From an uncultured Clostridia bacterium (GTDB taxonomy: Bacteria > Bacillota > Clostridia > Christensenellales > CAG-314): a stretch of DNA of 64,000 nucleotides. The notes below the pieces were generated by a model that had not been told where the DNA came from, did not search any database, and was given only the letters and a program-made list of their open reading frames with translations. The first letter of the stretch is position 1. The number at the start of each line of letters is the position of its first letter. Positions 1 through 64,000 of this stretch are shown here, piece after piece. The translations under genes were made by a program, and so were the position numbers. The DNA lies in the NCBI GenBank assembly GCA_947570215.1, contig CANOTO010000004.1, positions 92,522 through 156,521 of the forward strand, in the 5' to 3' direction.

Positions 1-437
1 CTCTGGGGTTAGCCGGAGTACTGTCGCAGCTTATGGCTATAGTGTTGTTTATGTATATTTCTATGTTGCTGTACATGGTGGTATACTTCAACTTATTTGC
101 CGCGATAGGTTTGACTTTGGCATACGCGTTTATGACATTCTTTACGATATTTACCTTCGAGAAGATTCGCGCGTACAATCAAGACAAGACTTTCTCGTCG
201 TCGTCATACAAAGGATTTTCTGCGACTAACAAAATCAGCTTGATTGCTCATGCGGCGTTATTGGTTTTGGGCATTATATTGTGGGTAATTCCTACGGCAG
301 TAACGGCTCCTATGGGTACTATGCTGGTGTTCGGCGCAGTGTTGTCTTTCATTGCTACGTTCGGTTTGAACAGGCTTTTCGTCAAAATGGTCGAACCGTT
401 TTATGAAACAGCAGGCAAAGCAAACGCGAAAAAATAA
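1..437 (+). CDS. C-terminal part of a SecF/SecDF-type protein-export membrane protein (5' end outside window)
   Basis: Reading frame open from the window edge. Multi-TM hydrophobic sequence with an FEKIR-type loop as in SecD/SecF C-terminal halves. secDF-recJ-relA neighbourhood as in Bacillus. Confidence 0.55.
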   Translation, partial: LGLAGVLSQLMAIVLFMYISMLLYMVVYFNLFAAIGLTLAYAFMTFFTIFTFEKIRAYNQDKTFSSSSYKGFSATNKISLIAHAALLVLGIILWVIPTAVTAPMGTMLVFGAVLSFIATFGLNRLFVKMVEPFYETAGKANAKK

Positions 438-461
438 CAGTAATAACATAATCACGTTTTT

Positions 462-496
462 ACAGCCTTCTATGTACTTAGAAGGCTGTTGTATTT
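462..496 (+). terminator. Intrinsic terminator after the secF-like gene
   Basis: 9-bp stem ACAGCCTTC/GAAGGCTGT (462-470/481-489) followed by a T-rich tail. Confidence 0.55.
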
Positions 497-506
497 ATCG
501 GATACT

Positions 507-2750
507 ATGAAGCAAAGATACGAAAAAAGAGCCTTTCTTAACGAGAGCGACGTTTTATATCTCGTTGAGCAGGGATACAATAGAATTATGGCGGAAGCAC
601 TGTCGGCAAGAGGAGTAACGGAGCAGAATTACAACGTCTTTTTCGGCAATAAACTTTGTTTCCATTCTCCGTTCGACATGGTTAATATGCGCGAAGCCGC
701 GGAAACGATATCATACTTGATAGAAACGGGCGGAAGCGTGCTTATTTACGGCGATTACGATGCGGACGGACTTAGCGCCAGCAGTATACTGTCTTTGTTT
801 TTTACGGATAGCGGAATAGAAAACAACGTTATAATTCCTACCCGCGACGAAGGCTACGGACTGCATGCAGACAAAGTTATACGGGCGTTTAAGCGCAATT
901 ACTACGACTTGGTTATAACGGTGGACTGCGGTATATCCAATGCGGAAGAAGTTGCTAAAATCGTAGAAGAATTAGGTGTAGAAGTGATAGTTACGGATCA
1001 CCATGAACTTCCTGAGGTTTTGCCCGATTGCTTGTGCGTAAACCCGAAATTAGGCTACGATTATCCGTACTTGTCCGGCGCGGGAGTTGCATGGAAGTTA
1101 GTCGAAGCACTTGTCGGACGAGAAGCTGCGACTAAATATTCGGTTTTGGCAGCGATAGGCACAATAGGCGATATAATGCCTATGCAGGACGAAAATCGCA
1201 GTATCGTGAAACTCGGGCTTGCTAATTTCAATCATAAAAATTTGCAAAAATTGGCGGAATTATCCCGTTGTTCGGCTTCTCCGTCGTGCAGCGATTTAGC
1301 CATGAAGATTATTCCTAAAATCAATGCTGCTGGCAGAGTTGGATGTCCCGACGTTGCTTTGAACTTTTTGCTGTGCCGCGACAAGACCGATACCGTGTTG
1401 TGCGAAAAGTTGTTAGAGCTTAATGACGAACGTAAAAAGATTTTCGACGGTATAATAGCCGAGTCGGATGAAATGTGCGACGTCGAAGTAATATATAAAG
1501 AAAAAATGGTATTCCTGTACAGCGAAAAATGGAATCACGGTTTGCTTGGAATAGTAGCTTCGCGTTACAAGGAAAAGTATCAGTTGCCCGCAATTATAAT
1601 GACCCGTGACGGCGACGATTACGTCGGTTCTGCGCGTGGTATAGATTCGGTCGATTTGTTTGAGATTTTTACTTCCTGTAAGGATTATTTAGTAAAATAC
1701 GGCGGACATAAATCTTCCGTCGGTTTTACGGTTGCCGGAGATAAAATATCCGAATTTCGCCAAGCGCTTGTCGATGCATTATCGGCAATAGACAATAGCT
1801 GTTTCGTCAAACGCCGTTATTACGACGTTGAGATTGGGGAAAGTAAAGTAGAAGATGTAATGGCGTTGTCATGTAGGTTAGAGCCTGTTCTTCCGCAGGA
1901 CAAACTAATTTGCAGAATAAAAGACGTTGTAAAATTTGCCAATTCTTTTGGCAAAGATAATTCGCACTTGTCGGCTACGTTATCTTGCGGTTTGGAAGTA
2001 AAGGGTTTTTTCAAATACGGCAGATATGCTCCTTTTATACGAAACGGCGCGAACGTCGACCTTATTTGCACATTGGAAACTGACTCATATACGAAAAAAG
2101 TCTGCGGAATTATTGAAGATTTGACTCTGCTCAATTCCGTCAGGCTGGACGATTATTACAAACTGAATCTGCTTAAAAGCTTTTCGACGGATACGTACGA
2201 GAGCGCGGACGAAAATCAAATTGTCAAAGAACTCGGCTCGGATTCGGCAATAGCGGTGTTTGACGATTACGAAACATTTATCGCGTATCAGGAGCGGTAT
2301 GACTTTTCTCGATACTATGTGGATATATTTTTCGATTCGGGGAATTGCGGCAATACGGTTGTAATTTCGCCGCTTGACGATTACAGCTTCGACCGATACG
2401 AACATATAATTTGTTTCGCAGTGCCTTATAAACGCAGAATGCTGCCGCAAAAAGCAATATATGCTAACGTAACGCCCGCAAACGCCAAATTGTACGACTT
2501 GGAATTGACGCGCGAAATATGTCTGTCGGCGTTTTCCGCATTGAAGCGCAAAGGCAAGTTCGACAGTGTAAAAGGCGTGTTCGATAAGTATCTGTTAAGT
2601 AAAATGTCCTATTCGCAGTATCTGGTAGCGTTGAGAGTTTTTCAAGAATTGAATTTAATAAAAATCGTGGACGATTATACCGTCGAATTCAAGCCTACTG
2701 AAAAGCAGGATTTGGCAAATTCGTCTATTTATCGCTGCTTTCAGCGATAA
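507..2750 (+). CDS. recJ: Single-stranded-DNA-specific exonuclease RecJ (DHH/DHHA1 family)
   Basis: DHH-family motifs DYDADG, DCG and DHH, plus GGHKSS (DHHA1). The ORF-track start at 489 (TTG) lies inside the upstream terminator stem, so ATG 507 is preferred. Confidence 0.85.
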   Translation: MKQRYEKRAFLNESDVLYLVEQGYNRIMAEALSARGVTEQNYNVFFGNKLCFHSPFDMVNMREAAETISYLIETGGSVLIYGDYDADGLSASSILSLFFTDSGIENNVIIPTRDEGYGLHADKVIRAFKRNYYDLVITVDCGISNAEEVAKIVEELGVEVIVTDHHELPEVLPDCLCVNPKLGYDYPYLSGAGVAWKLVEALVGREAATKYSVLAAIGTIGDIMPMQDENRSIVKLGLANFNHKNLQKLAELSRCSASPSCSDLAMKIIPKINAAGRVGCPDVALNFLLCRDKTDTVLCEKLLELNDERKKIFDGIIAESDEMCDVEVIYKEKMVFLYSEKWNHGLLGIVASRYKEKYQLPAIIMTRDGDDYVGSARGIDSVDLFEIFTSCKDYLVKYGGHKSSVGFTVAGDKISEFRQALVDALSAIDNSCFVKRRYYDVEIGESKVEDVMALSCRLEPVLPQDKLICRIKDVVKFANSFGKDNSHLSATLSCGLEVKGFFKYGRYAPFIRNGANVDLICTLETDSYTKKVCGIIEDLTLLNSVRLDDYYKLNLLKSFSTDTYESADENQIVKELGSDSAIAVFDDYETFIAYQERYDFSRYYVDIFFDSGNCGNTVVISPLDDYSFDRYEHIICFAVPYKRRMLPQKAIYANVTPANAKLYDLELTREICLSAFSALKRKGKFDSVKGVFDKYLLSKMSYSQYLVALRVFQELNLIKIVDDYTVEFKPTEKQDLANSSIYRCFQR

Positions 2751-2771
2751 CCGGCAAGTAACGGAGATATT

Positions 2772-4958
2772 ATGAATCTGGAACAGGAAAAAGCAGAAGT
2801 TACAATTAAAAATTTTTTGTCAAAAGTTAAACATTATTATCACGCTCGAGATATCGGACGGATAGAAGATGCGTTTAACGTTGCGAACAAAGCGCACGAA
2901 GGGCAATTCCGCGCCAGCGGCCGTCCGTATATTACACACCCTACGATTGTCGCGGACATTCTTATCGATATGGGATTGGACGTGTCGACGGTGTGCGCGG
3001 CGCTATTGCATGATACGGTAGAAGATACCTACGTAACCGACGGCGATTTACGCAAACAATTCGGCGACGAAATAGCCGACCTTGTCGCCGGAGTTACGAA
3101 GCTGGACAAAATTCAGTTTCATAATAAGGAAGAAGAACAGGCGGAAAATATGCGCAAAATGTTTTTCGCAATGGCAAAGGACGTTAGGGTAATGCTTATT
3201 AAGCTTGCCGACAGGTTGCACAATATGCGTTCGCTAATGTATTTGTCATCGGAAAAGCAGCTGATAATAGCGAAAGAAACTTTGGATATATTTTCTCCCA
3301 TAGCGGGCAGATTAGGTATTTCGTCTATTAAAAGCGAACTGGAAGACTTGTGTTTGAAATATCTGGATAATGAAGCGTACGCGGCAATTTCGCGCGGTAT
3401 AGCGTTGAAAAAGCAGGAGCGCGAAGTAATTGTCGACAGCTTTATCAAGCAGGTAAAGGGCGAACTTAAAGACGGTAATATAGACGACTTCGATATTTAC
3501 GGCAGGACTAAGCATTTTTATTCTATTTATAAAAAGATGAAACGCCAGAACAAAACCTTAGAACAGGTTTACGACCTGACTGCGGTGCGAGTCATTGTAG
3601 ATACCATAAAAGACTGTTATGCCGTTTTGGGAGCCATTCACGCCCGCTGGAAGCCTATGCCGGGGCGTTTCAAGGATTATATTGCCGTTCCTAAGCCCAA
3701 TATGTATCAATCGTTGCATACAACGGTTATTATCGAGTTCGAAAAGCATTCGTATCCTATCGAAGTTCAAATCCGTACTCACGAGATGCACAAGATAGCG
3801 GAATACGGTATTGCTGCGCATTGGAAATACAAGGAAGGCGTTAGCGGTGCGACCGCTATGGACGACAGACTCGGATGGGTAAAGGAAGTGTTGTCCTACG
3901 ACAACGACTTGAGAGACAGCACTGAGTTTTTGGACCTTATCCGTAAGGATATTTCCAATACGAACGAAGTATATGTTTTTACTCCGACGGGCGACGTAAA
4001 GATTATGCAGGCGGGCGCAACGGCGCTGGATTTCGCTTACGCCATTCACAGTCAAGTTGGTAACAAATGCGTAGGTATTAAAGTTAACAATAAAATTGTT
4101 CCTCTTGAAACGGTGTTAAATACCGGCGATACCGTGGAAGTTATGACCAACCCCAACGCAAAGGGACCGTCGCGCGATTGGTTGAAAATTGTAAAGACCG
4201 CTTCCGCGAAATCGAAGATTCGGCAGTTTTTTAAGCGCGAGCTTAAAGACGAATATATTCGTACCGGCAAATCTATGATAGAACGCGACGCCAAGCACCG
4301 CGGAATAGCTCCGTCTGAATTGCTGACTCCCGAAGGCATACAAGCTGTGTGCGACCGCTATATGTGCAACGACGCCGACGAAATATTCGCGGCAGTAGGA
4401 TACGGCAGTATGTCGCTTCAACAGGTTATGTTGAAGCTTATCGCTACCAACAAGGGATTGACGGTAACAAACGTTCAGCAGCCGCGCCGAAGTAATAAAA
4501 GTAGCGGCGGTAAGAAAAATACCGTCATCGTCAAGGGTGTTGAAGATCTTTTAGTTCGTTTTTCGCGCTGTTGTTCGCCTGTGCCCGGGGACGAAATAGT
4601 GGGATATATTTCCCGCGGACGCGGAGTATGCGTGCATCGTGCGGACTGTCCTGCAATTAAGAACTTTGAAAAGGAACGTCTTGTGCATGCGGAATGGTCC
4701 AATATGGACGCAAACGCTACGTTCCCCGTATCAATTGAAATAGTATCGGAAGACAGAGGAGATATATTCGCAGAGATAACAAAAGCTGTCGCTAACGAAA
4801 ATTTACCTATGCTTGCAATTAACGCGCGCAAGGATAAGAAAGGGAATGCAGTCGCCAATATTACGGTAGAAATTACTAACCACGATCAAGCTTTACAGTT
4901 AATAAATAAATTACGCGCAATACCAGCTGTTGTTAACGCTTACCGTACTAAAGGATAA
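2772..4958 (+). CDS. relA: Bifunctional (p)ppGpp synthetase/hydrolase (RelA/SpoT homologue)
   Basis: HD hydrolase motif (HDTVEDT), synthetase core (YRSLHT-like QSLHTTV), and TGS and ACT-like C-terminal regions. 728 aa. Confidence 0.93.
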   Translation: MNLEQEKAEVTIKNFLSKVKHYYHARDIGRIEDAFNVANKAHEGQFRASGRPYITHPTIVADILIDMGLDVSTVCAALLHDTVEDTYVTDGDLRKQFGDEIADLVAGVTKLDKIQFHNKEEEQAENMRKMFFAMAKDVRVMLIKLADRLHNMRSLMYLSSEKQLIIAKETLDIFSPIAGRLGISSIKSELEDLCLKYLDNEAYAAISRGIALKKQEREVIVDSFIKQVKGELKDGNIDDFDIYGRTKHFYSIYKKMKRQNKTLEQVYDLTAVRVIVDTIKDCYAVLGAIHARWKPMPGRFKDYIAVPKPNMYQSLHTTVIIEFEKHSYPIEVQIRTHEMHKIAEYGIAAHWKYKEGVSGATAMDDRLGWVKEVLSYDNDLRDSTEFLDLIRKDISNTNEVYVFTPTGDVKIMQAGATALDFAYAIHSQVGNKCVGIKVNNKIVPLETVLNTGDTVEVMTNPNAKGPSRDWLKIVKTASAKSKIRQFFKRELKDEYIRTGKSMIERDAKHRGIAPSELLTPEGIQAVCDRYMCNDADEIFAAVGYGSMSLQQVMLKLIATNKGLTVTNVQQPRRSNKSSGGKKNTVIVKGVEDLLVRFSRCCSPVPGDEIVGYISRGRGVCVHRADCPAIKNFEKERLVHAEWSNMDANATFPVSIEIVSEDRGDIFAEITKAVANENLPMLAINARKDKKGNAVANITVEITNHDQALQLINKLRAIPAVVNAYRTKG

Positions 4959-4966
4959 CTTTTGCT

Positions 4967-6373
4967 TTGTATATGACTACTATATTTACTAATTTCGAAT
5001 ACGCAACCGAAGTATGCGACGTTGCAAAGCTGTTTTTTTGCGATGCGGCGCTAATCGGCGAGCGCGAAGTGGCGCAAATAACCGTCGTGGAAGAAAAAAC
5101 AGACAGCGTTTACCACTACGTTGTAGAATATAATGGCCATAAGGAAGAATGCTCGTTTAGTCCTGCGGGAAACGAATTGCAAACTGTACGCTTGCGCAAG
5201 CGTTACGCTAAGATTGCGTTGTACAGGGTCTTGTCACGTGTTACGGGCGTTGCTATGCCGTGGGGAAGTCTTACGGGAATCCGTCCTACCAAGTTGGCGC
5301 GTCAATTATCAAAGGAAACGCTCGATTGGAAAAAATCCTTTACGGAACTGTTGGACGTTTCGTATGAGAAAACTGGTTTGGTTGACGAAATTCTTCAAAC
5401 GCAGGGAAGTTTACTTCAAAACATATCTCACGGCGCCGATTTGTATATAGGGATACCGTTTTGCGTGTCTCGATGTAGTTATTGCTCTTTTACAAGCGGA
5501 GAATTAGACCGTTTGAGAAAGTACGTTGAGCCGTATGTAGACGCTCTTTGCGACGATATATCGCAAACGATAGCGTTTGCAAAAGAAAGGGGAATCGTCT
5601 TAAACAATGTATATTTCGGCGGCGGCACGCCTACTTCGCTTTCTGCCGAGCAATTGGACAGAATTATGTCGTATATCGATTTTCTACCCGTCGAATATAC
5701 CGTGGAGGCGGGGCGGCCCGATACGATTGCCGAAGATAAACTTGAAGTTTTCAAAAGGCGCGGTGTGGACAGAATATCTATAAATCCGCAAACCTTCAAT
5801 CAAAGCGTTTTGGATATTATAGGACGCAAGCATACGGTACGGGATATTTACGATAAGTATGCTCTTGCCAAGCAATACGGCTTTGAAGTTAATATGGACT
5901 TGATAGCAGGCTTACCTACGGAAACGTATTCAATGTTTGTGAACAGTATAGACAGAGCGATAGAATTGTCTCCCGACAACATTACTGTGCATACGCTTGC
6001 GTTAAAACGCGGCAGTATATTGAAAGAAAGTAATTATGCCGCAACAGAACAAGACGTGTCGGATATGGTGCGGTACGCCAGAAAAGTTTTGTCCAATAAC
6101 GGATACGCGCCGTATTATATGTACAGACAAAAGTATATGACGGAAAACTTGGAAAACGTTGGTTACTGTAAGAAAAATACCGCTTGTTTATATAATATAG
6201 GTATTATGGAAGAATTAACAAATATTCTCGCGTGCGGAACAAATGCTATATCCAAGCGTATATTTTCAGAAGAAGACCGTATCGAGCGGTCTGCAAATGC
6301 CAAGGATGTTATAACCTACATAGAACGATACAGGGATTACTTGGATAAAAAGTTCGAATTATTTTTAAGATGA
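4967..6373 (+). CDS. hemZ: HemN/HemZ-like radical SAM protein (oxygen-independent coproporphyrinogen dehydrogenase family)
   Basis: Radical SAM CxxxCxxC motif (CVSRCSYCSF) and a HemN-like layout. Start could be ATG 4973. Confidence 0.7.
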   Translation: MYMTTIFTNFEYATEVCDVAKLFFCDAALIGEREVAQITVVEEKTDSVYHYVVEYNGHKEECSFSPAGNELQTVRLRKRYAKIALYRVLSRVTGVAMPWGSLTGIRPTKLARQLSKETLDWKKSFTELLDVSYEKTGLVDEILQTQGSLLQNISHGADLYIGIPFCVSRCSYCSFTSGELDRLRKYVEPYVDALCDDISQTIAFAKERGIVLNNVYFGGGTPTSLSAEQLDRIMSYIDFLPVEYTVEAGRPDTIAEDKLEVFKRRGVDRISINPQTFNQSVLDIIGRKHTVRDIYDKYALAKQYGFEVNMDLIAGLPTETYSMFVNSIDRAIELSPDNITVHTLALKRGSILKESNYAATEQDVSDMVRYARKVLSNNGYAPYYMYRQKYMTENLENVGYCKKNTACLYNIGIMEELTNILACGTNAISKRIFSEEDRIERSANAKDVITYIERYRDYLDKKFELFLR

Positions 6374-7539
6374 TAAGCAAAAAGTCTACGATAAAAAAGT
6401 TAATAGCGTTAGGCGTATTGACGGCGTTGTTTGCGATTTTAACCGTCTTGACTACCAACGTTGCGGTCTGCGAATTTTTTGCCACTACGTTTTCGCGCGC
6501 GTGGATAGCGTTGTTCGGGCGTATTTTCAGCATACTGCCTTTTAGCGCGTACGAGTTGTTTTTGATTGCCGCGATAGTTTTGGCGGTAATTTTTGTGGTG
6601 TATTTGCTTGTTTTTCTGGTCAAAAGGAAGTGGAACCGACTTGTTTCTATGCTTCTTATTACGGGAATAACGGTTTTTGCATTTCTGAACGTTTACACAC
6701 TGTCCGCTTCGTTCGGCTATAACCGCGAAGCGCTGCCGACGGAAATATATACGGAATACAGCTCCGACGATTTAACCTTCGAAGAAGCGGTTACTTTGGC
6801 CGAGCGCATAATAGACGGCGTTAATAAGGCTTATACGTCTACGCAGCACGACGCCGACGGCAATGTTGTATATCCGTATAATGATAAACAATTGTCAGAA
6901 TTACTGACGGCGGAATACGCGAAACTTGATAACCCGTATTTTTCCAAATACACTCCGCCTGCCAAACGGATAATTAACAAAACGATAATGAGCGAGTTGC
7001 ATATAGTGGGCGTTACGTTTGCTCCTTTCGGCGAAGTAAATGTAAACGGCAACGAAAATAATTTGTATCTGCCTCATACTCTTGCGCACGAAATGGCACA
7101 CGCAAAGGGCGTTATGCGCGAGTATCAGGCAGATATAGTGGCTTCATACGTGCTTATAAGCAGCGACAACGATTATCTTCGCTACGGAGCTTTGGCGCAG
7201 TGCTTAGGTTCGGCGTTGAGTATCGTATCGTCCTATCCCGATTCCGCACAAGCGCATTCCGAGCTTAAAGCTAAAATAAATTCCGGAATATACAAGGAGA
7301 TAAACAATTATCATGCTTTTTACGCCAAGTTTTCGCATTTGGACGATTTGGGGCAATGGTTTAACGACTTGTACTTGAAGCTGCAAAAACAGGAAGACGG
7401 TACCGGATCCTACGTAAAGCCGCCGATAACCGAAGGGACGGGCGAGGTGGACGGCTCCGGAAACGAAATAATTTATGTTGTCAGCTTTTCGGGAATGCAA
7501 AACCTTCTTATAAATTTGTACAAGCAGGGCAAGCTGTAA
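6370..7539 (+). CDS. Membrane protein with an HExxH zinc-protease-like motif (DUF3810-like)
   Basis: Three N-terminal TM helices and an HEMAH motif. The start overlaps the hemZ stop (ATGA). Confidence 0.6.
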   Translation: MISKKSTIKKLIALGVLTALFAILTVLTTNVAVCEFFATTFSRAWIALFGRIFSILPFSAYELFLIAAIVLAVIFVVYLLVFLVKRKWNRLVSMLLITGITVFAFLNVYTLSASFGYNREALPTEIYTEYSSDDLTFEEAVTLAERIIDGVNKAYTSTQHDADGNVVYPYNDKQLSELLTAEYAKLDNPYFSKYTPPAKRIINKTIMSELHIVGVTFAPFGEVNVNGNENNLYLPHTLAHEMAHAKGVMREYQADIVASYVLISSDNDYLRYGALAQCLGSALSIVSSYPDSAQAHSELKAKINSGIYKEINNYHAFYAKFSHLDDLGQWFNDLYLKLQKQEDGTGSYVKPPITEGTGEVDGSGNEIIYVVSFSGMQNLLINLYKQGKL

Positions 7540-7593
7540 GCTGTAATCGGTGAAAATTTTTTATGATTATCGGTGAAAATATTGCGAAAATTG

Positions 7594-7622
7594 TTGACAG
7601 TTTTTGCTATGTAAGTTATAAT
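7594..7622 (+). promoter_or_regulatory. Consensus sigma-A promoter of the tRNA array
   Basis: TTGACA (7594-7599), 17-nt spacer, TATAAT (7617-7622). A duplicated ATCGGTGAAAAT motif lies upstream (7544-7580). Confidence 0.65.
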
Positions 7623-7639
7623 GTAAAGGCTGTTGAAGT

Positions 7640-7713
7640 GCGGGTGTAGTTCAATGGTAGAATACCAGCCTTCCAAGCTGGCTGCGTGGGTCCGATTCCC
7701 ATCACCCGCTCCA
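7640..7713 (+). tRNA. tRNA-Gly (anticodon UCC), CCA encoded
   Basis: Acceptor GCGGGTG/CACCCGC, anticodon loop CTTCCAA, T-loop TCCGATT. Confidence 0.9.
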
Positions 7714-7842
7714 TTTAATAATAGCGAGTGGGGGCTGTGAAAGACTGACGCAACGGGAAGCATACGTGGAATCGGACGGTCCGCTAAGCCGAGCGAAGCG
7801 AACGCCATGGAACGAAGTGAAGTATTCCCATCGCCCGCTCCA
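7714..7842. repeat. 129-bp insert ending in a second copy of the tRNA-Gly(UCC) 3' end (relic att-like duplication)
   Basis: ATTCCCATCGCCCGCTCCA (7824-7842) matches ATTCCCATCACCCGCTCCA (7695-7713) at 18 of 19 positions. Confidence 0.6.
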
Positions 7843-7858
7843 AACTACTCGTTTGCCT

Positions 7859-7935
7859 GTGCCTGTAGCTCAGCAGGATAGAGCAACGGCCTTCTAAGCC
7901 GTGTGTCGGGGGTTCGAATCCCTTCAGGCACGCCA
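7859..7935 (+). tRNA. tRNA-Arg (anticodon UCU), CCA encoded
   Basis: Acceptor GTGCCTG/CAGGCAC, anticodon loop CTTCTAA. Confidence 0.85.
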
Positions 7936-7940
7936 ATTAT

Positions 7941-8018
7941 GGTGGGCTTAGCTCAGCTGGTTAGAGTGCCAGATTGTGACTCTGGAGGTCATGGGTTCGA
8001 TTCCCATAGCTCACCCCA
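7941..8018 (+). tRNA. tRNA-His (anticodon GUG) with genome-encoded G-1, CCA encoded
   Basis: Extra 5' G opposite discriminator C, anticodon loop TTGTGAC. Confidence 0.9.
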
Positions 8019-8027
8019 TAATTATAA

Positions 8028-8102
8028 AGGGGTATAGCCAAGCGGTAAGGCATCAGACTTTGACTCTGACACTCGTAGGTTCAAATCCTGCTACCCCTGC
8101 CA
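8028..8102 (+). tRNA. tRNA-Gln (anticodon UUG), CCA encoded
   Basis: Acceptor AGGGGTA/TACCCCT, anticodon loop CTTTGAC. Confidence 0.88.
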
Positions 8103-8107
8103 AGTTT

Positions 8108-8183
8108 GATCCATTAGCTCAGTCGGTAGAGCACATGACTTTTAATCATGGTGTCCCGCGTTCGAATCGCGGATGGATCACCA
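8108..8183 (+). tRNA. tRNA-Lys (anticodon UUU), CCA encoded
   Basis: Acceptor GATCCAT/ATGGATC, anticodon loop CTTTTAA. Confidence 0.9.
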
Positions 8184-8221
8184 TTAGATATATCGGCTGC
8201 AAGCGCAGGCACAATATATAT

Positions 8222-8297
8222 GCATCTTTAGCTCAGTTGGTAGAGCAACTGACTCTTAATCAGTGGGTCCAGGGTTCGAGTCCCTGAAGGTGTACCA
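8222..8297 (+). tRNA. tRNA-Lys (anticodon CUU), CCA encoded
   Basis: Anticodon loop CTCTTAA, T-arm CAGGG-TTCGAGT-CCCTG. Confidence 0.88.
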
Positions 8298-8310
8298 AAC
8301 CAATCGACGT

Positions 8311-8394
8311 GCGGATATGGCGGAATTGGCAGACGCGCTAGACTTAGGATCTAGTGTCTTCGACGTGGGGGTTCAAGTCCCTTTATCCGCACCA
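8311..8394 (+). tRNA. tRNA-Leu (anticodon UAG), long variable arm, CCA encoded
   Basis: Acceptor GCGGATA/TATCCGC, anticodon loop CTTAGGA, 84 nt. Confidence 0.9.
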
Positions 8395-8423
8395 AATTGA
8401 ATATGTGGCAAACTTTACAGTTT

Positions 8424-8498
8424 GCGGGAGTGGCTCAGTGGTAGAGCGCTGCCTTGCCAAGGCAGATATCGCGGGTTCGAATCCCGTCTCCCGCTCCA
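8424..8498 (+). tRNA. tRNA-Gly (anticodon GCC), CCA encoded; integration target of the element
   Basis: Acceptor GCGGGAG/CTCCCGC, anticodon loop TTGCCAA. Its last 25 nt are repeated at 25769-25793. Confidence 0.92.
8474..8498 (+). repeat. attL core (3' end of tRNA-Gly GCC)
   Basis: GGTTCGAATCCCGTCTCCCGCTCCA, identical to 25769-25793. Confidence 0.9.
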
Positions 8499-8502
8499 AT
8501 AA

Positions 8503-8548
8503 ATAGGCATTTTTAGGTAAATTTAACCCGAAAATGCCTATTTTTTTG
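8503..8548 (+). terminator. Element-borne intrinsic terminator now closing the tRNA operon
   Basis: 11-bp stem ATAGGCATTTT/AAAATGCCTAT (8503-8513/8531-8541) followed by a T7 run. Confidence 0.7.
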
Positions 8549-8580
8549 CATTTTGGGGCGGTTTTTAGGTATTTTTAACC
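8510..8580 (+). repeat. Two 19-nt direct repeats next to attL (candidate integrase arm-type sites)
   Basis: TTTTTAGGTAAATTTAACC (8510-8528) and TTTTTAGGTATTTTTAACC (8562-8580) match at 17 of 19 positions. Confidence 0.45.
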
Positions 8581-8635
8581 ACTGTTAAACGTCAAATCGG
8601 GAATTTCGGGGGTACGTTTGGGGGTATTCCATACG

Positions 8636-9841
8636 TTACCAATCAAGTTTTTCCGATTCTTTAAGCAAAAATTCGTCGGGCAAGTCGGTATAGGTATCTT
8701 TAAGCACGCCGCCGGAATGTCCGACCATTTCGTTTATTGCGCTTTGCGCTACTCCGCAAGTTACGCAGTGCGTATAAAACGTCGTTCGTAAGTCGTACAA
8801 GATATGATTCGGCAGTATCGAATTAAACTTTTCCCGTAAGTATTTTAGACTTACCCAGTCTATCTCGCTTATTCCGTCTAAATACGGTTGCAGTAATTTA
8901 ATTATGGGAATACGTTTCGTCGCTATTTCGCCGTTTTTGCGTTTGCTGTTTTTCGCAACAATAAACTTACCGCAAATTTTCGCCGTTTTGTATTCGTTGG
9001 GACGAAGTCCCGTATACAAGGCAATGGCGAAGAATAGTTGATAGCGAGTACCTGCAGTTTTGTCTAACAACAGTTTTTCTTCTTCCAACGTTAGTGCCGA
9101 ACCGTGTTTGCGCTCATGTTGCTTATGGAAAACCATTTGTACGGGGTTGTGTTGTATCAGTCCGAATTTTACTGCGCAACCGAGTATTTGGTTTAACAGA
9201 CTGCGTACTTCGTCGGCCGTCTTGCCTTTTCCTTGTTCGGTAAAGTCGTCAAGTATCCGCTGAATGTCTATTGCGTTTACGCTGCGCAAATGTTTCTTCG
9301 CAAACGGTTCTTCCAAAGCCCGGCGAAAGCGCCATATATCGTTTTTGTACGTTCGTTCTGCAACTTTGCGTTTATGGAAGTGTTCAAACCAAAAATACGC
9401 AAATTCGTTGAACGTCGTCGGAACGGTTCTGCCGTTGTTAACCTTTATAGGTCTTTGCTGATCGGCTATTTTAAGTTTTTCAATGAATTTTTGTTTTGCT
9501 TCTTCGAGTGTTTTTGCGCTTGCCGTTACGTTGTAACCGTTGCGGCGGTACCGTATTTCGTAACTGCAACGGTAGCGTCCGTCGCAGCGTTTGCGAACGT
9601 GAGCGGTGCAGCCTTCCACTCGAAACTCTCTTCTGAATGTCTTTGGCATCTTTGAAATCTCCTTATCTGAAAATTTCAAAGGTCTGCAATAAACTGTTTT
9701 TTCATTAGATCCTGCGCTTTCCGTCAGTTCGGCATTCAGCGCGGCAATCTCCTTGGTAAGCCGCTCCCTGTCGGCTTGGTTGTTGGTAAAACTTAACATT
9801 ACCAACTTTTGCGATAGCAAAATCATTTGTTCTGCGTTCAT
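8636..9841 (-). CDS. int: Tyrosine-type site-specific integrase
   Basis: C-terminal catalytic region with LRPNE, HDLRTTF-like (YDLRTTFYTHC), GHSGG and a terminal Y (KDTYTD). Adjacent to the tRNA att site. Confidence 0.88.
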   Translation of the reverse strand: MNAEQMILLSQKLVMLSFTNNQADRERLTKEIAALNAELTESAGSNEKTVYCRPLKFSDKEISKMPKTFRREFRVEGCTAHVRKRCDGRYRCSYEIRYRRNGYNVTASAKTLEEAKQKFIEKLKIADQQRPIKVNNGRTVPTTFNEFAYFWFEHFHKRKVAERTYKNDIWRFRRALEEPFAKKHLRSVNAIDIQRILDDFTEQGKGKTADEVRSLLNQILGCAVKFGLIQHNPVQMVFHKQHERKHGSALTLEEEKLLLDKTAGTRYQLFFAIALYTGLRPNEYKTAKICGKFIVAKNSKRKNGEIATKRIPIIKLLQPYLDGISEIDWVSLKYLREKFNSILPNHILYDLRTTFYTHCVTCGVAQSAINEMVGHSGGVLKDTYTDLPDEFLLKESEKLDW

Positions 9842-9918
9842 AGTTACATTTCTCCTTGTGTATTATTCCACTTGCGTGGTAACACAGAGTATAGCGACTA
9901 TGAACGTTTTTTCAAGGG

Positions 9919-10251
9919 CTAATTCTTTGCGCCATCCACAAGGAAACGGGCGTAATTGATAAGCCCTTTCTGCGCTTCCGACCCAAGTTTGCTGCCGATT
10001 TCTTCGTACAGCATTAGCAGTTCTTCTTTGTCGGGTGTAAGCTCGTAGTTTGATACGCCAAATTCTTCATCTTCCGTTGTGGGTAGCTGCATAGCAACTA
10101 ATATTTTATTTAATGTATCAATTCTAGGGTACTTGACGTAGCCACAAAAAACATTGGTAATTGTGGATCGTTCGAGTTTAGTTAATCTTGCTAAATCATC
10201 GTAGGTTAAATGTAGTTCTTTTTTTCGTTTCTTTAATTGTTCCAAATCCAT
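9919..10251 (-). CDS. XRE-family helix-turn-helix repressor (cI-like)
   Basis: HTH segment LTYDDLARLTKLERSTITNV. GGAG lies 8 nt upstream of ATG 10251. The longer ORF-track start at 10314 lacks an RBS. Confidence 0.8.
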   Translation of the reverse strand: MDLEQLKKRKKELHLTYDDLARLTKLERSTITNVFCGYVKYPRIDTLNKILVAMQLPTTEDEEFGVSNYELTPDKEELLMLYEEIGSKLGSEAQKGLINYARFLVDGAKN

Positions 10252-10307
10252 ATTCAACGCTCCATATTGCAATAGTACCAAAATATAGACTTTTTGCAAA
10301 AAAACGC

Positions 10308-10347
10308 TTGACAAAGTCCCTACGATTAGACTATATTGAAAATAGTC
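10308..10347 (+). promoter_or_regulatory. Rightward early promoter with an overlapping palindromic operator
   Basis: TTGACA (10308-10313), 18-nt spacer, TATATT (10332-10337). A 19-bp imperfect palindrome GACTATATTGAAAATAGTC (10329-10347) covers the -10 box. Confidence 0.55.
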
Positions 10348-10506
10348 CCAAAAATGGGGTAAAAATAGCCTTGAAGTCTGCGGAATTCAAGTTTTGCAAA
10401 AGTATTCAATTTCTTGGTCGATTTTGATTATATCAAACTATTCCGCAAACTTCAAGCAGTTTACCCAATTATGGGAATATTTATCTGAAATAGGGAGCGC
10501 GAAACT

Positions 10507-10962
10507 ATGGACGAAAAGAAAGAATACACATTCAAAGTCCCTGCGGAGATTTTTTACACCAACGAAGGGACTTTATCTATTAGCATTAAAATATTAGCCA
10601 ACGACAGCAGTGTTCTCAAACGGATTCTCGCAGGCAAAACAATCGACGACAATAAGAGTTGTTTTGGAATGTACGTCCGCAACGACATAAATACGTTATG
10701 GCAAACTTTTGTTATGTTCAGCGGAATGTTTACTTTTACGGAAACGCCGCAACGTACCAAAGAAGAAATTACCGCCGAAGCGCTGGAACTTGCCGTGTTG
10801 CGGCTTTTGGATAAAGACGACGACCTTTGCGCCGTATGCGCAAGGCGTGAAGCTTGCACCAAAGAATCGAACGAACAGGGCGAAGCATTTAATAAGCCTA
10901 AGTGTAGCGTTTGCGTGGAGAACGTTAGCCGGTACTTTATGGAGCAAGCGAAAAACGATTAG
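10507..10962 (+). CDS. Hypothetical protein with a C-terminal CxxC...CxxC cluster
   Basis: 151-aa ORF with RBS-like GGGAG upstream. First gene of the rightward operon. No family recognised. Confidence 0.6.
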   Translation: MDEKKEYTFKVPAEIFYTNEGTLSISIKILANDSSVLKRILAGKTIDDNKSCFGMYVRNDINTLWQTFVMFSGMFTFTETPQRTKEEITAEALELAVLRLLDKDDDLCAVCARREACTKESNEQGEAFNKPKCSVCVENVSRYFMEQAKND

Positions 10963-10970
10963 CAGGTTTC

Positions 10971-11000
10971 GTACGCTGTACCTAACAGCGTACATCAATA
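10971..11000 (+). repeat. Hairpin plus conserved tail, copy 1
   Basis: 9-bp stem GTACGCTGT/ACAGCGTAC. The tail TAACAGCGTACATCAATA is repeated at 11348-11365 with 1 mismatch. Confidence 0.6.
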
Positions 11001-11025
11001 ATCAAAAAGTAAAAGGGGATAGTTT

Positions 11026-11316
11026 ATGAATGAAATTGTAGTTGAAGGTAAGATTGATTATTTAGACGTATGTAATGAGCACTATAATTGTACTTTTCGT
11101 GCTGTTCTACAGAAGAGCAAATCTTTTTGCTGTGGTTATAAAACTTTTGTAACTATTACTTATGGCTTAACGGTACACGGTTATCTTTGTAAGCCTGATT
11201 ATATCGATATAACCTACGACCGTTCTATCAGAATTACGGAAGAAGATTTCAAAGATTGGTTGTGCAACTATTTCAACTTGACTTTATCTGAACACGATTT
11301 AACTTTTTTCAATTAA
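11026..11316 (+). CDS. Hypothetical protein (96 aa)
   Basis: ORF with AAAGGGGA RBS. No family recognised. Confidence 0.55.
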   Translation: MNEIVVEGKIDYLDVCNEHYNCTFRAVLQKSKSFCCGYKTFVTITYGLTVHGYLCKPDYIDITYDRSIRITEEDFKDWLCNYFNLTLSEHDLTFFN

Positions 11317-11334
11317 CGTTTGTTTTTACTGTTC

Positions 11335-11365
11335 GTACGTTGTCGGTTAACAGCGTACACCAATA
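11335..11365 (+). repeat. Hairpin plus conserved tail, copy 2
   Basis: 9-bp stem GTACGTTGT/ACAGCGTAC (one G:U pair), followed by ACCAATA. Confidence 0.6.
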
Positions 11366-11743
11366 GAGTTTGGCATAGAACGGATAACTCTAAATATGTT
11401 TTCTTCTCCAAAGCGTCGTAGGTCGGCGACGATAAACAAACGGCTCGTTGCAGTTCTCAGTCTCGACAATCAGAACTGTATAATCAAAACTTGGTCGTGT
11501 AAGACGGTTAGCGGTGTCGTCCGGAAACATTACCGCCCCAAGGTAGATTGGCGACCTATATACAACAGCCATTATCAGCCTTGCGATAAGGGACAGGGCA
11601 GGTGTGTTGTGCGTTTTCCTAAAACAAACGTACACCGTTTGTTGGCGGCAAAGAACGGTTGCGCGGATGCAGCGCTATATAAAAGGCAACGAAGTTCGCG
11701 CCGGGAGAGCCGCCACTCCCGAACACGCGCGAAGCGGTGAAAA

Positions 11744-12268
11744 ATGGGTTACAGAATATTAGCAGTTTTAATAATTGCACTTGTGTTAATAGTCGTCTTC
11801 GTAATTCGGAGAACTGTAAAGAAAAAGCGCAAAGATGAAAAAGGCAGGATATATAAGACGACTGACGGATATTTAGCGGATAATCCTAAAAATAAGAAAA
11901 AGCGCAACGTAGTAGTCGTAGAGCAGCGCAAAAAGGACGGAGCGATAGCGGTTAGCAAGATATTCGGCGCAGATGAAAAATCGGGAGATTTTTATATTGA
12001 CGATTTAGAACTGAAACCGAGTGAACATAGTTCATTGACAAAGAATTCTCTTGTAGAACGGCGTGTGAAGTTTGGCGTTAAACGTAACGGTAGGCATACG
12101 CCAATTTATATTAGAGATTTGAAACCAACAAACGACAAACTCACAAAAAAGGAAATGCGGAAAGTCAATAAACAAAAAGGCGGAAAGACTGTAAAAAATA
12201 GGCGGACGTATAGAAGTACACGCAGTAATTGGAAGCAAGGGTTCAAGAATAAAAACAAAAGAAAATAA
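11744..12268 (+). CDS. Hypothetical N-terminally membrane-anchored, very lysine-rich protein
   Basis: One TM helix (ILAVLIIALVLIVVFVI) followed by a K/R-rich sequence to the C-terminus. Confidence 0.6.
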   Translation: MGYRILAVLIIALVLIVVFVIRRTVKKKRKDEKGRIYKTTDGYLADNPKNKKKRNVVVVEQRKKDGAIAVSKIFGADEKSGDFYIDDLELKPSEHSSLTKNSLVERRVKFGVKRNGRHTPIYIRDLKPTNDKLTKKEMRKVNKQKGGKTVKNRRTYRSTRSNWKQGFKNKNKRK

Positions 12269-12340
12269 AAAAAAAAACCGAGTCGGCTGTGAAGCAAGAC
12301 TCGGGGTGGGACATTCCGGAAATGCCCCTGCTTAATTGGC
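12267..12340 (-). ncRNA. Candidate ~70-nt small RNA, convergent with the upstream gene
   Basis: Minus-strand promoter (see next feature). Terminator with 7-bp plus 3-bp stem (12278-12304) and a U11 tail (12267-12277). No credible ORF. Confidence 0.5.
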
Positions 12341-12346
12341 AATTAT

Positions 12347-12375
12347 AGTATATGCCAATTTGAGCAAAAAGTCAA
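12347..12375 (-). promoter_or_regulatory. Near-consensus sigma-A promoter on the minus strand
   Basis: TTGACT (complement of 12370-12375), 17-nt spacer, TATACT (complement of 12347-12352), with an overlapping TATAAT. Confidence 0.55.
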
Positions 12376-12418
12376 CACTATTTTGAGAATTCATATAAGC
12401 AAATTTTAGGGGTGCGAA

Positions 12419-12664
12419 ATGAGAGCGGAACAGGTCGGGCAAATTATCGAAACGGAAGCGCAGAAGCCTAAAATAGGCAAAGTCGTTTATTACGGCGTAT
12501 GTAGCGTTTGCGGCGAGAAAATAGACGTTTCCAACAAGTTGGAATTTAATCAAAAAGAGTATTACGCAGACAACTTCGGTATTGAAAAAGTAGGCGACAA
12601 ATGGGTTTGCAAACAAGAAATACGGCTACAAAACTGCCCGTTTTGCGAGAAACCGCCGTTTTGA
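12419..12664 (+). CDS. Small zinc-ribbon-like protein (CxxC ... CxxC)
   Basis: 81-aa ORF with AGGGG RBS and two CxxC pairs (CSVC, CPFC). Confidence 0.55.
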   Translation: MRAEQVGQIIETEAQKPKIGKVVYYGVCSVCGEKIDVSNKLEFNQKEYYADNFGIEKVGDKWVCKQEIRLQNCPFCEKPPF

Positions 12665-12734
12665 GCGGTAAATTTGTCGGTTCGGTAAGTTATAAAGGCG
12701 GCAAACCGTTGGAATTTAAGGGAGTGTTCACACA

Positions 12735-12908
12735 ATGGCAAAATGCGAAATTTGTTGTAATGAATGTAATGGCGAAATTAAAATCGCAGCGTATAATCAC
12801 AGCGCAATAATTTGCGGTAAGTGCGCCGTAGATAAAGAAATAATAACAGACCCCGAAATAGTAAAAATAATCTGCAAAGCGGAAGGCTTTGAAAAGTTGC
12901 GGCAATGA
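12735..12908 (+). CDS. Small Cys-rich protein (57 aa, below the ORF-track cutoff)
   Basis: AAGGGAG RBS 10 nt upstream. Sequence MAKCEICCNECNGE...CGKC. Confidence 0.45.
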   Translation: MAKCEICCNECNGEIKIAAYNHSAIICGKCAVDKEIITDPEIVKIICKAEGFEKLRQ

Positions 12909-13072
12909 AAAAGTTTACTTTTGTTTATCAGCCGATTAGCGGCGGTTCGGATTCCGTAACGCTTTACGCAAAGAATTACGGTATTGCTATCAATAGATTC
13001 AAACACCAATATAAGTATTTGAAAATAATAAAAATTGTAAAGGAGAAAAAAGAAAATGGCAAAGAAGAATAA
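12905..13072 (+). CDS. Possible small protein (55 aa), ATGA-coupled to the previous ORF
   Basis: Open frame MKKFTFVYQPISGG.... No separate RBS. Overlaps the next gene start. Confidence 0.3.
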   Translation: MKKFTFVYQPISGGSDSVTLYAKNYGIAINRFKHQYKYLKIIKIVKEKKENGKEE

Positions 13073-14162
13073 TTCACGTTCTGCAATGGGGGGGGGCGTA
13101 ATAGTTCTCTCATTGTTGTTGCTTGCAGCAATTATATGCGGAGCGATAACTCACGGGTTTACAACGTGGACAACGTGCGGCTGCTTCGGACATAAGTACG
13201 GCGACGACGGCGTTTGCGTACGCTGCAAGGAAGCAAAGCCTACGGAGAAAACTGACGGCGCAGTCGTAGACAACGACGGCAACGTAATGGATTCCGACAA
13301 GGTTTACGCAATGCCTACGGGTATGACGTTTTCATCGGCAAAGCAACTCAACGCCGAGCCGTCCGAAGAAACTGAAAAGAGCGTAACCATAACGGCGACA
13401 ATCGAACCTGCCGACGCTACTAACAAAAACGTTGACTGGTCGGTTGCGTTCGTAAACGCAGACAGTACTTGGGCAAGCGGTAAGACCGTAACGGACTATA
13501 TAACGGTAACGCCGACTTCCGACGGTTCGCTTACTGCAACGGTAACCTGTAAACAAGCGTTCGGCGAGCAAATAGTCGTGCAATGCGTAGCGCAGGATAA
13601 CGCCGAAGCTTCGGCAAGTTGTACGGTAGATTATAGAAGGCGTGTTGAAAACGTAGCTGTTTCTATTGACGGTTTTATGAGCGGCGGTTTCGTTTCGGGT
13701 TCTATAAGTTTGTATACGGACAATGCCCCTACGAAAAACGTTTCTCGGCACGTAACTTACTCCGTAGGAACTGTCGGCGGCGACGAAGAAGTAATTATCG
13801 AATACAAGTTGGGCGATATAATTTACAGCCAAATGTCAGCGCATTTTTGTATGGGACACGATTGGAATACCTGTAAAGACGTTAATCACTTGTATTACCA
13901 ACTAAACCAAGACTGGCACCAAATAGGAAATACATTAACGACGGATATTTCGTTCTTAGAACCGATGTTCAAGTTTGTTCCTACAAATTACACGTCTGCA
14001 CTTAATAGTGCAAGAATAATTTTCAAAAATACTGTCGGCGCAATCGTATTTAGAATAACCTGCGGAGATTGGACGAAAGAATTATCGTTCCAGACCACCG
14101 TAGAAAACTTCAAAATATCCGTAACGAACGTTACGTTAAATCAAGGAACGTTAGAGTTTTAG
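13056..14162 (+). CDS. N-terminally anchored surface protein with a bacterial Ig-like (Big_2-like) domain
   Basis: AAGGAG RBS and a TM helix VIVLSLLLLAAIICGAI. The segment TATIEPADATNKNVDWSV...TVTPTSDGSLTATV resembles Big_2. A G9 tract lies at 13088-13096. Confidence 0.7.
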   Translation: MAKKNNSRSAMGGGVIVLSLLLLAAIICGAITHGFTTWTTCGCFGHKYGDDGVCVRCKEAKPTEKTDGAVVDNDGNVMDSDKVYAMPTGMTFSSAKQLNAEPSEETEKSVTITATIEPADATNKNVDWSVAFVNADSTWASGKTVTDYITVTPTSDGSLTATVTCKQAFGEQIVVQCVAQDNAEASASCTVDYRRRVENVAVSIDGFMSGGFVSGSISLYTDNAPTKNVSRHVTYSVGTVGGDEEVIIEYKLGDIIYSQMSAHFCMGHDWNTCKDVNHLYYQLNQDWHQIGNTLTTDISFLEPMFKFVPTNYTSALNSARIIFKNTVGAIVFRITCGDWTKELSFQTTVENFKISVTNVTLNQGTLEF

Positions 14163-14293
14163 ACGGCAATAAATGTACTTCTTTTAGTATTGCCGCTAAA
14201 ACGAACAAAATGCTTTTAGCGGCGATACGCCGTAAAAGTGCGTAATCGGGACACGGTACGCATATAGCCCCGAAACGGGGGAAGGAGTACATA

Positions 14294-15598
14294 ATGAGCA
14301 AAAATAAAACAAAGAGTAACAGAAGCAATGCAACGTTGTACGTCGTTCTCGTAATCGTGCTGATTGCAGTAATAGTTGGCGGAGTAATAACGCACGGCTT
14401 CCAAGATTGGACGGAACAACCGCGAGCGTATGTTTCGGATAAAATACTTTCTTCGGCGCAGCTACTCAGCTCAGACGGCAAGTCTGTTTCTGCAGGATAC
14501 CGTCCCTTGAAAGTCGGGGACGAAATGTCTAAGATTGCATACTTCGCAATCGACGTATACGGCAAAGCGCGCAATGAAATAGATTCTTTCAAACTATTTT
14601 CGTCAGGCGATGAAACAATAACAATCTTCCTATGGGAACGTTATCAAGGCGAATACAGTTTCGGAATAATAAACGGAACGTTGGCAGATAATTTTCCGCA
14701 TCTTGACGAAGATAATTTATCTCAATTAAGCAGTGCCGTATGGGGAACTTTCGAAGACTACCGAATTGATGAACATAATCCATATTTAGATTTGTATATT
14801 GGCGACCTTGATGCTCGCGAAATAAATTACGGTTATACTGTTGACAATATAGGAACTCTGCCTATTTACGTTCAAACCGTACTAACAGAATTGCCGCCCG
14901 CTCCTGCGAAAACGGGATATACGTTTACAGGTTGGTATACGGATGAAGACTGTACACAGTTGTATACGGAAGACTTTGTTAATTCGGATATTACGCTGTA
15001 CGCAGGCTTCCAAGCTAATTCGTACAGCATTAAGTTCAACGCCAACAGCGGCAGCGGAACTATGGCAAACGAAGCTATGACGTACGACCAAAGCAAGGCG
15101 CTTACTGCCAACGGTTTTACCAAGGAACACTACCAATTCAAGGGTTGGGCTACGTCTGCCGACGGCGAAGTCGTATACGCAAACAATGCCGAAGTCAAGA
15201 ACCTTACGGCAACCGACGGCGCGGTAATTGAGCTCTTTGCAGTTTGGGAACGTTCGGAAGTTTCCGTTACATTCGTATCCGAAGGAAATACGGTAGCTAC
15301 AACTTGGATAGCGATAGGCACAAAGGCGACGTTACCTAAAACGCCCGTTAAGGAAGGACACCTGTTCAACGGTTGGTACTACGAAGACGGTACCAAGTAC
15401 GAAACGCAGAATATATCCGAAGACATTACGCTTACGGCAAAGTTCAGTATTATCCGCTGCACCGTTACGTTCATAGTAGACGGCGAAGTTTATGCGGTAT
15501 ACGTCTGCGACTGGGGTACTTCCATTGCGCAAGCGTTGAACGGCGCGGGCGTTAACACTGCACTGTACAAGGCGGATGAGCATAGCCGAAATTTTTAG
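14294..15598 (+). CDS. N-terminally anchored surface protein with three Listeria-Bacteroides-type (Flg_new-like) repeats
   Basis: GGAAGGAG RBS and a TM helix LYVVLVIVLIAVIVGGVI. Repeats GYTFTGWYTDED, HYQFKGWATSADG and GHLFNGWYYEDG. Confidence 0.75.
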   Translation: MSKNKTKSNRSNATLYVVLVIVLIAVIVGGVITHGFQDWTEQPRAYVSDKILSSAQLLSSDGKSVSAGYRPLKVGDEMSKIAYFAIDVYGKARNEIDSFKLFSSGDETITIFLWERYQGEYSFGIINGTLADNFPHLDEDNLSQLSSAVWGTFEDYRIDEHNPYLDLYIGDLDAREINYGYTVDNIGTLPIYVQTVLTELPPAPAKTGYTFTGWYTDEDCTQLYTEDFVNSDITLYAGFQANSYSIKFNANSGSGTMANEAMTYDQSKALTANGFTKEHYQFKGWATSADGEVVYANNAEVKNLTATDGAVIELFAVWERSEVSVTFVSEGNTVATTWIAIGTKATLPKTPVKEGHLFNGWYYEDGTKYETQNISEDITLTAKFSIIRCTVTFIVDGEVYAVYVCDWGTSIAQALNGAGVNTALYKADEHSRNF

Positions 15599-15626
15599 TT
15601 AGGCAAGACTTGACTGTAAGTCTTGC
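15589..15626 (+). promoter_or_regulatory. Candidate -1 programmed ribosomal frameshift signal
   Basis: Slippery heptamer A_AAT_TTT (15589-15595) in the zero frame, just before stop TAG (15596-15598). A 7-nt spacer follows, then a 9-bp stem GCAAGACTT/AAGTCTTGC (15603-15626). Confidence 0.55.
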
Positions 15627-15759
15627 AAAAACTTGGCTCGGCGAACGGCTTACTGAAACTCAGTTTTGGTGGGCAGTTGCAGGAGCGTGTGTAGGAATAG
15701 TTTTTCTTTTGTCCGTAGTACTTGGCGCAGTAATTACAAAGAAAAGGAGTAAAAGATGA
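15595..15759 (+). CDS. -1 frame extension (54 aa) encoding a TM helix plus a basic tail; alternatively an independent TTG-initiated 49-aa ORF from 15610
   Basis: Open -1 frame LVRQDLTVSLAKTWLGERLTETQFWWAVAGACVGIVFLLSVVLGAVITKKRSKR. It ends in ATGA overlap with the next gene. Confidence 0.45.
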   Translation, partial: LVRQDLTVSLAKTWLGERLTETQFWWAVAGACVGIVFLLSVVLGAVITKKRSKR

Positions 15760-16325
15760 AAAAAGTATTAGCATTTTGGGGCGTAGTCTTAATATTAGCG
15801 TTAATCGCGGGCGTTGTGTATTTCGTCTACGTCTTTACGGGAGAGTTCTCGACGGACTTCAAAACTTTCTACGTTGAGATAGACAAAACCAAGTACGTCA
15901 AAGATACGTACGACTTAACGTTTGGCAAAACGCGTGTGGACGTGCATTACACCTTTGAGAAAGTGCAGACGAAGAAGTTGACGTTTACATACGCAATAGA
16001 GCCGACGGGCAGCGACTTCAATTTTACAGTGGACGGCGAGAAAGTAAGTTGGCTGAATGTCGACGGACTTTCCGAAGCGTTTGACGTAAAAAAGGACGCC
16101 GACGCTTTAACGCTCGATTGCACAAATAAAAAGGTATCCGACGTATTGAAAGCAGTTTATCCAAACAGCGATATAGTATTACCGGACGGAATAGACGAAG
16201 AACGGATAAGTCGTTACAAGCTTACAGTTACGTCAGAAGATAAACGCATAAGCGTGTCGTTAACGTTCAAATGTTCGGCAGCTATTGAAAACATTGTTCT
16301 CGACCCGTCCGAGATTACGTTTTAG
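15756..16325 (+). CDS. Hypothetical N-terminally anchored or secreted protein (189 aa)
   Basis: AAAGGAG RBS and an N-terminal hydrophobic segment VLAFWGVVLILALIAGVVYFVYVF. Confidence 0.65.
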   Translation: MKKVLAFWGVVLILALIAGVVYFVYVFTGEFSTDFKTFYVEIDKTKYVKDTYDLTFGKTRVDVHYTFEKVQTKKLTFTYAIEPTGSDFNFTVDGEKVSWLNVDGLSEAFDVKKDADALTLDCTNKKVSDVLKAVYPNSDIVLPDGIDEERISRYKLTVTSEDKRISVSLTFKCSAAIENIVLDPSEITF

Positions 16326-16338
16326 GAGAAGTGAAGTT

Positions 16339-18135
16339 ATGAAGAAATTGACTTTAATATTAACAATGGTATTGATAGTATCGGCAATAGGCGGTGGAAG
16401 TATCAACGCCTTTGCGGCTACAAACAACATTGACGCGAGCGACGTTTTGTTTGATTTGCAAAACAGTCAGATTGCCGGCGAAAACTTTAACGTAGACGAA
16501 TACGGATACTCTGACGAAAAAGACGTTAAGCTGCTTGCATTTGCGGAATACGGTTTTGCGTTCGATAAATCTAAAAGCGACTATAACATTTATCTTTATG
16601 TTTATAACCCAAGCGGACGGGAGATAAAAGCGGAGCGTAACGTTGTAAGTATTGCGACCGTTTACGAAAACGGCAAAGCGGTAGACTACGATAAGTTTGC
16701 GCTTAAACTGTTGAGCGTATCGGACGGCAAATACGCGCGGCTCTTTTACAAATTCAAAGTAAAAGACCCGACTAAACTGTTTACTCGCGTATCCGCCAAC
16801 ACTAACGTTAGGCGATACGACGTAAGCGAAATAGAGCTGAACTTCGGCGACGTCAGTAGCAAAGCGTATACGGTAGGTAACTACTATGAATATAGTGGCT
16901 ATGCGCAAGGGTTTGGCGCGGACAGCAAAGCGGAAAGTACACTGACTTGTACGACGGACAATATTGATACCTTGGAATTAAAAGTTAAAAGTACGTATTA
17001 CAGATATAACAATGGAACGTCTACGCAAAAAGATATATCCAGCGTTTACTTCGGAATACCCAATGAAATTTTTACAAAGTACGGAAATTTGCAACAAATA
17101 AAAGCAAACTGGTTTGAAACGAAAACAATGCCGCAGTATGTTTTTACAAATCAAAACTTGTACAGAAATCTCTATCCGTATTTAGGGGTCAATAAGAAAA
17201 ATCAAGTCGTACCGCTTCCCGAAGTAGACGGACACCGTTTTTTTGATATTTGCGTCGGCGCAGGTCCGGGCGTAGCTAAATATGCTTTCAAATTCGGAGA
17301 GTACGATAGTAAATACGACGGCGTAGTCGGATTGGGTACGTATTATTTCAATCAACTGGACTGGATGTTTTACAGTAAAAACGGAAAAGTATCTTCTACG
17401 GAAGTCATACACGAAGCTCAGAATTATACGTCTAAAATAGGCGGCGAATTGCTAATAGATAAGTACAGCAAAAACCTATTCGTTGCAGAAGTGGACGACG
17501 GACGGCAGTACGGTTGGCAAGGTACGGACGGAAACGGCATTGTTATCGACGCAGATAGCACGTTTAATATCGACGGATTTGACGCGGGCAGTAAGTTTAT
17601 GACATGGTTTACACAGGTTTGTTACGGCAAATTAGAAACAAACGAGCTGTCTATAACTCCCATTTACTTAGTCGAAGAAAACGACGTTATAGGGAATGCA
17701 GAAACAATCGCGCAAAGATTATACATAGAAGAAAGCGACGTAACGGAGTTTTTGCAAACATATGAACAAAATAAAGTTGAAGGTAAGAGAACTGTACTTT
17801 TTCGCTTCGCTACAACCGATTATACAGCGTATCCACTTTGGGCGCGTTGTGAGAAAGCATTTCATTGTGGAATAAATAGTGAAGTGGGGTACGGTGCGCA
17901 GCAAACTGTTTTCTTGGATTTTGACATAATATGGCTGAAATTCTTAAAAGCGGGACAAGCTACGGTAATACCCTGCGTATCCAGTCCGATAGACGTATTT
18001 CACGGTTTAACTCCGCCTTTGCAGCCGAGCGGCAGCAATATTTGGGTAATAATACTTACTGTTATCATCTGCGTAATAATGCTTATTTTGGTTTTTAAGC
18101 TATTAGGTGTAGTGCTGAAAAAACGGAGTAACTAA
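16339..18135 (+). CDS. Large secreted protein with a signal peptide and a C-terminal TM anchor (pIII-like topology)
   Basis: AGGAGAAG RBS and signal peptide MKKLTLILTMVLIVSAIGGGSINAFA. The C-terminus is IWVIILTVIICVIMLILVFKLLGVVLKKRSN. The ORF-track start at 16285 lacks an RBS. Confidence 0.7.
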   Translation: MKKLTLILTMVLIVSAIGGGSINAFAATNNIDASDVLFDLQNSQIAGENFNVDEYGYSDEKDVKLLAFAEYGFAFDKSKSDYNIYLYVYNPSGREIKAERNVVSIATVYENGKAVDYDKFALKLLSVSDGKYARLFYKFKVKDPTKLFTRVSANTNVRRYDVSEIELNFGDVSSKAYTVGNYYEYSGYAQGFGADSKAESTLTCTTDNIDTLELKVKSTYYRYNNGTSTQKDISSVYFGIPNEIFTKYGNLQQIKANWFETKTMPQYVFTNQNLYRNLYPYLGVNKKNQVVPLPEVDGHRFFDICVGAGPGVAKYAFKFGEYDSKYDGVVGLGTYYFNQLDWMFYSKNGKVSSTEVIHEAQNYTSKIGGELLIDKYSKNLFVAEVDDGRQYGWQGTDGNGIVIDADSTFNIDGFDAGSKFMTWFTQVCYGKLETNELSITPIYLVEENDVIGNAETIAQRLYIEESDVTEFLQTYEQNKVEGKRTVLFRFATTDYTAYPLWARCEKAFHCGINSEVGYGAQQTVFLDFDIIWLKFLKAGQATVIPCVSSPIDVFHGLTPPLQPSGSNIWVIILTVIICVIMLILVFKLLGVVLKKRSN

Positions 18136-18263
18136 TGAAAATTTTGAAATTTATCGGCGCAATCTTGCTTGCGCTGCTTGCAGGCGGAATAATCTTGCAA
18201 GTACTCGGATATATCGACAGTCCGCTATTCAACTGGTTTAGCGAACTGCACTTGTTTAAGTAG
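18135..18263 (+). CDS. Small hydrophobic protein (42 aa)
   Basis: GGAG RBS. Sequence MKILKFIGAILLALLAGGIILQVLGY.... The start overlaps the upstream stop (TAATG). Confidence 0.5.
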   Translation: MKILKFIGAILLALLAGGIILQVLGYIDSPLFNWFSELHLFK

Positions 18264-18271
18264 GTGAACAT

Positions 18272-18430
18272 ATGGGTTGGGTTTTAATACTGGTATTAGG
18301 ACTTATTGCATTATCTGTAACAATAGGTGGCGGAATCAACACAGATTTTTTAACCTTACTTGCAATTTTTGCCGTTGGTATAGTCGTAATCTTTGCCATA
18401 AAAAAGATATGGGACGAGTTTCATAAATGA
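18272..18430 (+). CDS. Small two-TM protein (52 aa)
   Basis: AGGTGA RBS. Sequence MGWVLILVLGLIALSVTIGGG...LLAIFAVGIVVIFAIKK. ATGA overlap with the next gene. Confidence 0.5.
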   Translation: MGWVLILVLGLIALSVTIGGGINTDFLTLLAIFAVGIVVIFAIKKIWDEFHK

Positions 18431-19713
18431 AAACTATAAAAAAGCACTTGGCGTTGAACTATCTATATTACGCTTTGCCGTGCATATTGAGCGTAGCGTA
18501 TTTGTTATTATTTGCCGCAGATTATACGACGTTGCAGTATTTAATAAACAGTTTGTACGCCAATTTATTCAACTTAATAATGCTGTCTTGCGCAATCGTA
18601 GCCGTCCCGAACTTTTGCCGTTTGGTATATTATACCAAACTTACGCTAAATTTGCCTAACGACGCATATTTGCCTGCAGCGGCAAACGAACGTTTCGGGT
18701 TCGCAGGCGGCGGCAAGTCGTCCAGTACGGCAATTCAAGCGTTTTTTGAAGCGGAAAAAATGCAGGAAGAAACGGAAGGGAAGTACAATTATATGCTTGC
18801 CAACCGTGAACGTTGGACAAGGGACGGGGAAGAATACAAACTCGCTAACTTTGACCGAATAGAGAAGTCTGTTGAGTTTTGGAACGCGCACCCCGAGTAT
18901 ATTCCGTATTTGGTAAGCGATTTAGAGATTATAGCGCCGGACGGAAGAAAGTCGATGTTCTTTACCCGTGAGCATTTGGAGCAGGAAGAATGGCTACCAA
19001 TATGTTTCCTGTTGGCTGACGAAGGCGGTACGCTAATGCCGCAGGACGAATATTCAGACCGTCCGCAAAGAATGGTAACTTTTTTCCGTCTAATACGTCA
19101 GTTCGGAATACGCGCTTGTATATGCGAACAGAAGAAAGACGGAATACTAATAAACGTCAGGGCGGTTCTCGGCGGAACCGTGCTTTGTTTGGGACAGCGC
19201 AACGCTTTGCTTCCGAACTTGCTTTTATCCGTCATAGCCTTTCTCAAACGCTTGTTGCCTAAAACTAAAAACAATCCGAAATTAGGCTTGGTGATAGAAA
19301 AATTAAGCAACTTTGCCGCTTGTTTGGGCTTTCGTATATGGGACCAGTTATTTTTCAGAACAATGGACTTCAAAGAGTTTGTGCCGCCTGAAAAAATTAA
19401 AATCGTTTGCACGAATAAGTTACCGTTCTATTACGACGATATGGCATACGCAGACTTATATCTTGCAAAGGATAAAACGCCGAAAATAATAGAGCAGAAA
19501 GGACGACCGACAAAGGGTACGCCGATGGGCGACGCAATGCTTAGATTGTGTACAATCGAAGAACAGAATTTGAAAGACAAAGAAGAAGTAAAGTTGCACA
19601 GTAAATTGAAAGTAAGCAACGGTATTAAATCTGAAACGCTGAAACAATTCGATTTGGACAAAAAGTTAGAACAGCAGAAAAAGGCGCAAAACGACGGCGC
19701 AAAAAAATCTTAA
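18427..19713 (+). CDS. Membrane-anchored P-loop NTPase (Zot/pI-like assembly ATPase or FtsK/TcpA-like translocase candidate)
   Basis: Two N-terminal TM helices, Walker A GFAGGGKS (aa 91-98), Walker B FLLADE (aa 194-199) and a charged coiled C-terminus. Confidence 0.65.
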   Translation: MKTIKKHLALNYLYYALPCILSVAYLLLFAADYTTLQYLINSLYANLFNLIMLSCAIVAVPNFCRLVYYTKLTLNLPNDAYLPAAANERFGFAGGGKSSSTAIQAFFEAEKMQEETEGKYNYMLANRERWTRDGEEYKLANFDRIEKSVEFWNAHPEYIPYLVSDLEIIAPDGRKSMFFTREHLEQEEWLPICFLLADEGGTLMPQDEYSDRPQRMVTFFRLIRQFGIRACICEQKKDGILINVRAVLGGTVLCLGQRNALLPNLLLSVIAFLKRLLPKTKNNPKLGLVIEKLSNFAACLGFRIWDQLFFRTMDFKEFVPPEKIKIVCTNKLPFYYDDMAYADLYLAKDKTPKIIEQKGRPTKGTPMGDAMLRLCTIEEQNLKDKEEVKLHSKLKVSNGIKSETLKQFDLDKKLEQQKKAQNDGAKKS

Positions 19714-20121
19714 TAACGAAAGACACTGCGGCGGCAAACCGATACGTACTGCTTCGCTTATAAGTTCAACTCGCAGAGTTAGTTGGGAATTGGAAAAGCA
19801 TATTGAATATGTAGTTGCAAGGTTATATTTAGGAATCGACAATGCAAAAGGCAAAAACATTAACGACGACACGAAATAATATTTTTCGTTCCAACTGGTT
19901 GGGACGGAAAATTTATTCGGGGCGGCGTTACGTGTTGTGGTTGCATTATCGAAAAAGAAACTTGCAACGACAAAACAAATCGCTTTTCCAATTCCAAACT
20001 TCACGATTGAGCGAAAAGTTACGTTTCGGTAAAGACTTGGTAAAGAGAAAAACCGCATAAAACGTAAAAAAGGGGGTTGCGGGGGCTTGCCCCCGACGTT
20101 CGGAAAAAAGTTTGGTACCAA

Positions 20122-20391
20122 ATGGGAAGATTAGTTCTAACAAGATTTAACAAAAGAACTTGTAAGGTTGAGCAGCTGACATTGGAAAACGTAAATTTAT
20201 CTGCACACTATATTGACAATTTCGGCAGACCTACAACGCTGATTCACTTAATTGCAGATAACCCCGCATGCGTACAAAAAAGTTACATAATAACGGAAGT
20301 AACGGACGAACGATTAGTCGAAGGTATACATTACAACGCAAGCGAAGCAGCGCAAAAATGGTGGGATAAGTATGAAAAACAAGAAGAATGA
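20122..20391 (+). CDS. Hypothetical protein (89 aa)
   Basis: ORF from ATG 20122. The ORF-track TTG at 20077 lies inside a GC hairpin. Weak RBS. Confidence 0.45.
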   Translation: MGRLVLTRFNKRTCKVEQLTLENVNLSAHYIDNFGRPTTLIHLIADNPACVQKSYIITEVTDERLVEGIHYNASEAAQKWWDKYEKQEE

Positions 20392-20496
20392 AGTATTGCC
20401 GGGACAACTGTCAATCTGGGATAGTCCGTTCTATGACATTTTGATGGGGGGGGGTATCTCTAACAGAAAATACGGAACAGGGGGAAGTTAAAGACG

Positions 20497-20694
20497 ATGA
20501 AAGTAAGGTTAATGGGAACGAAACGGGAATGCGAAATAATGCAAGATTTCTTTCGGAAGAATTTACAGAACGGTAACGGTTATTCTGTGTCAAGGCTTTA
20601 TTCGAATAGGGGCAGTACGGATATGTATCGGGTGTACGTCGAATTTAATATGCCTTCCGATACTTCAAATTTTTTGCAACTAAAAGGCGGCTGA
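20497..20694 (+). CDS. Hypothetical protein (65 aa)
   Basis: ORF with G-rich RBS. No family recognised. Confidence 0.5.
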   Translation: MKVRLMGTKRECEIMQDFFRKNLQNGNGYSVSRLYSNRGSTDMYRVYVEFNMPSDTSNFLQLKGG

Positions 20695-20696
20695 AA

Positions 20697-20864
20697 ATGA
20701 CGAAGAAGTATGTGCAAGTGAAAATAAATATTCCGACGTCTTATAGAAGCGTAATCGAGTATTGCGACAAACTGTCTACGCAGCGTATACTTTCTGCTCG
20801 CATTATCCGATTACTTTCGGACGACTTAAACAAAAGAAAAAAGGAAGAAAATACGAATGTTTAA
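20697..20864 (+). CDS. Small hypothetical protein (55 aa), overlaps the methyltransferase start
   Basis: MTKKYVQVKINIPTSYRSVIEYCDK.... 8-nt overlap with the next gene. Below the ORF-track cutoff. Confidence 0.4.
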   Translation: MTKKYVQVKINIPTSYRSVIEYCDKLSTQRILSARIIRLLSDDLNKRKKEENTNV

Positions 20865-22728
20865 TTACCAAAGCAGCATATTGGACGAACTAATAGTAGA
20901 CAACTTCGCCGGGGGCGGCGGAGCAAGCACGGGTATAGAACTCGCAGTCGGGCGTCCCGTAGATATAGCGATCAACCACGACCCCGACGCAATCGCCATG
21001 CACAAGGTAAACCACCCGTTTACGAAGCATTACCAAGAGAGCGTTTGGGATATAGACCCCAAAAGAATTACCGAAGGGCGACCAGTCGGCATTGCGTGGT
21101 TTTCTCCCGACTGTAAACATTTCAGTAAAGCAAAGGGCGGAAAGCCCGTAGACAAGAAGATAAGGGGCTTAGCGTGGATAGCGTTGCGTTGGGCAGGAAC
21201 TGTCAGACCGAGAATAATTATGCTCGAAAACGTCGAAGAGTTCCAAACGTGGGGACCGGTTAGACGTGGTAAGCCTGTTAAGAGCAAGCAGGGGCAGACG
21301 TTCCGCAAGTTTGTAGGCCAACTCGAAGCGTTAGGCTATAAGGTAGAGTATAAAGTCTTGCGGGCTTGCGATTACGGAGCGCCTACGATTCGCAAACGGT
21401 TTTACTTAATAGCCCGTTGCGATGGGCTGCATATCGTCTGGGCGGAGCCTACGCACGGCGAAGGCAGAAAGCCGTATCGGACGGCTGCGGAGTGTATAGA
21501 CTGGTCGTTACCCTGTCCGTCCATATTCGGACGTAAAAAGGAACTTGCCGTTAATACGCAGCGGCGTATAGCAAAAGGTTTAGACAAGTTCGTAATAAAG
21601 AACCCGAAGCCGTTTATTATGCAAATGAACTTCGAGAACGCAGCGCAAGACGTAGACAAGCCGTTATCTACTCAGACGGCTGTAAACAAACATTTCGTTG
21701 TAGAACCGAAGTTCACGCCGTACATAATGAGCAATAATACGAATAACGCCACGCACTCGGTAAAAGAACCGTTGCCGACAGTTACTACTGGCAACCGCAA
21801 TTTCGTCTGCGCTCCGACGTTGGTACAGTACCACACGGAAACAAGCGCAAAAGAAACTCGTGGGCAGGACGTAAAGCAGCCGCTCCGAACGGTAGACGGT
21901 TCGCCGAGATACGGTTTGCAAGCGGCGTATTTATCCAAATATTTCAGCGGCGAAAAGCAAGCGGGCGCAGACGTACAAAGCCCAATGCCTACGGTTACGG
22001 GAATAGACCATAACGCTGTAACGGTTTGCTATCTATCCAGCAGACATGGCGACGGAAGCGACGGCAGGGGTAAAGACTTAGCCGAACCTGCGCCGACTGT
22101 TACGGCAGACTGCCACGAACATATTATTGCGGCTAACTTACTGCGTTATTATGGTGGCGAAGAACATGCAAGCGATATGGATAAGCCGATAGCAACCGTT
22201 ACAACGTTGCCAAGACATTATTTGTCTGAAAGCCACCTATGCGTATTCCAAAATCATATGGACTGCAAAGGCTTGGACGAGTCATTTCCGACGATTACAC
22301 AGGCGTTGAAGTTCGGGCAAGTCAAGACGTATCTGTGCAAAATAGATTCCGCGCAGAACTTAGGCAACTGGGATAAAGTAAGATGTCTGCTAAACGAATA
22401 TGCAGGTTATTCGATTGCCGACGATGAAATACTTATACTCGAAATAAACAAGGTGCAGTACTTCATTTACGACGTGGGAATGCGAATGTTAAAGGCAAAG
22501 GAACTAAAACTTGCACAAGGCTTCCCGACAGATTACTGTATCGACATAGAAAGCAAAATAGGCAAGAAATACAGCGAAGCAAAACAAATCGCGCGGCTCG
22601 GCAATGCGGTTTGTCCGCCGGTTGCTACGGCGTTGGTAAAAGCGAATTACATAGACACAGTAGCTAAGCCGCTCGTAACAATGGCTGCACTGAATGAACA
22701 TTTACAAAGACGTATGGCGAAGAGATAA
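20857..22728 (+). CDS. DNA (cytosine-5)-methyltransferase with an expanded repeat region
   Basis: Motif I FAGGGG, catalytic SPDCKHFS, motif VI ENV, QGFP and GNAVCPPV. Seven ~35-aa P-x-x-T-V/I-T modules lie between motifs VIII and IX. Confidence 0.88.
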   Translation: MFNYQSSILDELIVDNFAGGGGASTGIELAVGRPVDIAINHDPDAIAMHKVNHPFTKHYQESVWDIDPKRITEGRPVGIAWFSPDCKHFSKAKGGKPVDKKIRGLAWIALRWAGTVRPRIIMLENVEEFQTWGPVRRGKPVKSKQGQTFRKFVGQLEALGYKVEYKVLRACDYGAPTIRKRFYLIARCDGLHIVWAEPTHGEGRKPYRTAAECIDWSLPCPSIFGRKKELAVNTQRRIAKGLDKFVIKNPKPFIMQMNFENAAQDVDKPLSTQTAVNKHFVVEPKFTPYIMSNNTNNATHSVKEPLPTVTTGNRNFVCAPTLVQYHTETSAKETRGQDVKQPLRTVDGSPRYGLQAAYLSKYFSGEKQAGADVQSPMPTVTGIDHNAVTVCYLSSRHGDGSDGRGKDLAEPAPTVTADCHEHIIAANLLRYYGGEEHASDMDKPIATVTTLPRHYLSESHLCVFQNHMDCKGLDESFPTITQALKFGQVKTYLCKIDSAQNLGNWDKVRCLLNEYAGYSIADDEILILEINKVQYFIYDVGMRMLKAKELKLAQGFPTDYCIDIESKIGKKYSEAKQIARLGNAVCPPVATALVKANYIDTVAKPLVTMAALNEHLQRRMAKR

Positions 22729-22738
22729 AGAAATTGAA

Positions 22739-23608
22739 ATGAGTAAACCGCATTATCAGACAAGTTTTTTAATACTGGATAAAATCGAAAAAGCGGTGGA
22801 ACGCGTGCAGTTGATTAAAAACGTTATAAGCGAACCGCTATGGGTAGCTTATAGTGGCGGCAAAGATAGCGTTGTATTGAAGTGGATAATAGAGCAAAGC
22901 GGCATTCCTGCCGAATTCCACTATAATGTTACAAGCGTTGACCCGCCTGAATTAGTGCAATTTGTTAAGTCGCAGAAAAATATTAAACGAGATATACCGC
23001 ATTATGATAATGGTTCGCCGATGTCAATGTGGAATCTGATACCAAACAAAATGATACCGCCTACACGTGTATTTCGTTACTGTTGTGAAAAGTTAAAAGA
23101 AGCGAGTGGTAAAGGAAGAATAACGGCAACGGGAGTTCGTTGGGCGGAAAGCCCTAAAAGAAAGAAAAATCAAGGTGAAATAACTGTATTTCGCAAAAGA
23201 GAAATTGCAAAGTTATTAAAACTCTTTCCGGAAGCCGAAGCATTAGATACAGAACGGGGCGGATACATTTTGAATTTAGATAACGATAGCAACCGACGTA
23301 TGGTTGAGCAGTGTTATAGAACGAGCAAAACGTTAATCAATCCAATTATAGACTTTTCTACAAGTGATATTTGGCAGATTATAGGCGGCGAACATTTAGA
23401 TTATTGCGGACTTTATGACTGCGGATATAAACGTTTGGGTTGCATCGGTTGTCCAATGGCTTCTATAAAACAGCGTAAACAAGATTTTTTGCGTTATCCG
23501 CAGTATAAAGAGTTCTACATAAATGCTTTTGATAAAATGTTGCTTCGTTTAACAAAAGCACAATGGAAGAGCGGCGAAGAAGTTTTTGACTGGTGGGTGA
23601 AAATATAA
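22739..23608 (+). CDS. PP-loop ATP pyrophosphatase of the PAPS-reductase/DndC-like family
   Basis: SGGKDS PP-loop (VAYSGGKDSVV) and a C-terminal Cys cluster CGLYDCGYKRLGCIGCP. Alternative start at 22694. Confidence 0.8.
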   Translation: MSKPHYQTSFLILDKIEKAVERVQLIKNVISEPLWVAYSGGKDSVVLKWIIEQSGIPAEFHYNVTSVDPPELVQFVKSQKNIKRDIPHYDNGSPMSMWNLIPNKMIPPTRVFRYCCEKLKEASGKGRITATGVRWAESPKRKKNQGEITVFRKREIAKLLKLFPEAEALDTERGGYILNLDNDSNRRMVEQCYRTSKTLINPIIDFSTSDIWQIIGGEHLDYCGLYDCGYKRLGCIGCPMASIKQRKQDFLRYPQYKEFYINAFDKMLLRLTKAQWKSGEEVFDWWVKI

Positions 23609-23609
23609 A

Positions 23610-23924
23610 ATGAAAATCTACACAATCGACAATCACGACGGACATATTAAAAATTGTCAAATTAAAGATATGTTAGAAATGGCGTTACCTGAAGGAACCG
23701 ACACGGCGAATATGACGGACGAAGCGATTATTCAGAAAGCAACGTGGGTGCAGATATGTGGCGCAGATACAGAACGTTGTCCGAATTGCAAATATTATAG
23801 CCATTATAACGGAAAAGAGTATTGCAGCGTAATGCACTTGCCAAAAGCGCAGTTGTTACCGCCTGAATTTAAGAAATATGGTTGTTGTTTCTACGTGGGC
23901 AGAAAAGGCGGGAAATTAGGATAA
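23610..23924 (+). CDS. Cys-rich hypothetical protein (104 aa)
   Basis: CPNC...C...CC pattern. Tightly packed between the neighbouring genes with 1-nt gaps. Confidence 0.55.
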   Translation: MKIYTIDNHDGHIKNCQIKDMLEMALPEGTDTANMTDEAIIQKATWVQICGADTERCPNCKYYSHYNGKEYCSVMHLPKAQLLPPEFKKYGCCFYVGRKGGKLG

Positions 23925-23925
23925 A

Positions 23926-24654
23926 ATGAAACTCGGAGATTTTGAAACAAACAGAATATATAACGTTGACTGCTACCAAGCAATAAAGCACTTGCCGGAT
24001 AGCTGTATTGACCTTATAATTACCGACCCACCATACGAACAAGACGTGGCTCACAGTTCTGGCGCATTCGGGATAGATAAGAAATTGAACTATAAACAAA
24101 TAGCGGACATTTCTTGCGGTATCGATTATTCAATATTGGACGAGTTTGTCAGAGTACTCAAACGTATAAATCTGTATATATGGTGCAGTCGTCGGCAAAT
24201 TCCCAAGTTAATAGACTATTTTGTCGCACAACGTAAATGCCGATACAATATTATTACTTGGCATAAATCTAATGCGATTCCTGCGGCGAATAACTGCTAT
24301 ATGCCCGATACGGAATACTGCCTGTTCTTTCGAGAGCGTGGCGCAAAACTTTACGGAACGCCTGCAAGTAAAAGAACGTATTACATTACGCCGCTAAACG
24401 TAGCGGACAAAAGACGGTTTGGACACCCTACAATAAAGCCGTTAGAGATAATACAGAACTTTGTTATCAATAGCAGCGTAAAGGGAAGTGTAATTTTTGA
24501 CCCATTCGCCGGGAGCGGAACAACGGGAGTTGCTGCCAAAAACAATGACCGACAATACATATTGTTTGAAAAGGACAAAACGCGTTACCTGCAGGCGGAA
24601 AATCGCCTAAATAACATACAAATCGACGGACAGATGACGTTGTTTACAATGTAA
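23926..24654 (+). CDS. Beta-class N6-adenine (or N4-cytosine) DNA methyltransferase
   Basis: Motif IV DLIITDPPY precedes motif I FDPFAGSGTTGVAA (the N6_N4_Mtase order). Confidence 0.85.
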   Translation: MKLGDFETNRIYNVDCYQAIKHLPDSCIDLIITDPPYEQDVAHSSGAFGIDKKLNYKQIADISCGIDYSILDEFVRVLKRINLYIWCSRRQIPKLIDYFVAQRKCRYNIITWHKSNAIPAANNCYMPDTEYCLFFRERGAKLYGTPASKRTYYITPLNVADKRRFGHPTIKPLEIIQNFVINSSVKGSVIFDPFAGSGTTGVAAKNNDRQYILFEKDKTRYLQAENRLNNIQIDGQMTLFTM

Positions 24655-24801
24655 CTTAAAAAAAGTGCCGTTTTTGCAAAAAATAGGCATTTTAAGCAAA
24701 AAAATAAGCGGCAAAGCCAAACACTTTACCTCTATACAAAACGCCGATTGTAGGCGAACGATTTTAACAATTTAACGACCGAATAAGGAAGTTTTTACAA
24801 A

Positions 24802-24963
24802 ATGAGCGCGAAATCTGAAAAATGGAAAAGAGAAAACGCTTTTTATCTGTCCGACAAGTGTAGAATAGCGTTAAATAAGAAATGTCTAAACTGTACGAAC
24901 GTTTGCAAGCAATCTCGCAGAGCTTTGTTGGTTGCTTGTCCTGATTACATTAAAAAGGAGTAG
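24802..24963 (+). CDS. Small Cys-containing protein (53 aa)
   Basis: AAGGAAG RBS. Sequence MSAKSEKWKRENAFYLSDKCRIALNKKCLNCTNVCKQ.... Below the ORF-track cutoff. Confidence 0.4.
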   Translation: MSAKSEKWKRENAFYLSDKCRIALNKKCLNCTNVCKQSRRALLVACPDYIKKE

Positions 24964-25396
24964 ACGGCGTATAAGCGCCTATACAACTTAATAAATGCAG
25001 TTCTACCCACGACGTTGTACGTCTGCATTTCAATCTAAAACGTATCGGCTAATGGTAAGTCCGCCGGGAGAGCGTGGCGACAAACAGGACTTCAACAGCG
25101 TAGGTGCAGCGCTATAAAAACTCGTAATAGGTCGGTTGCTTGTGTGGGTGCCGTCCGAAGTTCCCGGCAAGCAAGGGGTAACAATTCGGATAGCCTTTGA
25201 AAGCGACGGGGTTCCCTTCTGGGTACACGTCTTTTTTTCATTGTCCCAATTTACTGGGACATTTCTGCTCTGGAGAAGCCCACAGGGTACGCAAACTGCC
25301 GGGAAAAGTCAATAGTTTTTTGATATGTTTTTCTCTAACCTGCAGAAATGTCAATGTTTGTCCCTTTCTTTTGGTAGCGGTCGTGCTGTGGAAGTG

Positions 25397-25505
25397 TTGG
25401 CAAGTGGTAAAGTCGTCTTTTGACTTTTCCACTTGTCAATACGTTTTGTGGTAAACTGCTTAACGGCTAAATAGCGGAATCGGCTCGGAAGCAGTTTTCC
25501 ACAAA
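25397..25505. repeat. Two adjacent long hairpins sharing a GTGG-T-AAA / TTT-T-CCAC core
   Basis: Hairpin 1 spans 25397-25439 (18 paired positions, including 1 T:T mismatch and 1 G:U pair). Hairpin 2 spans 25445-25505 (about 16 bp, the same T:T mismatch, 28-nt loop). Confidence 0.7.
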
Positions 25506-25683
25506 TCCATCAGCATAAGACGGAAAGGGGGTTCGGGGGAAAACCGAACGTACGACGGGAAAAGTCTGGAAAAATTTTGGACGTGAATTTTTTCAAAAAA
25601 CAAACAAAAGACTTGCTACATTGCAAGCCTTTTGAAACAGTTTATTTTGACCTTTGATTGTTGGGGGTATGTTGGGTTTTTAA

Positions 25684-25738
25684 TTGATATACACAATATA
25701 TTGTGGTACAATGTCTAAAAATTCCACAATATATTGTG
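25684..25738 (+). promoter_or_regulatory. Outward-facing near-consensus promoter with two copies of a 14-bp palindrome
   Basis: TTGATA (25684-25689), 17-nt spacer, TACAAT (25707-25712). CACAATATATTGTG occurs at 25692-25705 and 25725-25738. Confidence 0.5.
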
Positions 25739-25768
25739 TTTTTGAATGTCTGGGCAAAGTTTAATCGT

Positions 25769-25793
25769 GGTTCGAATCCCGTCTCCCGCTCCA
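25769..25793 (+). repeat. attR core (copy of the tRNA-Gly GCC 3' end)
   Basis: Identical 25-mer to 8474-8498. No 5' tRNA half lies upstream. Confidence 0.9.
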
Positions 25794-25825
25794 TTACGCT
25801 TATCGAAAGATAAGCGTAATTTTTA
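25794..25825 (+). terminator. Ancestral terminator of the tRNA array, displaced by the insertion
   Basis: 11-bp stem TTACGCTTATC/GATAAGCGTAA with a GAAA loop and a T5 tail. Confidence 0.7.
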
Positions 25826-26102
25826 TTTAATGGGATTAGAGCCCGCGTCAAGCGTGTAATGTGTTTTCATCTCGTTTCTCGCTCCGATATGATATCCCGA
25901 CTTATGTCGTCATATTATACACCTTTGAAGAAATTCTAACCCGCGTGTTATGTGCAAGCTTGTAATTACCGAAATATTTGACTAAACTTTTTGTCGATGT
26001 TATAATAAAAACATGAGTTACATATTTGTTTGTTCATTCTCAAATTTCTCCAAAGTGGAGCTAACGTTATATAATTTTAATTGAGTAATTTTAGAAATAT
26101 TT

Positions 26103-26615
26103 ATGGAAATATATACAAAAAGGCTCGTTTTGCGACCGCTTGCGCCTGACGATCTGCAAACGACTCACGAATATGCGTCCGATAAAGATACCTGCAAATA
26201 TATGATTTTTATGCCTAATAGAACTATTGACGAAACAGCGGAATTTTTGCAGGCAGTGGAACGTAATTGGAATGCCGAAAAACCGCTGTCGTACGAATTT
26301 GCAATATGTATTGACGGCAGGCGCATAGGTGCGATTAGCATCGCTCTCGAAACCGAATCGGTTGGCGAAATAGGTTGGGTACTCAATTCCGCTTATCGAA
26401 GGTGCGGCTACTGCACAGAAGCGGCAAAGGCGATTGTCCGTTTTGCCAAGGCTACGTTGAAGCTTGACAAATTGGTTGCTCATTGCGATACTCGCAATGT
26501 CGCAAGCTATCGTGTAATGGAAAAACTGGGTATGCGCAAAGTCGGTGAAAGCCGCCGTGAATATTTTGACGAGCGCGGAATAGCGAGCGAATACGAGTAC
26601 GCTATGGATTTGTAA
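26103..26615 (+). CDS. GNAT-family N-acetyltransferase (RimJ/RimL-like)
   Basis: N-terminus TKRLVLRPL...D and an acetyl-CoA binding region RRCGYCTEAAKA. 170 aa. Confidence 0.8.
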   Translation: MEIYTKRLVLRPLAPDDLQTTHEYASDKDTCKYMIFMPNRTIDETAEFLQAVERNWNAEKPLSYEFAICIDGRRIGAISIALETESVGEIGWVLNSAYRRCGYCTEAAKAIVRFAKATLKLDKLVAHCDTRNVASYRVMEKLGMRKVGESRREYFDERGIASEYEYAMDL

Positions 26616-26636
26616 AACAGGGGGGGGATTAAAGAC

Positions 26637-27332
26637 ATGAAATACGATATTTTACTGTTCGACGCGGATAATACCGTTTTGGACTTCGACAAGTCCGAAG
26701 AACAGGCGTTAAAACGGGCTTTTGCTGAATGCGGTTTGCCCATTGGTGCGGATACTTTGCCGACGTACCGCAAAAACAATATCCGCCAATGGCATATGTT
26801 CGAGCAAGGCAAAACGGGAAAAAGTCAAGTGCTTGTAAACCGCTTTGTGGAAACGTTTGCGGAATTGAATTTGCCGAGCGAAAAGGTCTACAAAGCTTCG
26901 GCATTATACGAAGAATACCTGCATTACGGATACTTTACCGTAGCTCATGCGGAAGAAGTATTGGAAGAATTGGGAAAAAATTGCAGACTTTATATTGTCT
27001 CCAACGGAGTCAAGTCTATACAGGACAGCCGTATGAAGGGCAGCGGCTTGGAAAAATATTTTATAAAACGTTTTGTCTCGGAAGAAGTAGGCTGCCACAA
27101 GCCGCAAAAAGGCTTTTTCGATTATTGCTTTGAACGTATATCAGACTTTGATAAGTCGCGCGCGTTAATAATAGGCGACTCCTTAACCAGCGATATCCAA
27201 GGCGGAGTAAATGCAGAAATCGACACTTGCTGGTTCAATCCCAATCATATTGTCAACTCGTCAAACATGACGCCGAACTACGAAATAGACGATTTGCGAC
27301 AGTTGACGTCAATTGTAAACGGTAATAAATAG
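26637..27332 (+). CDS. HAD-family hydrolase (YjjG-like nucleotidase type)
   Basis: HAD motif I LLFDADNTVLDF, motif II SNG and motif IV GDSLTSDIQGG. Confidence 0.8.
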   Translation: MKYDILLFDADNTVLDFDKSEEQALKRAFAECGLPIGADTLPTYRKNNIRQWHMFEQGKTGKSQVLVNRFVETFAELNLPSEKVYKASALYEEYLHYGYFTVAHAEEVLEELGKNCRLYIVSNGVKSIQDSRMKGSGLEKYFIKRFVSEEVGCHKPQKGFFDYCFERISDFDKSRALIIGDSLTSDIQGGVNAEIDTCWFNPNHIVNSSNMTPNYEIDDLRQLTSIVNGNK

Positions 27333-27353
27333 TTCAAACGGGAGGAAAAGTCA

Positions 27354-27860
27354 TTGTTCAAAACCATTAAAGAAGCTGTAAGCGAAATCGTTATTCCCGT
27401 ATTGCTTGAAAACGGCTTTGTTTTGGGAAAAGACGGTTGCAATACATATTATCGTAAATCGGAAAATTATTTGGAAATCATTTATATAGGCCCGACAAAG
27501 TATGGAAATTCGTACGTTGTCAGGGCATCAATAGTGTATTTGAGTAATAACGAGAAAAATAATAATATCGATTACCGTTTATTTACGGGCAATATCGATG
27601 AAATAATCCCAGATGAGTGCATAAAAGAATATTATATGAAAGGATGTTTCGGTACTGACGAGTTCTTTTTTCATAACGTTTATTATGATATTGGTATGGG
27701 ATTGGGCGTAATAGGAGTCGCAAAAAATGCAAAGAAGCCTTTTGGCATCAGACTTCAGAAATATGACGATAATACTTACGGAAAAGTGTGTAATAAGATT
27801 GTCAAAAAACTGCCGAAATTGTTAAAATGGCTGGATAATATGAAAAAGAAAAATCAGTAA
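27354..27860 (+). CDS. Hypothetical protein (168 aa, TTG start)
   Basis: GGGAGGAAAAG RBS. AT-rich and Y/N/K-rich. No confident family. Confidence 0.5.
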   Translation: MFKTIKEAVSEIVIPVLLENGFVLGKDGCNTYYRKSENYLEIIYIGPTKYGNSYVVRASIVYLSNNEKNNNIDYRLFTGNIDEIIPDECIKEYYMKGCFGTDEFFFHNVYYDIGMGLGVIGVAKNAKKPFGIRLQKYDDNTYGKVCNKIVKKLPKLLKWLDNMKKKNQ

Positions 27861-27862
27861 GT

Positions 27863-28456
27863 TTAGTTGTATTTTAATTTATTTAGTAGATTTCTCAACG
27901 CGCGGGAGCGGTGGCTCACGGCGTTTTTTTCTTCTTCCGTAGCTTCGCCGAAGCTTTTGCCTAACTCGTCGCAGAAGAATATGCAATCGTAGCCGAAGCC
28001 GTTGCCGCCTGTTTCTCTTTCCAAAATACGTCCGTCCACGCGTCCGTCGGCGGCAAAAGTGGTCCCGTCGGGATAACGCAGAACGACTGCGGTTTGAAAA
28101 TATGCGGAACGGTCGCTTTTTTGCTGTAATTTTTCCAATAATTTATTACGATTTTTTGCGCTGTCGTGATCACCTCCGTATCTTGCGGAGTATACGCCGG
28201 GTTCTCCGTTTAGGCTGTTTACGCACAGCCCCGTGTCGTCCGCCAAGACGGCGCAGTCGCGTGCTTCGCTTGCTGCAACATTGGCTTTGATAAGCGCGTT
28301 TTCGTAAAAGGTTGCGCCCGTTTCTTCCGGCTCGCAGTCAATGTCCGCTTCCTTCAAACCGATAATCTTGTCGAAACGGCCGTTCAGTATCTTTTTTATT
28401 TCCGCTATTTTGTGGGCGTTATTGCTCGCTATCAGTAGAGTGGTTTTGTCCTTCAT
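27863..28456 (-). CDS. rdgB: Non-canonical purine NTP pyrophosphatase (RdgB/HAM1 family)
   Basis: N-terminal ASNNAHKIAEI and the motifs GFGYD and SHR. Confidence 0.88.
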   Translation of the reverse strand: MKDKTTLLIASNNAHKIAEIKKILNGRFDKIIGLKEADIDCEPEETGATFYENALIKANVAASEARDCAVLADDTGLCVNSLNGEPGVYSARYGGDHDSAKNRNKLLEKLQQKSDRSAYFQTAVVLRYPDGTTFAADGRVDGRILERETGGNGFGYDCIFFCDELGKSFGEATEEEKNAVSHRSRALRNLLNKLKYN

Positions 28457-28886
28457 AAAATACTATATTAGGGTTTAGCGAAAGCAGCAAATCCTTCATT
28501 TTACAGTACTGCTTGGGGTTGATTACTATTGCGGCAATTATCGGGTCTACGCCGTCCTTGTACAGATAGCTTATATACATGCATCCGTCTTCTATAACGA
28601 TATTCAGTATTTTGTCTATCCGTACGCGTCCGCCCAAAACGTCGATAAAGCCGAGATTAAGCCGCAAAAAGTTTTTGTCTACTTTGTAGTGTAGCGTAGC
28701 GAAAAGTAACGCAATTACGGCGCATAGCGGGCATATGCTAAGTAGCAGAATAGCTCTGTTTTGCGACAGCTCTATCGGAACGCCGGCAATAACCAATAAC
28801 CCGACGATTGCTCCTACTAAAGATACTGCCGCCATAACGTACAGCAAAGCTTTTATAACGGGTGTAAAATACGCTTGAAATCTCAT
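28419..28886 (-). CDS. Small membrane protein (two TM helices plus a soluble C-terminal domain)
   Basis: Start taken at MRFQAYF. The upstream 153 codons of the track ORF are antisense to alr and look non-coding. Confidence 0.5.
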   Translation of the reverse strand: MRFQAYFTPVIKALLYVMAAVSLVGAIVGLLVIAGVPIELSQNRAILLLSICPLCAVIALLFATLHYKVDKNFLRLNLGFIDVLGGRVRIDKILNIVIEDGCMYISYLYKDGVDPIIAAIVINPKQYCKMKDLLLSLNPNIVFYEGQNHSTDSEQ

Positions 28887-28952
28887 GGGAATATTGTAGC
28901 ACATTTGCCCGATATAGTAAATATAATTATTACAGTATTTAGGAGATTGACG

Positions 28953-29954
28953 TTGCAAATAATAGATTACGATGCATTGATTAAAAACGCCGAGTATTTC
29001 AAAAAAATTTTGGGCAGTTCTAAGTTGTGCGCGGTTATCAAAAACGACGCTTACGGACACGGCTTGGACCGCATAGCGCGTTACCTTGCGCCTATTGCGG
29101 ACTTTTTTGCAGTGGGCAGCGTTTACGAAGCGGAGCAGGCTGCGCGCTTCAAACGCGACGTTTTGGTGCTGATTCCGACGGCGGAGGAAATCGAAATAGT
29201 CAGGGCTGTCGAATCGGACGTAGTTCTTACTGTCGACAGCTTTACAACGCTTTTTGCCGTCAATACATCGGCAGAAAAAGCAGGCAGACGCGTGCGGGCG
29301 CATATCAAAATAGACAGCGGAATGTCGCGGTTGGGATTTTTGCAAAAGGATTTACCCAATTTAATAAACACGCTTGAAAAGCTGCCTTTAATCGATGCGG
29401 AAGGGGTGTATTCCCACTTTTGGGGCGCCGACGAGCAAAGCTGTGACAGTCAGCTCGAATACTACCTAAAGTGCGCCGAAACGCTGGAAAACGGCATAAA
29501 CAAGCGTTTGATAAAGCATATAGCCAATACTTCCGCCGCGTTGTTATCCGATAAATACCGTTTGGATATGGCGCGCGTGGGACTGGGCTTGTACGGCTAC
29601 GGAAGCGATGCATTGCGCCCAGTAAAGACTGTTACAGCCCGCGTTGTAGCTGTTAAACATGTATTGCGCGGCGAAGTAGTGGGCTACGGCGGAATGTTCA
29701 AGTGCGAAAAGGACGTGGACATTGCGGTAATAAACGCGGGCTACGCAAACGGCTTCGCGCGTACTCTTACAAGTGCTTACGTGCGCGTCAACGGAAGATT
29801 TTGTCCTGTTGTGGCGGTGTGCATGGCAATGATAATGGCGGACGTGAGCGACGTTTCGGTACGAGTAGGCGACGAAGTAACTCTTGTGGGTGAGGGCGTA
29901 AATATCAGTAACGAAAAGGTTATAATATACGAGCTGCTATGTAATCTGCATTAG
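28953..29954 (+). CDS. alr: Alanine racemase
   Basis: PLP-lysine motif AVIKNDAYGHG and a conserved C-terminal barrel. TTG 28953 sits 7 nt after AGGAG. The track start at 28875 has no RBS. Confidence 0.85.
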   Translation: MQIIDYDALIKNAEYFKKILGSSKLCAVIKNDAYGHGLDRIARYLAPIADFFAVGSVYEAEQAARFKRDVLVLIPTAEEIEIVRAVESDVVLTVDSFTTLFAVNTSAEKAGRRVRAHIKIDSGMSRLGFLQKDLPNLINTLEKLPLIDAEGVYSHFWGADEQSCDSQLEYYLKCAETLENGINKRLIKHIANTSAALLSDKYRLDMARVGLGLYGYGSDALRPVKTVTARVVAVKHVLRGEVVGYGGMFKCEKDVDIAVINAGYANGFARTLTSAYVRVNGRFCPVVAVCMAMIMADVSDVSVRVGDEVTLVGEGVNISNEKVIIYELLCNLH

Positions 29955-30005
29955 GATAAAACTTCTTTACTAATTTGTGTAAATAGTGTACAATATTACG
30001 GTATT

Positions 30006-30542
30006 ATGAGAGTAATTACCGGAAAATACAAAGGGCGCACGCTAATCGCCCCCAAGGAAAACGCTCGTCCGACGTTGGACAGAATGAAAGAAACTCTGTT
30101 CAACATTATAAACGGCAAAATAGACGGCGCTACGGTTTTGGACCTATTTGCGGGTTCGGGACAGTTTGCTATAGAGTGTTTAAGCCGCGGAGCCCAAAGG
30201 GCGGTTTTGTGTGATAACAGCCGTTCGGCGGTGAACGCTATTAGGGTAAATTTTGCTAAAATAGGTGAGAAAGAAGAACTATTTGTGTGCGATTATAAGA
30301 CTTGTATATCGGCATTAAAATGCAAATTCGATATAATATTCGTAGATCCGCCTTACAAATCGGGCTACTATCAAGACGTATTGGAGAAGATAAGCTCGCT
30401 GAATTTGCTTGCAGACGGCGGAGTTGTTATATGCGAGCATTTAGCGGAAGACAAATTGCCCGCGGACGTTTGCGGACTGTCCGTTTTCGATTGCAGAAAA
30501 ATAGGCACGGTGCAATTCGAATTTTACAAAAGGAGTTGTTAA
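30006..30542 (+). CDS. rsmD: 16S rRNA (guanine966-N2)-methyltransferase RsmD
   Basis: DLFAGSGQFAIE SAM motif and DPPY. rsmD-coaD gene order. Confidence 0.88.
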   Translation: MRVITGKYKGRTLIAPKENARPTLDRMKETLFNIINGKIDGATVLDLFAGSGQFAIECLSRGAQRAVLCDNSRSAVNAIRVNFAKIGEKEELFVCDYKTCISALKCKFDIIFVDPPYKSGYYQDVLEKISSLNLLADGGVVICEHLAEDKLPADVCGLSVFDCRKIGTVQFEFYKRSC

Positions 30543-30544
30543 TT

Positions 30545-31024
30545 ATGCGAATAGGAGTTTTTGCGGGGTCGTTTTGCCCTGTTACGAAAGGTCATGTCGA
30601 CGCGATAGAAAAGGCGGCTAAGCTTGTAGACAAGCTATATGTCGTAATGGGAGTCAATGCGAATAAAAGCTATTCTATTTCCAAGCAGGCTCGGCTCGAA
30701 ATGCTTTCAAGGTCCATCAATCATATCCTAAACGCTCAAGCGGTTGCATTCGACGGCATGCTGACGGAGTATTGCAAGCAGGTAAACGCGAGCGTTATGA
30801 TTAAGTCTGTACGCAACGCAATGGATACGCAGTCAGTAATAGATTTGGCTGACATAAACAAAGTTTACTGGGACGGAGAAACGGTTTTCGTTGTTGGAAG
30901 CAAGGAGTACCGTCATATTTCCAGTTCGTTAGTTCGCGAGCTGGCTTCGCTGAAACAAAACTACGATAATTATGTGCCGAGCTGTTGCGTTGAAGAATTG
31001 CACAAGTATTTGACGGTAGAATAA
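30545..31024 (+). CDS. coaD: Phosphopantetheine adenylyltransferase
   Basis: N-terminal GSFCPVTKGH (the T/HxGH motif) and ISSSLVRE. Start at MRIGVF. Confidence 0.9.
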   Translation: MRIGVFAGSFCPVTKGHVDAIEKAAKLVDKLYVVMGVNANKSYSISKQARLEMLSRSINHILNAQAVAFDGMLTEYCKQVNASVMIKSVRNAMDTQSVIDLADINKVYWDGETVFVVGSKEYRHISSSLVRELASLKQNYDNYVPSCCVEELHKYLTVE

Positions 31025-31026
31025 AT

Positions 31027-32031
31027 ATGATTATTAAGCAAAAGACTTTACCGCAGCCTGAGAGAGTGCGCGTTGCAATGCCTTTGAAGGTAGAGCTTCA
31101 ACAAACGAAAGCGCGGTTTGACAAAGAGTTGATTGATAATTTTACGGCGAAAAAAAGATTCGTCGCCGTGGTAGGTCCGTGTTCGGCAGACGACGTAAGC
31201 GCAATGAAGGAGTATGTAAATAAGCTATCCGATATTGCGAAGAGCTGTCCGGATTTGCTTGTGGTCGCCCGCGTATATACTGCAAAGCCGCATTCAAACG
31301 GTACGGGATATATGGGCGCGTGCTTTCAGGAAAAAGACGGCGACGAAGCGGACGTGGCTTCTGGAATAGTCAGGTGCCGCAGGATGATGATGGATTGTCT
31401 CGAAGCGGGGTTGCCCGTGGCGGACGAATTGCTGTATCCCGATTTGTACGAGTACTTTCGAGATCTTGTATCTTATTGGTTTGTGGGCGCAAGAAGCTCT
31501 GAAAACAGTTTACTGCGCGCGGTTGCTTCGGGCTTGGACGTTTGTTGCGGTATCAAAAACGGTACTGACGGCGAAATAGACAAAGCAGTGGATTCCGTTT
31601 ATGCGGTAAGCAATTCCTGCGTTTACCCGTATGCGGGCGTTCAATTTGAAACGCGCGGTTGCAGATTCGCTCACTTAACGCTGCGCGGCGGTATTAGGGG
31701 AAGAAAGGGCGAGCAGGCGTTTGTGAACAATATGGATGCCGATAGCGTGCGTAGAGCAAAGCGCTTACTCGCAAACTACGGGTTAAGCGATTTCGTGATG
31801 GCGGATTTGAGTCACGGCAACAGCGGTAAAGTAGCTAAGCGACAGATAGATAACGCATTGATGGCGGTTCGCAATACGGATATAAACGGTGTTATGATAG
31901 AAAGCTATCTTTACGAGGGCGGACAATCGGGAGAATACGGCGTTTCGCAGACGGACGACTGCCTATCTTTCGACGACACCGAGAACGTTTTGCGCGCATT
32001 GCAACGCACGTTATCGCAACGCCGTCGATAA
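31027..32031 (+). CDS. 3-deoxy-7-phosphoheptulonate (DAHP) synthase, class I
   Basis: VVGPCSADD motif, 334 aa, AroF/G/H-like length and pattern. Confidence 0.75.
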   Translation: MIIKQKTLPQPERVRVAMPLKVELQQTKARFDKELIDNFTAKKRFVAVVGPCSADDVSAMKEYVNKLSDIAKSCPDLLVVARVYTAKPHSNGTGYMGACFQEKDGDEADVASGIVRCRRMMMDCLEAGLPVADELLYPDLYEYFRDLVSYWFVGARSSENSLLRAVASGLDVCCGIKNGTDGEIDKAVDSVYAVSNSCVYPYAGVQFETRGCRFAHLTLRGGIRGRKGEQAFVNNMDADSVRRAKRLLANYGLSDFVMADLSHGNSGKVAKRQIDNALMAVRNTDINGVMIESYLYEGGQSGEYGVSQTDDCLSFDDTENVLRALQRTLSQRRR

Positions 32032-32048
32032 AATATTGAGAATAATAC

Positions 32049-32080
32049 CAAAGCTCTCGGCAATTACCGAGAGCTTTTTA
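32049..32080. terminator. Bidirectional terminator between convergent genes
   Basis: 11-bp stem AAAGCTCTCGG/CCGAGAGCTTT flanked by A and T runs. Confidence 0.6.
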
Positions 32081-32965
32081 CATAAATATTTTAACAAGGA
32101 CAAAGCCGAGTATAGTAGCGACCGCCGACTGAACAATTTTCATTTTGATTATATCCAAGGGGTTTACTTGCTTTTTACCTAAAAAAGCATAGCATTGCGC
32201 GAAAACGCATAATCCGCCGAAGGACAGCAGGGTACTGCATAGCACTGTGGCTGTAGCCAAGTCCGTGCCGGCGCATACGCCGAATATTCCGTTGGTCATT
32301 TCAAATATGCCGATTGCGAAAGAGACCGCAAGACTGTCGCGAATACCTATCGGCAAAAAACTTTTTATCATATCGGACAGCATATAAAATATAGCGATAA
32401 GTCCGCCGACGGATATTACCGATAAAGCCGAATCGGTTATTACGTCGCCGAGATCGGACGGCTTGAGCGATTGTGCAAATTGGATATTGCCGTTGCTTTT
32501 CGATTTGCGAAATATCAAGCCGTTTATTATGAGCGACAAGAAATGCACCGTAATCAATATAACCGTTGCAGTGGTGTTTTGCAGCAGTTTTGCGCCTACT
32601 GTTCCTATCATAAATATCGGTCCTGCCGACGAGCAAAAAGCGCAGGCCTTGGTTGCGGTTATAGTACTTGCGTCGCTGTCGCCGATAATTTTGGCTCCTA
32701 TCGGATAGCCGCACAGCAGGCTTGCGATAAAAACCGAATCACAGTCTATACAAAACAGTTTTTTAGAAAAAGATATTTTCGCTTTGGGGCGTACTTTAAG
32801 AGCTAACGTAGTCAATACCGTAAAGGGAAATATGGCGGGCAATACGTTGTATGCCCAAACCGTAATGCCGTCGAAAAAGCTTTGCATATATTTTGACGGC
32901 GCGGAAATAAATATCCCCAGTACGATTAGAAAAGCGGCGATAGCGGTTATTCGTAAGGTTTTCAC
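32078..32965 (-). CDS. ylbJ: YlbJ-like nucleoside-recognition-domain integral membrane protein
   Basis: Polytopic membrane protein. Conserved position next to rsmD-coaD and ylbM, as in Bacillus. Confidence 0.65.
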   Translation of the reverse strand: MKTLRITAIAAFLIVLGIFISAPSKYMQSFFDGITVWAYNVLPAIFPFTVLTTLALKVRPKAKISFSKKLFCIDCDSVFIASLLCGYPIGAKIIGDSDASTITATKACAFCSSAGPIFMIGTVGAKLLQNTTATVILITVHFLSLIINGLIFRKSKSNGNIQFAQSLKPSDLGDVITDSALSVISVGGLIAIFYMLSDMIKSFLPIGIRDSLAVSFAIGIFEMTNGIFGVCAGTDLATATVLCSTLLSFGGLCVFAQCYAFLGKKQVNPLDIIKMKIVQSAVATILGFVLVKIFM

Positions 32966-33185
32966 GATTTAATGTATTATTATAAACTGGAATATATGAA
33001 TAATAATACGCGATTGCATCGTCTCATCCGTATTTATATAATACTATTGCACACATAGTAATGTATTTTGTGATGATAAAGCTGAATTATTGTGTAGAAC
33101 ACGCAAGAATTATCTATAAAACAAAACATAATCTTAAACTGCAGAGTAAGCTTAGTGCGAATGTTCTGAGCGTCGATTGTAATTA

Positions 33186-34235
33186 TTAAAAAATTTTTGT
33201 AAGCTTTTTCGGCGGTTTGGCGGCAGACATAGAGTAGTACAGTCTGTCTGCTTTAAGCGTTAATTCGTCCGATTCGCAGTCTAATCCGCGTAATAATGCG
33301 GTTGCCGATTCGTTTACCGCAAGAGCTTTAATCGGTATATGAGCTTTTTTTGACAAGCGTACTTTGTCTTTGGTCACAAACAGCACAGAGTTGAGAACGA
33401 TACGCTGTAACTTCATTCGGGTGTATCGTTTGGTTTTTATTATATCCAGCATTGCGTCGTATCCGTTGGATTTGTCGGCATTGAAAATTCTGTTTTCCAA
33501 TCCTTCCGTTACGCCTTCGATTTCTCTTAACTGATCCGCTGTCATAACGGATATCGCATGCGCAGCATACTCTTTGTATTTGCCTTCTATCCCGTCGTCT
33601 ATATCCGATGTAACGTAGTCGAAGGAATAGCGGTCGCGTTCGTCGGCGTTTTTTCGTAAATATCCCGAAGATGCATAATTATCCGGCTCTCCGTTGAAGT
33701 TGTTCTCGCGCTTTACCGTAATGGGCATAATATTCGATTTGAGCGATTGTAAGGCTTTGATATATTCGATTGCAAGTACGTTATTGGGTTGATTTAATAC
33801 GTCCGAAGCTAACGCTTCGGAAACTGCCCTGGGATAGCTTACTCCCGTGGTCATTATGCGCGCTATTCGGTTATTAACGCTTTCGTCCGTTAAAATGTCG
33901 GCGCATCGTCGTAATTCTTCGATATCTCCGCATTCGCTTCCGAACACTAAACAGTCGACGGCAAGCTTGTCGGCAATCGCAACTCCGCCGTAGGCAAAGT
34001 TTTCCGCCGAAGCCGTCGCGTAAACCGTAGGAAGCTCTACTACAAGATCCGCGCCCGCTTTTATAGCGTGCGTAGCGCGCAAATATTTGTCACAGCAAGC
34101 GGGCATTCCGCGCTGTGTAAAGTTTCCGCTCATTATGCAAATAACTTTGTCCGAAATAGTCTTTGCGTAGTCAATCAATTTTTTGTGTCCCGAATGCAGC
34201 GGATTAAATTCGCAAATTATTGCCGTCGTTTTCAT
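33186..34235 (-). CDS. tmcAL: tRNA(Met) cytidine acetate ligase TmcAL (YlbM/UPF0348)
   Basis: N-terminal ICEFNPLHSGH nucleotidyltransferase motif. 349 aa. Confidence 0.8.
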   Translation of the reverse strand: MKTTAIICEFNPLHSGHKKLIDYAKTISDKVICIMSGNFTQRGMPACCDKYLRATHAIKAGADLVVELPTVYATASAENFAYGGVAIADKLAVDCLVFGSECGDIEELRRCADILTDESVNNRIARIMTTGVSYPRAVSEALASDVLNQPNNVLAIEYIKALQSLKSNIMPITVKRENNFNGEPDNYASSGYLRKNADERDRYSFDYVTSDIDDGIEGKYKEYAAHAISVMTADQLREIEGVTEGLENRIFNADKSNGYDAMLDIIKTKRYTRMKLQRIVLNSVLFVTKDKVRLSKKAHIPIKALAVNESATALLRGLDCESDELTLKADRLYYSMSAAKPPKKLTKIF

Positions 34236-34481
34236 TTTGTTTCCTGTTAGTATATTTTGTTTACAATGTTGCTTTGTTATGATATAATAAAACCGATTTG
34301 GGCTCCGACAATTCGCCTGAATAAATATTAAATGCGACGTACTGTTTTGCGGTTGGTATTACGCGCTTTTATTATTTGATTTTCAGTTCGGGCGTTTCTA
34401 TTTTGTCTGACCGAGTGAATGCGTCAAATGTATTATACACAAAAAAAGCCGATAAATAAAGTGTTTTATGAGGAGTAAATT

Positions 34482-35477
34482 ATGAACGTTTTGGAACAAA
34501 TCAAGAAAAAGGCGTCAAGTCTTAACAAAACCATAGTCTTATGCGAAGGCGAAGACAGCCGCGTTGTAAAAGCCGCGGAAATGGCGACAAAGGAAGGAAT
34601 TGCCAAAATAGTGCTTTTGGGCGACGGGGACGCTATTAGAAAAGCCAACCCTGACATCGACCTTGCGGGCGTTTCGATAGTTAATCCGCTAACGGACGAC
34701 AGAGTGTCCGCATATAACGCCAAGCTGTGCGAGCTGCGCGCAAGCAAGGGTATGACCCCCGATCAGGCTGCGGAACTATTGAGGGACGGAACGTATTTCG
34801 GAGCGATGATGCTGAAAATGGGAGACGTTGACGGACTCGTATCCGGAGCGTGTCATTCTACGGCTAATACTTTACGCCCCGGACTGCAAATTATCAAAAC
34901 CGCTCCCGGCTGCTCTGCGGTGTCGAGCTTTAACCTGATGATTTGTCCGCCGCAGGGTAACGAGTATTGCCCCGACGGATTGGTGGTATTTGCCGATTGC
35001 GGACTTAATCCTACGTATACGTCGGAAGGTCTTGCCGACTGTGCCATAGCTACCGCGCGTTCGGCGCAGGCAATAGCGGGCATAGAACCGCGCGTGGCAA
35101 TGCTGTCATTTTCCTCCAAGGGAAGCGCTAAGCACGATAACGTTACGTACGTTGCGGAAGCTACGCGCATAGCGAAGGAAAAAGCTCCAGATATAAAATT
35201 GGACGGCGAACTGCAATTCGACGCGGCAATAGTTCCTGCCGTAGGCGAGATGAAGGCGAAAGGCAGCACAGTAGCAGGGCATGCAAACGTATTTATATTC
35301 CCCGATTTGCAGTCCGGCAATATCGGTTATAAAATTGCAGAGCGCTTGGGCGGATTTATGGCTGTCGGCCCTATTTGTCAAGGCTTTGCAAAGCCGCTTA
35401 ACGATTTGTCGCGCGGTTGTAAAGCGGAAGATATAGTGGGAGCTATTGCTATTACCGTTCTTCAAACGCAATTATAA
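34482..35477 (+). CDS. pta: Phosphate acetyltransferase
   Basis: PTA_PTB family pattern (VSGACHSTANTLRP, FPDLQSGNIGYK). Precedes ackA. Confidence 0.92.
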   Translation: MNVLEQIKKKASSLNKTIVLCEGEDSRVVKAAEMATKEGIAKIVLLGDGDAIRKANPDIDLAGVSIVNPLTDDRVSAYNAKLCELRASKGMTPDQAAELLRDGTYFGAMMLKMGDVDGLVSGACHSTANTLRPGLQIIKTAPGCSAVSSFNLMICPPQGNEYCPDGLVVFADCGLNPTYTSEGLADCAIATARSAQAIAGIEPRVAMLSFSSKGSAKHDNVTYVAEATRIAKEKAPDIKLDGELQFDAAIVPAVGEMKAKGSTVAGHANVFIFPDLQSGNIGYKIAERLGGFMAVGPICQGFAKPLNDLSRGCKAEDIVGAIAITVLQTQL

Positions 35478-35495
35478 TATACGGGGTGGAGTAAA

Positions 35496-36698
35496 ATGAA
35501 AATTCTTGTAATAAACTCTGGAAGTTCTTCGCTTAAATATCAACTTATCGATATGGAAACGGAGAGCGTACTTGCTAAAGGCAATTGCGAACGTATCGGT
35601 ATCGCCCACTCTAACTTTATATATAAAGCTTGCGGGCAATGTATCGAACAGGAAATAGATATGCCCAACCACAACGTCGCCGTCAAGCTTGTTCTTGCTA
35701 AGCTTACGGATAAAAATGTAGGCGTAATATCGTCTATGGCGGAAATCGACGGAGTGGGGCATAGGGTAGTAGCTTCGGGCGAAGCGTTCAAAAAGCCGAC
35801 TTTGGTCACGCCGAAGTCTATGGAGCTCATGGAGGAAATCAAGGACTTGGCGCCTTTACATAATCCCGCCGCAATAGTTGGAATAAAGGCTTGCCTTGCG
35901 GAAATGCCCGATACGCCTATGGTTCTTGTTTTCGATACCGGTTTTCATTTTACAATGCCGGATTACGCGTATATGTACGCTATCGACTATGCCCATTACG
36001 AAAAGTATCATATACGTCGCTACGGAGCGCACGGAACAAGTCACAAATTCGTAGCGCAGGAAGCGGCTAAATATCTCGGCAAGGATATTAAAGATTTGAA
36101 GATTATTACTTGCCATCTCGGTAACGGATCGTCCATTACGGCAGTTAAGGGCGGCAAATGCATAGATACGTCTATGGGCTTTACCCCGCTTGCGGGCGTT
36201 CCTATGGGGACACGCAGCGGAGATATAGACTATTCCGCCGCGGAATATCTTGCAAAAAAAGAAGGTATGACCGTGTCTGAAACTTTGACGTATCTCAACA
36301 AGAAATGCGGAGTTTTGGGTGTTTCCGGCGTGTCGTCCGATTTCAGGGATTTGTCCGATGCGGCCAATAACGGTAATAAGCGCGCGGAACTTGCGCTGAA
36401 TATGTTTGCTTACGGCACAAAGAAATATATCGGAGCGTACACAGCGGCATTGAACGGTGTGGACGCGATAGTGTTTACCGCCGGTATCGGAGAAAACGAC
36501 AGCGCGGTGCGCAGCAAAGCTTTGCAGGATTTGGATGGTCTCGGTATTGTATTGGATGAGAAGAAGAATACCCATTGTCCGCGCGGAACAATTGCCGAGA
36601 TACAGGCTGAGCAGTCTAAGGTCAAGGTTTTGGTTATTCCCACTAACGAAGAATTGGTTATCGCGCGCGAAACAATGATTGAAGCAAAGTTGGGCTAA
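35496..36698 (+). CDS. ackA: Acetate kinase
   Basis: MKILVINSGSSSLKYQL N-terminus and further AckA signatures. Confidence 0.95.
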   Translation: MKILVINSGSSSLKYQLIDMETESVLAKGNCERIGIAHSNFIYKACGQCIEQEIDMPNHNVAVKLVLAKLTDKNVGVISSMAEIDGVGHRVVASGEAFKKPTLVTPKSMELMEEIKDLAPLHNPAAIVGIKACLAEMPDTPMVLVFDTGFHFTMPDYAYMYAIDYAHYEKYHIRRYGAHGTSHKFVAQEAAKYLGKDIKDLKIITCHLGNGSSITAVKGGKCIDTSMGFTPLAGVPMGTRSGDIDYSAAEYLAKKEGMTVSETLTYLNKKCGVLGVSGVSSDFRDLSDAANNGNKRAELALNMFAYGTKKYIGAYTAALNGVDAIVFTAGIGENDSAVRSKALQDLDGLGIVLDEKKNTHCPRGTIAEIQAEQSKVKVLVIPTNEELVIARETMIEAKLG

Positions 36699-36737
36699 AC
36701 CGTTGACAAAACGTTTGCAAGTTTGTATAATAGTTAA

Positions 36738-37235
36738 GTGTCTGAAATAATTGTTATCGATTTGACGGAGAATATGTCTAACGTAGGCGTTCCTTTACCG
36801 TTTTTAGGCGAGTATTCGTTGGGGAGCAACATGTTGACATACCCGAACGCCGTGTTGGAAAAAGTAGTAACGCGATTTGACGTTACGTTTCTCGATCCTA
36901 ACGTTCAAGTGGAGGGTGTAATAACTTGTTACGTACGAGGCTATTGCGATCGTTGTCTTGTACCTGTAAGCAAACAAATCGATTTACTTTTTAGCCAGAT
37001 TTTCTATAAGGATAGCGCCGAATACGACGACGGTTACGCGTATTATAACAGTAAGCTTGACGCGACTAAGGCGATAGAAGACGAAATTATATTGTCTATG
37101 CCGAGTTTGTTGCTGTGTAACGACGACTGCAAGGGGTTGTGTCCTAAATGCGGAAGCAATCTCAATGAGAGTCGGTGTAATTGCGATACGACGAGAGATA
37201 ATCCGTTTAGCGCGCTTAAAAATCTAAAATTCTAA
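36738..37235 (+). CDS. yceD: YceD/DUF177 family protein (large-subunit rRNA accumulation)
   Basis: C-terminal CxxC...CxxC. Immediately upstream of rpmF. GTG start. Confidence 0.8.
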   Translation: MSEIIVIDLTENMSNVGVPLPFLGEYSLGSNMLTYPNAVLEKVVTRFDVTFLDPNVQVEGVITCYVRGYCDRCLVPVSKQIDLLFSQIFYKDSAEYDDGYAYYNSKLDATKAIEDEIILSMPSLLLCNDDCKGLCPKCGSNLNESRCNCDTTRDNPFSALKNLKF

Positions 37236-37250
37236 CGGAGGTGCATTACT

Positions 37251-37439
37251 ATGGCAGTACCCAAGAGAAAAGTATCAAAACAAAGAAAGCACAAGAGAGC
37301 GGCTAACTGGACGGCTTCGGCTTCTGTTTTGGTAGAATGTCCGCAATGCCACGAACTTAAAGTTTCTCACAAAGTTTGCGACGCGTGCGGATACTACGAC
37401 GGAAAACAAGTTGTAGAAGTCTCGGCAGAAAGCAAGTAA
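37251..37439 (+). CDS. rpmF: 50S ribosomal protein L32
   Basis: MAVPKRKVSK N-terminus and a CPQC...CDAC zinc ribbon. Confidence 0.95.
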   Translation: MAVPKRKVSKQRKHKRAANWTASASVLVECPQCHELKVSHKVCDACGYYDGKQVVEVSAESK

Positions 37440-37466
37440 TAGAGTTTTTTATAATCGGTTTTAAGT

Positions 37467-37497
37467 CCTTCGGTCATCCTTGACCGAAGGCTTTTTA
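37467..37497 (+). terminator. Intrinsic terminator after rpmF
   Basis: 10-bp stem CCTTCGGTCA/TGACCGAAGG followed by a T5 run. Confidence 0.75.
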
Positions 37498-37602
37498 TTT
37501 GTGAAACAATTGCATTATTATGTTATATTTCGTGAAACATATACGCTTTTTTCTCTATTTTATTGCCAAAGTAGTTTTAATATAGTATAATCAATAATTA
37601 TA

Positions 37603-38328
37603 ATGCCGTGTTATGCGGAGCTGCATCATCGCAGATCGGAGCGGAAATTGCAAATAAATTACGAAGAAATCGAAAGCAAACTGCAATATCGGTTTAACGA
37701 CAGAGGTTTGCTGTTGCGGGCGTTTACTCATTCTTCTTATGCAAACGTCGAAAATTTGCCCGATAACGAGCGAATGGAATTCTTGGGCGACTCCATAATG
37801 GATATGATTGTGTCCGAATACTATTACGACGCGTATCCCGATCGCAGCGCGGGCGAATTGTCGGTTATGCGTTCCAACGTAGTGTCTGCAGACGGTTTGC
37901 GTCCGATAGTTGACGGCATGGATTTGCTAAAATATCTACAGGTTAGCAACGGCTCTAAAGGGATAAAAAACCTGTCCAAAAAAATCGAATCCAATTTGTT
38001 TGAAGCGATAGTGTGCGCTATTTATTCGGACGGCGGCTTGGATGCCGCGCGCGGTTTTGTGCTGCGAGTAATGAAGTCCGCATTGACCGATGCCGCAACG
38101 GTATCTCGTAAGGATGACAAAACTTTGCTTCAAGAATACTGTCAAAAAAACCGTTTGCCTATTCCGCAATACAAATTGATGGAGCGTAACGGCGCGGATA
38201 ACGACCCCAATTATAAATACGGATTGTATATACAAGGTAAGCTTGTCGGCTTCGGCGAAGGTCATAACAAGAAATCCGCCGAACAGGACGCTGCGAAAAA
38301 AATTGTAACCAAATGGAGAATTAAGTAG
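37603..38328 (+). CDS. rnc: Ribonuclease III
   Basis: RNase III signature ERMEFLGDS and a dsRBD C-terminus. A likelier start is TTG 37648 (GGAG 6 nt upstream). Confidence 0.9.
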   Translation: MPCYAELHHRRSERKLQINYEEIESKLQYRFNDRGLLLRAFTHSSYANVENLPDNERMEFLGDSIMDMIVSEYYYDAYPDRSAGELSVMRSNVVSADGLRPIVDGMDLLKYLQVSNGSKGIKNLSKKIESNLFEAIVCAIYSDGGLDAARGFVLRVMKSALTDAATVSRKDDKTLLQEYCQKNRLPIPQYKLMERNGADNDPNYKYGLYIQGKLVGFGEGHNKKSAEQDAAKKIVTKWRIK

Positions 38329-41300
38329 TGCTGTATCTTAAAAAAATTGAAATGTACGGTTTTAAGAGCTTTGCCGACAAAGTCGAATTGAAGTTCGATC
38401 AGCCCATTACCGGTATAGTAGGACCTAACGGCTGCGGCAAAAGCAATATTTCCGACTCTATACGTTGGGTTTTGGGCGAACAAAGCACAAAGAACCTGCG
38501 CGGTAAGCTTATGCAGGACCTGATTTTTAACGGAACGGATACCCGTAAATCTATGAGCTATTGCGAAGTGTCGTTGTTTTTTGACAATACGACGCGTATT
38601 TTTCCTATTGCTATGGACGAAATTATTATCAGTCGTAAGCTGTACCGCAGTAACGAGAGCGAGTATCTTCTCAATCGCAACGTAGTGCGTCTGCGCGATA
38701 TAGTGGAGCTGCTGCGCGGCGTTGGACTCGGTAAAGAAGGGTATTCGATTGTCGGACAGGGACGTATGGACGCGGTGCTCAACGCCCGACCGGAAGACAG
38801 GCGGGCTATATTCGAAGAAGCGTTGGGAATTTCTACATTCCGCATTAAAAAGGTGGATACGGAACGTAAGCTGGAAAAAACTCGCGGTAATATGCAGAAC
38901 ATTATGATTCTCGTAGAAGAATTGAAGCATCGTTTACCGGAGCTGAAACGACAATCAACCAACGCTAAAAAATATCTCGCTATTTATGACGAATTGAAAT
39001 TATGCGAAATTAACGCGTACATTTACGGCTACGATCATGCAAGCCAAGATAAAGAAAACGGCAAAAAGCGTTTGGAAGGACTGAGAGAAGAATATTCTTT
39101 GAAGGAGACGCAATACGTAGACGTTAACGAGCGTTACGACGATATGTTTCACCGACGTAACGGTATCGACGATGAGATAGCTGCGCTGCGTGACAAGCAA
39201 CTGTCCTTAGCCGTGGAATCGGAAAAGAAACAGGGCGCTAAAAACCTTATTCAGGAGCGTATCAACGGTTGCTTGCGCGATATTCAGGCGAAAGAAGAAC
39301 AAATTGCTGCAAATAAAGAAGAAGCGGAAAACTTGCAAGAAGCCGATATAAAAATTGCTACGATACTGCTTAAACGTAACGAAGAACGGCGTGACCTTGA
39401 AAAGGAAATTTCCGACGTAAATAAGCAGTTCGCCGAAATAGGCGCTAAAGTCGACGAAATTAACGCGCAGGCGGAAAATTACCGTAAAAAGTTGGACGAA
39501 ACCGTTGCCGCAACGTCCGATTGTAACAGCAAGTCGGCTTCCTATCAAGCGGAAAGCACGTCGCTTAAAGAGCGGTTAGAGCGCATTGCCGTTCAAGAGG
39601 AAGAATTGATGCGTAAGCTGCAGGCTTCGTCGGGCGAAGAAGGCGACTTGATGGCGCGCTTTGACGCGCTGAAAAAAGAAAAAGACAGACTTGCGGTAGA
39701 TTCCAATCAATTGAAACAAAAGATTAAAGATTTGGAGTTTAAGCAATTCGAGCTTAACAAGGAGTTGCAGCGTAAGCATCAGGCGTATTCCGGAGAAAAA
39801 GGCGGAATAGAAATGCTAAAGGATTTCTCGGATAACTACAAGGGGTATCAGGCGAGCGTGCAGTACTTAATGCAGGATTCCAAGCGCGATCGAGAGCTTG
39901 CGTCGCATATTTCCGGAGTAGTGGCCAATCTTATTAAAGTGGAACCGCGTTTGCAGCTTGCAATAGAAACGGCTCTCGGCGGAAGACTGCAAAATATCGT
40001 TACGGAAAATGAAGAAGACGTTAAATATTTGATTAACTATCTCAAAATAAACGATTACGGCAAGGCTACGTTTTTACCTGTCAGTTCGATGAAGCCGCAC
40101 GGAATAGATCGAGCCGAAGTTCTGTCCGAACAAGGCGTTTTAGGCGTGGCAAGCGATCTTGTATCCTTTGATAGGCATTATTCCAACGTGTTCGAATCGT
40201 TGCTCGGCGGTATAGTTATCGTCGATAACTTCGATAACGCAGTAAAACTAAGCCGTAAGTACCGTTATTGTCACCGTATGGTAACGTTGACTGGCGAACG
40301 TGTTTCCAACGACGGTTCGCTCGAAGGCGGAAGCGTACGCAAGCAATCTACGGGCAATCTGCTTTCCTACGAAACTCAAATAGCCGAACGTACCGAAAAA
40401 CTTAAACGTTTGGAAAAAGATTTGCAGCAAGCGGAAGAAGAAAAAGCCAAGTTGGACGCCGCATTGGAAGAAACGCGCGCGACTAATAACAAACTGTCGG
40501 ATAATATAAATCTTCTCAATATCGAAATTGCCACCGCAAAGGAAAAAATCGAAACCTCCAACACGCTTAGCAATTCCGACAAGAAGAATATTTTGGGGTT
40601 GTCTGAAGAAAAGAACAGAATAACGGCAAGACTTGCAGTGTTGGAGCAGCTATTGCAAAAGAACGAAGTGCGTTTACAGGAGCTTGCCGCTGCCGAAGCT
40701 CAGGTTCGTGCAAAGATGGAGCATTTACGCGAAACCTCCCAAGCCGAAATTACTGCGAAGGACGGGATATCCGTTTCGCTGTCCGACAGACGTTATCGTT
40801 TGGCTGTTTTGATAGCCAATATCGAAGCGTCGGAAAAGGAAATACGCTCCAATCAAGCGCAAATCGCCGCTCTCGAAGAAAGTAATCTATCCGCAGCCGC
40901 GTATGTCGAGCAAGTGCATAACGCTATCGACGGAATGTACCAGACGATGAACGAAACTATAGTAGATACCGCGTTGCAGGAAGAAATGACGGCGTTGACG
41001 GAGCAAATTGCTTCGTCGGGCAGCTTAAAGGCTCAATTAGACGCGGACTTCCAATGTTTGACGGACGACCGCATGCGCTTGTCTACCGAGTTGGAATCGC
41101 TTCGCGGAACAATCGACAAGGAAGAATACATTTTAAGCAAAATTGACGACGACTTGCTTCAATTGCAGCAAAAGGTACAGGAAGAATACGGCATTACCTA
41201 TTCTGCGGCAATGCAGTACAAGGATGAGAATTACGACAAGGACGCAGGTAAGGAGCGCATTTCCGAGTGCAAGCAGGCACTGTTAAAGTTGGGTAGCGTT

Positions 41301-41909
41301 AACGTAAACGCCATACAAGACCTTGAACAAACGCAGACGCGTTACGATGAATTACTTGCTCAAATCGAAGACTTGAAAAAGGCGGAAACCGACCTTAAAG
41401 GCGCGTTGAAAGGTTTAACCACGGATATCGAATCGCGCTTCGAAGAAGGTATGGCTAAGATTAACGAAAACTTCAAGATGATTTTCCGCGAGCTGTTTAA
41501 CGGCGGTAACGCGCGCTTGTACGTAGAAAATGACCCCAACAAGGAATCTCTCGACCAAGGCGTGGAAATCGAAGCGCAGCCTCCCGGAAAGAAATTGCAG
41601 AATATCTCGTTGCTGTCGGGCGGAGAGCGTACTATGACTGCGGCGGCTATACTGTTTTCTATATTGAAGTTTAATCCGATGCCTTTCTGCGTATTGGACG
41701 AAATAGAAGCGGCATTGGACGACGCTAACGCCGAAAGAATCGCCAAGTATCTGCGTAAATTCTCTACGTCGACGCAGTTCGTCGTTATTACGCACAAAAA
41801 GCCTACTATGGAAAATGCGGACGTGTTATACGGCGTAACTATGGAAGAAAAGGGCGTATCCAAGATAGTGTCGGTTAAATTAACGGAAGCTATTAAGCAA
41901 GCCATGTAG
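38328..41909 (+). CDS. smc: Chromosome segregation protein SMC
   Basis: Walker A GPNGCGKSN, long coiled coils, a hinge, and the C-terminal signature LSGGE plus Walker B LDEIEAALD. Confidence 0.95.
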   Translation: MLYLKKIEMYGFKSFADKVELKFDQPITGIVGPNGCGKSNISDSIRWVLGEQSTKNLRGKLMQDLIFNGTDTRKSMSYCEVSLFFDNTTRIFPIAMDEIIISRKLYRSNESEYLLNRNVVRLRDIVELLRGVGLGKEGYSIVGQGRMDAVLNARPEDRRAIFEEALGISTFRIKKVDTERKLEKTRGNMQNIMILVEELKHRLPELKRQSTNAKKYLAIYDELKLCEINAYIYGYDHASQDKENGKKRLEGLREEYSLKETQYVDVNERYDDMFHRRNGIDDEIAALRDKQLSLAVESEKKQGAKNLIQERINGCLRDIQAKEEQIAANKEEAENLQEADIKIATILLKRNEERRDLEKEISDVNKQFAEIGAKVDEINAQAENYRKKLDETVAATSDCNSKSASYQAESTSLKERLERIAVQEEELMRKLQASSGEEGDLMARFDALKKEKDRLAVDSNQLKQKIKDLEFKQFELNKELQRKHQAYSGEKGGIEMLKDFSDNYKGYQASVQYLMQDSKRDRELASHISGVVANLIKVEPRLQLAIETALGGRLQNIVTENEEDVKYLINYLKINDYGKATFLPVSSMKPHGIDRAEVLSEQGVLGVASDLVSFDRHYSNVFESLLGGIVIVDNFDNAVKLSRKYRYCHRMVTLTGERVSNDGSLEGGSVRKQSTGNLLSYETQIAERTEKLKRLEKDLQQAEEEKAKLDAALEETRATNNKLSDNINLLNIEIATAKEKIETSNTLSNSDKKNILGLSEEKNRITARLAVLEQLLQKNEVRLQELAAAEAQVRAKMEHLRETSQAEITAKDGISVSLSDRRYRLAVLIANIEASEKEIRSNQAQIAALEESNLSAAAYVEQVHNAIDGMYQTMNETIVDTALQEEMTALTEQIASSGSLKAQLDADFQCLTDDRMRLSTELESLRGTIDKEEYILSKIDDDLLQLQQKVQEEYGITYSAAMQYKDENYDKDAGKERISECKQALLKLGSVNVNAIQDLEQTQTRYDELLAQIEDLKKAETDLKGALKGLTTDIESRFEEGMAKINENFKMIFRELFNGGNARLYVENDPNKESLDQGVEIEAQPPGKKLQNISLLSGGERTMTAAAILFSILKFNPMPFCVLDEIEAALDDANAERIAKYLRKFSTSTQFVVITHKKPTMENADVLYGVTMEEKGVSKIVSVKLTEAIKQAM

Positions 41910-42132
41910 GTTTTGACGGCGTATATTAACGCATCTACTTTGTTAAGCGTCGGACTCACGCTCAATCACGTACCGTCAGTACGCTCATTCGCGTTCGCCT
42001 TGCTTGCCTGGTATCTGCGTCAATCTCCGCCGCCAAAACGGCACAATAAAAAGTAAAATTTGTGTTCTGCACATTATCGTTAAAATGGTGTTTGTATTTA
42101 GCAAATTTCTGTAAAAACAGGACGGTAATCTT

Positions 42133-43026
42133 ATGGGATTTTTTCAAAAAATAATAGACGGACTGCGCAAAACCAAGCAGCAAATCGGTTTTAAGCTTAA
42201 TGAGCTGTTCAAACGCGGAATATTCGACGAAGATTTTTACGAGGAATTAGAGTATATTTTGCTTGCAAGCGACGTAGGCGAAGACACGACGATTGATATC
42301 ATCAATGAGCTTCGCGAGCGTATGCGCCGCGATCGCGTATCCGACGCCAAGCAAGCCAATCAGTACCTAAAAGACGTTATGTGCGATATTTTGGGTGAAG
42401 AAAAGTTCGTGTTCGATACGCCCTGCGTAATTATGGTGGCAGGGGTGAACGGCGTAGGCAAGACTACTACGATAGGCAAATTGGCGAATATATTCGTTAA
42501 TAAAGGCAAATCCGTTGTTATAGCCGCTGCCGATACCTTTCGCGCCGCCGCAAGCGAACAATTGGAAGTATGGGCTAATAGAGCAAAAGTGCGTATTATC
42601 AAGCACGAAGAAGGCAGCGATCCCGCGGCGGTGGTATACGACGCAGTGCAGTCTGCAAAAAGCCGCGGTACGGATATTGTGCTTGTGGATACTGCAGGAC
42701 GACTGCATAACAAGAAAAACCTTATGGACGAGCTGTCCAAAATCAACCGCGTAGTCGATCGCGAATTTCCCGAGGCGAGCCGTCAAAACTTGATTGTGCT
42801 TGACGCTACCACGGGACAGAATGCCATACAGCAGGTGGACGTATTCAACGAGGCAATCGATATCGACGGCATAGTGCTGACAAAGCTCGACGGAACCGCA
42901 AAAGGCGGAGTGGTGCTTGCAATCAAACACGATATGGATATTCCCGTTTACTTTGTGGGCGTGGGCGAAGGTATAGACGACCTTATGGAATTTGATGCGG
43001 AAAGCTATGTTGAAGGGATAATTTGA
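42133..43026 (+). CDS. ftsY: Signal recognition particle receptor FtsY
   Basis: SRP GTPase motifs GVNGVGKTTT, DTAGR and TKLDG. Confidence 0.95.
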   Translation: MGFFQKIIDGLRKTKQQIGFKLNELFKRGIFDEDFYEELEYILLASDVGEDTTIDIINELRERMRRDRVSDAKQANQYLKDVMCDILGEEKFVFDTPCVIMVAGVNGVGKTTTIGKLANIFVNKGKSVVIAAADTFRAAASEQLEVWANRAKVRIIKHEEGSDPAAVVYDAVQSAKSRGTDIVLVDTAGRLHNKKNLMDELSKINRVVDREFPEASRQNLIVLDATTGQNAIQQVDVFNEAIDIDGIVLTKLDGTAKGGVVLAIKHDMDIPVYFVGVGEGIDDLMEFDAESYVEGII

Positions 43027-43146
43027 TTATGAACAAATTCTACAATGAAGAAAAAAATATGCTTGAAAACTATCCTGAAATAAGGGATGCAAGCCTGCGT
43101 AAAAAGCCGAGTTTTTCTGTTATTGTTAAAGAATATCGGTATTTGA

Positions 43147-44286
43147 TTAGTTTTCCAACATAATTTCTTTTACGGATACTTTGTTTATTTTTGCAACGTA
43201 AAACGCCGTTATAGCGGTGTAGCATACTACAAATGCCGCGAGAGTAATAAGCATTGCGCCGACGTTAAACGTATAGTCGGGTACTTCGCCTACGTCCTTA
43301 AAGATAAGATTTATCATTAAATACAGCAAACCGTATTGATAGGCGGTGCCGACAACAAAACCTACTACCGCAAAAGGAATAAAACCTATAAAGACAGACG
43401 TTACGCATTTCGACAGCGAATAGCCGAACGTTTTCATCATAGCGATACTTTGCGCGCTGTTTTTGACGAGAGACGTTAACGCCATGAATGCGGAAGTTAT
43501 TGCAAGAACAAGCCCTATTGCAAGTATCATCCAACCCATTGCGCCGTTGACAAGTTCTTCCATAGACGCGCCCATTTGTACCATTGCGGAAAAGCAAAAG
43601 CAGGAAAAAGTTACGAAAAACGTCAACAGCTTGTTTGCCGATACCGTTTTTATACTGATTTCTTTTAGGAAGCTGTTTTTATTTTTAATCGGCTTTGCGT
43701 TTACTTTTGCCTTAAGTTCCTTGCGCTTGTTTTTGAGTATTATAAGGGCGGGCTTTTTAAGCCTGACGTATGCGCAAACGTACGCTACAATTCCGAGCAG
43801 TATCGGCGGGGCAATTACCAATGCAAACAGTAACGAAACGTGATAGTGGATTGATACCGTTAAGCCGTCTATCGTAAGCGACTCGTATACTGACGGCATT
43901 ATTGCGTGTCCCAAGCCGTAACCGAGCGCGCAGCCGATAAACGCGCTTAGGCCGAATGCGGCAAAGCTTCGAGACAAACGCGTTGCCGAGTATCCGAGAG
44001 CTTTCAACGTGCCAAGCTCCTTGCTGTGTTCGCCTATATACAGCGTTACGTAAAAAACAACCATTATGCCGGCAATAAGCGCAAGTACTCCGCCCGTAAC
44101 GGAGCAGCACATTTGCGCGGTTGCTAACTGCGCGTCGTACAGCGGAAGCATGGGCTCGGCGACTTCGTCGCGTAACGGCAGTACATCGAGGTAAAAATTG
44201 AGAAAAAAGGTGCATACAAACACCGCGCAAAAACAGACGATTGCAACGCCGATCAGTTTTAGCGCGCTTTTAGCGGATATTATCAT
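43147..44286 (-). CDS. ABC transporter permease (FtsX/MacB-like)
   Basis: Multi-TM protein directly downstream of an ABC ATPase gene. Confidence 0.75.
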   Translation of the reverse strand: MIISAKSALKLIGVAIVCFCAVFVCTFFLNFYLDVLPLRDEVAEPMLPLYDAQLATAQMCCSVTGGVLALIAGIMVVFYVTLYIGEHSKELGTLKALGYSATRLSRSFAAFGLSAFIGCALGYGLGHAIMPSVYESLTIDGLTVSIHYHVSLLFALVIAPPILLGIVAYVCAYVRLKKPALIILKNKRKELKAKVNAKPIKNKNSFLKEISIKTVSANKLLTFFVTFSCFCFSAMVQMGASMEELVNGAMGWMILAIGLVLAITSAFMALTSLVKNSAQSIAMMKTFGYSLSKCVTSVFIGFIPFAVVGFVVGTAYQYGLLYLMINLIFKDVGEVPDYTFNVGAMLITLAAFVVCYTAITAFYVAKINKVSVKEIMLEN

Positions 44287-44287
44287 A

Positions 44288-44974
44288 TTACCACCCGATT
44301 TCGTAAGCGGTTTTTTGCGTTTTATTTGCGCTGACGTCTACTATTTTACCGCTGTTCATCAGTATTACTTTCTGCGCTGTTTCCGCAATGTTTTGGTTGT
44401 GCGTTACCATTACCATAGTAAAACCCAACTTTTCCTTTTGCTTTATTATGCAGTCTAATACGTCGCGCCCCGTCTTTTCGTCCAGCGCTCCCGTCGGTTC
44501 GTCAAGGAACAAAATACGCGGTTTTTTTGCCAACGCTCTTGCTATGCATACGCGTTGCTGTTCGCCTCCGGAAAGCTCGGAGGGACGTTTATTTAGTTTG
44601 TCGGCAAGTCCCAATGCTTGTATTATTTCGTCAAAACCGTCGTTTTTTGCCAAATCCGCGCCCAGTTTTATGTTGCTTGCGACGCTTAGGTGAGGCAGCA
44701 GATAGTATTGCTGAAATACGAACCCGACGTAATTTTTGCGGAATTCCGTCAGTTGTTTGTCCGTCAGGGCGTTTAGGTTGATTCCGTTAACGGTTATTTC
44801 GCCCTTATCGGCTTTTTCGAGACCGGACATAACGTTCATAAGCGTGGATTTACCCGAGCCCGAAGCGCCGAGTATGACGGCAGATTCGCCTTCGGCAATT
44901 GAAAGCGATATGCTGTGTAGGACTTCCGTTTTGCCGTTATTGTACGATTTGTACAGACTTTTAACGCATATCAT
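44288..44974 (-). CDS. ABC transporter ATP-binding protein
   Basis: Walker A GASGSGKST, signature LSGGEQQR and Walker B LFLDEP. Start at MICVKS, with AAGGAGAAC RBS. Confidence 0.9.
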   Translation of the reverse strand: MICVKSLYKSYNNGKTEVLHSISLSIAEGESAVILGASGSGKSTLMNVMSGLEKADKGEITVNGINLNALTDKQLTEFRKNYVGFVFQQYYLLPHLSVASNIKLGADLAKNDGFDEIIQALGLADKLNKRPSELSGGEQQRVCIARALAKKPRILFLDEPTGALDEKTGRDVLDCIIKQKEKLGFTMVMVTHNQNIAETAQKVILMNSGKIVDVSANKTQKTAYEIGW

Positions 44975-45561
44975 TTCAGTTCTCCTTTCTTTGCCCGCAT
45001 AAGCAAGCTTGTAAACACGGTTGTTAACATATCGGAAATTTGTTCTTCGGTAAAAGCGCACACTTTGGTTGCGGTAAGCACAGCAACGCCGTGAGTGTAT
45101 ATCCATATGTGCAAATACAGCTTTTTTGCCGTGTCTGCGTCTAAACCGTAGCTTTCTCGTACGGAATTGAGAATTTTGTCGTAGCTGGTTTCTATTCCTT
45201 GCAGCACGTTTTGCATGTCGGGAACGTTTGCGTTTTCTTTCATAAACAACAGGCGGAACAGCTTGGGGTGTTCGCCCGCAAAACGTATATAGCTTTCACC
45301 TACGCCCTTGAAGGGGAGCGGCGCTTTGAGCCCTTGCTCGACGTATCGCGCGTAAAGAGAATCGCAGTAGGCGGCGGTGGCGGCTGTTACTTCGTCCATA
45401 CCGCTGAATACGGTAAATATGGGACGCGCAGAACTGCCGAGTTTATTGCCCAAGTTGCGCGCGGTTAATGATTCCATACCCGTGGTTTCGATTATTTCGA
45501 CGCTTGCATTTATAATTTCCTGCTTTGTAAATTTTGCTTTCGGCGGCATTTGTATCTCCAT
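44971..45561 (-). CDS. TetR/AcrR-family transcriptional regulator
   Basis: N-terminal HTH (MESLTARNLGNKLGSSARPIFTVF). ATGA-coupled to the ABC genes. Confidence 0.8.
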   Translation of the reverse strand: MEIQMPPKAKFTKQEIINASVEIIETTGMESLTARNLGNKLGSSARPIFTVFSGMDEVTAATAAYCDSLYARYVEQGLKAPLPFKGVGESYIRFAGEHPKLFRLLFMKENANVPDMQNVLQGIETSYDKILNSVRESYGLDADTAKKLYLHIWIYTHGVAVLTATKVCAFTEEQISDMLTTVFTSLLMRAKKGELK

Positions 45562-45906
45562 AACGATTTAATTAAAACATTTGTTTTGCAACGTTTGTTT
45601 TATTATAATTCAATCACATACCAATGTCAACAATTTGCGATTAAATTTTTAAGATTTATCCGATGTAAAGGACAATAGAAGAAACGAAAAAAATTAAGTA
45701 ATGTCCGTAATCGGCAAATGCTGCCGAAAGCAAAAATAACAAAGGCGGCATAGATGCCGAGGTATTGTTGCGCCGACGTCCGATTGATAAGTGGGTAAGA
45801 AGAAAAAATAATTTGCATCTATTTTTTTAATTATGTCTAAATAATTGACAAACGGCTAATAATTTAGTAAAATAACGCTGTAAAGTAAGTTTGCTTTACA
45901 CAAGGA

Positions 45907-46218
45907 GTGCTAATGGCTCTTTCCAAATTACAATTGTCCGAGTTGCTGTCCGTTTACGGCGGATTGCTTACGGAAAAACAACGCGATGCGTTGGTAATGT
46001 ATTGCAATTGCGATTTGTCTCTCGGAGAAATAGCGGACGAATCGGGCATATCCCGCCAAGGTGTGCGCGACGCGATAGTTAAGTCGGAAGCGGCTCTTGT
46101 AAGGCTGGATACCGAATTGCATTTGGCTGAGTTTACAAGGAACGCGCGGTTCGCTCTCGAATCGGACGACGGCGCGGCATTGAAGGAAGTAGTGAAACGA
46201 TTTGTTTCAAAGGAGTAG
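45907..46218 (+). CDS. ylxM: YlxM/UPF0122 putative DNA-binding protein
   Basis: Sigma-70 region-4-like HTH (SLGEIADESGISRQGVRDA). Immediately upstream of ffh. Confidence 0.85.
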   Translation: MLMALSKLQLSELLSVYGGLLTEKQRDALVMYCNCDLSLGEIADESGISRQGVRDAIVKSEAALVRLDTELHLAEFTRNARFALESDDGAALKEVVKRFVSKE

Positions 46219-46221
46219 AAA

Positions 46222-47532
46222 TTGGCTGCTTTTTCTAATCTTACAGACAGAATAAATCACGTTTTTTCCAAGCTTAAAAACCGCGGCGCTTTAACGGAGC
46301 TGGAAATAAAGCAAGCCATGCGCGAAGTCCGCGTGGCATTGTTGGAAGCTGACGTTAACTTTTCCGTAGCTAAGGACTTTATCGGCAGAGTTTCCGAGCT
46401 TGCGGTCGGCGAAGAAGTGCTTAAAAGCCTTACGCCGGGACAGCAGGTAATAAAGATAGTTAACGAACAGCTAATAGAGCTGTTGGGTTCTACGCAAAGC
46501 AAATTAGGCGTGTCGCCTAAGCTGCCTACGATAATAATGATGTGCGGACTGCAAGGCGCAGGCAAGACGACAATGTGCGGAAAGCTGGCATTGCATTTGC
46601 AAAAGCAGGGCAAGCGCGTATTGCTATGCGCCGACGACGTATACCGCCCTGCGGCAATTAAGCAGTTGGAAATAGTGGCTGGCAAGGTAAAAGCGGGATT
46701 TTTCGAAATGGGACAGGGAAATCCTACGAAAATTGCCGAACAAGCCGTTAAATACGCCGAGAAGAACGGATTCGATACTTTAATAATAGACACTGCGGGG
46801 CGTTTGCACATAAACGAAGAATTGATGAACGAATTGAAGTCCATCAAAAAAGCCGTTAATGTTTACGAAACGCTGCTTGTAGTCGACTCTATGACGGGGC
46901 AGGATGCGGTTAACGTTGCCAAAGCTTTCGACGAAGCGTTAGATATAACGGGAGTTATAATGACTAAGTTAGACGGCGACACCCGCGGAGGCGCGACGTT
47001 GTCTATTAAAGCGGTTACGGGCAAGCCCATCAAGTTTGTAGGCACAGGCGAAAAGTCCGAAGATTTGGAACCGTTTTATCCCGACAGAATGGCGTCGAGA
47101 ATTCTCGGTATGGGCGATGTTTTGACCTTAATAGAAAAGGCTCAGACAGCGATAGACGAAGAACAAGCCATAAAAATGGCTAAGAAGTTAAAGGAAGCGT
47201 CCTTTGACCTTAACGACTACTTGGAGCAGTTCGAGCAAGTGGCGAAAATGGGCGACCTTAACGATCTTGTTGGGATGATACCGGGCGCGGGCAAGCTTAA
47301 ACTCGGAGATAAAAAGGTGGACGAAGCGCAGCTTAAACGCAATAAGGCAATTATTCAGTCTATGACAAAAGACGAGCGGAGTAACCCTAAAATTCTCAAT
47401 TATTCGCGCCGTAAACGCATTGCCGGCGGTTGCGGATTGCAGGTGCAGGACGTTAACAGGTTAATTAAACAGTTCGAACAAACACGCGATATGATGAAAA
47501 AAATGGCTAAGTCAAAACGCTTACCTTTTTAA
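46222..47532 (+). CDS. ffh: Signal recognition particle protein Ffh
   Basis: GLQGAGKTT, DTAGR and TKLDGD GTPase motifs plus a Met-rich M domain. TTG start. Confidence 0.95.
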   Translation: MAAFSNLTDRINHVFSKLKNRGALTELEIKQAMREVRVALLEADVNFSVAKDFIGRVSELAVGEEVLKSLTPGQQVIKIVNEQLIELLGSTQSKLGVSPKLPTIIMMCGLQGAGKTTMCGKLALHLQKQGKRVLLCADDVYRPAAIKQLEIVAGKVKAGFFEMGQGNPTKIAEQAVKYAEKNGFDTLIIDTAGRLHINEELMNELKSIKKAVNVYETLLVVDSMTGQDAVNVAKAFDEALDITGVIMTKLDGDTRGGATLSIKAVTGKPIKFVGTGEKSEDLEPFYPDRMASRILGMGDVLTLIEKAQTAIDEEQAIKMAKKLKEASFDLNDYLEQFEQVAKMGDLNDLVGMIPGAGKLKLGDKKVDEAQLKRNKAIIQSMTKDERSNPKILNYSRRKRIAGGCGLQVQDVNRLIKQFEQTRDMMKKMAKSKRLPF

Positions 47533-47569
47533 TAAAACTATAACATGAATACATTTGGAGGAAAAAACA

Positions 47570-47830
47570 ATGGCAGTAAAAATGAGATTGACAAGAATGG
47601 GCGATAAAAAAAGTCCTTTCTACCGTGTGGTGGTTATCGATTCGCACAAGGCGCGCGACGGACAATACGTTGATTTGGTCGGAACATACAATCCGTTAAA
47701 CGAAGAGCTTAAACTCGACGTGGACAAAGCGAAGAAATGGATTGATTGCGGCGTGCAACCCACCGAAACTGTTAGAACGTTGTTGGTGCGCGAGAAGATT
47801 CTTGAGCCTAAGAAAGCGCCCAAAGCGTAA
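47570..47830 (+). CDS. rpsP: 30S ribosomal protein S16
   Basis: MAVKMRLTRMGDKKSPFYRVVV N-terminus. GGAGG RBS. Confidence 0.95.
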   Translation: MAVKMRLTRMGDKKSPFYRVVVIDSHKARDGQYVDLVGTYNPLNEELKLDVDKAKKWIDCGVQPTETVRTLLVREKILEPKKAPKA

Positions 47831-47843
47831 TTAGGAGTAAAAA

Positions 47844-48074
47844 ATGGTAGAACTGGTTACTTATATTGTTGAGCAGCTTGTAGACGATAAATCCGCCGTT
47901 AACGTTACTTCTGCCGAAGAAAACGGCGTGGAAGTCGTTACCATTCGCGTTGCCGAAAACGATATCGGCAAGGTTATCGGCAAACAGGGCAAGATTGCTA
48001 TGGCTATACGTACGTTGGCCAAAGCGGTAGGAATAAAAAACGGCAAAAGATACAGTATCGATATAGCCGACTAA
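47844..48074 (+). CDS. khpA: KH-domain RNA-binding protein (YlqC/KhpA)
   Basis: GKVIGKQGK KH motif. Lies between rpsP and rimM. Confidence 0.88.
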   Translation: MVELVTYIVEQLVDDKSAVNVTSAEENGVEVVTIRVAENDIGKVIGKQGKIAMAIRTLAKAVGIKNGKRYSIDIAD

Positions 48075-48079
48075 ATTAT

Positions 48080-48110
48080 TTGCCACAAGCATTTTCTTGT
48101 GGCAATTATT
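48080..48110 (+). terminator. Intrinsic terminator or attenuator after the KH gene
   Basis: 10-bp stem TTGCCACAAG/CTTGTGGCAA followed by a T-rich tail. Confidence 0.6.
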
Positions 48111-48198
48111 ATATGTCGGAATTTTGAAATATATTGCGAGATGGGCATTGCGGTACAGTTGTAGTATAATGCCGAGCAGAATTCGGTAGAAATTAGTA

Positions 48199-48699
48199 AT
48201 GAAAATAGAAATAGGAAAAGTACTTAAAGCGCAGGGGATAAAGGGAGAGATAAAATTGCAATGTTATCTCGACGATTCGTCCATGCTTAAAAACGTCAAA
48301 CAAATATATATTGGGACAAAAACGTACGCGGTAGAGCATATTCGCTGCGACGGGGCGTTTTGCTACGTCCTGCTGCAAGGCGTTGCTGACAGAAACGCCG
48401 CCGAAAGCTTGCGTAATTGGACCGTATGCGCCGACAAGGAAAGCGTTTTGTTGGACAAAGACAGATTTTTTATAAACGATTTAATTGGCTGCAAAATAAC
48501 GTTTACAGACGGGCATATTGTCGGCGTTGTAAAGGACGTGCTTCAATACGGCGCGGCGGATGTGTTCGTGTGCGATAACAGCGGTTCGGCAGTATCGTTT
48601 CCGTATCTTAAAGACGTGGTATTGTCGGTAAATATAGGCAGTAAGTTGATAGTCGTTGACGCTAAACGGTTTGGCGAGGTGGCGGTATATGAAGATTGA
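48199..48699 (+). CDS. rimM: Ribosome maturation factor RimM
   Basis: IGKVLKAQGIKGEIK N-terminus and a PRC barrel C-terminus. Confidence 0.9.
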   Translation: MKIEIGKVLKAQGIKGEIKLQCYLDDSSMLKNVKQIYIGTKTYAVEHIRCDGAFCYVLLQGVADRNAAESLRNWTVCADKESVLLDKDRFFINDLIGCKITFTDGHIVGVVKDVLQYGAADVFVCDNSGSAVSFPYLKDVVLSVNIGSKLIVVDAKRFGEVAVYED

Positions 48700-49363
48700 C
48701 GTTTTGACGCTTTTCCCCGAAATGTTCGACGCGCTGAACTGTTCTCTTATGGGACGCGCAAAAGAAAAGGGGTTGTACGAGCTTCATTGCCACAATATAC
48801 GAGATTACTCTGCGGACAAGCACAAGAAGTGCGACGACACGCCGTTTGGCGGCGGCGCGGGAATGGTTATGACTCCGCAGCCGATACACGATTGTATAGG
48901 CGCAGTCGACCCTGAACATAAGGCTTTAAGAATATATATGTCGCCGCGTGGAATGAGACTGAATCAACAAATAGTTAAAGATTTGTCGCAGTGCGGCGAT
49001 ATAGTTATATTGTGCGGACATTACGAAGGCGTAGATCAGCGCGTAATAGATATGGATATAGATATGGAGCTTTCTGTGGGCGATTATGTTTTATCGGGCG
49101 GAGAACTGCCCGCAATGGTGTTAATCGACTGTGTGTTAAGGTATGTTCCGAACGTTTTGGGCAATGCCGAATCGACAGTGGACGAATCTTTTTCACAGCC
49201 GATGTTGGAGTATCCGCATTACACGCGTCCGCAGGAGTACTGCGGAATACCCGTTCCCGAAGTTCTTGTCAGCGGCAATCATCAGAACATTTCGAAGTGG
49301 CGCAAGGAGCAATCGCTTGCAATAACCAGAAAAAACAGACCCGATTTATTGGAGAACAAATGA
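48689..49363 (+). CDS. trmD: tRNA (guanine37-N1)-methyltransferase TrmD
   Basis: MKIDVLTLFPEMF N-terminus and YVLSGGELPAMV. The start is internal to the track ORF. Confidence 0.95.
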   Translation: MKIDVLTLFPEMFDALNCSLMGRAKEKGLYELHCHNIRDYSADKHKKCDDTPFGGGAGMVMTPQPIHDCIGAVDPEHKALRIYMSPRGMRLNQQIVKDLSQCGDIVILCGHYEGVDQRVIDMDIDMELSVGDYVLSGGELPAMVLIDCVLRYVPNVLGNAESTVDESFSQPMLEYPHYTRPQEYCGIPVPEVLVSGNHQNISKWRKEQSLAITRKNRPDLLENK

Positions 49364-50211
49364 CGATACAGTGGTTTCCGGGGCATATGACGAAAGCGCT
49401 TAGAATGATGCAGGATAACGCAGACATTGTAGACGCAATAGGGTACGTGCTTGATGCGCGGGCTCCCGCGTCGTGTTTTAACCCAAGCTTTAACAAAATT
49501 ATCGGTAATAAGCCCTGCGTATTTATTCTTAATAAGTGCGATTTGGCGGACGAGTCGAAATTGGAAGAATGGCGTAAATATTTTCGCTCTAACAATTTGT
49601 CGTTTGTTAATGCGACGGCGACGGCGTCCGCAGAAGCAGGCAAGATTACTTCGGCTTTCGCCGAGATTACCGCCGATTTACGTAGTAAGTATAGGGCAAA
49701 AGGAATATTTAAGCCCGTACGCTGCCTTATCATAGGAGTTCCTAATTGCGGTAAATCTACGCTTATTAATTGTTTGGCCGGAAGGAAAACCGTAATTACG
49801 GGAGATAAACCGGGCGTGACTAAGGGTAAACAATGGGTGCGGCTGCAATCGGGACTGGAGATGTTGGATACACCCGGTACGTTATGGCCTAAATTCGATA
49901 ACGAGCGCGTGGCTGCGAGATTGTGTTTTATCGGCAGTGTGAAAGACGACGTGGTGGATTTGTACGAAGTATCCAATATGCTGTTGGCAGAACTTGCCGA
50001 GCAGTATCCGAACAATCTCGCCGAACGTTACAAATTGTCGCTTGACGGTAAAACGACTGGCGAAATTTTCCAAGATATTGCGGTCAAGCGCGGTTTTTTG
50101 CTACGCGGCGGAGAGATAGATTACGATCGCTGCTCAAAAGCTATTTTGGATGATTTTCGCAAAGGAAAAATCGGCAAAACTACTTTAGACTTGCCAAAGG
50201 ACATAGTATAA
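49360..50211 (+). CDS. rbgA: Ribosome biogenesis GTPase A (RbgA/YlqF)
   Basis: IQWFPGHM, NKCDL and GVPNCGKST, in the circularly permuted GTPase order. The track ORF from 48991 is an out-of-gene extension over trmD. Confidence 0.92.
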   Translation: MTIQWFPGHMTKALRMMQDNADIVDAIGYVLDARAPASCFNPSFNKIIGNKPCVFILNKCDLADESKLEEWRKYFRSNNLSFVNATATASAEAGKITSAFAEITADLRSKYRAKGIFKPVRCLIIGVPNCGKSTLINCLAGRKTVITGDKPGVTKGKQWVRLQSGLEMLDTPGTLWPKFDNERVAARLCFIGSVKDDVVDLYEVSNMLLAELAEQYPNNLAERYKLSLDGKTTGEIFQDIAVKRGFLLRGGEIDYDRCSKAILDDFRKGKIGKTTLDLPKDIV

Positions 50212-50801
50212 TGTTACAATACGAAAGACGGCTTATTGACGAAGGCTATAAATATATTGCGGGAGTTGACGAGGCGGGACGCGGTCCTTTGGCGGGACCT
50301 GTTGTGATAGCGGCGGTAGTAATGCCGTTGGATAATTTGATAGACGGTGTTAACGACAGTAAAAAATTGTCTGCGAAAAAACGCGACGCGCTTTACGAAT
50401 TGATTATGCAAAGCGCGCTGAACGTGAAAGTATCCGTTATTTCTCACGAAATTATCGACGAAATAAATATTCTGAACGCTACCAAGCGCGGTATGCTCGA
50501 ATGTATAAACTGTTTGGAGTGTGCGGACGTTGCATTGATTGACGCGGTAAAATTACAGGCGCAAATTCCTACGATATCGATAATTCACGGCGACGCGCTA
50601 AGCTACAGCATTGCCGCGGCAAGTATCGTAGCAAAAGTGACCCGTGATAAGCTTATGTTGGAATACGATAAATTGTATCCGCAGTATAATTTTTCCAAAC
50701 ACAAAGGGTATGGTACTGCCGAGCATATAAAAATGCTGAAAGAACACGGTCCTTGTACTATACATAGGCGCAGCTTTATAAAAAACTTCGTAGAAGTATG
50801 A
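50211..50801 (+). CDS. rnhB: Ribonuclease HII
   Basis: GVDEAGRGPLAGPVV catalytic motif, plus DSKKL. Confidence 0.93.
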   Translation: MLQYERRLIDEGYKYIAGVDEAGRGPLAGPVVIAAVVMPLDNLIDGVNDSKKLSAKKRDALYELIMQSALNVKVSVISHEIIDEINILNATKRGMLECINCLECADVALIDAVKLQAQIPTISIIHGDALSYSIAAASIVAKVTRDKLMLEYDKLYPQYNFSKHKGYGTAEHIKMLKEHGPCTIHRRSFIKNFVEV

Positions 50802-51142
50802 ATACCCATAGCATAGGAGTAGCCGGAGAAGACTTGGCGGTAAAATATCTGTCTAAGCGTAAATACAAAATATTGGAACGTAATTTCCGCTGCAAGCTCG
50901 GCGAAATCGACATAATTGCTTTTAATGAAGGTTTTATTGCTTTTATAGAAGTGAAAAGCCGCTCGGATGATAAATTCGGTTTGCCGCGGGAAGCGGTTTC
51001 GCCGTATAAGCAACAGCGAATTGCGAGTGCGGCGCAGTATTGGTTATATACTAACAAGCTCGTCGGACGTTCCGTCCGTTTCGACGTGGTAGAGATACTG
51101 TCCGGTAACGTCAACGTGTTGAAGGACGCTTTTCGTCCCTAA
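50798..51142 (+). CDS. yraN: YraN-family (UPF0102) endonuclease-like protein
   Basis: GEDLAVKYL...GEIDIIA...FIEVK pattern. Confidence 0.88.
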   Translation: MNTHSIGVAGEDLAVKYLSKRKYKILERNFRCKLGEIDIIAFNEGFIAFIEVKSRSDDKFGLPREAVSPYKQQRIASAAQYWLYTNKLVGRSVRFDVVEILSGNVNVLKDAFRP

Positions 51143-51261
51143 TAAACTGTTTTGGCGGCTCAATTGCCATTTTTTTCGGCGTAACGTATATTACTATTTG
51201 TGACATAGTATTGGGAAATAAGGTAAATAAATAAAATCTTGACAAAATCGTTGTCAAACAG

Positions 51262-51290
51262 TTGCTTGAAAAACGCGCATATGCTAAAAT
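51262..51290 (+). promoter_or_regulatory. Extended -10 promoter of rplS with a ~75-nt leader
   Basis: TTGCTT, 17-nt spacer, TGcTAAAAT. The GC-rich leader GACTTCGGGCGGTCCGCTGGCGAGTTCGCG could be an L19-type autoregulatory leader. Confidence 0.45.
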
Positions 51291-51369
51291 ATATCAGTGA
51301 CTTCGGGCGGTCCGCTGGCGAGTTCGCGAATGAACGCTTAGTTAACAAATATTTTGGAGGAAAAGTCAA

Positions 51370-51708
51370 ATGGACATCATTAAGCAAATCGAATCGGAAG
51401 CTCTCAGAGAAGTTACGCCCTTTAACGTGGGCGACACCGTACGCGTTAACTTCAAGGTTATCGAAGGTAACAAGGAAAGAATTCAGGCGTACGAAGGAAT
51501 TGTAATCGCCCGTAAACACGGCGGTCTTCGCGAAACGTTCACGGTAAGACGTATATCTTCCGGTATCGGCGTGGAACGTACTTTCCCCGTACATAGCCCC
51601 AAGATTGACAGTATAGTCGTCGTTCGTAAGGGACAAGTCCGCAGAGCCAAGCTGTATTACCTGCGTTCTCGCACAGGTAAAGCCGCGAAAGTTAAGAGTT
51701 CTAACTAA
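51370..51708 (+). CDS. rplS: 50S ribosomal protein L19
   Basis: [26 protein letters not shown]... is a classic L19 sequence. Confidence 0.95.
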
Positions 51709-51721
51709 TCAAAGCGATATT

Positions 51722-51752
51722 CAAGCAATCTCTTTTGAGATTGCTTGTTTTA
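51722..51752 (+). terminator. Intrinsic terminator after rplS
   Basis: 11-bp stem CAAGCAATCTC/GAGATTGCTTG followed by a T run. Confidence 0.75.
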
Positions 51753-51766
51753 TTATACGGTATGTA

Positions 51767-52297
51767 ATGAAAGTAATTAAAGTAAAACTTGATAATGAGT
51801 CGATTCTTGAAAAAGTGTACGAGCGTATTATTTCGCAATGCAAAAATTTTTTCGGAGTAAAGAACGAAGACGTATCGTTTTATTTTGTACCCGATTATAA
51901 TAATCTCAGTTTGGTTATGGGAATTCACCGTGACGCTGAGGCGGAATTTTGCGAAAGATATTTGGATAATCCAGCTTTAAGCTTTACAGGCGCGTCCTAT
52001 GTCAGAGTCTTTACGCAACAGCAATTATACGAGTATTGTATTTGCGACGGTGTAAAGATTTTACCTATAAATGAAATTAGATATGTCAAGCTGCATTCGA
52101 GCGATGTGCTAAATATTGCAACGGAAGTTTTATGCAAATTGTTAAAAATTAACTGGAAAAATGCGAAAGTTGTAAAGTTTGAAAACGGTTATGTATTTTA
52201 TTTAGCTAAGGAATTTCACTTTTTATCTTTGGTAGATAAAAATGAATTTAGCAAAATAGCGGATTATACCGAACGGGTAGAAGATTTATTTATATAA
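51767..52297 (+). CDS. Hypothetical protein (176 aa)
   Basis: AT-rich ORF between rplS and comM. No family recognised. Confidence 0.45.
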   Translation: MKVIKVKLDNESILEKVYERIISQCKNFFGVKNEDVSFYFVPDYNNLSLVMGIHRDAEAEFCERYLDNPALSFTGASYVRVFTQQQLYEYCICDGVKILPINEIRYVKLHSSDVLNIATEVLCKLLKINWKNAKVVKFENGYVFYLAKEFHFLSLVDKNEFSKIADYTERVEDLFI

Positions 52298-52506
52298 CGT
52301 CGCGCCGATATTAAAATTTATTGATTTACAGAAATAGATAAAGAGTTTTGACTGAACTCTTGCTATTCGTGATATTCTAAAAAAATAAAGCAAAATGTTT
52401 TCCATTAAAATTTTTATTTGTTTTTGCTGTAAAAGGCTTGTTTGTTTTCAGTTTGGCGGTTATACTATTATATTAGGACAGTATTGGACTTTTGTTAAGG
52501 AGAAAT

Positions 52507-54033
52507 ATGCTTGCTGTTATAAAAAGTTTCGGGCTAAAGGGCTTAGACGGTTTTCCTGTGCAGGCCGAGGTGGATATGCATTCGGGTATGCCTACATACG
52601 ATATAGTCGGGCTTGCCGACACCGCGGTAAAGGAATCTAAGGAGCGCGTGCGCTCTGCTTTGAAAAACAGCGGCTACGCTTATCCCGTTGCTTCGGTGGT
52701 TATAAACCTTGCTCCCGCCGACGTCAAGAAGGAAGGCACGATATACGATTTGCCTATCGCAATAGGGATGCTTTCCGCAAGCAAGCAAATACCTTACGAC
52801 AAATTACGCAAGGCAGTAATTTTAGGCGAACTGTCGTTAAACGGCGAAGTACGTAAGGTTAACGGGTTGCTGCCGATGTTAATATCCGCCCGTCAGCAAG
52901 GAGAATGCGTATTTATAGTGCCGAAATCCAATGCCGACGAAGCGCAGTTTATAGAAGGCGCTGAGATTTACGCAGTGGAAACGTTAAGACAGGCAGTTGA
53001 GTTCCTTACGGGTCAAACTGAATTGCCGCCGCTTGTTATTCGCTGCTGGAGCGCCGACGCAGAGTATGAACGCAAAGACAACGATTTTAAGTATATTAAA
53101 GGTCAATACGCAGCAAAACGCGCAATGGAAATTGCCGTTGCAGGCGGACATAATATTTTAATGGTGGGGCCGCCGGGCGCGGGTAAAACTATGCTTGCGC
53201 GCTCAGTCCCGTCTATTATGCCGAGCATGACCTTCGACGAAGCGTTAGAGGTTGCCAAAATACACAGCGTATCGGGGCAGCTTGACGGCGGTTTTATTTA
53301 CGAACGACCGTTTAGAACTCCGCATCATTCCGCCACCATGGTTGCGTTAACGGGCGGCGGAAACAAGGCGCGTCCCGGTGAAATAAGCTTGGCGCATAAC
53401 GGAGTTTTGTTTTTGGACGAATTGCCCGAATACAGCAGACAAACGTTAGAAACGCTGCGTCAGCCGTTGGAAGACGGAGTTATAACGGTAGCTCGCAACG
53501 CTACGTCGGTAACCTATCCGGCCGACTTTATGTTGATAGCAAGTATGAACCCGTGTCCGTGCGGTAACTACGGCAGCGCGACTGCGGAGTGTAAGTGCAG
53601 CGCGTCGCAAATACACAGATATTTGAGTAAATTGTCGGGACCGTTATTGGATAGAATAGATATACATATCGAAGTTGATAACGTTACTTACGACGACATA
53701 CAAAGCGACGCGCTTGCCGAGTCTTCCGAGATTATACGCAAGCGAGTTAACAAAGCTCGGAAAATTCAGCTTGCGCGGTTTGTCAACAGCGACAAACGTT
53801 GCAATGCGCAAATGAATTCGGTGGATATAAAGAAGTATTGTAAATTGAACAGAGAAAGTTTGCAGTTGTTGGAGGCATCTTTCGAAAAGCTAAATTTGTC
53901 GGCGCGGGCATACAACCGCGTATTGAAGGTTTCGCGTACGATAGCAGATCTCGAAGGGGCGGAAAGTATTTCGGTACGACACATAGCCGAAGCATTGCAA
54001 TACCGTTCGTTGGATAGAAAATACAGAGTTTAA
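52507..54033 (+). CDS. comM: YifB/ComM-family Mg-chelatase-like AAA+ ATPase
   Basis: Lon-protease-like N-domain, Walker A GPPGAGKT, Walker B LFLDEL and a C-terminal ChlI-type region. AAGGAG RBS before ATG 52507. Confidence 0.9.
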   Translation: MLAVIKSFGLKGLDGFPVQAEVDMHSGMPTYDIVGLADTAVKESKERVRSALKNSGYAYPVASVVINLAPADVKKEGTIYDLPIAIGMLSASKQIPYDKLRKAVILGELSLNGEVRKVNGLLPMLISARQQGECVFIVPKSNADEAQFIEGAEIYAVETLRQAVEFLTGQTELPPLVIRCWSADAEYERKDNDFKYIKGQYAAKRAMEIAVAGGHNILMVGPPGAGKTMLARSVPSIMPSMTFDEALEVAKIHSVSGQLDGGFIYERPFRTPHHSATMVALTGGGNKARPGEISLAHNGVLFLDELPEYSRQTLETLRQPLEDGVITVARNATSVTYPADFMLIASMNPCPCGNYGSATAECKCSASQIHRYLSKLSGPLLDRIDIHIEVDNVTYDDIQSDALAESSEIIRKRVNKARKIQLARFVNSDKRCNAQMNSVDIKKYCKLNRESLQLLEASFEKLNLSARAYNRVLKVSRTIADLEGAESISVRHIAEALQYRSLDRKYRV

Positions 54034-54035
54034 TA

Positions 54036-55121
54036 ATGTATACGTCAAAAGAAAAATTGTGTATATTGCTCGGAGAGTACGGATTGTCGTCTAAGAGATT
54101 TCTTCAATTAGTCGATTCGGTAAGCGACTTCGATAATCCGATTGCCGTATTTAATAGTGCGACGGTTTGCGAAATACTCGGGTCTCTCGTTAACGACGTA
54201 AAGTCCGCGTTTAAGAAGAACGCTGTCGACGGTATTTTGGCGGATATGAAGGCAAACGGCGTAATTGCCGTGACTTGGTTTTCCGCGCGTTACCCGAACA
54301 TCTTACGCGACATAAGCGAACCGCCTTACGTGTTATTTTGTAAGGGCGACACTGCTTTGTTGAACGGTAGATGCCTGTCTGTCGTTGGAACACGCAAAGC
54401 GTCTTCGTACGGTAGGAGAGTCGCCGCGGACTTTACGAAAATTCTTGCGGAGCATTTCGTTATAGTAAGCGGCTTGGCGTACGGCATAGACAGCATAGCT
54501 CACGAAACCACGATTGCCGAACACGGCAAAACCGTTGCCGTGCTGGGCTCGGGAATTCTTAATGTTTATCCTTCGTCCAATGAACGTTTGGCGGATAGAA
54601 TTATAGAAACGGGTGGTCTTGTCGTTTCCGAATACGGATTACGCGCGCAGCCTTTTACGTACCGTTTTCCGCACCGTAACAGAATAGTGGCGGGGTTATC
54701 GCAGGGGTTGCTTGTTTGTCAGGCGCCGTTAAAAAGCGGAACCAATTCTACAGTGGAATTGGCTTTGGAACAAGGTAAAGACATATTTGCCGTCCCGGGC
54801 GAAGTATATGACGCGGGTTTTGCGGGAAATAACAGCTTGATAAAGAGTATGCAGGGCGCTTGTGTGACTACTCCGCGCGATATAATCGACTTCTACGGTT
54901 TAGATTGTCGTGCTGTCGCTAAAACGGCGGTTCAACTGAGTTTCGAAGAACAGCGCGTTGTCGACGTGTTGTCCGAAGGTCCGAAAACCTTCGATTGTTT
55001 GGTTACGGAAGTTTCGGTTACTCCGTCGGAGTTGAATTTTTTGTTGGCAAATTTGGAATTAAGGAGTATAATTGCTAAGCTACCCGGTAATACCTATCGG
55101 CTGTATGGAGGAATTGAATGA
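54036..55121 (+). CDS. dprA: DNA-processing protein DprA (Smf)
   Basis: Rossmann-like core VVGTRKASSYG...SGLAYGIDS...GGLVVSEY. Confidence 0.9.
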   Translation: MYTSKEKLCILLGEYGLSSKRFLQLVDSVSDFDNPIAVFNSATVCEILGSLVNDVKSAFKKNAVDGILADMKANGVIAVTWFSARYPNILRDISEPPYVLFCKGDTALLNGRCLSVVGTRKASSYGRRVAADFTKILAEHFVIVSGLAYGIDSIAHETTIAEHGKTVAVLGSGILNVYPSSNERLADRIIETGGLVVSEYGLRAQPFTYRFPHRNRIVAGLSQGLLVCQAPLKSGTNSTVELALEQGKDIFAVPGEVYDAGFAGNNSLIKSMQGACVTTPRDIIDFYGLDCRAVAKTAVQLSFEEQRVVDVLSEGPKTFDCLVTEVSVTPSELNFLLANLELRSIIAKLPGNTYRLYGGIE

Positions 55122-57331
55122 AACTTGTAATTGTCGAATCTCCGGCAAAGGCAAAGACAATCGGAAAATATTTGGGCGAAGGCTACAAGGTGGACGCGTC
55201 CCGCGGTCATATTTGGGATCTGCCCGAAAAAACTATGGGCGTTGATTTTTCCAATCATTACGAACCGGAATTGGAAGCACGTAAGCCCGAACAAAAAGAA
55301 ACCATCGCGCGTTTGAAGCAGGAAGTTGCGAAAGCGGAGCAAGTGTATCTTGCAACCGACCCGGACCGCGAAGGAGAAGCGATATCGTATCATTTGCAAT
55401 GCGCGTTAAATCTCGACCCTAACGAGAAAAACCGCATAATGTTCAACGAAATTTCCAAAAAGGCTGTTAATTCGGCTATCCAGAATCCTATGTACATTAA
55501 CAAAGGATTAGTTGAAGCGCAGCAAGCGCGCAGAGTATTGGACAGACTTGTAGGCTACACGCTTTCGCCCGTGCTGTGTAAAAAAATTCGAAATAAGCTT
55601 TCCGCAGGACGCGTGCAGTCGGCTGCTTTAAGAATTATAGTGGACAGAGAAAAGGAAATTCAAGCCTTTAAGCCCGAAGAATTTTGGAGTGTTGCCGCCA
55701 CGCTTGAAAAACCGTCTAAAAAGCCGCAATTTGTTGCGAATTTGACGGAAAAAGACGGAAAAAAGCTAAAAATTCAAAATAAAGAACAATGTGACAAAGC
55801 GATAGCCGTATTGAACGACGGAAAATACGTTGTTACAAACGTTAAGAAGTCTGTTACGCAAAGCAAGCCGCAGCCGCCGTTTACGACCAGTACAATGCAG
55901 CAGGACGCCGTTAATAAATTGAAGATGTCAAGCGCCGTCGCTATGTCCGTGGCTCAGCAGCTGTACGAAGGTTTCGACATTGCCGGAATGGGGCACGTAG
56001 CGCTGGTTACGTATATCCGTACCGATTCCGTACGGGTTTCCGATGAGGCGGTTAAAAGCGCGCGCGATTTAATAGCGCAAAAATACGGTAAACAATATTT
56101 GCCGGACAAGCCTAATTTTTACGCTACAAAAAAGCAGGCGCAAGACGCGCACGAAGCTATACGTCCTATAAATCTCGAAATCACTCCCGAATCCATTAAG
56201 GATAAAGTGCAGCGCAATCAATATCAGCTTTATAAACTGATTTATCAACGCTTTTTGGCGAGTCAGGCGGTAAACGCCACTTATAACAGCGTAAACGTCA
56301 GCGTGTCGTGCGGTGAGTACGGTTTGACGGCGACGGGTAAAACCTTGATTTTTGACGGCTATTTGGCAATTTACGGCGATAACAAGAGCAAGGAAGCGCA
56401 GGATGGCGAAAATGCCGTGCTACCGCCGTTGGAGCAGGGCGACGTTGTAAAGTTAATAAAGCTCAAGCATGAGCAGAAGTTTACTAAACCACCCGCAAGA
56501 TATACCGAAGCCAGCATTATCAAAACAATGGAAGAAAAGGGAATAGGCAGACCGAGTACTTACGCCGCTACTATGCAGACTCTTTACAAAAGAGAGTACG
56601 TAAATAGGGATGGTAAGACGCTTGTTCCCAGTAATCTCGGTATGCAGGTTACCGACTACCTCGAGCAGTACTTCGATCAAATAGTGGACGTTCAGTTTAC
56701 TGCGGAAATGGAAGACAAATTGGACTCGATAGAAGATAATGCCGAACCGTGGTACAACATTGTGGACAGCTTTTATCAGCCGCTTTTGCAGGAAGTAAAG
56801 ACGGCTATGCGCGGAGAAAAAGTCGTTCTTCCCGACGAGTTATCCGACGAGATATGCGAAAAGTGCGGCTCGCCTATGATTATCAGAACGGGTAAGTACG
56901 GCAAATACTTTGCTTGCAGTAATTATCCCAATTGCTCCAATATACGAAGCTTAAAGGAAAAAACTCCTCCTAAGCTTACCGATATCGAATGCGAAATATG
57001 CGGAGCCAAAATGTTGGAACGCGAAGGACGCTACGGAAAATACTTGGCTTGCAGTAATTATCCCAACTGTAAAAATACCAAACCTATAAACGAAGCTGTT
57101 GCCAAGTGTCCGAAATGCGGAAAAGATGTCGTAAAACGTTTTTCCAAGAAGGGCGCGTTGTTTTACGGCTGTACGGGCTACCCCGATTGCGACTTCGTGT
57201 CATGGGATATTCCTACAGGACAAATGTGTCCGAAATGCGGCGCGCATTTGGTATACAAAAAAAGCGGAGACAAAAGCGTTATTCGCTGTTCTGACAAGAA
57301 TTGCGAATACGACGGCGGGGAGAAAAAGTGA
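55118..57331 (+). CDS. topA: DNA topoisomerase I
   Basis: TOPRIM N-terminus LVIVESPAKAKTI, an active-site Tyr region, and four C-terminal CxxC...CxxC zinc ribbons. Confidence 0.95.
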   Translation: MKLVIVESPAKAKTIGKYLGEGYKVDASRGHIWDLPEKTMGVDFSNHYEPELEARKPEQKETIARLKQEVAKAEQVYLATDPDREGEAISYHLQCALNLDPNEKNRIMFNEISKKAVNSAIQNPMYINKGLVEAQQARRVLDRLVGYTLSPVLCKKIRNKLSAGRVQSAALRIIVDREKEIQAFKPEEFWSVAATLEKPSKKPQFVANLTEKDGKKLKIQNKEQCDKAIAVLNDGKYVVTNVKKSVTQSKPQPPFTTSTMQQDAVNKLKMSSAVAMSVAQQLYEGFDIAGMGHVALVTYIRTDSVRVSDEAVKSARDLIAQKYGKQYLPDKPNFYATKKQAQDAHEAIRPINLEITPESIKDKVQRNQYQLYKLIYQRFLASQAVNATYNSVNVSVSCGEYGLTATGKTLIFDGYLAIYGDNKSKEAQDGENAVLPPLEQGDVVKLIKLKHEQKFTKPPARYTEASIIKTMEEKGIGRPSTYAATMQTLYKREYVNRDGKTLVPSNLGMQVTDYLEQYFDQIVDVQFTAEMEDKLDSIEDNAEPWYNIVDSFYQPLLQEVKTAMRGEKVVLPDELSDEICEKCGSPMIIRTGKYGKYFACSNYPNCSNIRSLKEKTPPKLTDIECEICGAKMLEREGRYGKYLACSNYPNCKNTKPINEAVAKCPKCGKDVVKRFSKKGALFYGCTGYPDCDFVSWDIPTGQMCPKCGAHLVYKKSGDKSVIRCSDKNCEYDGGEKK

Positions 57332-58629
57332 AGGTAAAAATAATCGGCGGCGGCTTCGCCGGAGCGGAAGCGGCGTACCAGCTGCTTAAACGCGGCGTTA
57401 ACGTTACGCTTGTAGAGATGAAGCCGTTGAAAAAATCTCCGGCGCATAAGCTTGACACCTTATGCGAGGTCGTATGCTCAAATTCTTTCAAAAGCGACGA
57501 CATAGACACGTCGAGCGGATTGTTAAAGGCGGAAATGCGTTTATTAGACAGCTTTGTTCTGCGTATTGCCGAACAAACGAGAGTCCCTGCGGGAAACGCT
57601 TTGGCCGTGGACAGATACGCATTCTCACAATCGGTTACCGACGCGCTGCTCGATTATGCCAATTTCCGTCTTGTTAACGAAGTTGCAACCGATATCGACG
57701 CTGATGATTACGATTTTGTAATTGTCGCAACAGGCCCCCTTACGGACGAAGCTTTGATACCGTCGTTGCAAAAGCTGTTTGGAAAAGATTTTTTATACTT
57801 TTTCGATGCGGTTGCGCCAATTGTTACAGCGGACAGCATAGACTACGAAAGCGCTTTTACGGCGTCGCGCTATGGCAAGGGGGAAGCCGATTATATCAAT
57901 TGTCCGATGAATAGGGACGAATACGAAAATTTTTACTCTAATCTTATTTCGGCGGAAACGGTGGAATTAAAGGACTTTGAAAATAACGTATTCGAAGGCT
58001 GTATGCCGATAGAAGTTATGGCGAAGCGCGGCGCGGACACGATGCGGTTCGGTCCGCTTAAACCCGTAGGACTTAGAGACGAACGTAAAAACGATAAGCC
58101 GTACGCTGTTCTGCAGCTTCGTAAAGAAAACGCGCAGGGTACGTTATACAATCTGGTAGGATTTCAAACGAACTTGAAGTTCGGCGAACAAAAAAGAGTC
58201 TTTTCGCTTATTCCCGCGCTTCGTAACGCGGAATTCGTCCGTTACGGAGTTATGCATCGCAATACGTACGTAAATGCGCCTTTATTTTTGAACAGGTATT
58301 TTCAGTTGAAAAGCAATCCGAAGATTTTCTTCTCGGGGCAAATTACGGGCGTGGAAGGGTACATGGAATCGGCGTTGAGCGGACTTGTTTCAGCATTGCA
58401 GGGCTACCGCATATTCAGCGGAAAATTGCCAATAGACTTTTCCGAAAAAACAATGACGGGAGCGTTATGCAATCATGTTGCGACGAACTTCGGCGCATAT
58501 TCGCCGATGAACAGTAACTTCGGAATACTTTCGCCGCTGTCGGATAAAATTAAAGATAAATCGCAACGCAAAGCCGCGTATAGCAGGCGAGCTTTGGAAA
58601 TAATGAGAGAAATACTCGGCAATATTTAG
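57328..58629 (+). CDS. trmFO: Methylenetetrahydrofolate--tRNA-(uracil54-C5)-methyltransferase TrmFO
   Basis: FAD motif [12 protein letters not shown] and the Gid/TrmFO pattern. The GTG start overlaps the topA stop. Confidence 0.92.
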
Positions 58630-58640
58630 GAGAGATTATT

Positions 58641-59192
58641 ATGTCGGAAGTTTTTGCAGATTCTATTAAAGGCACTACAATATGCGCCGTTAAGCGTAAC
58701 GGCAAAGTTGCCGTCGCGGGCGACGGACAGGTTACCCAGGGACAAAACGTCATTATGAAAGGCAATGCCGTTAAAGTTAGACGTATTTACGACGGAAAAA
58801 TTGTGACGGGTTTTGCAGGCTCTGTAGCAGACGCGTTTACCTTATCGGAAAAATTCGAAGAAATGCTTCAAAAATTCAGCGGAAACTTGCTGCGTTCGGC
58901 GGTGGAAGTCGCTCAATTGTGGCGTAGAGACAATGTTATGCGCAAGCTTGAAGCGATGATGATAGTAGCGGACAAAGAAAATATTTTCCTGCTGTCGGGC
59001 ACAGGCGATGTTATCGAACCGGACGACGGAGTCTGCGCAATAGGAAGCGGGGGCAATTACGCCCTGTCTGCGGCGAAAGCGTTATATCGTAATACCGACT
59101 TGTCCGCTAAAGAAATAGCGTGTAAATCGTTGGAAATAGCTAGCGAGATATGCGTGTTTACCAACGGACATATAACCGTGGAGGAGGCGTAA
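58641..59192 (+). CDS. hslV: ATP-dependent protease subunit HslV
   Basis: N-terminal GTTICAV (Thr nucleophile) and GSGGNYA. Confidence 0.93.
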
Positions 59193-59193
59193 T

Positions 59194-60477
59194 ATGACAC
59201 CCAAACAGATAGTGTCGGAGCTTGACCGTTATATTATAGGACAATTTCAAGCAAAAAAGGCGGTGGCTATCGCGTTGCGCAACAGATATCGTCGCAGTAA
59301 GCTTACTGTGACGGACCGCGAAGAAATTACTCCAAAGAACATTATTCTTAAAGGACCTACCGGCGTGGGTAAAACGGAAATAGCGCGCAGACTTGCAAAG
59401 CTTGTGAAAGCGCCCTTTTTGAAGGTGGAAGCCACAAAATACACCGAAGTTGGCTACGTTGGACGCGACGTTGAAAGTATGATACGGGATTTGGTGGAAG
59501 TTTCTATCCGTCTTGTAAAAGACGAGCGTTTTAAGGAAGTTGAAACGCGCGCTTTTGAAAAGGCTGTCGACCGTCTTTCTGAAATAATGCTAAAAAAAGC
59601 GGACGGGCTTCCGGAAGGAATATCTAAAATAGATCTCAGAAACGAGTTGTCAAAGCATAATTTGGACCAAATGCAGGTGGAAATATCCGTTGCGGATAAT
59701 CCCAAGCCTGTCGAACTTCAACCCGGCGTCGGCGAAATAAACTTGGGAAGCATTTTCGGAGATATCTTGCCCAAAAAGACGAAAAAACGTACCGTAACCG
59801 TTGCGGAGGCATTGAAGATATTTGCAAGCGAAGAAAGCGAGAAGCTTATAGATCTTGACAGTGTGGAAACGGAAGCTGTGCATAGAGCGGAAAACGACGG
59901 TATTATTTTTATAGACGAGATGGACAAAATTGCGGGAAAATCTTCGCAAAACGGTCCCGATGTGTCGCGCGAAGGCGTGCAGAGAGACATACTCCCCATA
60001 GTAGAAGGATGTACCGTAAGCACTAAGTACGGAAACGTTAAAACCGATTATATTTTGTTTATAGCAAGCGGCGCGTTTCATGTAAGCAAAGTATCGGATC
60101 TTATTCCCGAGCTTCAGGGGCGATTCCCCGTGCTTGTAGATCTGGACAGTCTTGGAGTGAACGATTTTGTAAAAATATTGACTGTTCCCGCAAATGCTAT
60201 TACGGATCAGTACAAGAAGCTGCTTGCTGTGGATAATATCGATTTGCAGTTTACCGACGACGGTATACGCGAGATAGCAAATGTCGCGTTCGATCAGAAC
60301 AACACTTTGGAAGACATAGGGGCAAGACGTTTGCAAAGCATAATGGAGCATATCGTAGAAGATATTTCTTACGATATCGACGAGGAAGGCGAGAAGAAAG
60401 TTATACTAATAGACAAAGCGTACGTCGAAAACAACTTCCGAACCGAATCGAGAAATCTTAAAAAATACGTTTTGTAA
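59194..60477 (+). CDS. hslU: ATP-dependent protease ATPase subunit HslU
   Basis: TPKQIVSELDRYIIGQ, Walker A GPTGVGKTEIARR and Walker B IIFIDEMDKI. Confidence 0.95.
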   Translation: MTPKQIVSELDRYIIGQFQAKKAVAIALRNRYRRSKLTVTDREEITPKNIILKGPTGVGKTEIARRLAKLVKAPFLKVEATKYTEVGYVGRDVESMIRDLVEVSIRLVKDERFKEVETRAFEKAVDRLSEIMLKKADGLPEGISKIDLRNELSKHNLDQMQVEISVADNPKPVELQPGVGEINLGSIFGDILPKKTKKRTVTVAEALKIFASEESEKLIDLDSVETEAVHRAENDGIIFIDEMDKIAGKSSQNGPDVSREGVQRDILPIVEGCTVSTKYGNVKTDYILFIASGAFHVSKVSDLIPELQGRFPVLVDLDSLGVNDFVKILTVPANAITDQYKKLLAVDNIDLQFTDDGIREIANVAFDQNNTLEDIGARRLQSIMEHIVEDISYDIDEEGEKKVILIDKAYVENNFRTESRNLKKYVL

Positions 60478-60496
60478 AAACAGGAGATATACTACA

Positions 60497-62290
60497 ATGG
60501 CAGAAATGTTAAACGGTCTTAAGCGTACGGCAATGTGCGGAAACGTGACTGCGGAATACGTAGGAAAAGAAATAACCGTGATGGGATGGGTGCACCGCAG
60601 GCGCGACTTGGGCGGATTGATATTCCTTCAGTTGCGCGACAGAAGCGGTATCGTGCAGGTGGTTTTCGACACAGATGTATGTGAGCGCGAATTGTTGGAT
60701 AAGGCTTCTACTATCAAGTTGGAATACGTTGTTACCGTCGTAGGAAAAGTGCGCAGACGTATCGGCAACAATATAAATCCAAGTATGAAAACGGGAGAAA
60801 TCGAAGTGGTTGCGGAAAAGCTGCAAATACTGTCAGAAGCGGATACCACACCTTTTTCCATAGGCGACGTCAACGCCAACGAAGCACTTCGTCTTAAATA
60901 CCGTTATTTAGACCTTCGCAGAGAACAACTGCAAAATAATATGATAGTGCGCGATAGAGTTTGCCGCATTATCCGCAATTATCTTGCCGATAACGGATTT
61001 ATCGAAATAGAGACGCCTATGCTGGGCAAATCCACTCCCGAAGGCGCGCGCGATTACCTTGTTCCGAGCCGAATGCGTCCCGGTAGCTTTTACGCGCTGC
61101 CGCAGTCTCCGCAACTGTATAAACAATTACTTATGATAGGCGGTTTGGACAGATATTATCAAGTTGCGCGCTGTTTTCGCGACGAAGATTTGCGTGCAAA
61201 CCGTCAGCCTGAGTTTACTCAGTTAGACCTTGAGATGAGCTTTGTCGATCAGGAAGAAGACGTTATGCAGCTTACCGAAGGAATGCTGCGCAAAATGTTT
61301 AAGGAAATACGCAACGTCGATCTTCCCGAAAGGTTTATCCGCATGCCGTGGACGGAATGTATGAATAGGTACGGTTCCGACAAACCGGATCTCCGTTACG
61401 GTATGGAAATCCAAAACCTTGACGATATAGCTGTGAAAAGCAAATTTGCAGTGTTCCAAAACGCCGTTAAAAACGGCGGTACTGTCCGCGCGATAGTGTT
61501 GAAAGGCGGCGCCGACAAGCTTTCTCGTAAAGAATTGGACAAACTCGTCGAATTTGTCAGAACTTATAAAGTCGGCGGCTTGGCTTGGTATGGTTTGGGT
61601 TCGGAAGGCGTAAAATGCAGTTTTGCTAAAGCCGTAGACGCAAGAGAACTCGATGAAATAAAGCAATCTATCGGAATAGCACTGGGCGATATGGCCTTGA
61701 TTGTTGCGGATGCGGATTGGCAGACAGCCGTAGTAGCTCTCGGCGCGTTGCGCTGTCATTTGGCAGCCAAGTTCAATATGTACAAGGCGGGAGATTTCGC
61801 CTGCTTGTGGGTTGTGGATTTCCCGTTGTTCGAGTATTCCGAAGAACAAGGCAGATTCGTTGCTATGCATCATCCGTTTACCAGTCCTAAAAACGAGGAC
61901 TTGCAGTATATGCTGTCCGATCCCGCTCGCGTTCGCGCCAAAGCGTACGACGTTGTTATCAACGGCGATGAGATGGGCGGCGGAAGTATGCGTATTTATA
62001 ACCGCGATGTTCAAAAAGCGATGTTTGAAGTGTTGGGCTTTACCGACGAGCAAATTGCGGAAAAGTTTGGCTTTTTTGTAGACGCGTTCAAATACGGCAC
62101 GCCTCCGCACGGCGGTCTGGCGCTTGGATTGGACCGACTTGTAATGGTCCTTACGGATACGACGAATATAAAGGATGTAATAGCTTTTCCCAAAATTCAG
62201 AATGCAAGCTGTCTTATGACGGAAGCTCCGTCGACTGTCGACGAAGCGCAGTTGAGAGACCTTCGTATAAGGTGTGAAAGCGATGATTGA
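60497..62290 (+). CDS. aspS: Aspartate--tRNA ligase
   Basis: OB anticodon-binding N-domain and class II motifs (FRDEDLRANRQPEFTQLD, GGGSMRI, GLDRLVM). Confidence 0.95.
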   Translation: MAEMLNGLKRTAMCGNVTAEYVGKEITVMGWVHRRRDLGGLIFLQLRDRSGIVQVVFDTDVCERELLDKASTIKLEYVVTVVGKVRRRIGNNINPSMKTGEIEVVAEKLQILSEADTTPFSIGDVNANEALRLKYRYLDLRREQLQNNMIVRDRVCRIIRNYLADNGFIEIETPMLGKSTPEGARDYLVPSRMRPGSFYALPQSPQLYKQLLMIGGLDRYYQVARCFRDEDLRANRQPEFTQLDLEMSFVDQEEDVMQLTEGMLRKMFKEIRNVDLPERFIRMPWTECMNRYGSDKPDLRYGMEIQNLDDIAVKSKFAVFQNAVKNGGTVRAIVLKGGADKLSRKELDKLVEFVRTYKVGGLAWYGLGSEGVKCSFAKAVDARELDEIKQSIGIALGDMALIVADADWQTAVVALGALRCHLAAKFNMYKAGDFACLWVVDFPLFEYSEEQGRFVAMHHPFTSPKNEDLQYMLSDPARVRAKAYDVVINGDEMGGGSMRIYNRDVQKAMFEVLGFTDEQIAEKFGFFVDAFKYGTPPHGGLALGLDRLVMVLTDTTNIKDVIAFPKIQNASCLMTEAPSTVDEAQLRDLRIRCESDD

Positions 62291-62765
62291 GCGCGGGCAA
62301 GTAGTAAAGATCAAGAACGGATTTGTTCGGGTAAGAATCGAGCGTCACTCTGCTTGCGGCTCATGCGGTAAATGCGGAATGACGGAAAAGCAGAAACACG
62401 TTGATTTTTACGTTGAGAATACCCTAAGCGCCGCCGTAGGCGACGTTGTGGAGATAAATATTCCCGAAGCTAACACCGCTGGCTTGGCATTTGTCGGATA
62501 TATTTTGCCGCTTATACCTGCGTTGATATTGTTCTTCATGTCATTGGCGTGCAAGTGGCAGGTGTGGCTGTCTATACTGTTGTTTTTTGTCGGGCTGACG
62601 CTCGGTTTTGCCGTTGTGGCGATGATAGATAAGCTACGTAAGCACAAATGGACGCAATCGCCTACCATGCAGAGTATAATTACCGATTCTGACAGCGAAG
62701 AAAAAACGAAAACGGAAATCAATAATAAATCTAATAAAGGAGAAAACGAAAATGAGCAAAATTAA
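62283..62765 (+). CDS. RseC/MucC-family (SoxR-reducing system) membrane protein
   Basis: N-terminal GFVRVRIERHSACGSCGKCG followed by two TM helices. Confidence 0.7.
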   Translation: MIERGQVVKIKNGFVRVRIERHSACGSCGKCGMTEKQKHVDFYVENTLSAAVGDVVEINIPEANTAGLAFVGYILPLIPALILFFMSLACKWQVWLSILLFFVGLTLGFAVVAMIDKLRKHKWTQSPTMQSIITDSDSEEKTKTEINNKSNKGENENEQN

Positions 62766-63063
62766 AGATGTAACTGAAAATTTTAACGAATTTATTTCAA
62801 ACGGAGTTGCGGTCGTGGACTTTTGGGCAAATTGGTGCGGACCGTGCAGAATGCTTGCGCCTATTATCGACGACGTTGCAGATAGCTTGTCGGACGTCAG
62901 TTTCGGAAAGGTCGACGTAGATCAAGCGCAGGAGCTTGCGCGCAAGTATAACGTAATGTCTATTCCTAACGTTTGCATTTTCAAAAACGGCGAGCTTGTT
63001 GACCGTGTTATCGGTTTGTGCGACGGAGACGTGCTTGCCGAAACAATTAAAAAGTATCTATAA
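62752..63063 (+). CDS. trxA: Thioredoxin
   Basis: WCGPC active site. 103 aa. Confidence 0.93.
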   Translation: MSKIKDVTENFNEFISNGVAVVDFWANWCGPCRMLAPIIDDVADSLSDVSFGKVDVDQAQELARKYNVMSIPNVCIFKNGELVDRVIGLCDGDVLAETIKKYL

Positions 63064-63480
63064 ACTTTTCGGTTGTTTGGCGGAGGACTACAGGTTTGTT
63101 TTATGGACATCGGTACGCCTCGTTGCTTTCGTTGCAAATAGAAATGTGGAAGGATGTCGAAATACCTTATTGAAGTGCTGACATCGGATAATAAAGAAAG
63201 GATTGTAAATATCGTTTCTTGCGTTACAAGCAATTTCGTTAGCGCCGAAAAGCTTTTGACCGAAATGCAATTGTTTGAGATACAATATAAAGCTGCTTAA
63301 AACGTTTGTTTTTGAGTAGCTTTTTTTTTGCGTTAGTTTATTGTTGAACGTATTGTAATCGCGTCTAATACGATTACTGTAACTCTTATGCGAAAAAATC
63401 AAAATTATTGCTTTAATTCGTTTGACTTACGTTTATAATTATAGTAAACTAATCCCAGTAATTTAGTAGGAATTGTTTGT

Positions 63481-63885
63481 ATGAAAATGTCGTCGAAAGC
63501 AAGGTACGGACTGTATGTTGCGGTAGAGTTGGCTAAAAAATTCGAGCGAGCGGAAGTCGCTACGGTATCCGCTTTGGCGCAGGCTACCGGAGTTACGGAG
63601 AAGTATCTCGAGCAAATCGTCGCCCTGATGAAAAAAGCGGATATAGTTTCGTCTTTGCGCGGTGCTAACGGCGGCTATATGCTTACCGATTCTCCGAATA
63701 ATATCACAGTGGGGCGTGTGCTTAGGGCTGTGGAAGATAACTTGGAAATAGTAGACTGCATTCGCAAGGGGTGTAAAAATAAATGTAATTGCGTTTCGCG
63801 CAATTTGTGGGCAAAGCTATACGAAAATATCAATTCGTATTTGGATACAATATCCCTTAAGCATCTTGCAGACGATAACATATAA
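63481..63885 (+). CDS. Rrf2-family transcriptional regulator (IscR/CymR-like)
   Basis: MSSKARYGL N-terminus, winged HTH, and a Cys cluster CIRKGCKNKCNC. Upstream of a cysteine desulfurase gene. Confidence 0.88.
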   Translation: MKMSSKARYGLYVAVELAKKFERAEVATVSALAQATGVTEKYLEQIVALMKKADIVSSLRGANGGYMLTDSPNNITVGRVLRAVEDNLEIVDCIRKGCKNKCNCVSRNLWAKLYENINSYLDTISLKHLADDNI

Positions 63886-63917
63886 CCGATTAGTATAAAG
63901 GAGATTTAAGCGATTTA

Positions 63918-64000
63918 ATGAAAGTGTATATCGATCATGCGGCTACTACTCCATGCGATAAGCGTGTTGTGGAAGCGATGATGCCGTATTTTACAAATGA
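63918..64000 (+). CDS. Cysteine desulfurase (NifS/IscS family), 5' end only
   Basis: MKVYIDHAATTP N-terminus. Truncated by the window edge. Confidence 0.7.
   Translation, partial: MKVYIDHAATTPCDKRVVEAMMPYFTN

Follow-up and report, generated by a model that had tools for sequence, protein, structure and literature searches.

A 17.3-kb mobile element in a tRNA-Gly(GCC) gene of a gut Clostridia-type bacterium, possibly an atypical inovirus-like prophage

What kind of element occupies 17.3 kb behind a tRNA-Gly(GCC) gene when its ORFs, scanned with Pfam and PHROGs, contain no terminase, portal, capsid, tail, lysin, relaxase, VirB4 or T4CP? This absence had been noted by motif reading in a preliminary description of the window (the whole 64,000-nt stretch analyzed here), and the profile searches it proposed likewise did not find tailed-phage or conjugation hallmarks; no holin was found in the element either. 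These 17.3 kb are a genuine mobile element, carried by a gut Clostridia-type bacterium, and on balance it is probably an integrated temperate, non-tailed, membrane-assembling virus of an "atypical" inovirus-like kind, with a pI/Zot-type ATPase and N-terminal anchors.

The integration site is marked by GGTTCGAATCCCGTCTCCCGCTCCA, a 25-nt exact direct repeat with two occurrences in the window, the first being the 3' end of tRNA-Gly(GCC), the final member of an 8-tRNA array (7640-8498). As described before, the repeat is exact, and it has no match in 100 shuffles with 3 mismatches permitted. The features of the site and of the leftward control region are as follows:

8424-8498, + strand: host tRNA-Gly(GCC), integration target, intact after insertion (ARAGORN; Rfam tRNA, 74 bits)
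8474-8498, + strand: attL core, 25-nt exact direct repeat
8636-9841, - strand: tyrosine integrase, 401 aa (phrog_1 integrase, E 1.1e-32, residues 25-399; Pfam Phage_int_M and SAM_3)
9919-10254, - strand: XRE/Cro-CI type repressor, 111 aa from ATG (Pfam HTH_26 and HTH_3; phrog_3 transcriptional repressor)
10255-10506, no strand: regulatory region separating the divergent repressor gene and rightward operon, with a promoter-like site
25769-25793, + strand: attR core, second copy of the 25-mer
25793-25820, + strand: original tRNA-array terminator, a 12-bp stem then a T-run, directly 3' of the attR copy

With one core copy counted, the element spans 8499-25793 (17,295 bp); base composition does not distinguish it from its flanks. 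The integrase, which shows the R...YxxR...H...Y motifs, acted on a 25-bp attP core and the tRNA-Gly(GCC) 3' end, which is identical to it; this recombination regenerated the tRNA and moved the terminator 17.3 kb downstream, where the preliminary description had recognized it. That description also proposed to look for an empty site and for an attP junction, and both are present in related genomes, so that all four att configurations are found: attL and attR in the window, attB in the related MAG L015, in which the same tRNA array ends with tRNA-Gly(GCC) directly followed by the terminator that begins at 25794 here, and attP in the publicly available assembly L020, where the element is a variant (87-98% identical) whose right end is joined to the integrase end via a single 25-bp core. 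This junction is a circular or tandem form. L029, a second and distant lineage, is assembled in attP order too, with a tRNA-3'-like core and without a full tRNA, and the L004 element adjoins tRNA-Met. The exact ATPase sequence occurs on 31 contigs and the exact integrase sequence on 34, and many samples hold near-identical copies of the element. Degenerate att-like scars are seen downstream of attR.

The integrase and repressor lie near attL as first reported, and the remaining plausible genes (about 21-24) are indeed all on the + strand; the repressor faces this single rightward operon, and the best promoter-like site of the element is TTGACA-18-TATATT at 10308-10337(+). Outside the block that is treated further below, the rightward features are:

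10507-10962, + strand: start of the rightward genes, a 151-aa protein rich in Cys at its C-terminus (conserved in L001 and L003)
11317-11743, + strand: conserved non-coding patch, 81-92% nucleotide identity to L003, L001 and L028
11744-12268, + strand: 174-aa protein with N-terminal membrane anchor and extremely basic tail (50 K+R), homologue in L001
12419-13072, + strand: three small conserved proteins, 81 aa and 57 aa (Cys4 zinc-ribbon-like) and 55 aa (tblastn; L001, L003, L004)
13056-14162, + strand: 368-aa N-terminally anchored surface protein, Ig-like middle part common to a 339-aa protein of L016
14294-15598, + strand: 434-aa anchored protein with Listeria-Bacteroides (Flg_new) repeats (Pfam Flg_new, 5.9e-32)
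20077-20864, + strand: small soluble proteins of 104, 65 and 55 aa
20857-24654, + strand: DNA-modification block (Pfam; PHROGs DNA methyltransferase and PAPS reductase)
24802-24963, + strand: 53-aa Cys-rich basic protein, 77-81% conserved in L001 and L003
24964-25768, + strand: gene-free right arm, with a structured element of ~330 nt and an inverted repeat

The 151-aa protein has no match in Pfam or PHROG, and the zinc-finger matches of the small proteins at 12419-13072 are weak. A 114-aa ORF inside the patch at 11317-11743 is probably spurious; at the corresponding position L020 and L028 have a tRNA gene. The basic 174-aa protein may be a DNA-binding or DNA-condensing membrane protein. The 434-aa Flg_new gene is accessory, being present in the window lineage and L020 and absent from the other lineages examined, and the 55-aa protein at 20077-20864, kept in all lineages, has by eye a possible ribbon-helix-helix look. 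The modification block consists of a C5 cytosine methyltransferase (623 aa), a PAPS-reductase-like protein (304 aa), a Cys-rich protein (104 aa) and an N4/N6 methyltransferase (242 aa). Non-coding DNA makes up 2909 of 17270 bp, and its three largest gene-free stretches (805, 427 and 363 bp, together 1595 bp) agree with the previously noted 1.6 kb of hairpin-rich DNA. Compared to shuffled sequence, the right arm is much more strongly folded (z = -6.9); it holds a conserved structured non-coding element of ~330 nt at about 24990-25320, the best-conserved part of the family, and an inverted repeat (25683-25747) that adjoins the attR core.

Five consecutive genes, all of which encode membrane proteins, form a conserved block:

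15756-16325, + strand: 189-aa N-terminally anchored protein, conserved block member, transmembrane segment 9-27 (homologues in L003, L004, L016 and L032)
16339-18135, + strand: 598-aa hallmark protein with signal peptide, beta-rich ectodomain and C-terminal transmembrane anchor
18135-18263, + strand: 42-aa protein, one transmembrane segment at 6-24, conserved in L001, L003 and L004
18272-18430, + strand: 52-aa protein with a pair of hydrophobic segments and C-terminal KK-x-W, also kept in L001, L003 and L004
18427-19713, + strand: 428-aa Zot/pI-like morphogenesis ATPase with two transmembrane segments near the N-terminus; Walker motifs GGGKSS (A) and LADE (B)

The 598-aa protein is pIII-like in topology and has at least 194 homologues, none of them annotated; its AlphaFold2 model (pLDDT 88.1) has no Foldseek match at E <0.01 in PDB or BFVD, thus showing no known fold there and differing from any known pIII. 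The 42-aa protein is a candidate coat or assembly protein, and the 52-aa protein, whose layout resembles that of B5 Orf5, is a candidate major coat protein. The ATPase has just 23 close homologues among 5.8 billion proteins and itself falls below every Pfam threshold, with no Pfam or PHROG match at E 0.1. The two most distant of the 23 carry Pfam Zot (P0022, 31.2 bits against a cut-off of 20.3), and for 11 of 18 family members the match to Zot keeps one alignment register. Of 100 sequences representing the wider superfamily, 20 match Zot, the leading Pfam family, and 17 match "Zot-like toxin", the leading PHROG; neither these 100 sequences nor the window ATPase give a signal for FtsK_SpoIIIE, relaxase, VirB4 or T4CP. 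Compared with the full protein sets of M13 and B5, the family HMM singles out the M13 gene I protein, in an alignment that extends from Walker B to the arginine region; hhalign with M13 pI gives 74%, and the named Foldseek matches, though weak, are Zot proteins of Inoviridae. The ATPase thus appears from sequence to be a distant relative of the inovirus morphogenesis ATPases, in a rare superfamily with Zot/pI as its sole specific affinity. As these links are all remote and mostly cover the Walker B-to-arginine segment, some room is kept for generic P-loop similarity. Its two N-terminal transmembrane segments correspond to the "atypical" layout, N-terminal in 30% of inovirus species (Roux et al. 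2019, PMC6813254).

The block recurs in at least six lineages. L003, L004, L020 and L028 have all of its genes in the window order (189-, 598-, 42- and 52-aa proteins, then the ATPase); L001 keeps the last four genes with no match to the 189-aa protein and with the basic 174-aa homologue in between, and L027 holds the right-hand part only. The window element has no RCR Rep, HUH motif or other replication gene, so its replication must use host functions or an unrecognized protein, and at least six lineages, with 55-78% identity among their ATPases, have retained this Rep-less architecture. In contrast to this clade, which carries integrase, repressor and DNA methyltransferases, the distant relatives L016, L018 and L032 (with the 368-, 189- and 598-aa genes) have a Rep of PF23343 (REP_ORF2-G2P, 46 bits) directly after a membrane ATPase that has no detectable homology to that of the window. 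This Rep is of the rolling-circle, ssDNA-phage type, and its presence counts for an inovirus-like relationship.

A tentative alternative, which we consider rather unlikely, is a plasmavirus-like (or pleolipovirus-like) temperate virus, tRNA-integrated, with a dsDNA genome replicated by the host replisome, released in a pleomorphic lipid vesicle that bears the anchored 368-, 434-, 189- and 598-aa proteins, its DNA condensed by the very basic 174-aa membrane protein. It is raised because genes follow in the same local order in Acholeplasma virus L2, which is Rep-less too: envelope proteins with signal peptides (ORF13 and ORF14), ORF1 (591 aa, hydrophobic C-terminal stretch), ORF2 (81 aa, two transmembrane segments) and ORF3 (312 aa, hydrophobic segments at the N-terminus, P-loop protein; GGGKS, LILDEF, LLRHQGF), then the origin, integrase and attP. 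The life-style is also common to both, as L2 is copied by the host replisome from intergenic origins, has its ORFs all on the same strand, leaves the cell without lysis and has relatives integrated as prophages in tRNA genes (PMC12662186). The methyltransferases, plus a Mom gene in L029, suit a dsDNA virion, and hhalign of the ATPase superfamily with the L2 ORF3 family gives 81% probability (E 1.2e-5, 115 columns, Walker A to RH motif); however, this value for two P-loop profiles is no proof of specific kinship, single sequences give 13%, and the ORF3 family matches generic AAA models only. One structural module with Rep-bearing and Rep-less genomes recalls Pleolipoviridae, a family in which both kinds of genome have a common structural module. 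Yet the 598-aa family has no similarity to L2 ORF1 or HRPV-1 VP4, the HRPV-1 VP8 match is confined to Walker A, the element shows no enrichment of DnaA boxes, and the relatives with the same structural genes carry an ssDNA-phage-type Rep. Known plasmaviruses have wall-less Acholeplasma hosts, whereas the host here appears to be of a walled Clostridia type, and it is difficult to see how enveloped particles would bud through such a wall.

It is improbable that the element is a non-viral integrative island or satellite, in which the integrase moves a cassette of surface-protein and methyltransferase genes and the membrane ATPase works in secretion or in DNA transfer by FtsK/TraB-style conjugation, or a helper phage is needed. 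The lack of replication and recognized capsid genes, the large coding share of surface or anchored proteins and DNA modification, and the membership of pI-type ATPases in the FtsK-HerA superfamily (PMC6813254) would suit it; but Zot leads in the ATPase comparisons, an invariant block of five membrane-protein genes, tiny hydrophobic proteins included, is what viruses assembled at the membrane typically have, and the structural genes co-occur with phage-type Rep in an 8.4-kb contig and other contigs. A decayed, immobile prophage remnant with the direct repeat as a relic, to which the missing Rep and the att-like scars could point, is very improbable, as every ORF is intact, the 25-nt cores are identical, the Rep-less architecture is maintained across lineages, attP junctions occur in two of them and near-identical copies in many samples.

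The inovirus-like reading has points against it as well: at 17.3 kb the element is large compared to cultured inoviruses (roughly 5-12 kb), the C-terminus of the candidate coat protein is only weakly basic, and DNA methyltransferases would be more expected with a dsDNA genome. The element also lacks a replication initiator, a kind of gene whose presence is one criterion of Roux et al. (PMC6813254), and the ATPases of the Rep-bearing relatives show no detectable homology to that of the window. Of the two options first offered, the cryptic inovirus-like prophage is strengthened by the Zot/pI-related ATPase, with the caveats that the window ATPase is below Pfam thresholds and that there is no replication initiator; the undescribed element type keeps some weight, since the plasmavirus-like reading retains some probability. 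The phage collections searched do not contain the family: it has no match in INPHARED, and a pattern search for its ATPase found none in IMG/VR.

As an inovirus-like prophage, the element would excise when repression is lifted, and the 189-, 598-, 42- and 52-aa proteins with the Zot-like ATPase would assemble particles and export them, without lysis, across the cytoplasmic membrane. Adsorption may be the role of the anchored surface proteins (Ig-like and Flg_new), the methyltransferase and PAPS-reductase block may modify the double-stranded DNA form against host restriction, and the folded, conserved 330-nt element of the right arm may act in cis as a packaging or replication signal.

The 25-mer GGTTCGAATCCCGTCTCCCGCTCCA, which the preliminary description had read as a direct repeat bounding a mobile element, is present in the window as two exact copies (8474–8498 and 25769–25793), a sequence for which no chance occurrence is expected in the window even when three mismatches are allowed. 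The first copy forms the 3′ end of tRNA-Gly(GCC) at 8424–8498, the final gene of an eight-tRNA array, and the terminator proposed to follow the second copy is found as a 12-bp stem with a T-run at 25793–25820. The base composition of the element is indistinguishable from that of its flanks. The integrase and XRE repressor reported on the attL side are both there on the minus strand, the former being a 401-aa tyrosine integrase matched over its full length by phrog_1 (E 1e-32) and also by Pfam Phage_int_M and SAM_3, and the plus strand holds all remaining plausible genes, as had been noted.

Both the empty site and the attP junction that the preliminary description proposed looking for were recovered from public assemblies. 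A junction-pattern scan (tRNA-Gly body, core and attR flank) of species-representative GTDB genomes returned one MAG, MGBC159553 (‘uncultured Eubacteriales’, L015), in which tRNA-Gly(GCC) ends the same array and the terminator comes straight after it, along with about 50 nt of the attR flank of the window; the site is an empty attB, in a related species that keeps the upstream synteny. No empty site was obtained from the same species: contigs carrying the upstream gene break within the tRNA array, and a look-up of the downstream GNAT gene gave just short contigs that carry the right end of the element or are broken at the core. Exact scans found no attB in JGI metagenomes, attB being found only in GTDB genomes, and no attP in JGI metagenomes or IMG/VR, attP being found only through a look-up of the exact integrase sequence. 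This look-up retrieved a 15.8-kb assembly of a variant element (Logan SRR29686425, L020), 87–98% identical and assembled circularly permuted, in which one 25-bp core joins the integrase end to the right arm (53-aa gene, methyltransferase) and the sequence on either side of it agrees with the element sides of attL and attR; the junction is attP, from an excised circle or else a tandem array. An assembly from a distant lineage (L029) is in attP order too, with a different tRNA-3′-like core and without a complete tRNA, and the lineage represented by contig L004 adjoins tRNA-Met. Near-identical copies occupy the same site in several ENA samples, and the exact ATPase and integrase sequences are found on 31 and 34 contigs, respectively. 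The element is established as a site-specific mobile element.

Further repeats are seen around the attachment site. A degenerate copy of the att core lies just 3′ of attR (25862–25886; 17 of 25 matches, a level reached by 1.65% of random windows), and the empty-site MAG holds two more, at +67 and +168 nt past tRNA-Gly (18/25 and 21/25); these copies look like scars of past integrations at tRNA-Gly. A 24-nt imperfect inverted repeat made up of CACAATATATTGTG palindromes spans 25683–25747, 20 nt from the attR core, the same repeat being present at the L020 attP, and is a candidate integrase arm-binding or excision-factor site.

The claimed absence of the usual hallmarks survives profile searches of all ORFs against Pfam and PHROGs, in which no terminase, portal, capsid, tail, holin/endolysin, relaxase, VirB4, T4CP or FtsK-type translocase was found. 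Tailed prophages (Caudoviricetes) and standard ICEs or IMEs are rejected, since searches for the genes that define them found none: for the former the terminase large subunit, portal, HK97-fold major capsid protein, tail genes and lysis cassette, and for the latter the relaxase, T4CP/VirB4 and FtsK-type DNA translocase, which are absent from the window ORFs. The one weak hit, to phrog_341 (E 0.0065), falls within an Ig-like part of the anchored 368-aa protein, and the FtsK_SpoIIIE and VirB4 families account for none of the Pfam matches of 100 ATPase relatives. The recognised genes encode the integrase, the repressor, a Flg_new-repeat surface protein, a C5 methyltransferase, a PAPS-reductase-like protein and an N4/N6 methyltransferase, and 17 of about 26 ORFs have no match in Pfam or PHROGs. 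The main features considered below are as follows.

16339–18135, plus strand: 598-aa protein
18427–19713, plus strand: 428-aa ATPase with two N-terminal hydrophobic segments, Walker A GGGKSS and Walker B LADE
24964–25768: right arm, 805 bp, free of genes
24990–25320: conserved element of about 330 nt at the start of the right arm

A search of 5.8 billion proteins gave the ATPase only 23 homologues at E<1e-3; two of these, the most distant (30% identity), match Pfam Zot above its curated cut-off (31.2 and 28.6 bits vs. 20.3). Zot is matched in one register by 11 of 18 family members, with only these two passing the cut-off. A profile search of 1.84 billion cluster representatives gave 235 relatives; among 100 of these, Zot is by a wide margin the top Pfam family (20), nSTAND3 coming second (6), and P-loop families other than Zot are rare (nSTAND3 6, AAA_25 3), while the commonest PHROG annotation is ‘Zot-like toxin’ (17). 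When searched against all M13 and B5 proteins, the family HMM picks the M13 gene I protein (18 bits) in an alignment covering the Walker B-to-arginine segment (LLVLDECGTWFN...FLHARKLGWDIIFLVQD...). Comparison by hhalign gives 74% for the ATPase with M13 pI and just 8% with the Orf8 ATPase of B5, a bona fide inovirus. The AlphaFold2 model is mediocre (pLDDT 71) and its Foldseek matches are weak (E 0.03–0.2), those with names being Inoviridae Zot proteins. The window ATPase itself has no Pfam match and passes no threshold; therefore, its assignment to Zot is remote. Nothing was found by the ATPase profile among PDB sequences, by tblastn of the ATPase and a distant Zot-positive relative (P0022) against INPHARED phages, or by an IMG/VR pattern search with the ATPase alignment.

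The ATPase closes a conserved block of genes. Among the lineages examined (the window, L001/2, L003, L004–6, L020, L028 and part of L027), a plus-strand run encoding an N-anchored protein of ~190 aa, a protein of ~600 aa, proteins of ~42 and ~53 aa and the ATPase recurs in L003, L004, L020 and L028, the lineages with the left end covered, which also carry the minus-strand integrase and XRE repressor. In L001 the XRE gene alone was identified at the left end, and the run is kept from the 600-aa gene on, with no match to the 189-aa protein and with a homologue of the basic 174-aa protein in between. The 42-aa (one transmembrane segment) and 52-aa (two segments) proteins, encoded directly upstream of the ATPase, are conserved in all lineages, and 3′ of the block are small conserved soluble proteins and variable DNA-modification genes. 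The ~600-aa protein is laid out as a signal peptide, a beta-rich ectodomain and a C-terminal anchor; the 598-aa member has at least 194 homologue clusters, all unannotated and in Clostridia-type MAGs, and its confident model (pLDDT 88) found nothing by Foldseek in the PDB and BFVD.

The structural block also has an insertion at 14294–15598, which encodes an anchored protein of 434 aa containing three Flg_new (Listeria-Bacteroides) repeats; this protein is seen only in the window lineage and the variant element L020, and is therefore probably a host-range or adhesion accessory gene product. A DNA-modification gene lies downstream of the ATPase in every lineage, its identity varying between Mom, C5, SAM or N4/N6 methyltransferases, such that the slot looks like a place for variable anti-restriction cargo. 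The corresponding loci in relatives are as follows.

L029, distant lineage in attP order: 2805–3263
L004, lineage adjoining tRNA-Met: 11801–12562
L028, lineage with the complete conserved run: 12250–14608

The window element has no Rep by Pfam or PHROGs, no tblastn match to the Rep of the relative L016, and no HUH motif in any of the element ORFs scanned. Homologues of the 368-, 189- and 598-aa proteins are carried by three distant relatives, namely an 8.4-kb contig (L016), L018 and L032 (IMGVR_UViG_3300027374_000002, the only IMG/VR relative found), in the same order as in the element, with genes for a small transmembrane protein and then a multi-TM P-loop ATPase coming next. Unlike the element, these relatives have an RCR Rep of PF23343 (REP_ORF2-G2P; 46 bits vs. 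a cut-off of 27.8; HUH motif HFHGIF) directly after the ATPase, as well as a 115-aa candidate ssDNA-binding protein. Their multi-TM ATPase of ~700 aa (e.g. L018:2689–4815) has no Pfam or PHROG match, and its homology to the window ATPase is not detectable, though it takes the same position in the gene order.

About 1.6 kb of non-coding DNA had been estimated for the element, a figure that the three largest gene-free stretches (805, 427 and 363 bp) do reach. The largest, the right arm, folds as single-stranded DNA far better than its shuffles (z = −6.9), and the 330-nt element at its start is the best-conserved sequence of the family, at 75–90% nucleotide identity in seven of seven lineages; in L001 it is 90% identical, as against 59% at the protein level for the ATPases. 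RNAalifold predicts 11 helices, with eight compensatory pairs vs. 3.7 ± 1.2 in shuffles (0/500) and 1–5 in slid controls, statistics that have limited power as they come from seven related sequences; the many G-U pairs in the fold indicate the plus strand. Rfam gave no match on the element besides tRNA, the 330-nt element included. This sequence looks as a filamentous-phage packaging signal or complementary-strand origin would, a non-coding RNA and a dsDNA origin being other possible readings. A second conserved non-coding patch is seen at 11317–11743, and the 114-aa ORF within it (11396–11740) is unlikely to be a real gene. In relatives, the corresponding place is taken by element-borne tRNA genes, tRNA-Ile(TAT) in L020 (7958–8032) and tRNA-Lys(TTT) in L028 (3262–3336). 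The motif GCAGCGCTATA(T)AAAA is common to this patch (~11668) and the right-arm element (~25106).

In the survey of Roux et al. 2019 (PMC6813254), pI is the only conserved inovirus marker, and 30% of inovirus species are ‘atypical’ in having an N-terminal transmembrane domain, some of them perhaps being separate virus groups. Their criteria were Zot as the closest Pfam domain, 1–2 transmembrane domains, inovirus genes such as Rep, no affinity to other ATPases, and att repeats (direct repeats of at least 10 bp) in a tRNA or by an integrase, with short structural proteins taken as 30–90 aa with 1–2 transmembrane domains. In the element, the ATPase has two hydrophobic segments (residues 13–31 and 42–60, with N-terminal helices in the AlphaFold2 model), the 42- and 52-aa proteins are of the short structural kind, and a 25-bp repeat in tRNA-Gly adjoins the integrase, attB and attP both having been seen; the affinity to Zot appears at the family level only, and Rep is missing. 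As for other ATPase types, rival Pfam P-loop families are rare, the PDB sequence search gave nothing, and the ORF3 family of Acholeplasma virus L2 scores 81% by hhalign.

The likeness to atypical inoviruses extends to the ATPase being the sole recognisable hallmark, with Zot as the nearest Pfam family at the level of its relatives and 1–2 N-terminal transmembrane segments, and to an att repeat in a tRNA beside the integrase; in atypical and monoderm-host inoviruses, as in the element, transmembrane proteins of 30–90 aa adjoin the ATPase, and upstream lies the gene for a large, C-terminally anchored protein that has a signal peptide. The order in Propionibacterium phage B5 (Paulinoviridae) is Orf5 coat, Orf6 (485 aa), Orf7, Orf8 ATPase and Orf9 (405 aa). 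However, the element differs from inoviruses in being without a replication initiator, is at 17.3 kb about three times the size of B5 (5.8 kb), and, unlike B5 and the atypical inoviruses, has three additional anchored surface proteins and a four-gene DNA-modification block. Its ATPase also differs from those of atypical inoviruses in falling below the Zot threshold and in being absent from the IMG/VR and INPHARED searches. Pf4-type Pseudomonas prophages offer a parallel as temperate inoviruses with a tyrosine integrase, a repressor, a tRNA-Gly site and chronic release without lysis; unlike the element, Pf phages have an RCR replication initiator, an ssDNA-binding protein and a canonical pI with a C-terminal transmembrane segment, as well as diderm hosts and genomes of ~12 kb.

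Between the two identities first offered, an inovirus-like prophage or an undescribed element type, the former is the most likely: the element is probably a temperate, Rep-less, inovirus-like prophage of a lineage barely covered by the phage collections searched, and membership of a distinct plasmavirus-related group of membrane-assembled viruses is a credible, less likely alternative. According to the ICTV Plasmaviridae profile (PMC12662186), the dsDNA genome of L2 is 12 kb long, has its ORFs all on a single strand and includes no Rep; the virus relies on the host replisome for replication, which starts at intergenic origins, has relatives integrated as prophages in tRNA genes, leaves the cell by budding and without lysis, and shares only its integrase with other viruses. 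The plasmavirus-type lifestyle features of an integrase, a tRNA site and the lack of Rep are present in the element, and L2 (L13696) is like it in replication that, in the element, would probably depend on the host, in related tRNA-gene prophages, no lysis genes and a one-strand layout (~12 kb in L2), with the difference that in L2 the integrase gene shares its strand with the others. The local order is also the same, running in L2 from signal-peptide envelope proteins through a 591-aa ORF1 with a hydrophobic C-terminal stretch, an 81-aa ORF2 with two transmembrane segments and a 312-aa ORF3 with N-terminal hydrophobic segments and a P-loop to a non-coding origin, integrase and attP. By hhalign, the window ATPase superfamily matches the L2-ORF3 family (an alignment of 21 homologues) at 81% (E 1.2e-5) from Walker A to the RH motif, to be read against 8% for the B5 ATPase and 19% for HRPV-1 VP8, and a vesicle enclosing dsDNA nucleoprotein would accord with the methyltransferase block and with the very basic 174-aa protein and its membrane anchor.

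However, this weak ATPase-family profile match is the only sequence link between L2 and the element. Single-sequence comparison of the ATPase with L2 ORF3 gives a weak 13%, the L2 ORF3 family matches only generic AAA models, the 598-aa family has no similarity to L2 ORF1 by hhalign, the envelope and hallmark proteins are unrelated, and blastp of all element proteins against L2 gave nothing meaningful. DnaA boxes are not enriched in the element, which has no perfect box. A plasmavirus-like temperate virus is therefore the less likely identity, ranked second to the inovirus-like one; the host of the element, which appears to be walled where that of L2 is without a cell wall, and the phage-type Rep of its structural-gene relatives speak against it.

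In L2, ORF1-ORF2-ORF3 (L030, the L2 genome, 246–3216) match the window 598-aa protein, small transmembrane proteins and ATPase in topology and order, and by eye L2 ORF3 has a Walker B-x-RHxGF-x-SQ pattern common to M13 pI and the window ATPase.

A comparable arrangement is found in Pleolipoviridae (HRPV-1, FJ685651), whose core genes encode a membrane protein, a C-terminally anchored spike protein with a signal peptide, small membrane proteins and then a P-loop NTPase, but whose hosts are archaea. Homology to HRPV-1 was not found by hhalign, with 0.5% for the 598-aa protein and VP4, and 19% over Walker A only for the ATPase and VP8. Pleolipoviridae include Rep-bearing and Rep-less genomes around one structural module. 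Tentatively, and at lower probability than an inovirus-like prophage, the element and its relatives might form an unrecognised virus lineage of walled gut Clostridia, membrane-assembled and possibly enveloped or pleomorphic, with an ATPase bridging L2 ORF3 and inovirus Zot/pI. The structural module would then comprise the 189-aa, 598-aa and tiny transmembrane proteins and the N-anchored ATPase, and, by analogy with the archaeal Pleolipoviridae, might be joined to an RCR Rep in small genomes or to an integrase and host replication in the window clade. If this were true, ‘atypical N-terminal-TMD inoviruses’ would be a separate virus group with L2 as the sole cultured relative. More generally, the family hints at a connection between Plasmaviridae, an orphan family, and inovirus-like elements.

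Within the gut virome, the phages charted least are those that have no tail and are released chronically, as they are without the markers used by prophage finders. Pfam, PHROGs, the PDB and BFVD gave no match to the ATPase or to the 598-aa protein; the ATPase is likewise unmatched in INPHARED, and just one distant relative came from IMG/VR, yet about 30 contigs each carry the exact ATPase and integrase. The 598-aa protein is usable as a hallmark gene for the family, which carries a strongly conserved, folded cis element and, as a probable Zot-type virus that has no replication gene, provides a case open to testing. In practice, the element is predicted to alter the surface-protein repertoire and DNA methylation pattern of its host.

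Follow-up and report, generated by a model that had tools for sequence, protein, structure and literature searches.

A candidate −1 frameshift site that would add a C-terminal membrane anchor to a surface-repeat protein of an inovirus-like prophage

A surface-repeat gene within an inovirus-like island

The window, a stretch of 64,000 nucleotides from an uncultured Clostridia bacterium, contains an integrated island with the following main features.

8474 to 25796, unstranded: integrated island of about 17.3 kb, carrying the candidate frameshift gene
8474 to 8501: attL, in the 3' end of tRNA-Gly(GCC)
8636 to 9841, minus strand: integrase
9919 to 10314, minus strand: HTH regulator
11.7 to 18.4 kb: membrane-protein module
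14294 to 15598, plus strand: zero-frame ORF of a 434-aa product with PF09479 repeats and homologues
18135 to 18263 and 18272 to 18430: short hydrophobic ORFs of 42 and 52 aa, TM segments judged from sequence and hydropathy only
18427 to 19713: Zot-family ATPase (428-aa P-loop protein)
25769 to 25796: attR

The island also contains DNA methyltransferases. The 428-aa P-loop protein gave no direct Pfam, PHROGs or PDB sequence match for Zot, and we assigned it to this family because distant homologues carry the domain: its homologues P0291 and P0292 (E about 1e-19) contain PF05707, and the relative in locus L002 matches the Zot-like family phrog_197 at 2e-11. Upstream of this putative pI, a 598-aa protein combines a signal-like N-terminus with a C-terminal TM helix followed by KKRSN, a pIII-like layout as judged by hydropathy. 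A rolling-circle (HUH) replication initiator was not found in the island of the window by Pfam, PHROGs or PDB sequence comparison; Rep proteins are encoded by the relatives L002 (phrog_3419, weak PF23343) and L185 (Rep_OBD and S3 helicase). Judging from its genes, the island appears to be a filamentous-phage-like, inovirus-like prophage of a gut Clostridia bacterium. Its segment from 13.0 to 19.8 kb had no blastn match among GenBank phages. A single-protein scan of IMG/VR found nothing, and an alignment-based scan of the same resource returned generic Flg_new proteins only, none of them of this family.

In the 434-aa protein, an N-terminal basic segment and TM helix are followed by a variable domain and then by three Flg_new repeats; the C-terminal module, which is conserved, closes with the residues ...EHSRNF. 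The repeats belong to PF09479 (Flg_new; Listeria-Bacteroides or InlB B-type repeats), which matches in three stretches with an E-value of 5.9e-32 and a score of 110 bits, above the gathering threshold of 27; PF18998 is matched as well, at 33 bits. The last codons of the gene read CGA AAT TTT and are followed by TAG. The region around this stop is organized as follows.

15569 to 15580, plus strand: SD-like block AAGGCGGATGAG, putative 5' stimulator about 12-13 nt 5' of the heptamer
15583 to 15585, plus strand: −1-frame stop TAG, 3 nt upstream of the heptamer
15589 to 15595, plus strand: slippery heptamer A_AAT_TTT, X_XXY_YYZ in the zero frame
15595 to 15759, plus strand: −1-frame extension of 54 codons plus TGA, encoding linker LVRQDLTVSLAKTWLGERLTETQF, TM helix and a basic end (TKKRSKR)
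15596 to 15598, plus strand: zero-frame stop TAG, directly 3' of the heptamer
15603 to 15626, plus strand: stem-loop of 10 bp with a 4-nt loop, putative 3' stimulator 7 nt past the heptamer
15744 to 15749, plus strand: SD sequence AAGGAG of the next gene, within the basic end of the tail
15756 to 15758, plus strand: ATG of the next gene (15756-16325), in an ATGA stop/start overlap with the tail

An earlier note on this DNA had described the heptamer, the spacer, the stem, the −1 frame and the overlap, and all of these proved correct on re-reading. The tail runs from LVRQDL to KKRSKR (codons 15595-15756, stop TGA at 15757-15759), and its TM helix spans roughly W25-I47 (about 15667-15735). Due to the −1-frame TAG at 15583-15585, any shift that reaches the tail is confined to 13 nt. 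The same note had likened the tail to the anchor of the 598-aa neighbor: both indeed have a TM helix followed by KKRS, but the likeness is a generic one. The idea that the frameshift might interrupt a Flg_new or beta-grasp domain, whose final strand would then be the post-junction motif D.x[IV].L..T, found no support: Pfam shows no domain spanning the junction, and AlphaFold models the equivalent linker of the single-frame relative P0052 with a pLDDT below 50. The alignment is shallow in this region.

The slip site and the −1-frame tail among relatives

A zero-frame X_XXY_YYZ heptamer lies 0-1 codons ahead of the stop at all 21 distinct homologous junctions, a count that overstates independence, since the junctions are phylogenetically related (about 12 tail lineages) and the C-terminal module has been recombined among elements. 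The DNA-level comparison covered about 25 of roughly 100 cluster representatives. Close relatives at loci L003-L006 derive from MAGs labeled MGBC, presumably genomes of a mouse-gut catalogue. Elsewhere in these genes the pattern occupies 0.19% of codon positions in frame, as against the last one or two codons in every junction. The conservation of the heptamer, which the earlier note had named as a check, thus holds for the pattern, which is realized by three different sequences (A_AAT_TTT, C_CCA_AAC and C_CCT_TTA) in an identical codon position with respect to the tail; the stop codons TAG, TAA and TGA are all in use. From work in E. coli, A_AA.U_UU.U belongs to the efficient H_HH.U_UU.Y class and C_CC.U_UU.A is shifty without stimulators, while X_XX.A_AA.C is weak, AAC-ending heptamers being poor shifters in this organism, yet is used by IS elements (PMC4066793). 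The −1 frame opens just 3 nt ahead of the heptamer in 16 of the 21 loci, leaving shift windows of 13-16 nt.

Codon usage at the site is strongly skewed. The residue preceding Asn can be R, E, Q, P, A, S or G, and its codon ends in A without exception; multiplying the background A-ending fractions gives 1.8e-4, and among 141 Arg codons only 8 are CGA, the codon used in the window. Asn is invariably AAT (background 45%) and Phe invariably TTT (background 55%). As judged from these frequencies, the amino acids do not explain codon choice at the heptamer. Part of its conservation could perhaps reflect selection on the ...NF peptide.

The A3T5 run would in principle also allow RNA polymerase to slip, giving mRNAs one base shorter, and AAATTTTT with its T5 run could in this way yield the same class of fused protein. 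We regard such transcriptional slippage as highly unlikely. It is productive in bacteria at runs of about 9 A or T (PMC5009743), whereas the C_CCA_AAC and C_CCT_TTA variants offer runs of just 3 nt with the architecture unchanged. Moreover, stems 3' of a slip site and SD-like blocks 5' of it are stimulators that act on ribosomes.

The tail itself is open in the −1 frame at 21 of 21 loci over 53-62 codons and always encodes a TM helix with a K/R end; over the same stretch, each of the other two frames holds between 0 and 10 stops. Within linker codons 4-27, synonymous changes make up 35% of the codon differences in the −1 frame versus 9-10% in the others. By this comparison the tail is evolving as coding sequence in the −1 frame only and under purifying selection, so that the frame read as open in the window by the earlier note proved open and coding at every junction. 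These data bear on the trivial explanation that an originally single-frame gene was broken, by a frameshift mutation, by decay into a pseudogene or by a homopolymer error in sequencing, and that the tail is untranslated. Single-frame relatives do exist and the break falls within a short homopolymer, but a decaying remnant is expected to gain stops, the heptamer comes in three types with every stop codon represented, and the C-terminus is exactly ...NF in 95 of 120 cluster representatives, which come from many separate assemblies (...PN, ...PNA or ...NFQ in others). The comparative data effectively refute this model, to which we assign a next to negligible probability.

A further alternative is that the tail is an independent small single-TM protein of 49-54 codons, translated without frameshifting from TTG 15610 or by termination-reinitiation. 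The TTG sits 12 nt past the stop, and SD-independent coupled initiation is known in Ff phages. Size and shape of the ORF also match the criteria of Roux et al. for inovirus coat proteins, i.e., 30-90 aa, one TMD and a basic C-terminus (PMC6813254). As the earlier note had stated, TTG 15610 is the only canonical −1-frame start before the TM helix in the window, lies inside the stem and has no SD-like motif upstream. Among the homologues, however, its position is not conserved as a start codon: codon 6 reads TTG, ATG, GTC, TGT, ACA, CTA, ATT or TTA, two loci (L007, L011) lack ATG, GTG and TTG altogether ahead of the TM helix, two others (L005, L013) have one only at the TM boundary, and no candidate start at any locus is preceded by an SD-like motif. 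In addition, the L[VI]xxD motif upstream of the TTG is conserved with synonymous variation, D5 being GAC or GAT. An independent ORF would also leave the three heptamers, the bias for A-ending codons and the 13-nt shift window of the junction unexplained, and in single-frame relatives the large protein itself includes linker and anchor. We therefore consider independent translation of the tail unlikely.

These single-frame relatives are P0052, P0115, P0029, P0223, L161 and L162, in which one frame runs on into a TM anchor with a basic end. Linker and anchor of P0052, P0115 and P0029 align with the tail of the window, and the trans-frame product aligns across the junction with P0052, its tail being collinear with the single-frame C-terminus. 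At the equivalent site of L183, where the two parts are likewise fused in one frame and which shares the synteny of the frameshift loci, we found neither a heptamer nor an SD-like block nor a significant stem, and scanning the last 115 codons of L161 and L162 revealed no in-frame heptamer. Loss of the heptamer with retention of the gene, listed by the earlier note as a sign against frameshifting, was seen only in relatives with an in-frame fused anchor; as far as can be read from their sequences, such relatives support the frameshift model rather than refute it. An exhaustive HMMER search with P0052 was swamped by giant Flg_new repeat proteins and contributed one extra fused relative, P0223. 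A homology search with the 103-aa trans-frame C-terminus was uninformative owing to too few word candidates.

Candidate stimulators on either side of the slip site

The spacer of 7 nt (15596-15602) and the stem-loop behind it were found as the earlier note had given them, and the stem now comprises nine Watson-Crick pairs plus a closing G.U between the arms GCAAGACTT(G) and (T)AAGTCTTGC. The local fold has a z-score of −3.3, and none of 200 shuffles was as stable. In the alignment of relatives, 96.7% of cells are paired compared to 19-40% in slid controls, and three of the ten stem pairs show changes on both sides. Strong stems occur at 11 of the 17 first junctions and at L187 and L189, with a moderate one at L188. 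Other loci carry unrelated stem sequences at equal distance, most of which beat synonymous-codon controls. Conservation of the stem, expected by the earlier note, thus holds in part: it covaries with compensatory changes, but a convincing 3' stem within 48 nt is weak or absent in 6 of the 21 relatives. Rfam covariance models run over 15400-15800 gave chance-level matches only (E 2.3 and 6.3).

On the 5' side, the core of the SD-like block is GGCGG at 15571-15575, GGAGG in relatives, with one mismatch. Its predicted duplex with the anti-SD, −7.2 kcal/mol, ranks among the best 0.5% of windows across the gene, and its distance from the heptamer fits the spacing rule of 9-14 nt for SD-like stimulators of −1 shifts (PMC5009743). 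The block is in the top 3% at 14 of the 21 loci, and the remaining 7 have no strong block in the −22 to −9 window. As it overlaps conserved E-G/D-E codons, selection on peptide and on RNA is inseparable there. With the stem missing in 6 of 21 relatives and a strong SD-like block in 7 of 21, the putative stimulators are not universal. A trade-off between SD-like strength and stem strength was not significant (rho −0.24, p 0.30).

Proposed decoding and its parallels in known recoding systems

Several features canonical for −1 programmed frameshifting (PRF) in bacteria were recognizable here, namely a heptamer, a −1 frame that appears to be selected, a 3' structure, and loss of the signals in the fusions. 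Comparative sequence analysis bears out the signal and its conservation, the coding tail, the missing independent start and the homology to the fusions; that the shift takes place in vivo, and how efficiently, we infer. The 434-aa gene and the downstream 54-codon ORF very probably constitute one gene decoded in two ways.

Most ribosomes would probably stop at TAG 15596 and produce the 434-aa form with the N-terminal anchor only. A fraction would shift back by one base on A_AAT_TTT: tRNA-Asn in the P site would re-pair from AAU to AAA, and tRNA-Phe in the A site from UUU to UUU. The slip would presumably be aided by the adjacent stop, by the stem-loop 7 nt downstream and by the SD-like block, which lies about 12-13 nt upstream. 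Alternatively, tRNA-Phe alone may slip on U_UUU with the stop codon waiting in the A site, a single P-site slippage that T_TTT_TAG at the window junction also permits. Slipped ribosomes would read ...SRNF-LVRQDL... and complete a 488-aa form with linker, C-terminal TM helix and cytoplasmic K/R tail, for which the predicted Lys-C junction peptide is ADEHSRNFLVRQDLTVSLAK, and they would terminate at the ATGA that the tail shares with the next structural gene. The topology of this long form would be that of filamentous-phage coat or adsorption proteins before assembly. We infer that it is incorporated into membrane or virion, and that the short form is surplus or has a role of its own.

Tentatively, the frameshift may act as a switch in inovirus-like prophages of gut Clostridia, by which a receptor-binding or adhesin-type repeat protein is made without its C-terminal anchor or, as a fixed minority, C-anchored and pIII-like at the filament tip; we consider this possible, though somewhat doubtful. 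On that assumption, relatives of the ...PN type with AxA signal-peptidase sites would release the unanchored form, and in the window it would still be held at its N-terminus only. Since the stop abuts the slip site, the proportion of the two forms might also depend on how efficiently termination occurs or on the supply of tRNA, and the make-up of the virion would in this way be linked to the physiology of the host.

The arrangement resembles −1 PRF in dnaX and IS elements, such as A_AAA_AAG of E. coli dnaX, in the zero-frame heptamer, the stem-loop about 6-7 nt downstream and, here as a candidate, the SD-like sequence 9-14 nt upstream. In some bacteria, dnaX likewise has a zero-frame stop right after the shift site, the longer product arising from the shift (PMC5009743). 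In contrast, there is no sequence homology to these systems, the heptamers here are A_AAU_UUU, C_CCA_AAC and C_CCU_UUA, and the product is a secreted or membrane repeat protein to which the shift would add a TM anchor instead of truncating or extending an enzyme.

A closer parallel in position is provided by C-terminal extensions of phage structural proteins (the major head protein of Lactobacillus phage A2, 10A/10B of T3/T7, the coat of Listeria A118/A500; Ig-like domains), in which the shift also lies at the extreme 3' end of the gene and two products come from one gene of a structural module. Related phages make the same extension by frameshifting or in frame (PMC5009743), an alternation mirrored here by P0052, P0115 and L161-L162. 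Those phages are, however, tailed dsDNA phages that add a soluble decoration domain, whereas the present element is inovirus-like and would add a linker, a TM helix and a basic tail; PHROGs showed no homology of the 434-aa protein to these structural proteins. Similarly, the ratio of short to long product in lambda gpG/gpGT, the kind of phage assembly gene to which the earlier note had drawn an analogy, is believed to be fixed by an infrequent −1 shift close to the end of the morphogenesis gene. The proteins are unrelated, though, and the lambda products serve tail assembly without becoming part of the virion, while inoviruses are tailless. Neither the 434-aa protein nor its tail had a TAC or other tail-morphogenesis match in PHROGs, and the island has no tail module. 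Recoding also decides a (different) transmembrane segment of a surface protein in Ebola virus GP/sGP and arterivirus nsp2TF (PMC5009743), but by transcriptional editing through polymerase stuttering and by protein-stimulated −2 PRF, respectively, in eukaryotic RNA viruses without homology to the present system.

The literature we searched describes no natural frameshift in filamentous or inovirus-like phages, and the present site would apparently be the first reported in filamentous-phage-like elements. Few −1 frameshifting cases have been characterized in Firmicutes, for which a PRF family with three interchangeable heptamers, two kinds of stimulator and in-frame 'controls' could be a handy system. 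The data suggest a route by which prophages of abundant gut Clostridia (Christensenellaceae and relatives) might obtain two topological forms of a surface repeat protein from one gene, with a bearing on virion assembly, host range and possibly the surface properties of the host cell. The small tail ORF was never called by gene callers, and it could be mislabeled in inovirus pipelines, where single-TMD ORFs of 30-90 aa are flagged as coat proteins. If the switch described above is real, some 'small coat protein ORFs' in inovirus annotations would be frameshift extensions.

The probable frameshift signal at the end of the 434-aa gene

The signal at the 3' end of the gene for the repeat protein, as re-read from the sequence, comprises the following features:

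14294-15598, + strand: putative frameshift gene; its 434-aa product has a basic N-terminal segment and TM helix and a variable domain, plus three Flg_new / Listeria-Bacteroides repeats
15583-15585, + strand: TAG that opens the -1 frame 3 nt before the heptamer
15589-15595, + strand: slippery heptamer A_AAT_TTT, zero-frame X_XXY_YYZ, stop immediately 3'
15603-15626, + strand: stem-loop of nine Watson-Crick pairs and a closing G.U, with a 4-nt loop and a 7-nt spacer from the heptamer

The repeats match PF09479 (E 5.9e-32). Because the ORF ends in CGA AAT TTT TAG, A_AAT_TTT is a zero-frame X_XXY_YYZ heptamer. The heptamer, stem-loop and open -1 frame proved to be as the earlier note had described them. 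Absent from that description was the -1-frame TAG, which confines a productive shift to 13 nt. Read from the heptamer, the -1 frame gives LVRQDLTVSLAKTWLGERLTETQFWWAVAGACVGIVFLLSVVLGAVITKKRSKR and terminates at TGA 15757-15759, which overlaps the start of the next gene as ATGA. The local fold of the stem-loop has a z of -3.3, and 0/200 shuffles folded as stably. The architecture is the same as that of dnaX/IS-type signals, and an Rfam search matched the signal to no known element. Judging from these features and the comparisons below, programmed -1 frameshifting (PRF) is very probably real at this gene; the case for it is comparative throughout.

The K/R-rich end of the tail (AAG AAA AGG AGT AAA AGA TGA; 15741-15759) also serves the next gene as its Shine-Dalgarno sequence (AAGGAG) and ATGA start overlap. 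Ribosomes that complete the frameshift product could thus be coupled to translation of this next structural gene.

Conservation of the heptamer and of the -1 frame

Using the hypothetical 488-aa trans-frame product as query, we retrieved 349 homologues. Among the 120 listed, no match covered the tail in frame (coverage at most 89%). The C-terminus was exactly ...NF in 95 of these 120; others ended in ...PN, ...PNA or ...NFQ, and three in an in-frame TM helix and basic tail. DNA of 21 distinct junctions (gene 3' end plus tail) formed the comparative set; these share ancestry and are mosaic, which brings the effective sample size down to roughly a dozen lineages. All 21 carry a zero-frame X_XXY_YYZ heptamer 0-1 codons 5' of the stop, so the pattern is conserved in three sequence types: A_AAT_TTT (17), C_CCA_AAC (3) and C_CCT_TTA (1). 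Elsewhere in the junction genes, in-frame heptamers occupy 0.19% of codon positions. The stop that follows may be TAG, TAA or TGA, and the heptamer keeps its position relative to the -1 peptide even where the zero-frame stop lies one codon further on. The Asn and Phe codons of the heptamer are invariably AAT and TTT. Immediately 5' of Asn the residue may be R, E, Q, P, A, S or G, yet its codon ends in A in every case (product of background fractions 1.8e-4; CGA makes up merely 6% of Arg codons). The shift window measures 13-16 nt in 16/21 loci.

The -1 ORF is open in all 21 loci over 53-62 codons and everywhere encodes a linker, a TM helix and a K/R-rich end, in most loci closing in an ATGA or GTGA overlap with the following gene; the two remaining frames hold 0-10 stops each. 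Across linker codons 4-27, synonymous changes account for 35% of codon differences in the -1 frame vs 9-10% in the others. Some relatives, here termed natural fusions, encode the anchor in a single frame: P0052, P0115 and P0029 hold a counterpart of the window's linker and anchor, and in P0223, L161 and L162 one frame runs on into a TM anchor whose end is basic. Across the junction, the window's trans-frame product is collinear with P0052 (37% identity), and 16 tails and three natural fusions align nearly gap-free from the junction onward, with one invariant position (T) and three at least 90% conserved (D, L, G). The locus encoding P0052, L183, has the same synteny as the frameshift loci, and its equivalent site lacks heptamer, SD-like block and significant stem. 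These comparisons mark the tail as coding sequence and as part of the upstream protein.

Translation of the tail from a start of its own is not supported. The earlier note held that the window's TTG has no good RBS, which is borne out: an SD-like motif is absent 5' of every candidate tail start in all loci. The TTG is also not conserved, its position being ATG, GTC, TGT, ACA, CTA, ATT or TTA elsewhere, and ATG, GTG and TTG are all missing ahead of the TM helix in L007 and L011. The conserved Asp 5' of the TTG is encoded by GAC and GAT alike, and the gene callers predicted no small tail ORF.

At locus L185 (6478-8571), the caller begins the downstream 697-aa gene 55 nt 5' of the frameshift-gene stop, in the +1 frame. 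This gene more likely starts at the GTG of the GTGA overlap that ends the -1 tail, and the call illustrates how an unrecognised frameshift distorts annotation.

Putative stimulatory elements and predicted products

Conservation of the stem, with compensatory changes, held in part. Of the first 17 junctions, 11 have strong stems (-12 to -20 kcal/mol, spacer ~6-7 nt), as do L187 and L189, and the stem of L188 is moderate (-11.1 kcal/mol); six of the 21 loci have no convincing 3' stem. Stem sequences are mutually unrelated (GCAAGACTTG, CAGGGGATAT, AAGGATAT, CGTCCGA, AGTCCGACA, CCTCTG), and in most cases their stability exceeds that of synonymous-codon randomisations encoding the same peptide. Among nine sequences in the window's register, 96.7% of cells pair vs 19-40% with slid partners, and three of ten stem pairs changed on both sides (G-C/G-U/A-U, U-A/C-G, U-A/G-C). 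An SD-like block, GGAGG(A/G)TGAG in relatives and AAGGCGGATGAG in the window, lies 12-13 nt 5' of the heptamer, inside the 9-14 nt spacing reported for -1 stimulation by such elements (PMC5009743). Ranked by anti-SD affinity, the block is within the top 0.5% for the window's own gene; 14/21 loci reach the top 3%. A stimulatory role is plausible and inseparable from peptide selection, because the block overlaps conserved Glu-Gly/Asp-Glu codons. The adjacent zero-frame stop is a possible additional stimulator. Stimulators are thus non-universal across the 21 loci. In E. coli, H_HH.U_UU.Y heptamers belong to the efficient class, C_CC.U_UU.A is shifty even without stimulators, and X_XX.A_AA.C is weak, though used by IS elements (PMC4066793).

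Loci L156-L160 (e.g. L156, ~580-592) carry two overlapping heptamers, C_CCA_AAT_TTT, followed by TGA, with a strong GGAGGGTGAG block 5' and no convincing 3' stem.

Canonical -1 PRF, the favoured explanation, would yield two products from one gene: a 434-aa form without the C-terminal anchor and a 488-aa form with a C-terminal TM helix and cytoplasmic basic tail, the topology that coat and adsorption proteins of filamentous phages have before they are assembled. Single-tRNA P-site slippage on T_TTT_TAG would be an alternative route to the same product. The efficiency of the shift and the roles of the two isoforms are points that we infer. In the AlphaFold model of P0052, TM helices lie at the N- and C-terminal ends, with beta-rich domains, confidently modelled repeats and a linker of low confidence between them. 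In the PN-type homologues P0101 and P0046 (loci L185 and L165), AxA signal-peptidase-like motifs (AFA-Q, ASA-A) follow the N-terminal hydrophobic segment, which might allow release of their short form from the cell. In the window's 434-aa protein the AxA motif is absent, and the long hydrophobic segment has the look of an anchor that stays uncleaved.

In its outcome the shift would resemble the PRF-derived C-terminal extensions on structural proteins of A2, T3/T7 and Listeria phages, which are frameshifted in some relatives and in-frame in others (PMC5009743), as in the present family. A tail-assembly-chaperone frameshift was ruled out, as no such PHROG family matched. A recoding review, the PRFect paper, inovirus surveys and full-text searches turned up no account of natural PRF in a filamentous or inovirus-like phage.

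The host island

The window is bacterial chromosome (RecJ-like DHH, RelA/SpoT, SMC, topoisomerase I, AspRS) into which an island has integrated:

8474-8501 (attL) to 25769-25796 (attR): integrated island, ~17.3 kb, at the tRNA-Gly(GCC) 3' end
18427-19713: 428-aa P-loop protein, N-terminal TM segments, Walker A motif GFAGGGKSS
20857-24654: right-end cargo genes for a 623-aa C5 cytosine DNA methyltransferase, a PAPS-reductase-like protein and an N6/N4 DNA methyltransferase

In the right-hand att repeat, 27/28 nt of the tRNA-Gly(GCC) 3' end recur; this tRNA gene, the integration site, is the last of an eight-tRNA array (7640-8498). The island encodes an integrase, an HTH regulator, a run of membrane proteins, the P-loop protein and the DNA methyltransferases. 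Pfam, PHROG and PDB searches gave no direct match to the P-loop protein; its distant homologues P0291 and P0292 are annotated with PF05707 (Zot). The P-loop protein is probably an assembly ATPase of a divergent pI/Zot type whose N-terminal membrane domain is unusual. Relatives of the island encode a Zot-like ATPase (phrog_197, 2e-11) and rolling-circle Rep proteins; in contrast, no Rep was recognised in the window's island. Judging from the Zot homology and these genes of its relatives, the island is inovirus-like. The frameshift gene lies in the structural module, just 5' of a pIII-like protein (signal peptide and C-terminal anchor) and pI/Zot. Hosts of the family in genome collections are MAGs of Christensenellaceae, Oscillospiraceae, Lachnospiraceae and other Clostridia.

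A 20-nt direct repeat (19/20 identical) links 14287-14306, at the 434-aa start codon, with 21720-21739, inside the C5 methyltransferase gene, and probably arose by chance. The upstream 368-aa gene (13056-14162) shares an N-terminal 'TM helix + ITHGF..W' segment with the 434-aa protein. Its product and many homologues of the 434-aa protein contain a CxFGHxYGxDxxCxRC motif that the window's 434-aa copy lacks, a distribution that suggests modular shuffling of N-terminal anchors among these paralogues.

Follow-up and report, generated by a model that had tools for sequence, protein, structure and literature searches.

A mobile element at a tRNA-Gly gene of a Clostridia bacterium with a putative filamentous-phage-like morphogenesis module

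Gut Clostridia secrete inovirus prophages; those of Enterocloster and Hungatella are integrated between flanking direct repeats and are mostly 6.5–8.5 kb in length, with one of 16 kb (Burckhardt et al. 2023, PMC10061712). Filamentous-phage replication modules are exchanged freely and are at times missing, and some plectroviruses have no dedicated Rep (PMC13595969). Inovirus-style features were set out by Roux et al., among them proteins of 30–90 aa with one or two transmembrane (TM) domains (PMC6813254). As listed in Table 1, an island was found in the window, that is, the whole stretch of 64,000 nucleotides from a gut Clostridia-type bacterium analysed here. The region from 8474 to 25794 is probably an inovirus-like prophage of a new, divergent lineage. 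The observation made in the original prediction was partly confirmed and its interpretation partly supported.

How does the island compare with the known systems? Like Ff/M13, it has a co-oriented operon with overlapping junctions for a large protein with a signal peptide and a C-terminal anchor, small hydrophobic protein(s), and an ATPase. In contrast, it is almost three times the size of the Ff/M13 genome, lacks pII, pV, and pIV, and has nothing that resembles pIII, pVI, or pVIII in sequence or fold. The pI-like ATPase of a member of the Plectroviridae, ORF2 of Spiroplasma phage SpV1-R8A2B, shares the architecture of the island NTPase: N-terminal TM helices come first, and both Walker motifs (A, then B) and a motif resembling RHFG...(T/C)EQ follow. 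The plectrovirus hosts are Firmicutes-derived, like the host of the island, and have no outer membrane, which explains why neither the plectroviruses nor the island has a secretin; the predicted absence held in every Pfam scan, where no secretin-like domain was found. No further SpV1 gene is detectably common to the two, and SpV1 has a genome of 8.3 kb with a transposase, while the island has 17.3 kb and a tyrosine integrase at a tRNA gene. The Enterocloster/Hungatella prophages and Propionibacterium phage B5, whose hosts are also Gram-positive, have a pI homologue and mostly unannotated small ORFs, as the island does (the Enterocloster set was compared by description). However, these prophages were found via standard pI HMMs, whereas the island NTPase escapes Pfam Zot. 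B5 ORF8 did not match the NTPase family profile.

Table 1. Features of the island (positions in the window; L numbers denote related loci)
Feature	Position	Strand	Remarks
attL, tRNA-Gly(GCC) 3' end	8474..8499	+	Left island edge; direct repeat
Tyrosine integrase, 401 aa	8636..9841	-	Pfam Phage_int_M and Phage_int_SAM_3 above cut-offs; synteny kept in L001, L006, L008
XRE/Cro-C1-type HTH repressor	9919..10314	-	Pfam HTH_26 above cut-off, HTH_3 just below
151-aa Cys-rich protein	10507..10962	+	Opens the + operon; regulator or replication candidate; kept in L014, L001, L008, L004
174-aa protein	11744..12268	+	N-terminal TM helix, very basic rest (50 K/R; hydropathy, charge counts)
Three small proteins, 81, 57, 55 aa	12419..13072	+	CxxC motifs in 81- and 57-aa proteins; kept in L014, L001, L008, L004
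368-aa N-anchored surface protein	13056..14162	+	TM residues 7-38; variable ectodomain
434-aa N-anchored protein, Listeria-Bacteroides repeats	14294..15598	+	Pfam Flg_new 5.9e-32
49-aa ORF	15610..15759	+	One TM, KKRSKR tail; TTG start, weak ribosome-binding site
189-aa N-anchored core protein	15756-16325	+	Kept in L014, L008, L001, L006, sister-clade L022, L032
598-aa core protein	16339-18135	+	Signal peptide, beta-rich ectodomain, C-terminal TM anchor; pIII position
42-aa single-TM core protein	18135-18263	+	Motif GYIDSPLFxWFTE; in all nine loci covering the position
52-aa core protein	18272-18430	+	Two hydrophobic segments, KKIWDEFHK tail; kept in eight loci
428-aa membrane-anchored P-loop NTPase	18427-19713	+	Two N-terminal TM helices
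Four small proteins, 104, 39, 65, 55 aa	20077..20864	+	Kept across relatives; in the slot of the Rep gene of related clades
Accessory cargo	20857..24654	+	C5 DNA methyltransferase, PAPS-reductase-like protein, 104-aa Cys-rich protein, N6/N4 DNA methyltransferase; missing from smaller relatives L006, L002
53-aa Cys-rich core protein	24802..24963	+	Directly 5' of the conserved non-coding element; kept in L008, L014, L001, L004, L002, L017
Conserved non-coding region	24964..25768	+	Structured core 24973-25320
attR, tRNA-Gly 3' end, second copy	25769..25794	+	Pairs with attL

Boundaries and mobility of the island

The island of ~17.3 kb lies within a tRNA-Gly(GCC) gene (8424-8498), which was called by both ARAGORN and Rfam, and it carries the integrase and the XRE repressor. 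The attL sequence and positions 25769-25796 are direct repeats of each other, identical at 27 of 28 positions. Related elements in MAGs of Clostridia/Christensenellaceae use other tRNA sites, and those at tRNA-type att sites are 11 to 17 kb in size. Since the att sites vary between elements, the elements still move.

Is this merely an ordinary, immobile chromosomal locus for the export of surface proteins? The genes do specify a membrane ATPase and several surface proteins with anchors, as would be expected of such a locus. However, the element lies between exact att duplicates of tRNA 3' ends, an integrase is present, the chromosomal neighbours differ in every genome, and close relatives occur in only 4 of ~185,000 species representatives. 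Between them, the att sites and the changing genomic neighbourhood effectively refute this reading, which is barely credible. The cluster, for which the original prediction had considered routine occurrence outside mobile elements, was always found inside integrase- or Rep-bearing elements and never as a fixed chromosomal locus. No circular contig was seen, and the ORFs of the element matched no capsid, portal, terminase, or tail protein. A defence-system search of the element also gave no match.

The XRE repressor gene diverges from the + strand operon, with sigma-70-like promoters at 10308-10337 (+) and 10455-10427 (-). Pfam, PHROG, and NCBIfam gave no match for the 151-aa protein, nor did Pfam and NCBIfam for the 81-, 57-, and 55-aa proteins; the 104-, 39-, 65-, and 55-aa proteins also lack a significant family match.

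Membrane proteins of the operon

The topologies that had been proposed for the 189-, 598-, 42-, 52-, and 428-aa proteins were borne out by hydropathy and an AlphaFold model; the 189-aa protein is anchored at its N-terminus, and TM segments number one in the 42-aa protein and two in the 52-aa protein. The tight or overlapping junctions are also real: ATGA at 15756 (stop of the preceding ORF), TAATG at 18133-18137, and ATGA at 18427 (stop of the 52-aa ORF). Most of the five ORFs are preceded by a good Shine-Dalgarno sequence. The inovirus-style traits found here are the conserved TM proteins of 30–90 aa, the short, mostly uncharacterised, co-oriented genes with overlapping junctions, and the lack of any capsid, portal, terminase, or tail match.

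The 52-aa protein falls within the range given by Roux et al. (30–90 aa, 1–2 TM domains; PMC6813254) and is the best candidate for the major coat protein, if its first segment is a cleaved leader. The 42-aa protein may be a minor or tip protein. The textbook major-coat pattern (acidic N-terminus, TM, basic C-terminus) is not seen in any conserved protein unless leader cleavage is assumed; it was found in only one ORF, and that ORF is unconserved.

The start of the module was misplaced in the original prediction, where a ~50-aa ORF was read from 15595. The codon there reads TTA, and the upstream gene ends with TAG at 15596-15598; the TTG at 15610 is the sole possible start of what is a 49-aa ORF. 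None of the eight related elements has a homologue, including L014, whose 174-, 368-, and 189-aa neighbours are 83–90% identical, yet the ORF is missing there. Because of the TTG-only start and the lack of a counterpart in relatives, the ORF was ruled out as a core coat gene; it is doubtful, being either window-specific or spurious.

Upstream of the core genes, the 174-aa protein is a candidate membrane-tethered DNA-binding protein. Its homologues were found in L014 and L004, and the L004 copy sits between the 598-like and 42-aa genes. The 368-aa protein is a candidate host-recognition protein, whose homologues are 36–83% identical and whose slot is filled by Big_2-domain proteins in relatives. 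L001 has a truncated second copy of the 368-aa gene. The 434-aa protein is an accessory surface protein confined to the window and L014; L001 lacks it.

In the 598-aa protein, a signal-peptide helix bears an AFA/A site (read by eye from the sequence), and a TM helix at residues 568-597 is followed by a basic tail. Its AlphaFold model is good (pLDDT 89.4, pTM 0.85), and at least 194 homologous clusters exist. The proposed likeness to pIII stands for topology and position but not for the fold, which matches nothing known: neither the PDB nor BFVD (Foldseek for BFVD) gave a match, and none was found in the INPHARED phage collection; pIII proteins and other viral proteins show no similarity to the 598-aa protein.

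Such a fold could also belong to the spike of a new non-filamentous virus, membrane-containing or pleomorphic like the pleolipoviruses and plasmaviruses, in which the small TM proteins would be internal and the ATPase would load DNA. Pleolipoviruses have the order of a small membrane protein, a spike with a signal peptide and a C-terminal anchor, small TM proteins, and an NTPase. A dsDNA genome would go with the dsDNA methyltransferases and a size of 17 kb, and a very basic membrane-tethered protein is present. This virus is nevertheless quite improbable, given that the only detectable relatives of the ATPase are Zot/pI of filamentous phages, that Foldseek of BFVD gave no pleolipovirus/plasmavirus spike-like match, that related clades bear rolling-circle Reps typical of ssDNA elements, and that budding across a Gram-positive wall has no known precedent. 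A filamentous-phage-like prophage of 17.3 kb with three DNA-modification genes would be at the large end for inoviruses, which is a point against it.

The ATPase and the filamentous-phage link

The NTPase was predicted to be pI/Zot-like. Its Walker A and Walker B motifs are GFAGGGKSS and FLLADEGG, respectively, and G94, G96, K97, D198, and E199 are invariant across 19 homologues. The prediction held at the level of the family, which comprises 239 clusters at 50% identity. Pfam Zot was matched by 19/83 family members (best E 5e-9) and is the sole recurrent family; the match spans only ~60–70 residues around Walker B, and a single member, P0022, exceeds the cut-off (31.2 bits vs 20.3). In hhalign, the family aligned with M13 pI across Walker B and the next motif with 75% probability and an E value of 2.4e-5. 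When the profiles were run against 1,431 sequences, 1,383 of them decoy ORFs, SpV1 ORF2 and M13 pI were the top two non-family matches for both family profiles; the best one, SpV1 ORF2, is a weak match of 21.9 bits with compositional bias. The prediction did not hold for the window NTPase itself, which matched no Zot model and no PHROG or PDB sequence. AlphaFold modelled it poorly (pLDDT 64), with no fold match, and no close relatives were found in IMG/VR and INPHARED. M13 pI bears an N-terminal ATPase domain with the TM segment behind it; the window NTPase has the opposite arrangement. The NTPase appears to be a very distant, divergent relative of the pI/Zot family with a plectrovirus-type architecture.

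In conjugative coupling proteins, too, a P-loop comes after TM helices at the N-terminus, and rolling-circle plasmids also bear Rep_1 and G2P-type Reps. The island might be a non-viral integrative element, in which the ATPase would be a DNA translocase of the FtsK/TraB or coupling-protein type and surface adhesins would join cells for particle-free transfer. The variable surface proteins with Big_2 or Listeria-Bacteroides repeats look adhesin-like, PcfJ/PcfK-type plasmid genes adjoin the sister-clade elements, and the coat protein here is a candidate. However, the FtsK_SpoIIIE, TraG/VirD4, and TrwB models were matched by 0/83 family members, in contrast to Zot, so that no competing family emerged. 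A relaxase, VirB4, and other transfer genes were not detected among the window ORFs scanned, and the conserved order, in which an ATPase follows a large anchored protein and tiny TM proteins, is that of filamentous phages (M13, B5). Particle-free transfer is therefore rather unlikely. Since the locus is a mobile element in tRNA-Gly and its ATPase is distantly akin to the assembly ATPase of filamentous phages, a filamentous-phage-like prophage is the most likely reading.

Replication, cis-acting region, and proposed mechanism

A Rep of any known type is absent from the window element and the close relatives examined. The original prediction had regarded this absence as weakening; the absence holds, but it is less damaging than feared because relatives bear Rep_1 or G2P-type HUH Reps and the literature offers a precedent (PMC13595969). 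In related clades, the Rep gene comes directly after the NTPase slot. The compact element of P0122, a distant NTPase relative, has a surface protein, a 275-aa protein with a signal peptide and an anchor, and a 54-aa protein with two TM segments before the NTPase, followed by Rep_1 (51.6 bits) and an integrase. A sister clade (L022, L029, L030, and IMG/VR UViG_3300027374_000002) encodes proteins homologous to those of 368, 189, and 598 aa (24–34% identity) in the same order, then a small TM protein and a ~700-aa membrane protein. It differs in having a REP_ORF2-G2P Rep with HUH motifs (41 bits) directly after the membrane protein, and the 52-aa gene was not seen. The ~700-aa protein aligned with the NTPase with an hhalign probability of only 9%, and homology is not established. 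In summary, the module is homologous to modules of elements with rolling-circle Rep genes.

It could be supposed that a Rep was lost from the lineage, leaving a defective or satellite-like derivative that makes no particles and does not replicate autonomously, either as a domesticated surface-protein island or in dependence on a helper. All close relatives examined lack the Rep that sister clades have directly after the ATPase, and the truncated duplicate in L001 would also fit. In contrast, the 598-, 42-, and 52-aa proteins and the ATPase are intact at 40–88% identity in every core-covering locus, and different att sites are occupied by elements that still move. A derivative of this kind is improbable. 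The intact core genes and the even better conserved non-coding element suggest that selection still acts on the entire machine.

The hairpin-rich non-coding stretch noticed earlier proved to be real, structured, and strongly conserved. Its core is 74–90% identical in nucleotide sequence in all related loci, better conserved than the proteins, and contains a hairpin with covariation (25136-25174) as well as the promoter-like sequence TTCAAC-16 nt-TATAAA (25091-25118). Palindromes at 25692-25705 and 25725-25738 adjoin attR, and no Rfam family was matched. The region is the best candidate for a cis-acting origin or packaging signal.

For the virion and its ssDNA, for what each protein does, and for how the Rep-less clade replicates, I infer the following course. 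Upon relief of the XRE repressor, the integrase would excise the element from tRNA-Gly, and the cytoplasmic membrane would receive the N-anchored 368-, 434-, and 189-aa proteins and the 598-, 42-, and 52-aa proteins. The pI/Zot-like ATPase would then drive the extrusion of the element DNA across the membrane, during which the small hydrophobic proteins would assemble on the DNA. The large anchored proteins may lie at the tip of the particle, where variable ectodomains would recognise the host; a secretin would be unnecessary in a monoderm host. The structured region by attR may serve as the origin or packaging signal. The + strand operon would thus be the morphogenesis module of a Tubulavirales-like virus with a Gram-positive Clostridia host.

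Boundaries and relatives of the mobile island

It was found that the 3′ end of a tRNA-Gly(GCC) gene is repeated downstream with 27 of 28 positions identical, and that the two repeats enclose an island of 17.3 kb. A tyrosine integrase and an XRE repressor are the only genes on the opposite strand. The other genes form a long plus-strand operon, and divergent promoter-like sites lie between the repressor and the first gene of this operon. The size is at the large end of the filamentous-phage range, and, as in such phages, the genes are co-oriented, short and mostly uncharacterised. Syntenic elements were found in Logan, ENA, JGI and NCBI assemblies (L001, L002, L004-L008, L014, L016, L017 and L023-L028); their sources are uncultured Clostridia and Christensenellaceae MAGs. 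Two of these elements have an att duplication of their own: L006 (a 33-nt tRNA 3′ end around 11 kb) and L001 (a 25-nt repeat around 16.9 kb). The host genes flanking the related elements are different in all of them. Public sequencing runs with close relatives include SRR29185115, SRR22319443, ERR14656754 and SRR31482506. Thus, the possibility of a fixed chromosomal export locus was rejected, given the att repeats of the window element and its relatives and the differing flanking genes. Terminal overlaps that would indicate a circular or episomal form were found in none of the 17 contigs checked.

The last gene of the tRNA cluster directly upstream of the island is the integration target. Just inside attR, two copies of the palindrome CACAATATATTGTG flank a strong promoter-like site, and a similar sequence is also present in L001. 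The palindromes could be candidate operator or recombinase arm sites.

Features of the island and its upstream flank (window positions)
Feature	Position	Strand	Remark
Eight tRNA genes	7640-8498		Gly, Arg, His, Gln, Lys, Lys, Leu, Gly
tRNA-Gly(GCC)	8424-8498
Repeat, first copy	8474-8501		3′ end of tRNA-Gly
Tyrosine integrase	8636-9841	-	inside repeats
XRE repressor	9919-10314	-	inside repeats
Intergenic region	11317-11743
TGCAGCGCTATA motif, first copy	11661-11683		upstream of 174-aa gene
174-aa basic protein	11744-12268
368-aa protein	13056-14162
434-aa protein	14294-15598		Listeria-Bacteroides repeats
49-aa ORF	15610-15759
189-aa protein	15756-16325	+	N-terminal anchor; start overlaps upstream stop (ATGA)
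598-aa protein	16339-18135	+	from ATG with good ribosome-binding site
42-aa protein	18135-18263	+	one TM segment; TAATG junction with 598-aa gene
52-aa protein	18272-18430	+	two TM segments
428-aa NTPase	18427-19713	+	two N-terminal TM helices; ATGA junction
Four small conserved ORFs	20077-20864		after the ATPase
55-aa protein	20697-20864
Cargo block	20857-24654
53-aa Cys-rich protein	24802-24963
Non-coding region	24964-25768
Non-coding core	24973-25320		~350 nt
Promoter-like site in core	25091-25118		TTCAAC-16 nt-TATAAA
TGCAGCGCTATA motif, second copy	25098-25120
Covarying hairpin	25136-25174
Promoter-like site near attR	25684-25712		TTGATA-17 nt-TACAAT, upstream TG
CACAATATATTGTG palindromes	25692-25705, 25725-25738
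Repeat, second copy	25769-25796

Structural module, core genes and accessory genes

The original prediction read 15595-19713 as a structural and assembly module of a filamentous phage. As an observation it was largely confirmed, and its interpretation was supported in part. The listed ORFs and their overlapping junctions (ATGA, TAATG and ATGA) are present as described, and the membrane topologies were borne out by a Kyte-Doolittle scan and a confident AlphaFold model. One ORF start had to be corrected: the codon at 15595 is TTA, and the TAG stop of the upstream gene lies at 15596-15598. The sole possible start of this coat-like ORF is the TTG at 15610, preceded by a weak ribosome-binding site. 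The resulting 49-aa ORF carries a coat-like basic tail, but it has no homologue among eight related elements, the closest one included. Since it is not conserved, it was rejected as the major coat protein.

The major coat protein of a filamentous phage is expected to be highly hydrophobic and alpha-helical; the criterion of Roux et al. (PMC6813254) is a length of 30-90 aa with one or two TM domains. The conserved 42- and 52-aa TM proteins, the coat candidates, agree with this criterion in size and TM segments, and show no similarity to any known coat protein. The 42-aa protein was found in all nine loci covering its position, with an N-terminal MKxLK and a conserved GYIDSPLFxWFTE tail, and a similar protein exists in the sister clade. 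The 52-aa protein has GGGIN between its two hydrophobic segments, and its tail reads KK(I/L)(W/Y)D-x-F-x-K. Cleavage of the first segment as a leader would leave a mature peptide with an acidic N-terminus, a TM segment and a basic C-terminus.

The 598-aa protein was predicted to be pIII-like. Only its position and topology agree with this: it lies upstream of the ATPase, like the adsorption proteins of filamentous phages, and carries a signal-peptide helix and, at the C-terminus, a TM helix (568-597) followed by a basic tail. Its model, built from a 54-sequence alignment, is confident (pLDDT 89.4, pTM 0.85) and has a beta-rich ectodomain between the signal peptide and the TM helix. On the other hand, Foldseek searches of PDB and BFVD gave no match for it (best E about 0.04, TM below 0.12), and tblastn found nothing in phage genomes. 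Could the element instead encode a new, non-filamentous type of virion? This is highly improbable, as the confident model matches no spike or fusion fold, of the pleolipovirus/plasmavirus type for example, in either structure database. The family of the 598-aa protein comprises at least 194 clusters at 90% identity; every cluster is unannotated and from Clostridia MAGs, and one of them has 1,030 members (alignment A6).

In nearly all close relatives, the core consists of the 598-, 42- and 52-aa proteins and the NTPase, together with the 55-aa protein and the 53-aa Cys-rich protein. The 189-aa protein, an N-anchored protein of the 368-aa type, three small proteins (two with CxxC) and the 151-aa first gene are usually conserved too. 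The 434-aa protein is variable, being replaced by Big_2 proteins in relatives. The cargo block is also variable and is missing from small relatives.

The 368- and 434-aa proteins have a common N-terminal anchor region with ITHGF-x-(D/T)WT, followed in the 368-aa type by a Cys-rich CGCFGHKY...CVRCK motif. Their ectodomains are unrelated to each other, and Big_2 or DUF6273 domains are swapped in among the relatives. In L001, a second, truncated copy of the anchor module is retained (6921-7145). This variation looks like a modular exchange of putative receptor-binding domains. With about 29% K/R, the 174-aa protein is very basic. A single TM helix tethers it, and it may be a DNA binder at the membrane. 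Its L004 homologue (9021-9563) is located between the 598-like and 42-aa genes. At the corresponding position of L001 (3682-4167) there is a similarly basic protein with a C-terminal TM helix, for which no sequence similarity to the 174-aa protein was detected.

The cargo block encodes a C5 cytosine methyltransferase, a PAPS-reductase-like protein with a BrxP-like domain and an N6/N4 methyltransferase. There is no restriction enzyme within the block, and the 11-kb relatives lack it altogether. It is probably anti-restriction cargo. Of the proteins scanned with PADLOC, both methyltransferases and the PAPS-reductase domain were the only ones to match significantly. A single marginal match, to Csm3 (E 0.0018, 16 bits), was obtained with the basic 174-aa protein. 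An anti-phage defence system was rejected, as none of the scanned module proteins had a significant PADLOC match.

The NTPase and the pI/Zot family

Among inoviruses, no marker is conserved throughout except the pI/Zot morphogenesis ATPase (PMC6813254, PMC13595969). Does the NTPase belong to this family, as was predicted? It has a Walker A motif GFAGGGKSS and a Walker B motif FLLADEGG, whose key residues are invariant in 19 homologues. The window protein alone had no significant match in Pfam, PHROGs, NCBIfam, PADLOC or the PDB sequences (the last searched with a single query and with a profile), and tblastn against 50,697 phage records found no significant match either. Only chance-level matches were obtained (PHROG E 0.03, PDB E 0.029). 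With the Pfam Zot model (PF05707, gathering threshold 20.3 bits), it had no match at E <= 0.1 and did not reach the threshold.

The picture is different at the level of the family. A word-indexed search returned 21 close homologues and two 30%-identical proteins carrying Pfam Zot, one of which (P0022) scores 31.2 bits, above the cut-off. The PF05707 scores of family members are 14-15 bits for P0013 and P0020, and 29-31 bits for P0022 and P0023. An exhaustive profile search expanded the family to 239 clusters at 50% identity. Zot was matched by 19 of 83 diverse members (best E 5e-9), while no other family was matched by more than two of them. A non-viral element for DNA export, the strongest of the rivals to a phage, is unlikely, because the models of conjugative translocases and coupling proteins (FtsK/SpoIIIE/TraB, VirD4/TraG) were matched by none of the 83; the FtsK_SpoIIIE, T4SS-DNA_transf and TrwB models had no match among them at E <= 0.01.

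The family profiles were also searched against 1,431 sequences, namely 48 proteins of M13, the Propionibacterium phage B5, Pf3, Pf1 and the Spiroplasma phage SpV1-R8A2B plus 1,383 decoy ORFs. With both profiles, the best two non-family matches were SpV1 ORF2 and M13 pI. Like the NTPase, SpV1 ORF2 has N-terminal TM helices followed by a P-loop. The hhalign alignment of the family with M13 pI (75% probability, E 2.4e-5) covers Walker B and the R-H-x-G...Q motif after it. AlphaFold gave a poor model for the NTPase (pLDDT 64, with a disordered P-loop region), and a Foldseek search of PDB with it was uninformative, giving no fold match. I conclude from these sequence comparisons that the NTPase represents a divergent pI/Zot superfamily branch of plectrovirus-type architecture, by a link that is transitive and covers a limited region. 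The pI/Zot assignment, a membership feature of Tubulavirales in the realm Efunaviria, holds at the family level only, by the Zot matches and the ranking of M13 pI and SpV1 ORF2, but not for the window protein itself.

A second word-indexed search with a diverse alignment added one new protein, P0122. No relative of the NTPase turned up in IMG/VR when it was scanned with protein and DNA patterns, and a JGI metagenome scan found none beyond one contig already among the known loci.

Replication genes and the conserved non-coding region

The original prediction noted a missing Rep. Indeed, none was detected in the window element or its close relatives, where tblastn with the Rep_1 and G2P-type Reps of more distant relatives also found nothing, and the 151-aa first gene has no Rep motif. 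The window element therefore lacks a recognisable replication module for circular ssDNA (Rep_trans, HUH, RepL or transposase), a feature of filamentous phages. However, related clades do have Reps. P0122, a distant member of the NTPase family, is encoded in a compact element (L019), in which a Flg_new surface protein anchored at its C-terminus is followed by a 275-aa protein with a signal peptide and a C-terminal anchor, a 54-aa protein with two TM segments, the NTPase, Rep_1 (51.6 bits; motif HPHFH) and a tyrosine integrase. In the sister clade (L022, L029, L030 and the IMG/VR contig L032), whose 598-aa family members are 29-34% identical, the order is 368-like, 189-like, 598-like, small TM protein, a ~700-aa multi-TM protein with a P-loop-like motif, and a REP_ORF2-G2P Rep (41 bits against a cut-off of 27.8; motifs FVTFTY, HFHGIF and YIVKY). 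The ~700-aa protein aligned with the NTPase at only 9% hhalign probability. These Rep genes indicate that elements related to the window element combine this structural module with replication initiators of the ssDNA type. In the window clade, the place behind the ATPase is taken by the four small conserved ORFs.

PcfJ, PcfK and MutS_I-domain genes, which are typical of conjugative plasmids, adjoin the sister-clade elements on the opposite strand in two independent contigs (L022, 6837-9175; L030, 12278-14539). The sister-clade elements may lie inside, or beside, larger conjugative elements.

According to a recent taxonomy paper (PMC13595969), the coat protein and the ATPase together are what marks a filamentous phage, whereas its replication module is freely exchangeable; some plectroviruses have no dedicated Rep. 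There is also a precedent for inovirus prophages in gut Clostridia, with one 16-kb example (PMC10061712). Overall, the island is probably a temperate element that is integrated, resembles filamentous phages and belongs to a new, highly divergent lineage. That it is a defective or satellite derivative, without a Rep of its own, is as improbable as the non-filamentous virion.

The hairpin-rich non-coding region noticed at 24964-25767 proved to be both structured and conserved. Its core is 74-90% identical at the nucleotide level in all relatives and is conserved better than the neighbouring proteins; in L004, the core is 90% identical, as against 53% amino-acid identity for the NTPase. RNAalifold predicted hairpins, and 95% of the cells were paired by pair counting. 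Compensatory changes were found in nine pairs, compared with 5.1 +/- 1.3 in shuffles (one of 500 shuffles reached nine) and at most three in slid controls. Five of the pairs in one hairpin covary. The functional strand is the plus strand, as RNA or as plus-strand ssDNA, to judge from several G-U pairs that are invariant. Rfam has no family for either of the conserved non-coding regions. The intergenic region 11317-11743 is itself partly conserved in relatives. The core fits a role as an origin, a packaging signal or a small RNA, and may be a new structured RNA or single-strand origin.

The TGCAGCGCTATA motif of the promoter-like site in the core recurs upstream of the 174-aa gene, the shared motif being G-C-G-x-x-G-x-TGCAGCGCTATA(T)AAA. 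The two copies may share a function as a promoter or regulator site.

A further reading is that this filamentous-phage-like lineage replicates and packages its genome without a rolling-circle nuclease, through the ultra-conserved, structured element, perhaps with small conserved proteins in place of Rep (those at 20077-20864 and 24802-24963). This is rather unlikely. If true, the realm Efunaviria would include a novel mode of genome generation or packaging, in an element also built around a widespread envelope protein of a previously unseen fold. With its conserved structured element, the Rep-less clade makes it possible to test concretely how replication and DNA packaging work in elements of this kind. 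Three points deserve further attention: the unexplained mode of replication, the protein family with a novel fold, and the structured element itself.

The demonstration of filamentous phages in Gram-positive gut anaerobes has only just begun (PMC10061712). Such phages are detected by pI profile models. Since the ATPase escapes Pfam Zot and PHROGs and its close relatives are absent from IMG/VR and INPHARED, the lineage appears to have been missed by standard detection. The profiles from this analysis may be used to extend inovirus detection. The 598-aa protein family is large and unannotated and has a confidently predicted, unmatched fold, which suggests that a common class of mobile elements in gut Clostridia has gone unrecognised.
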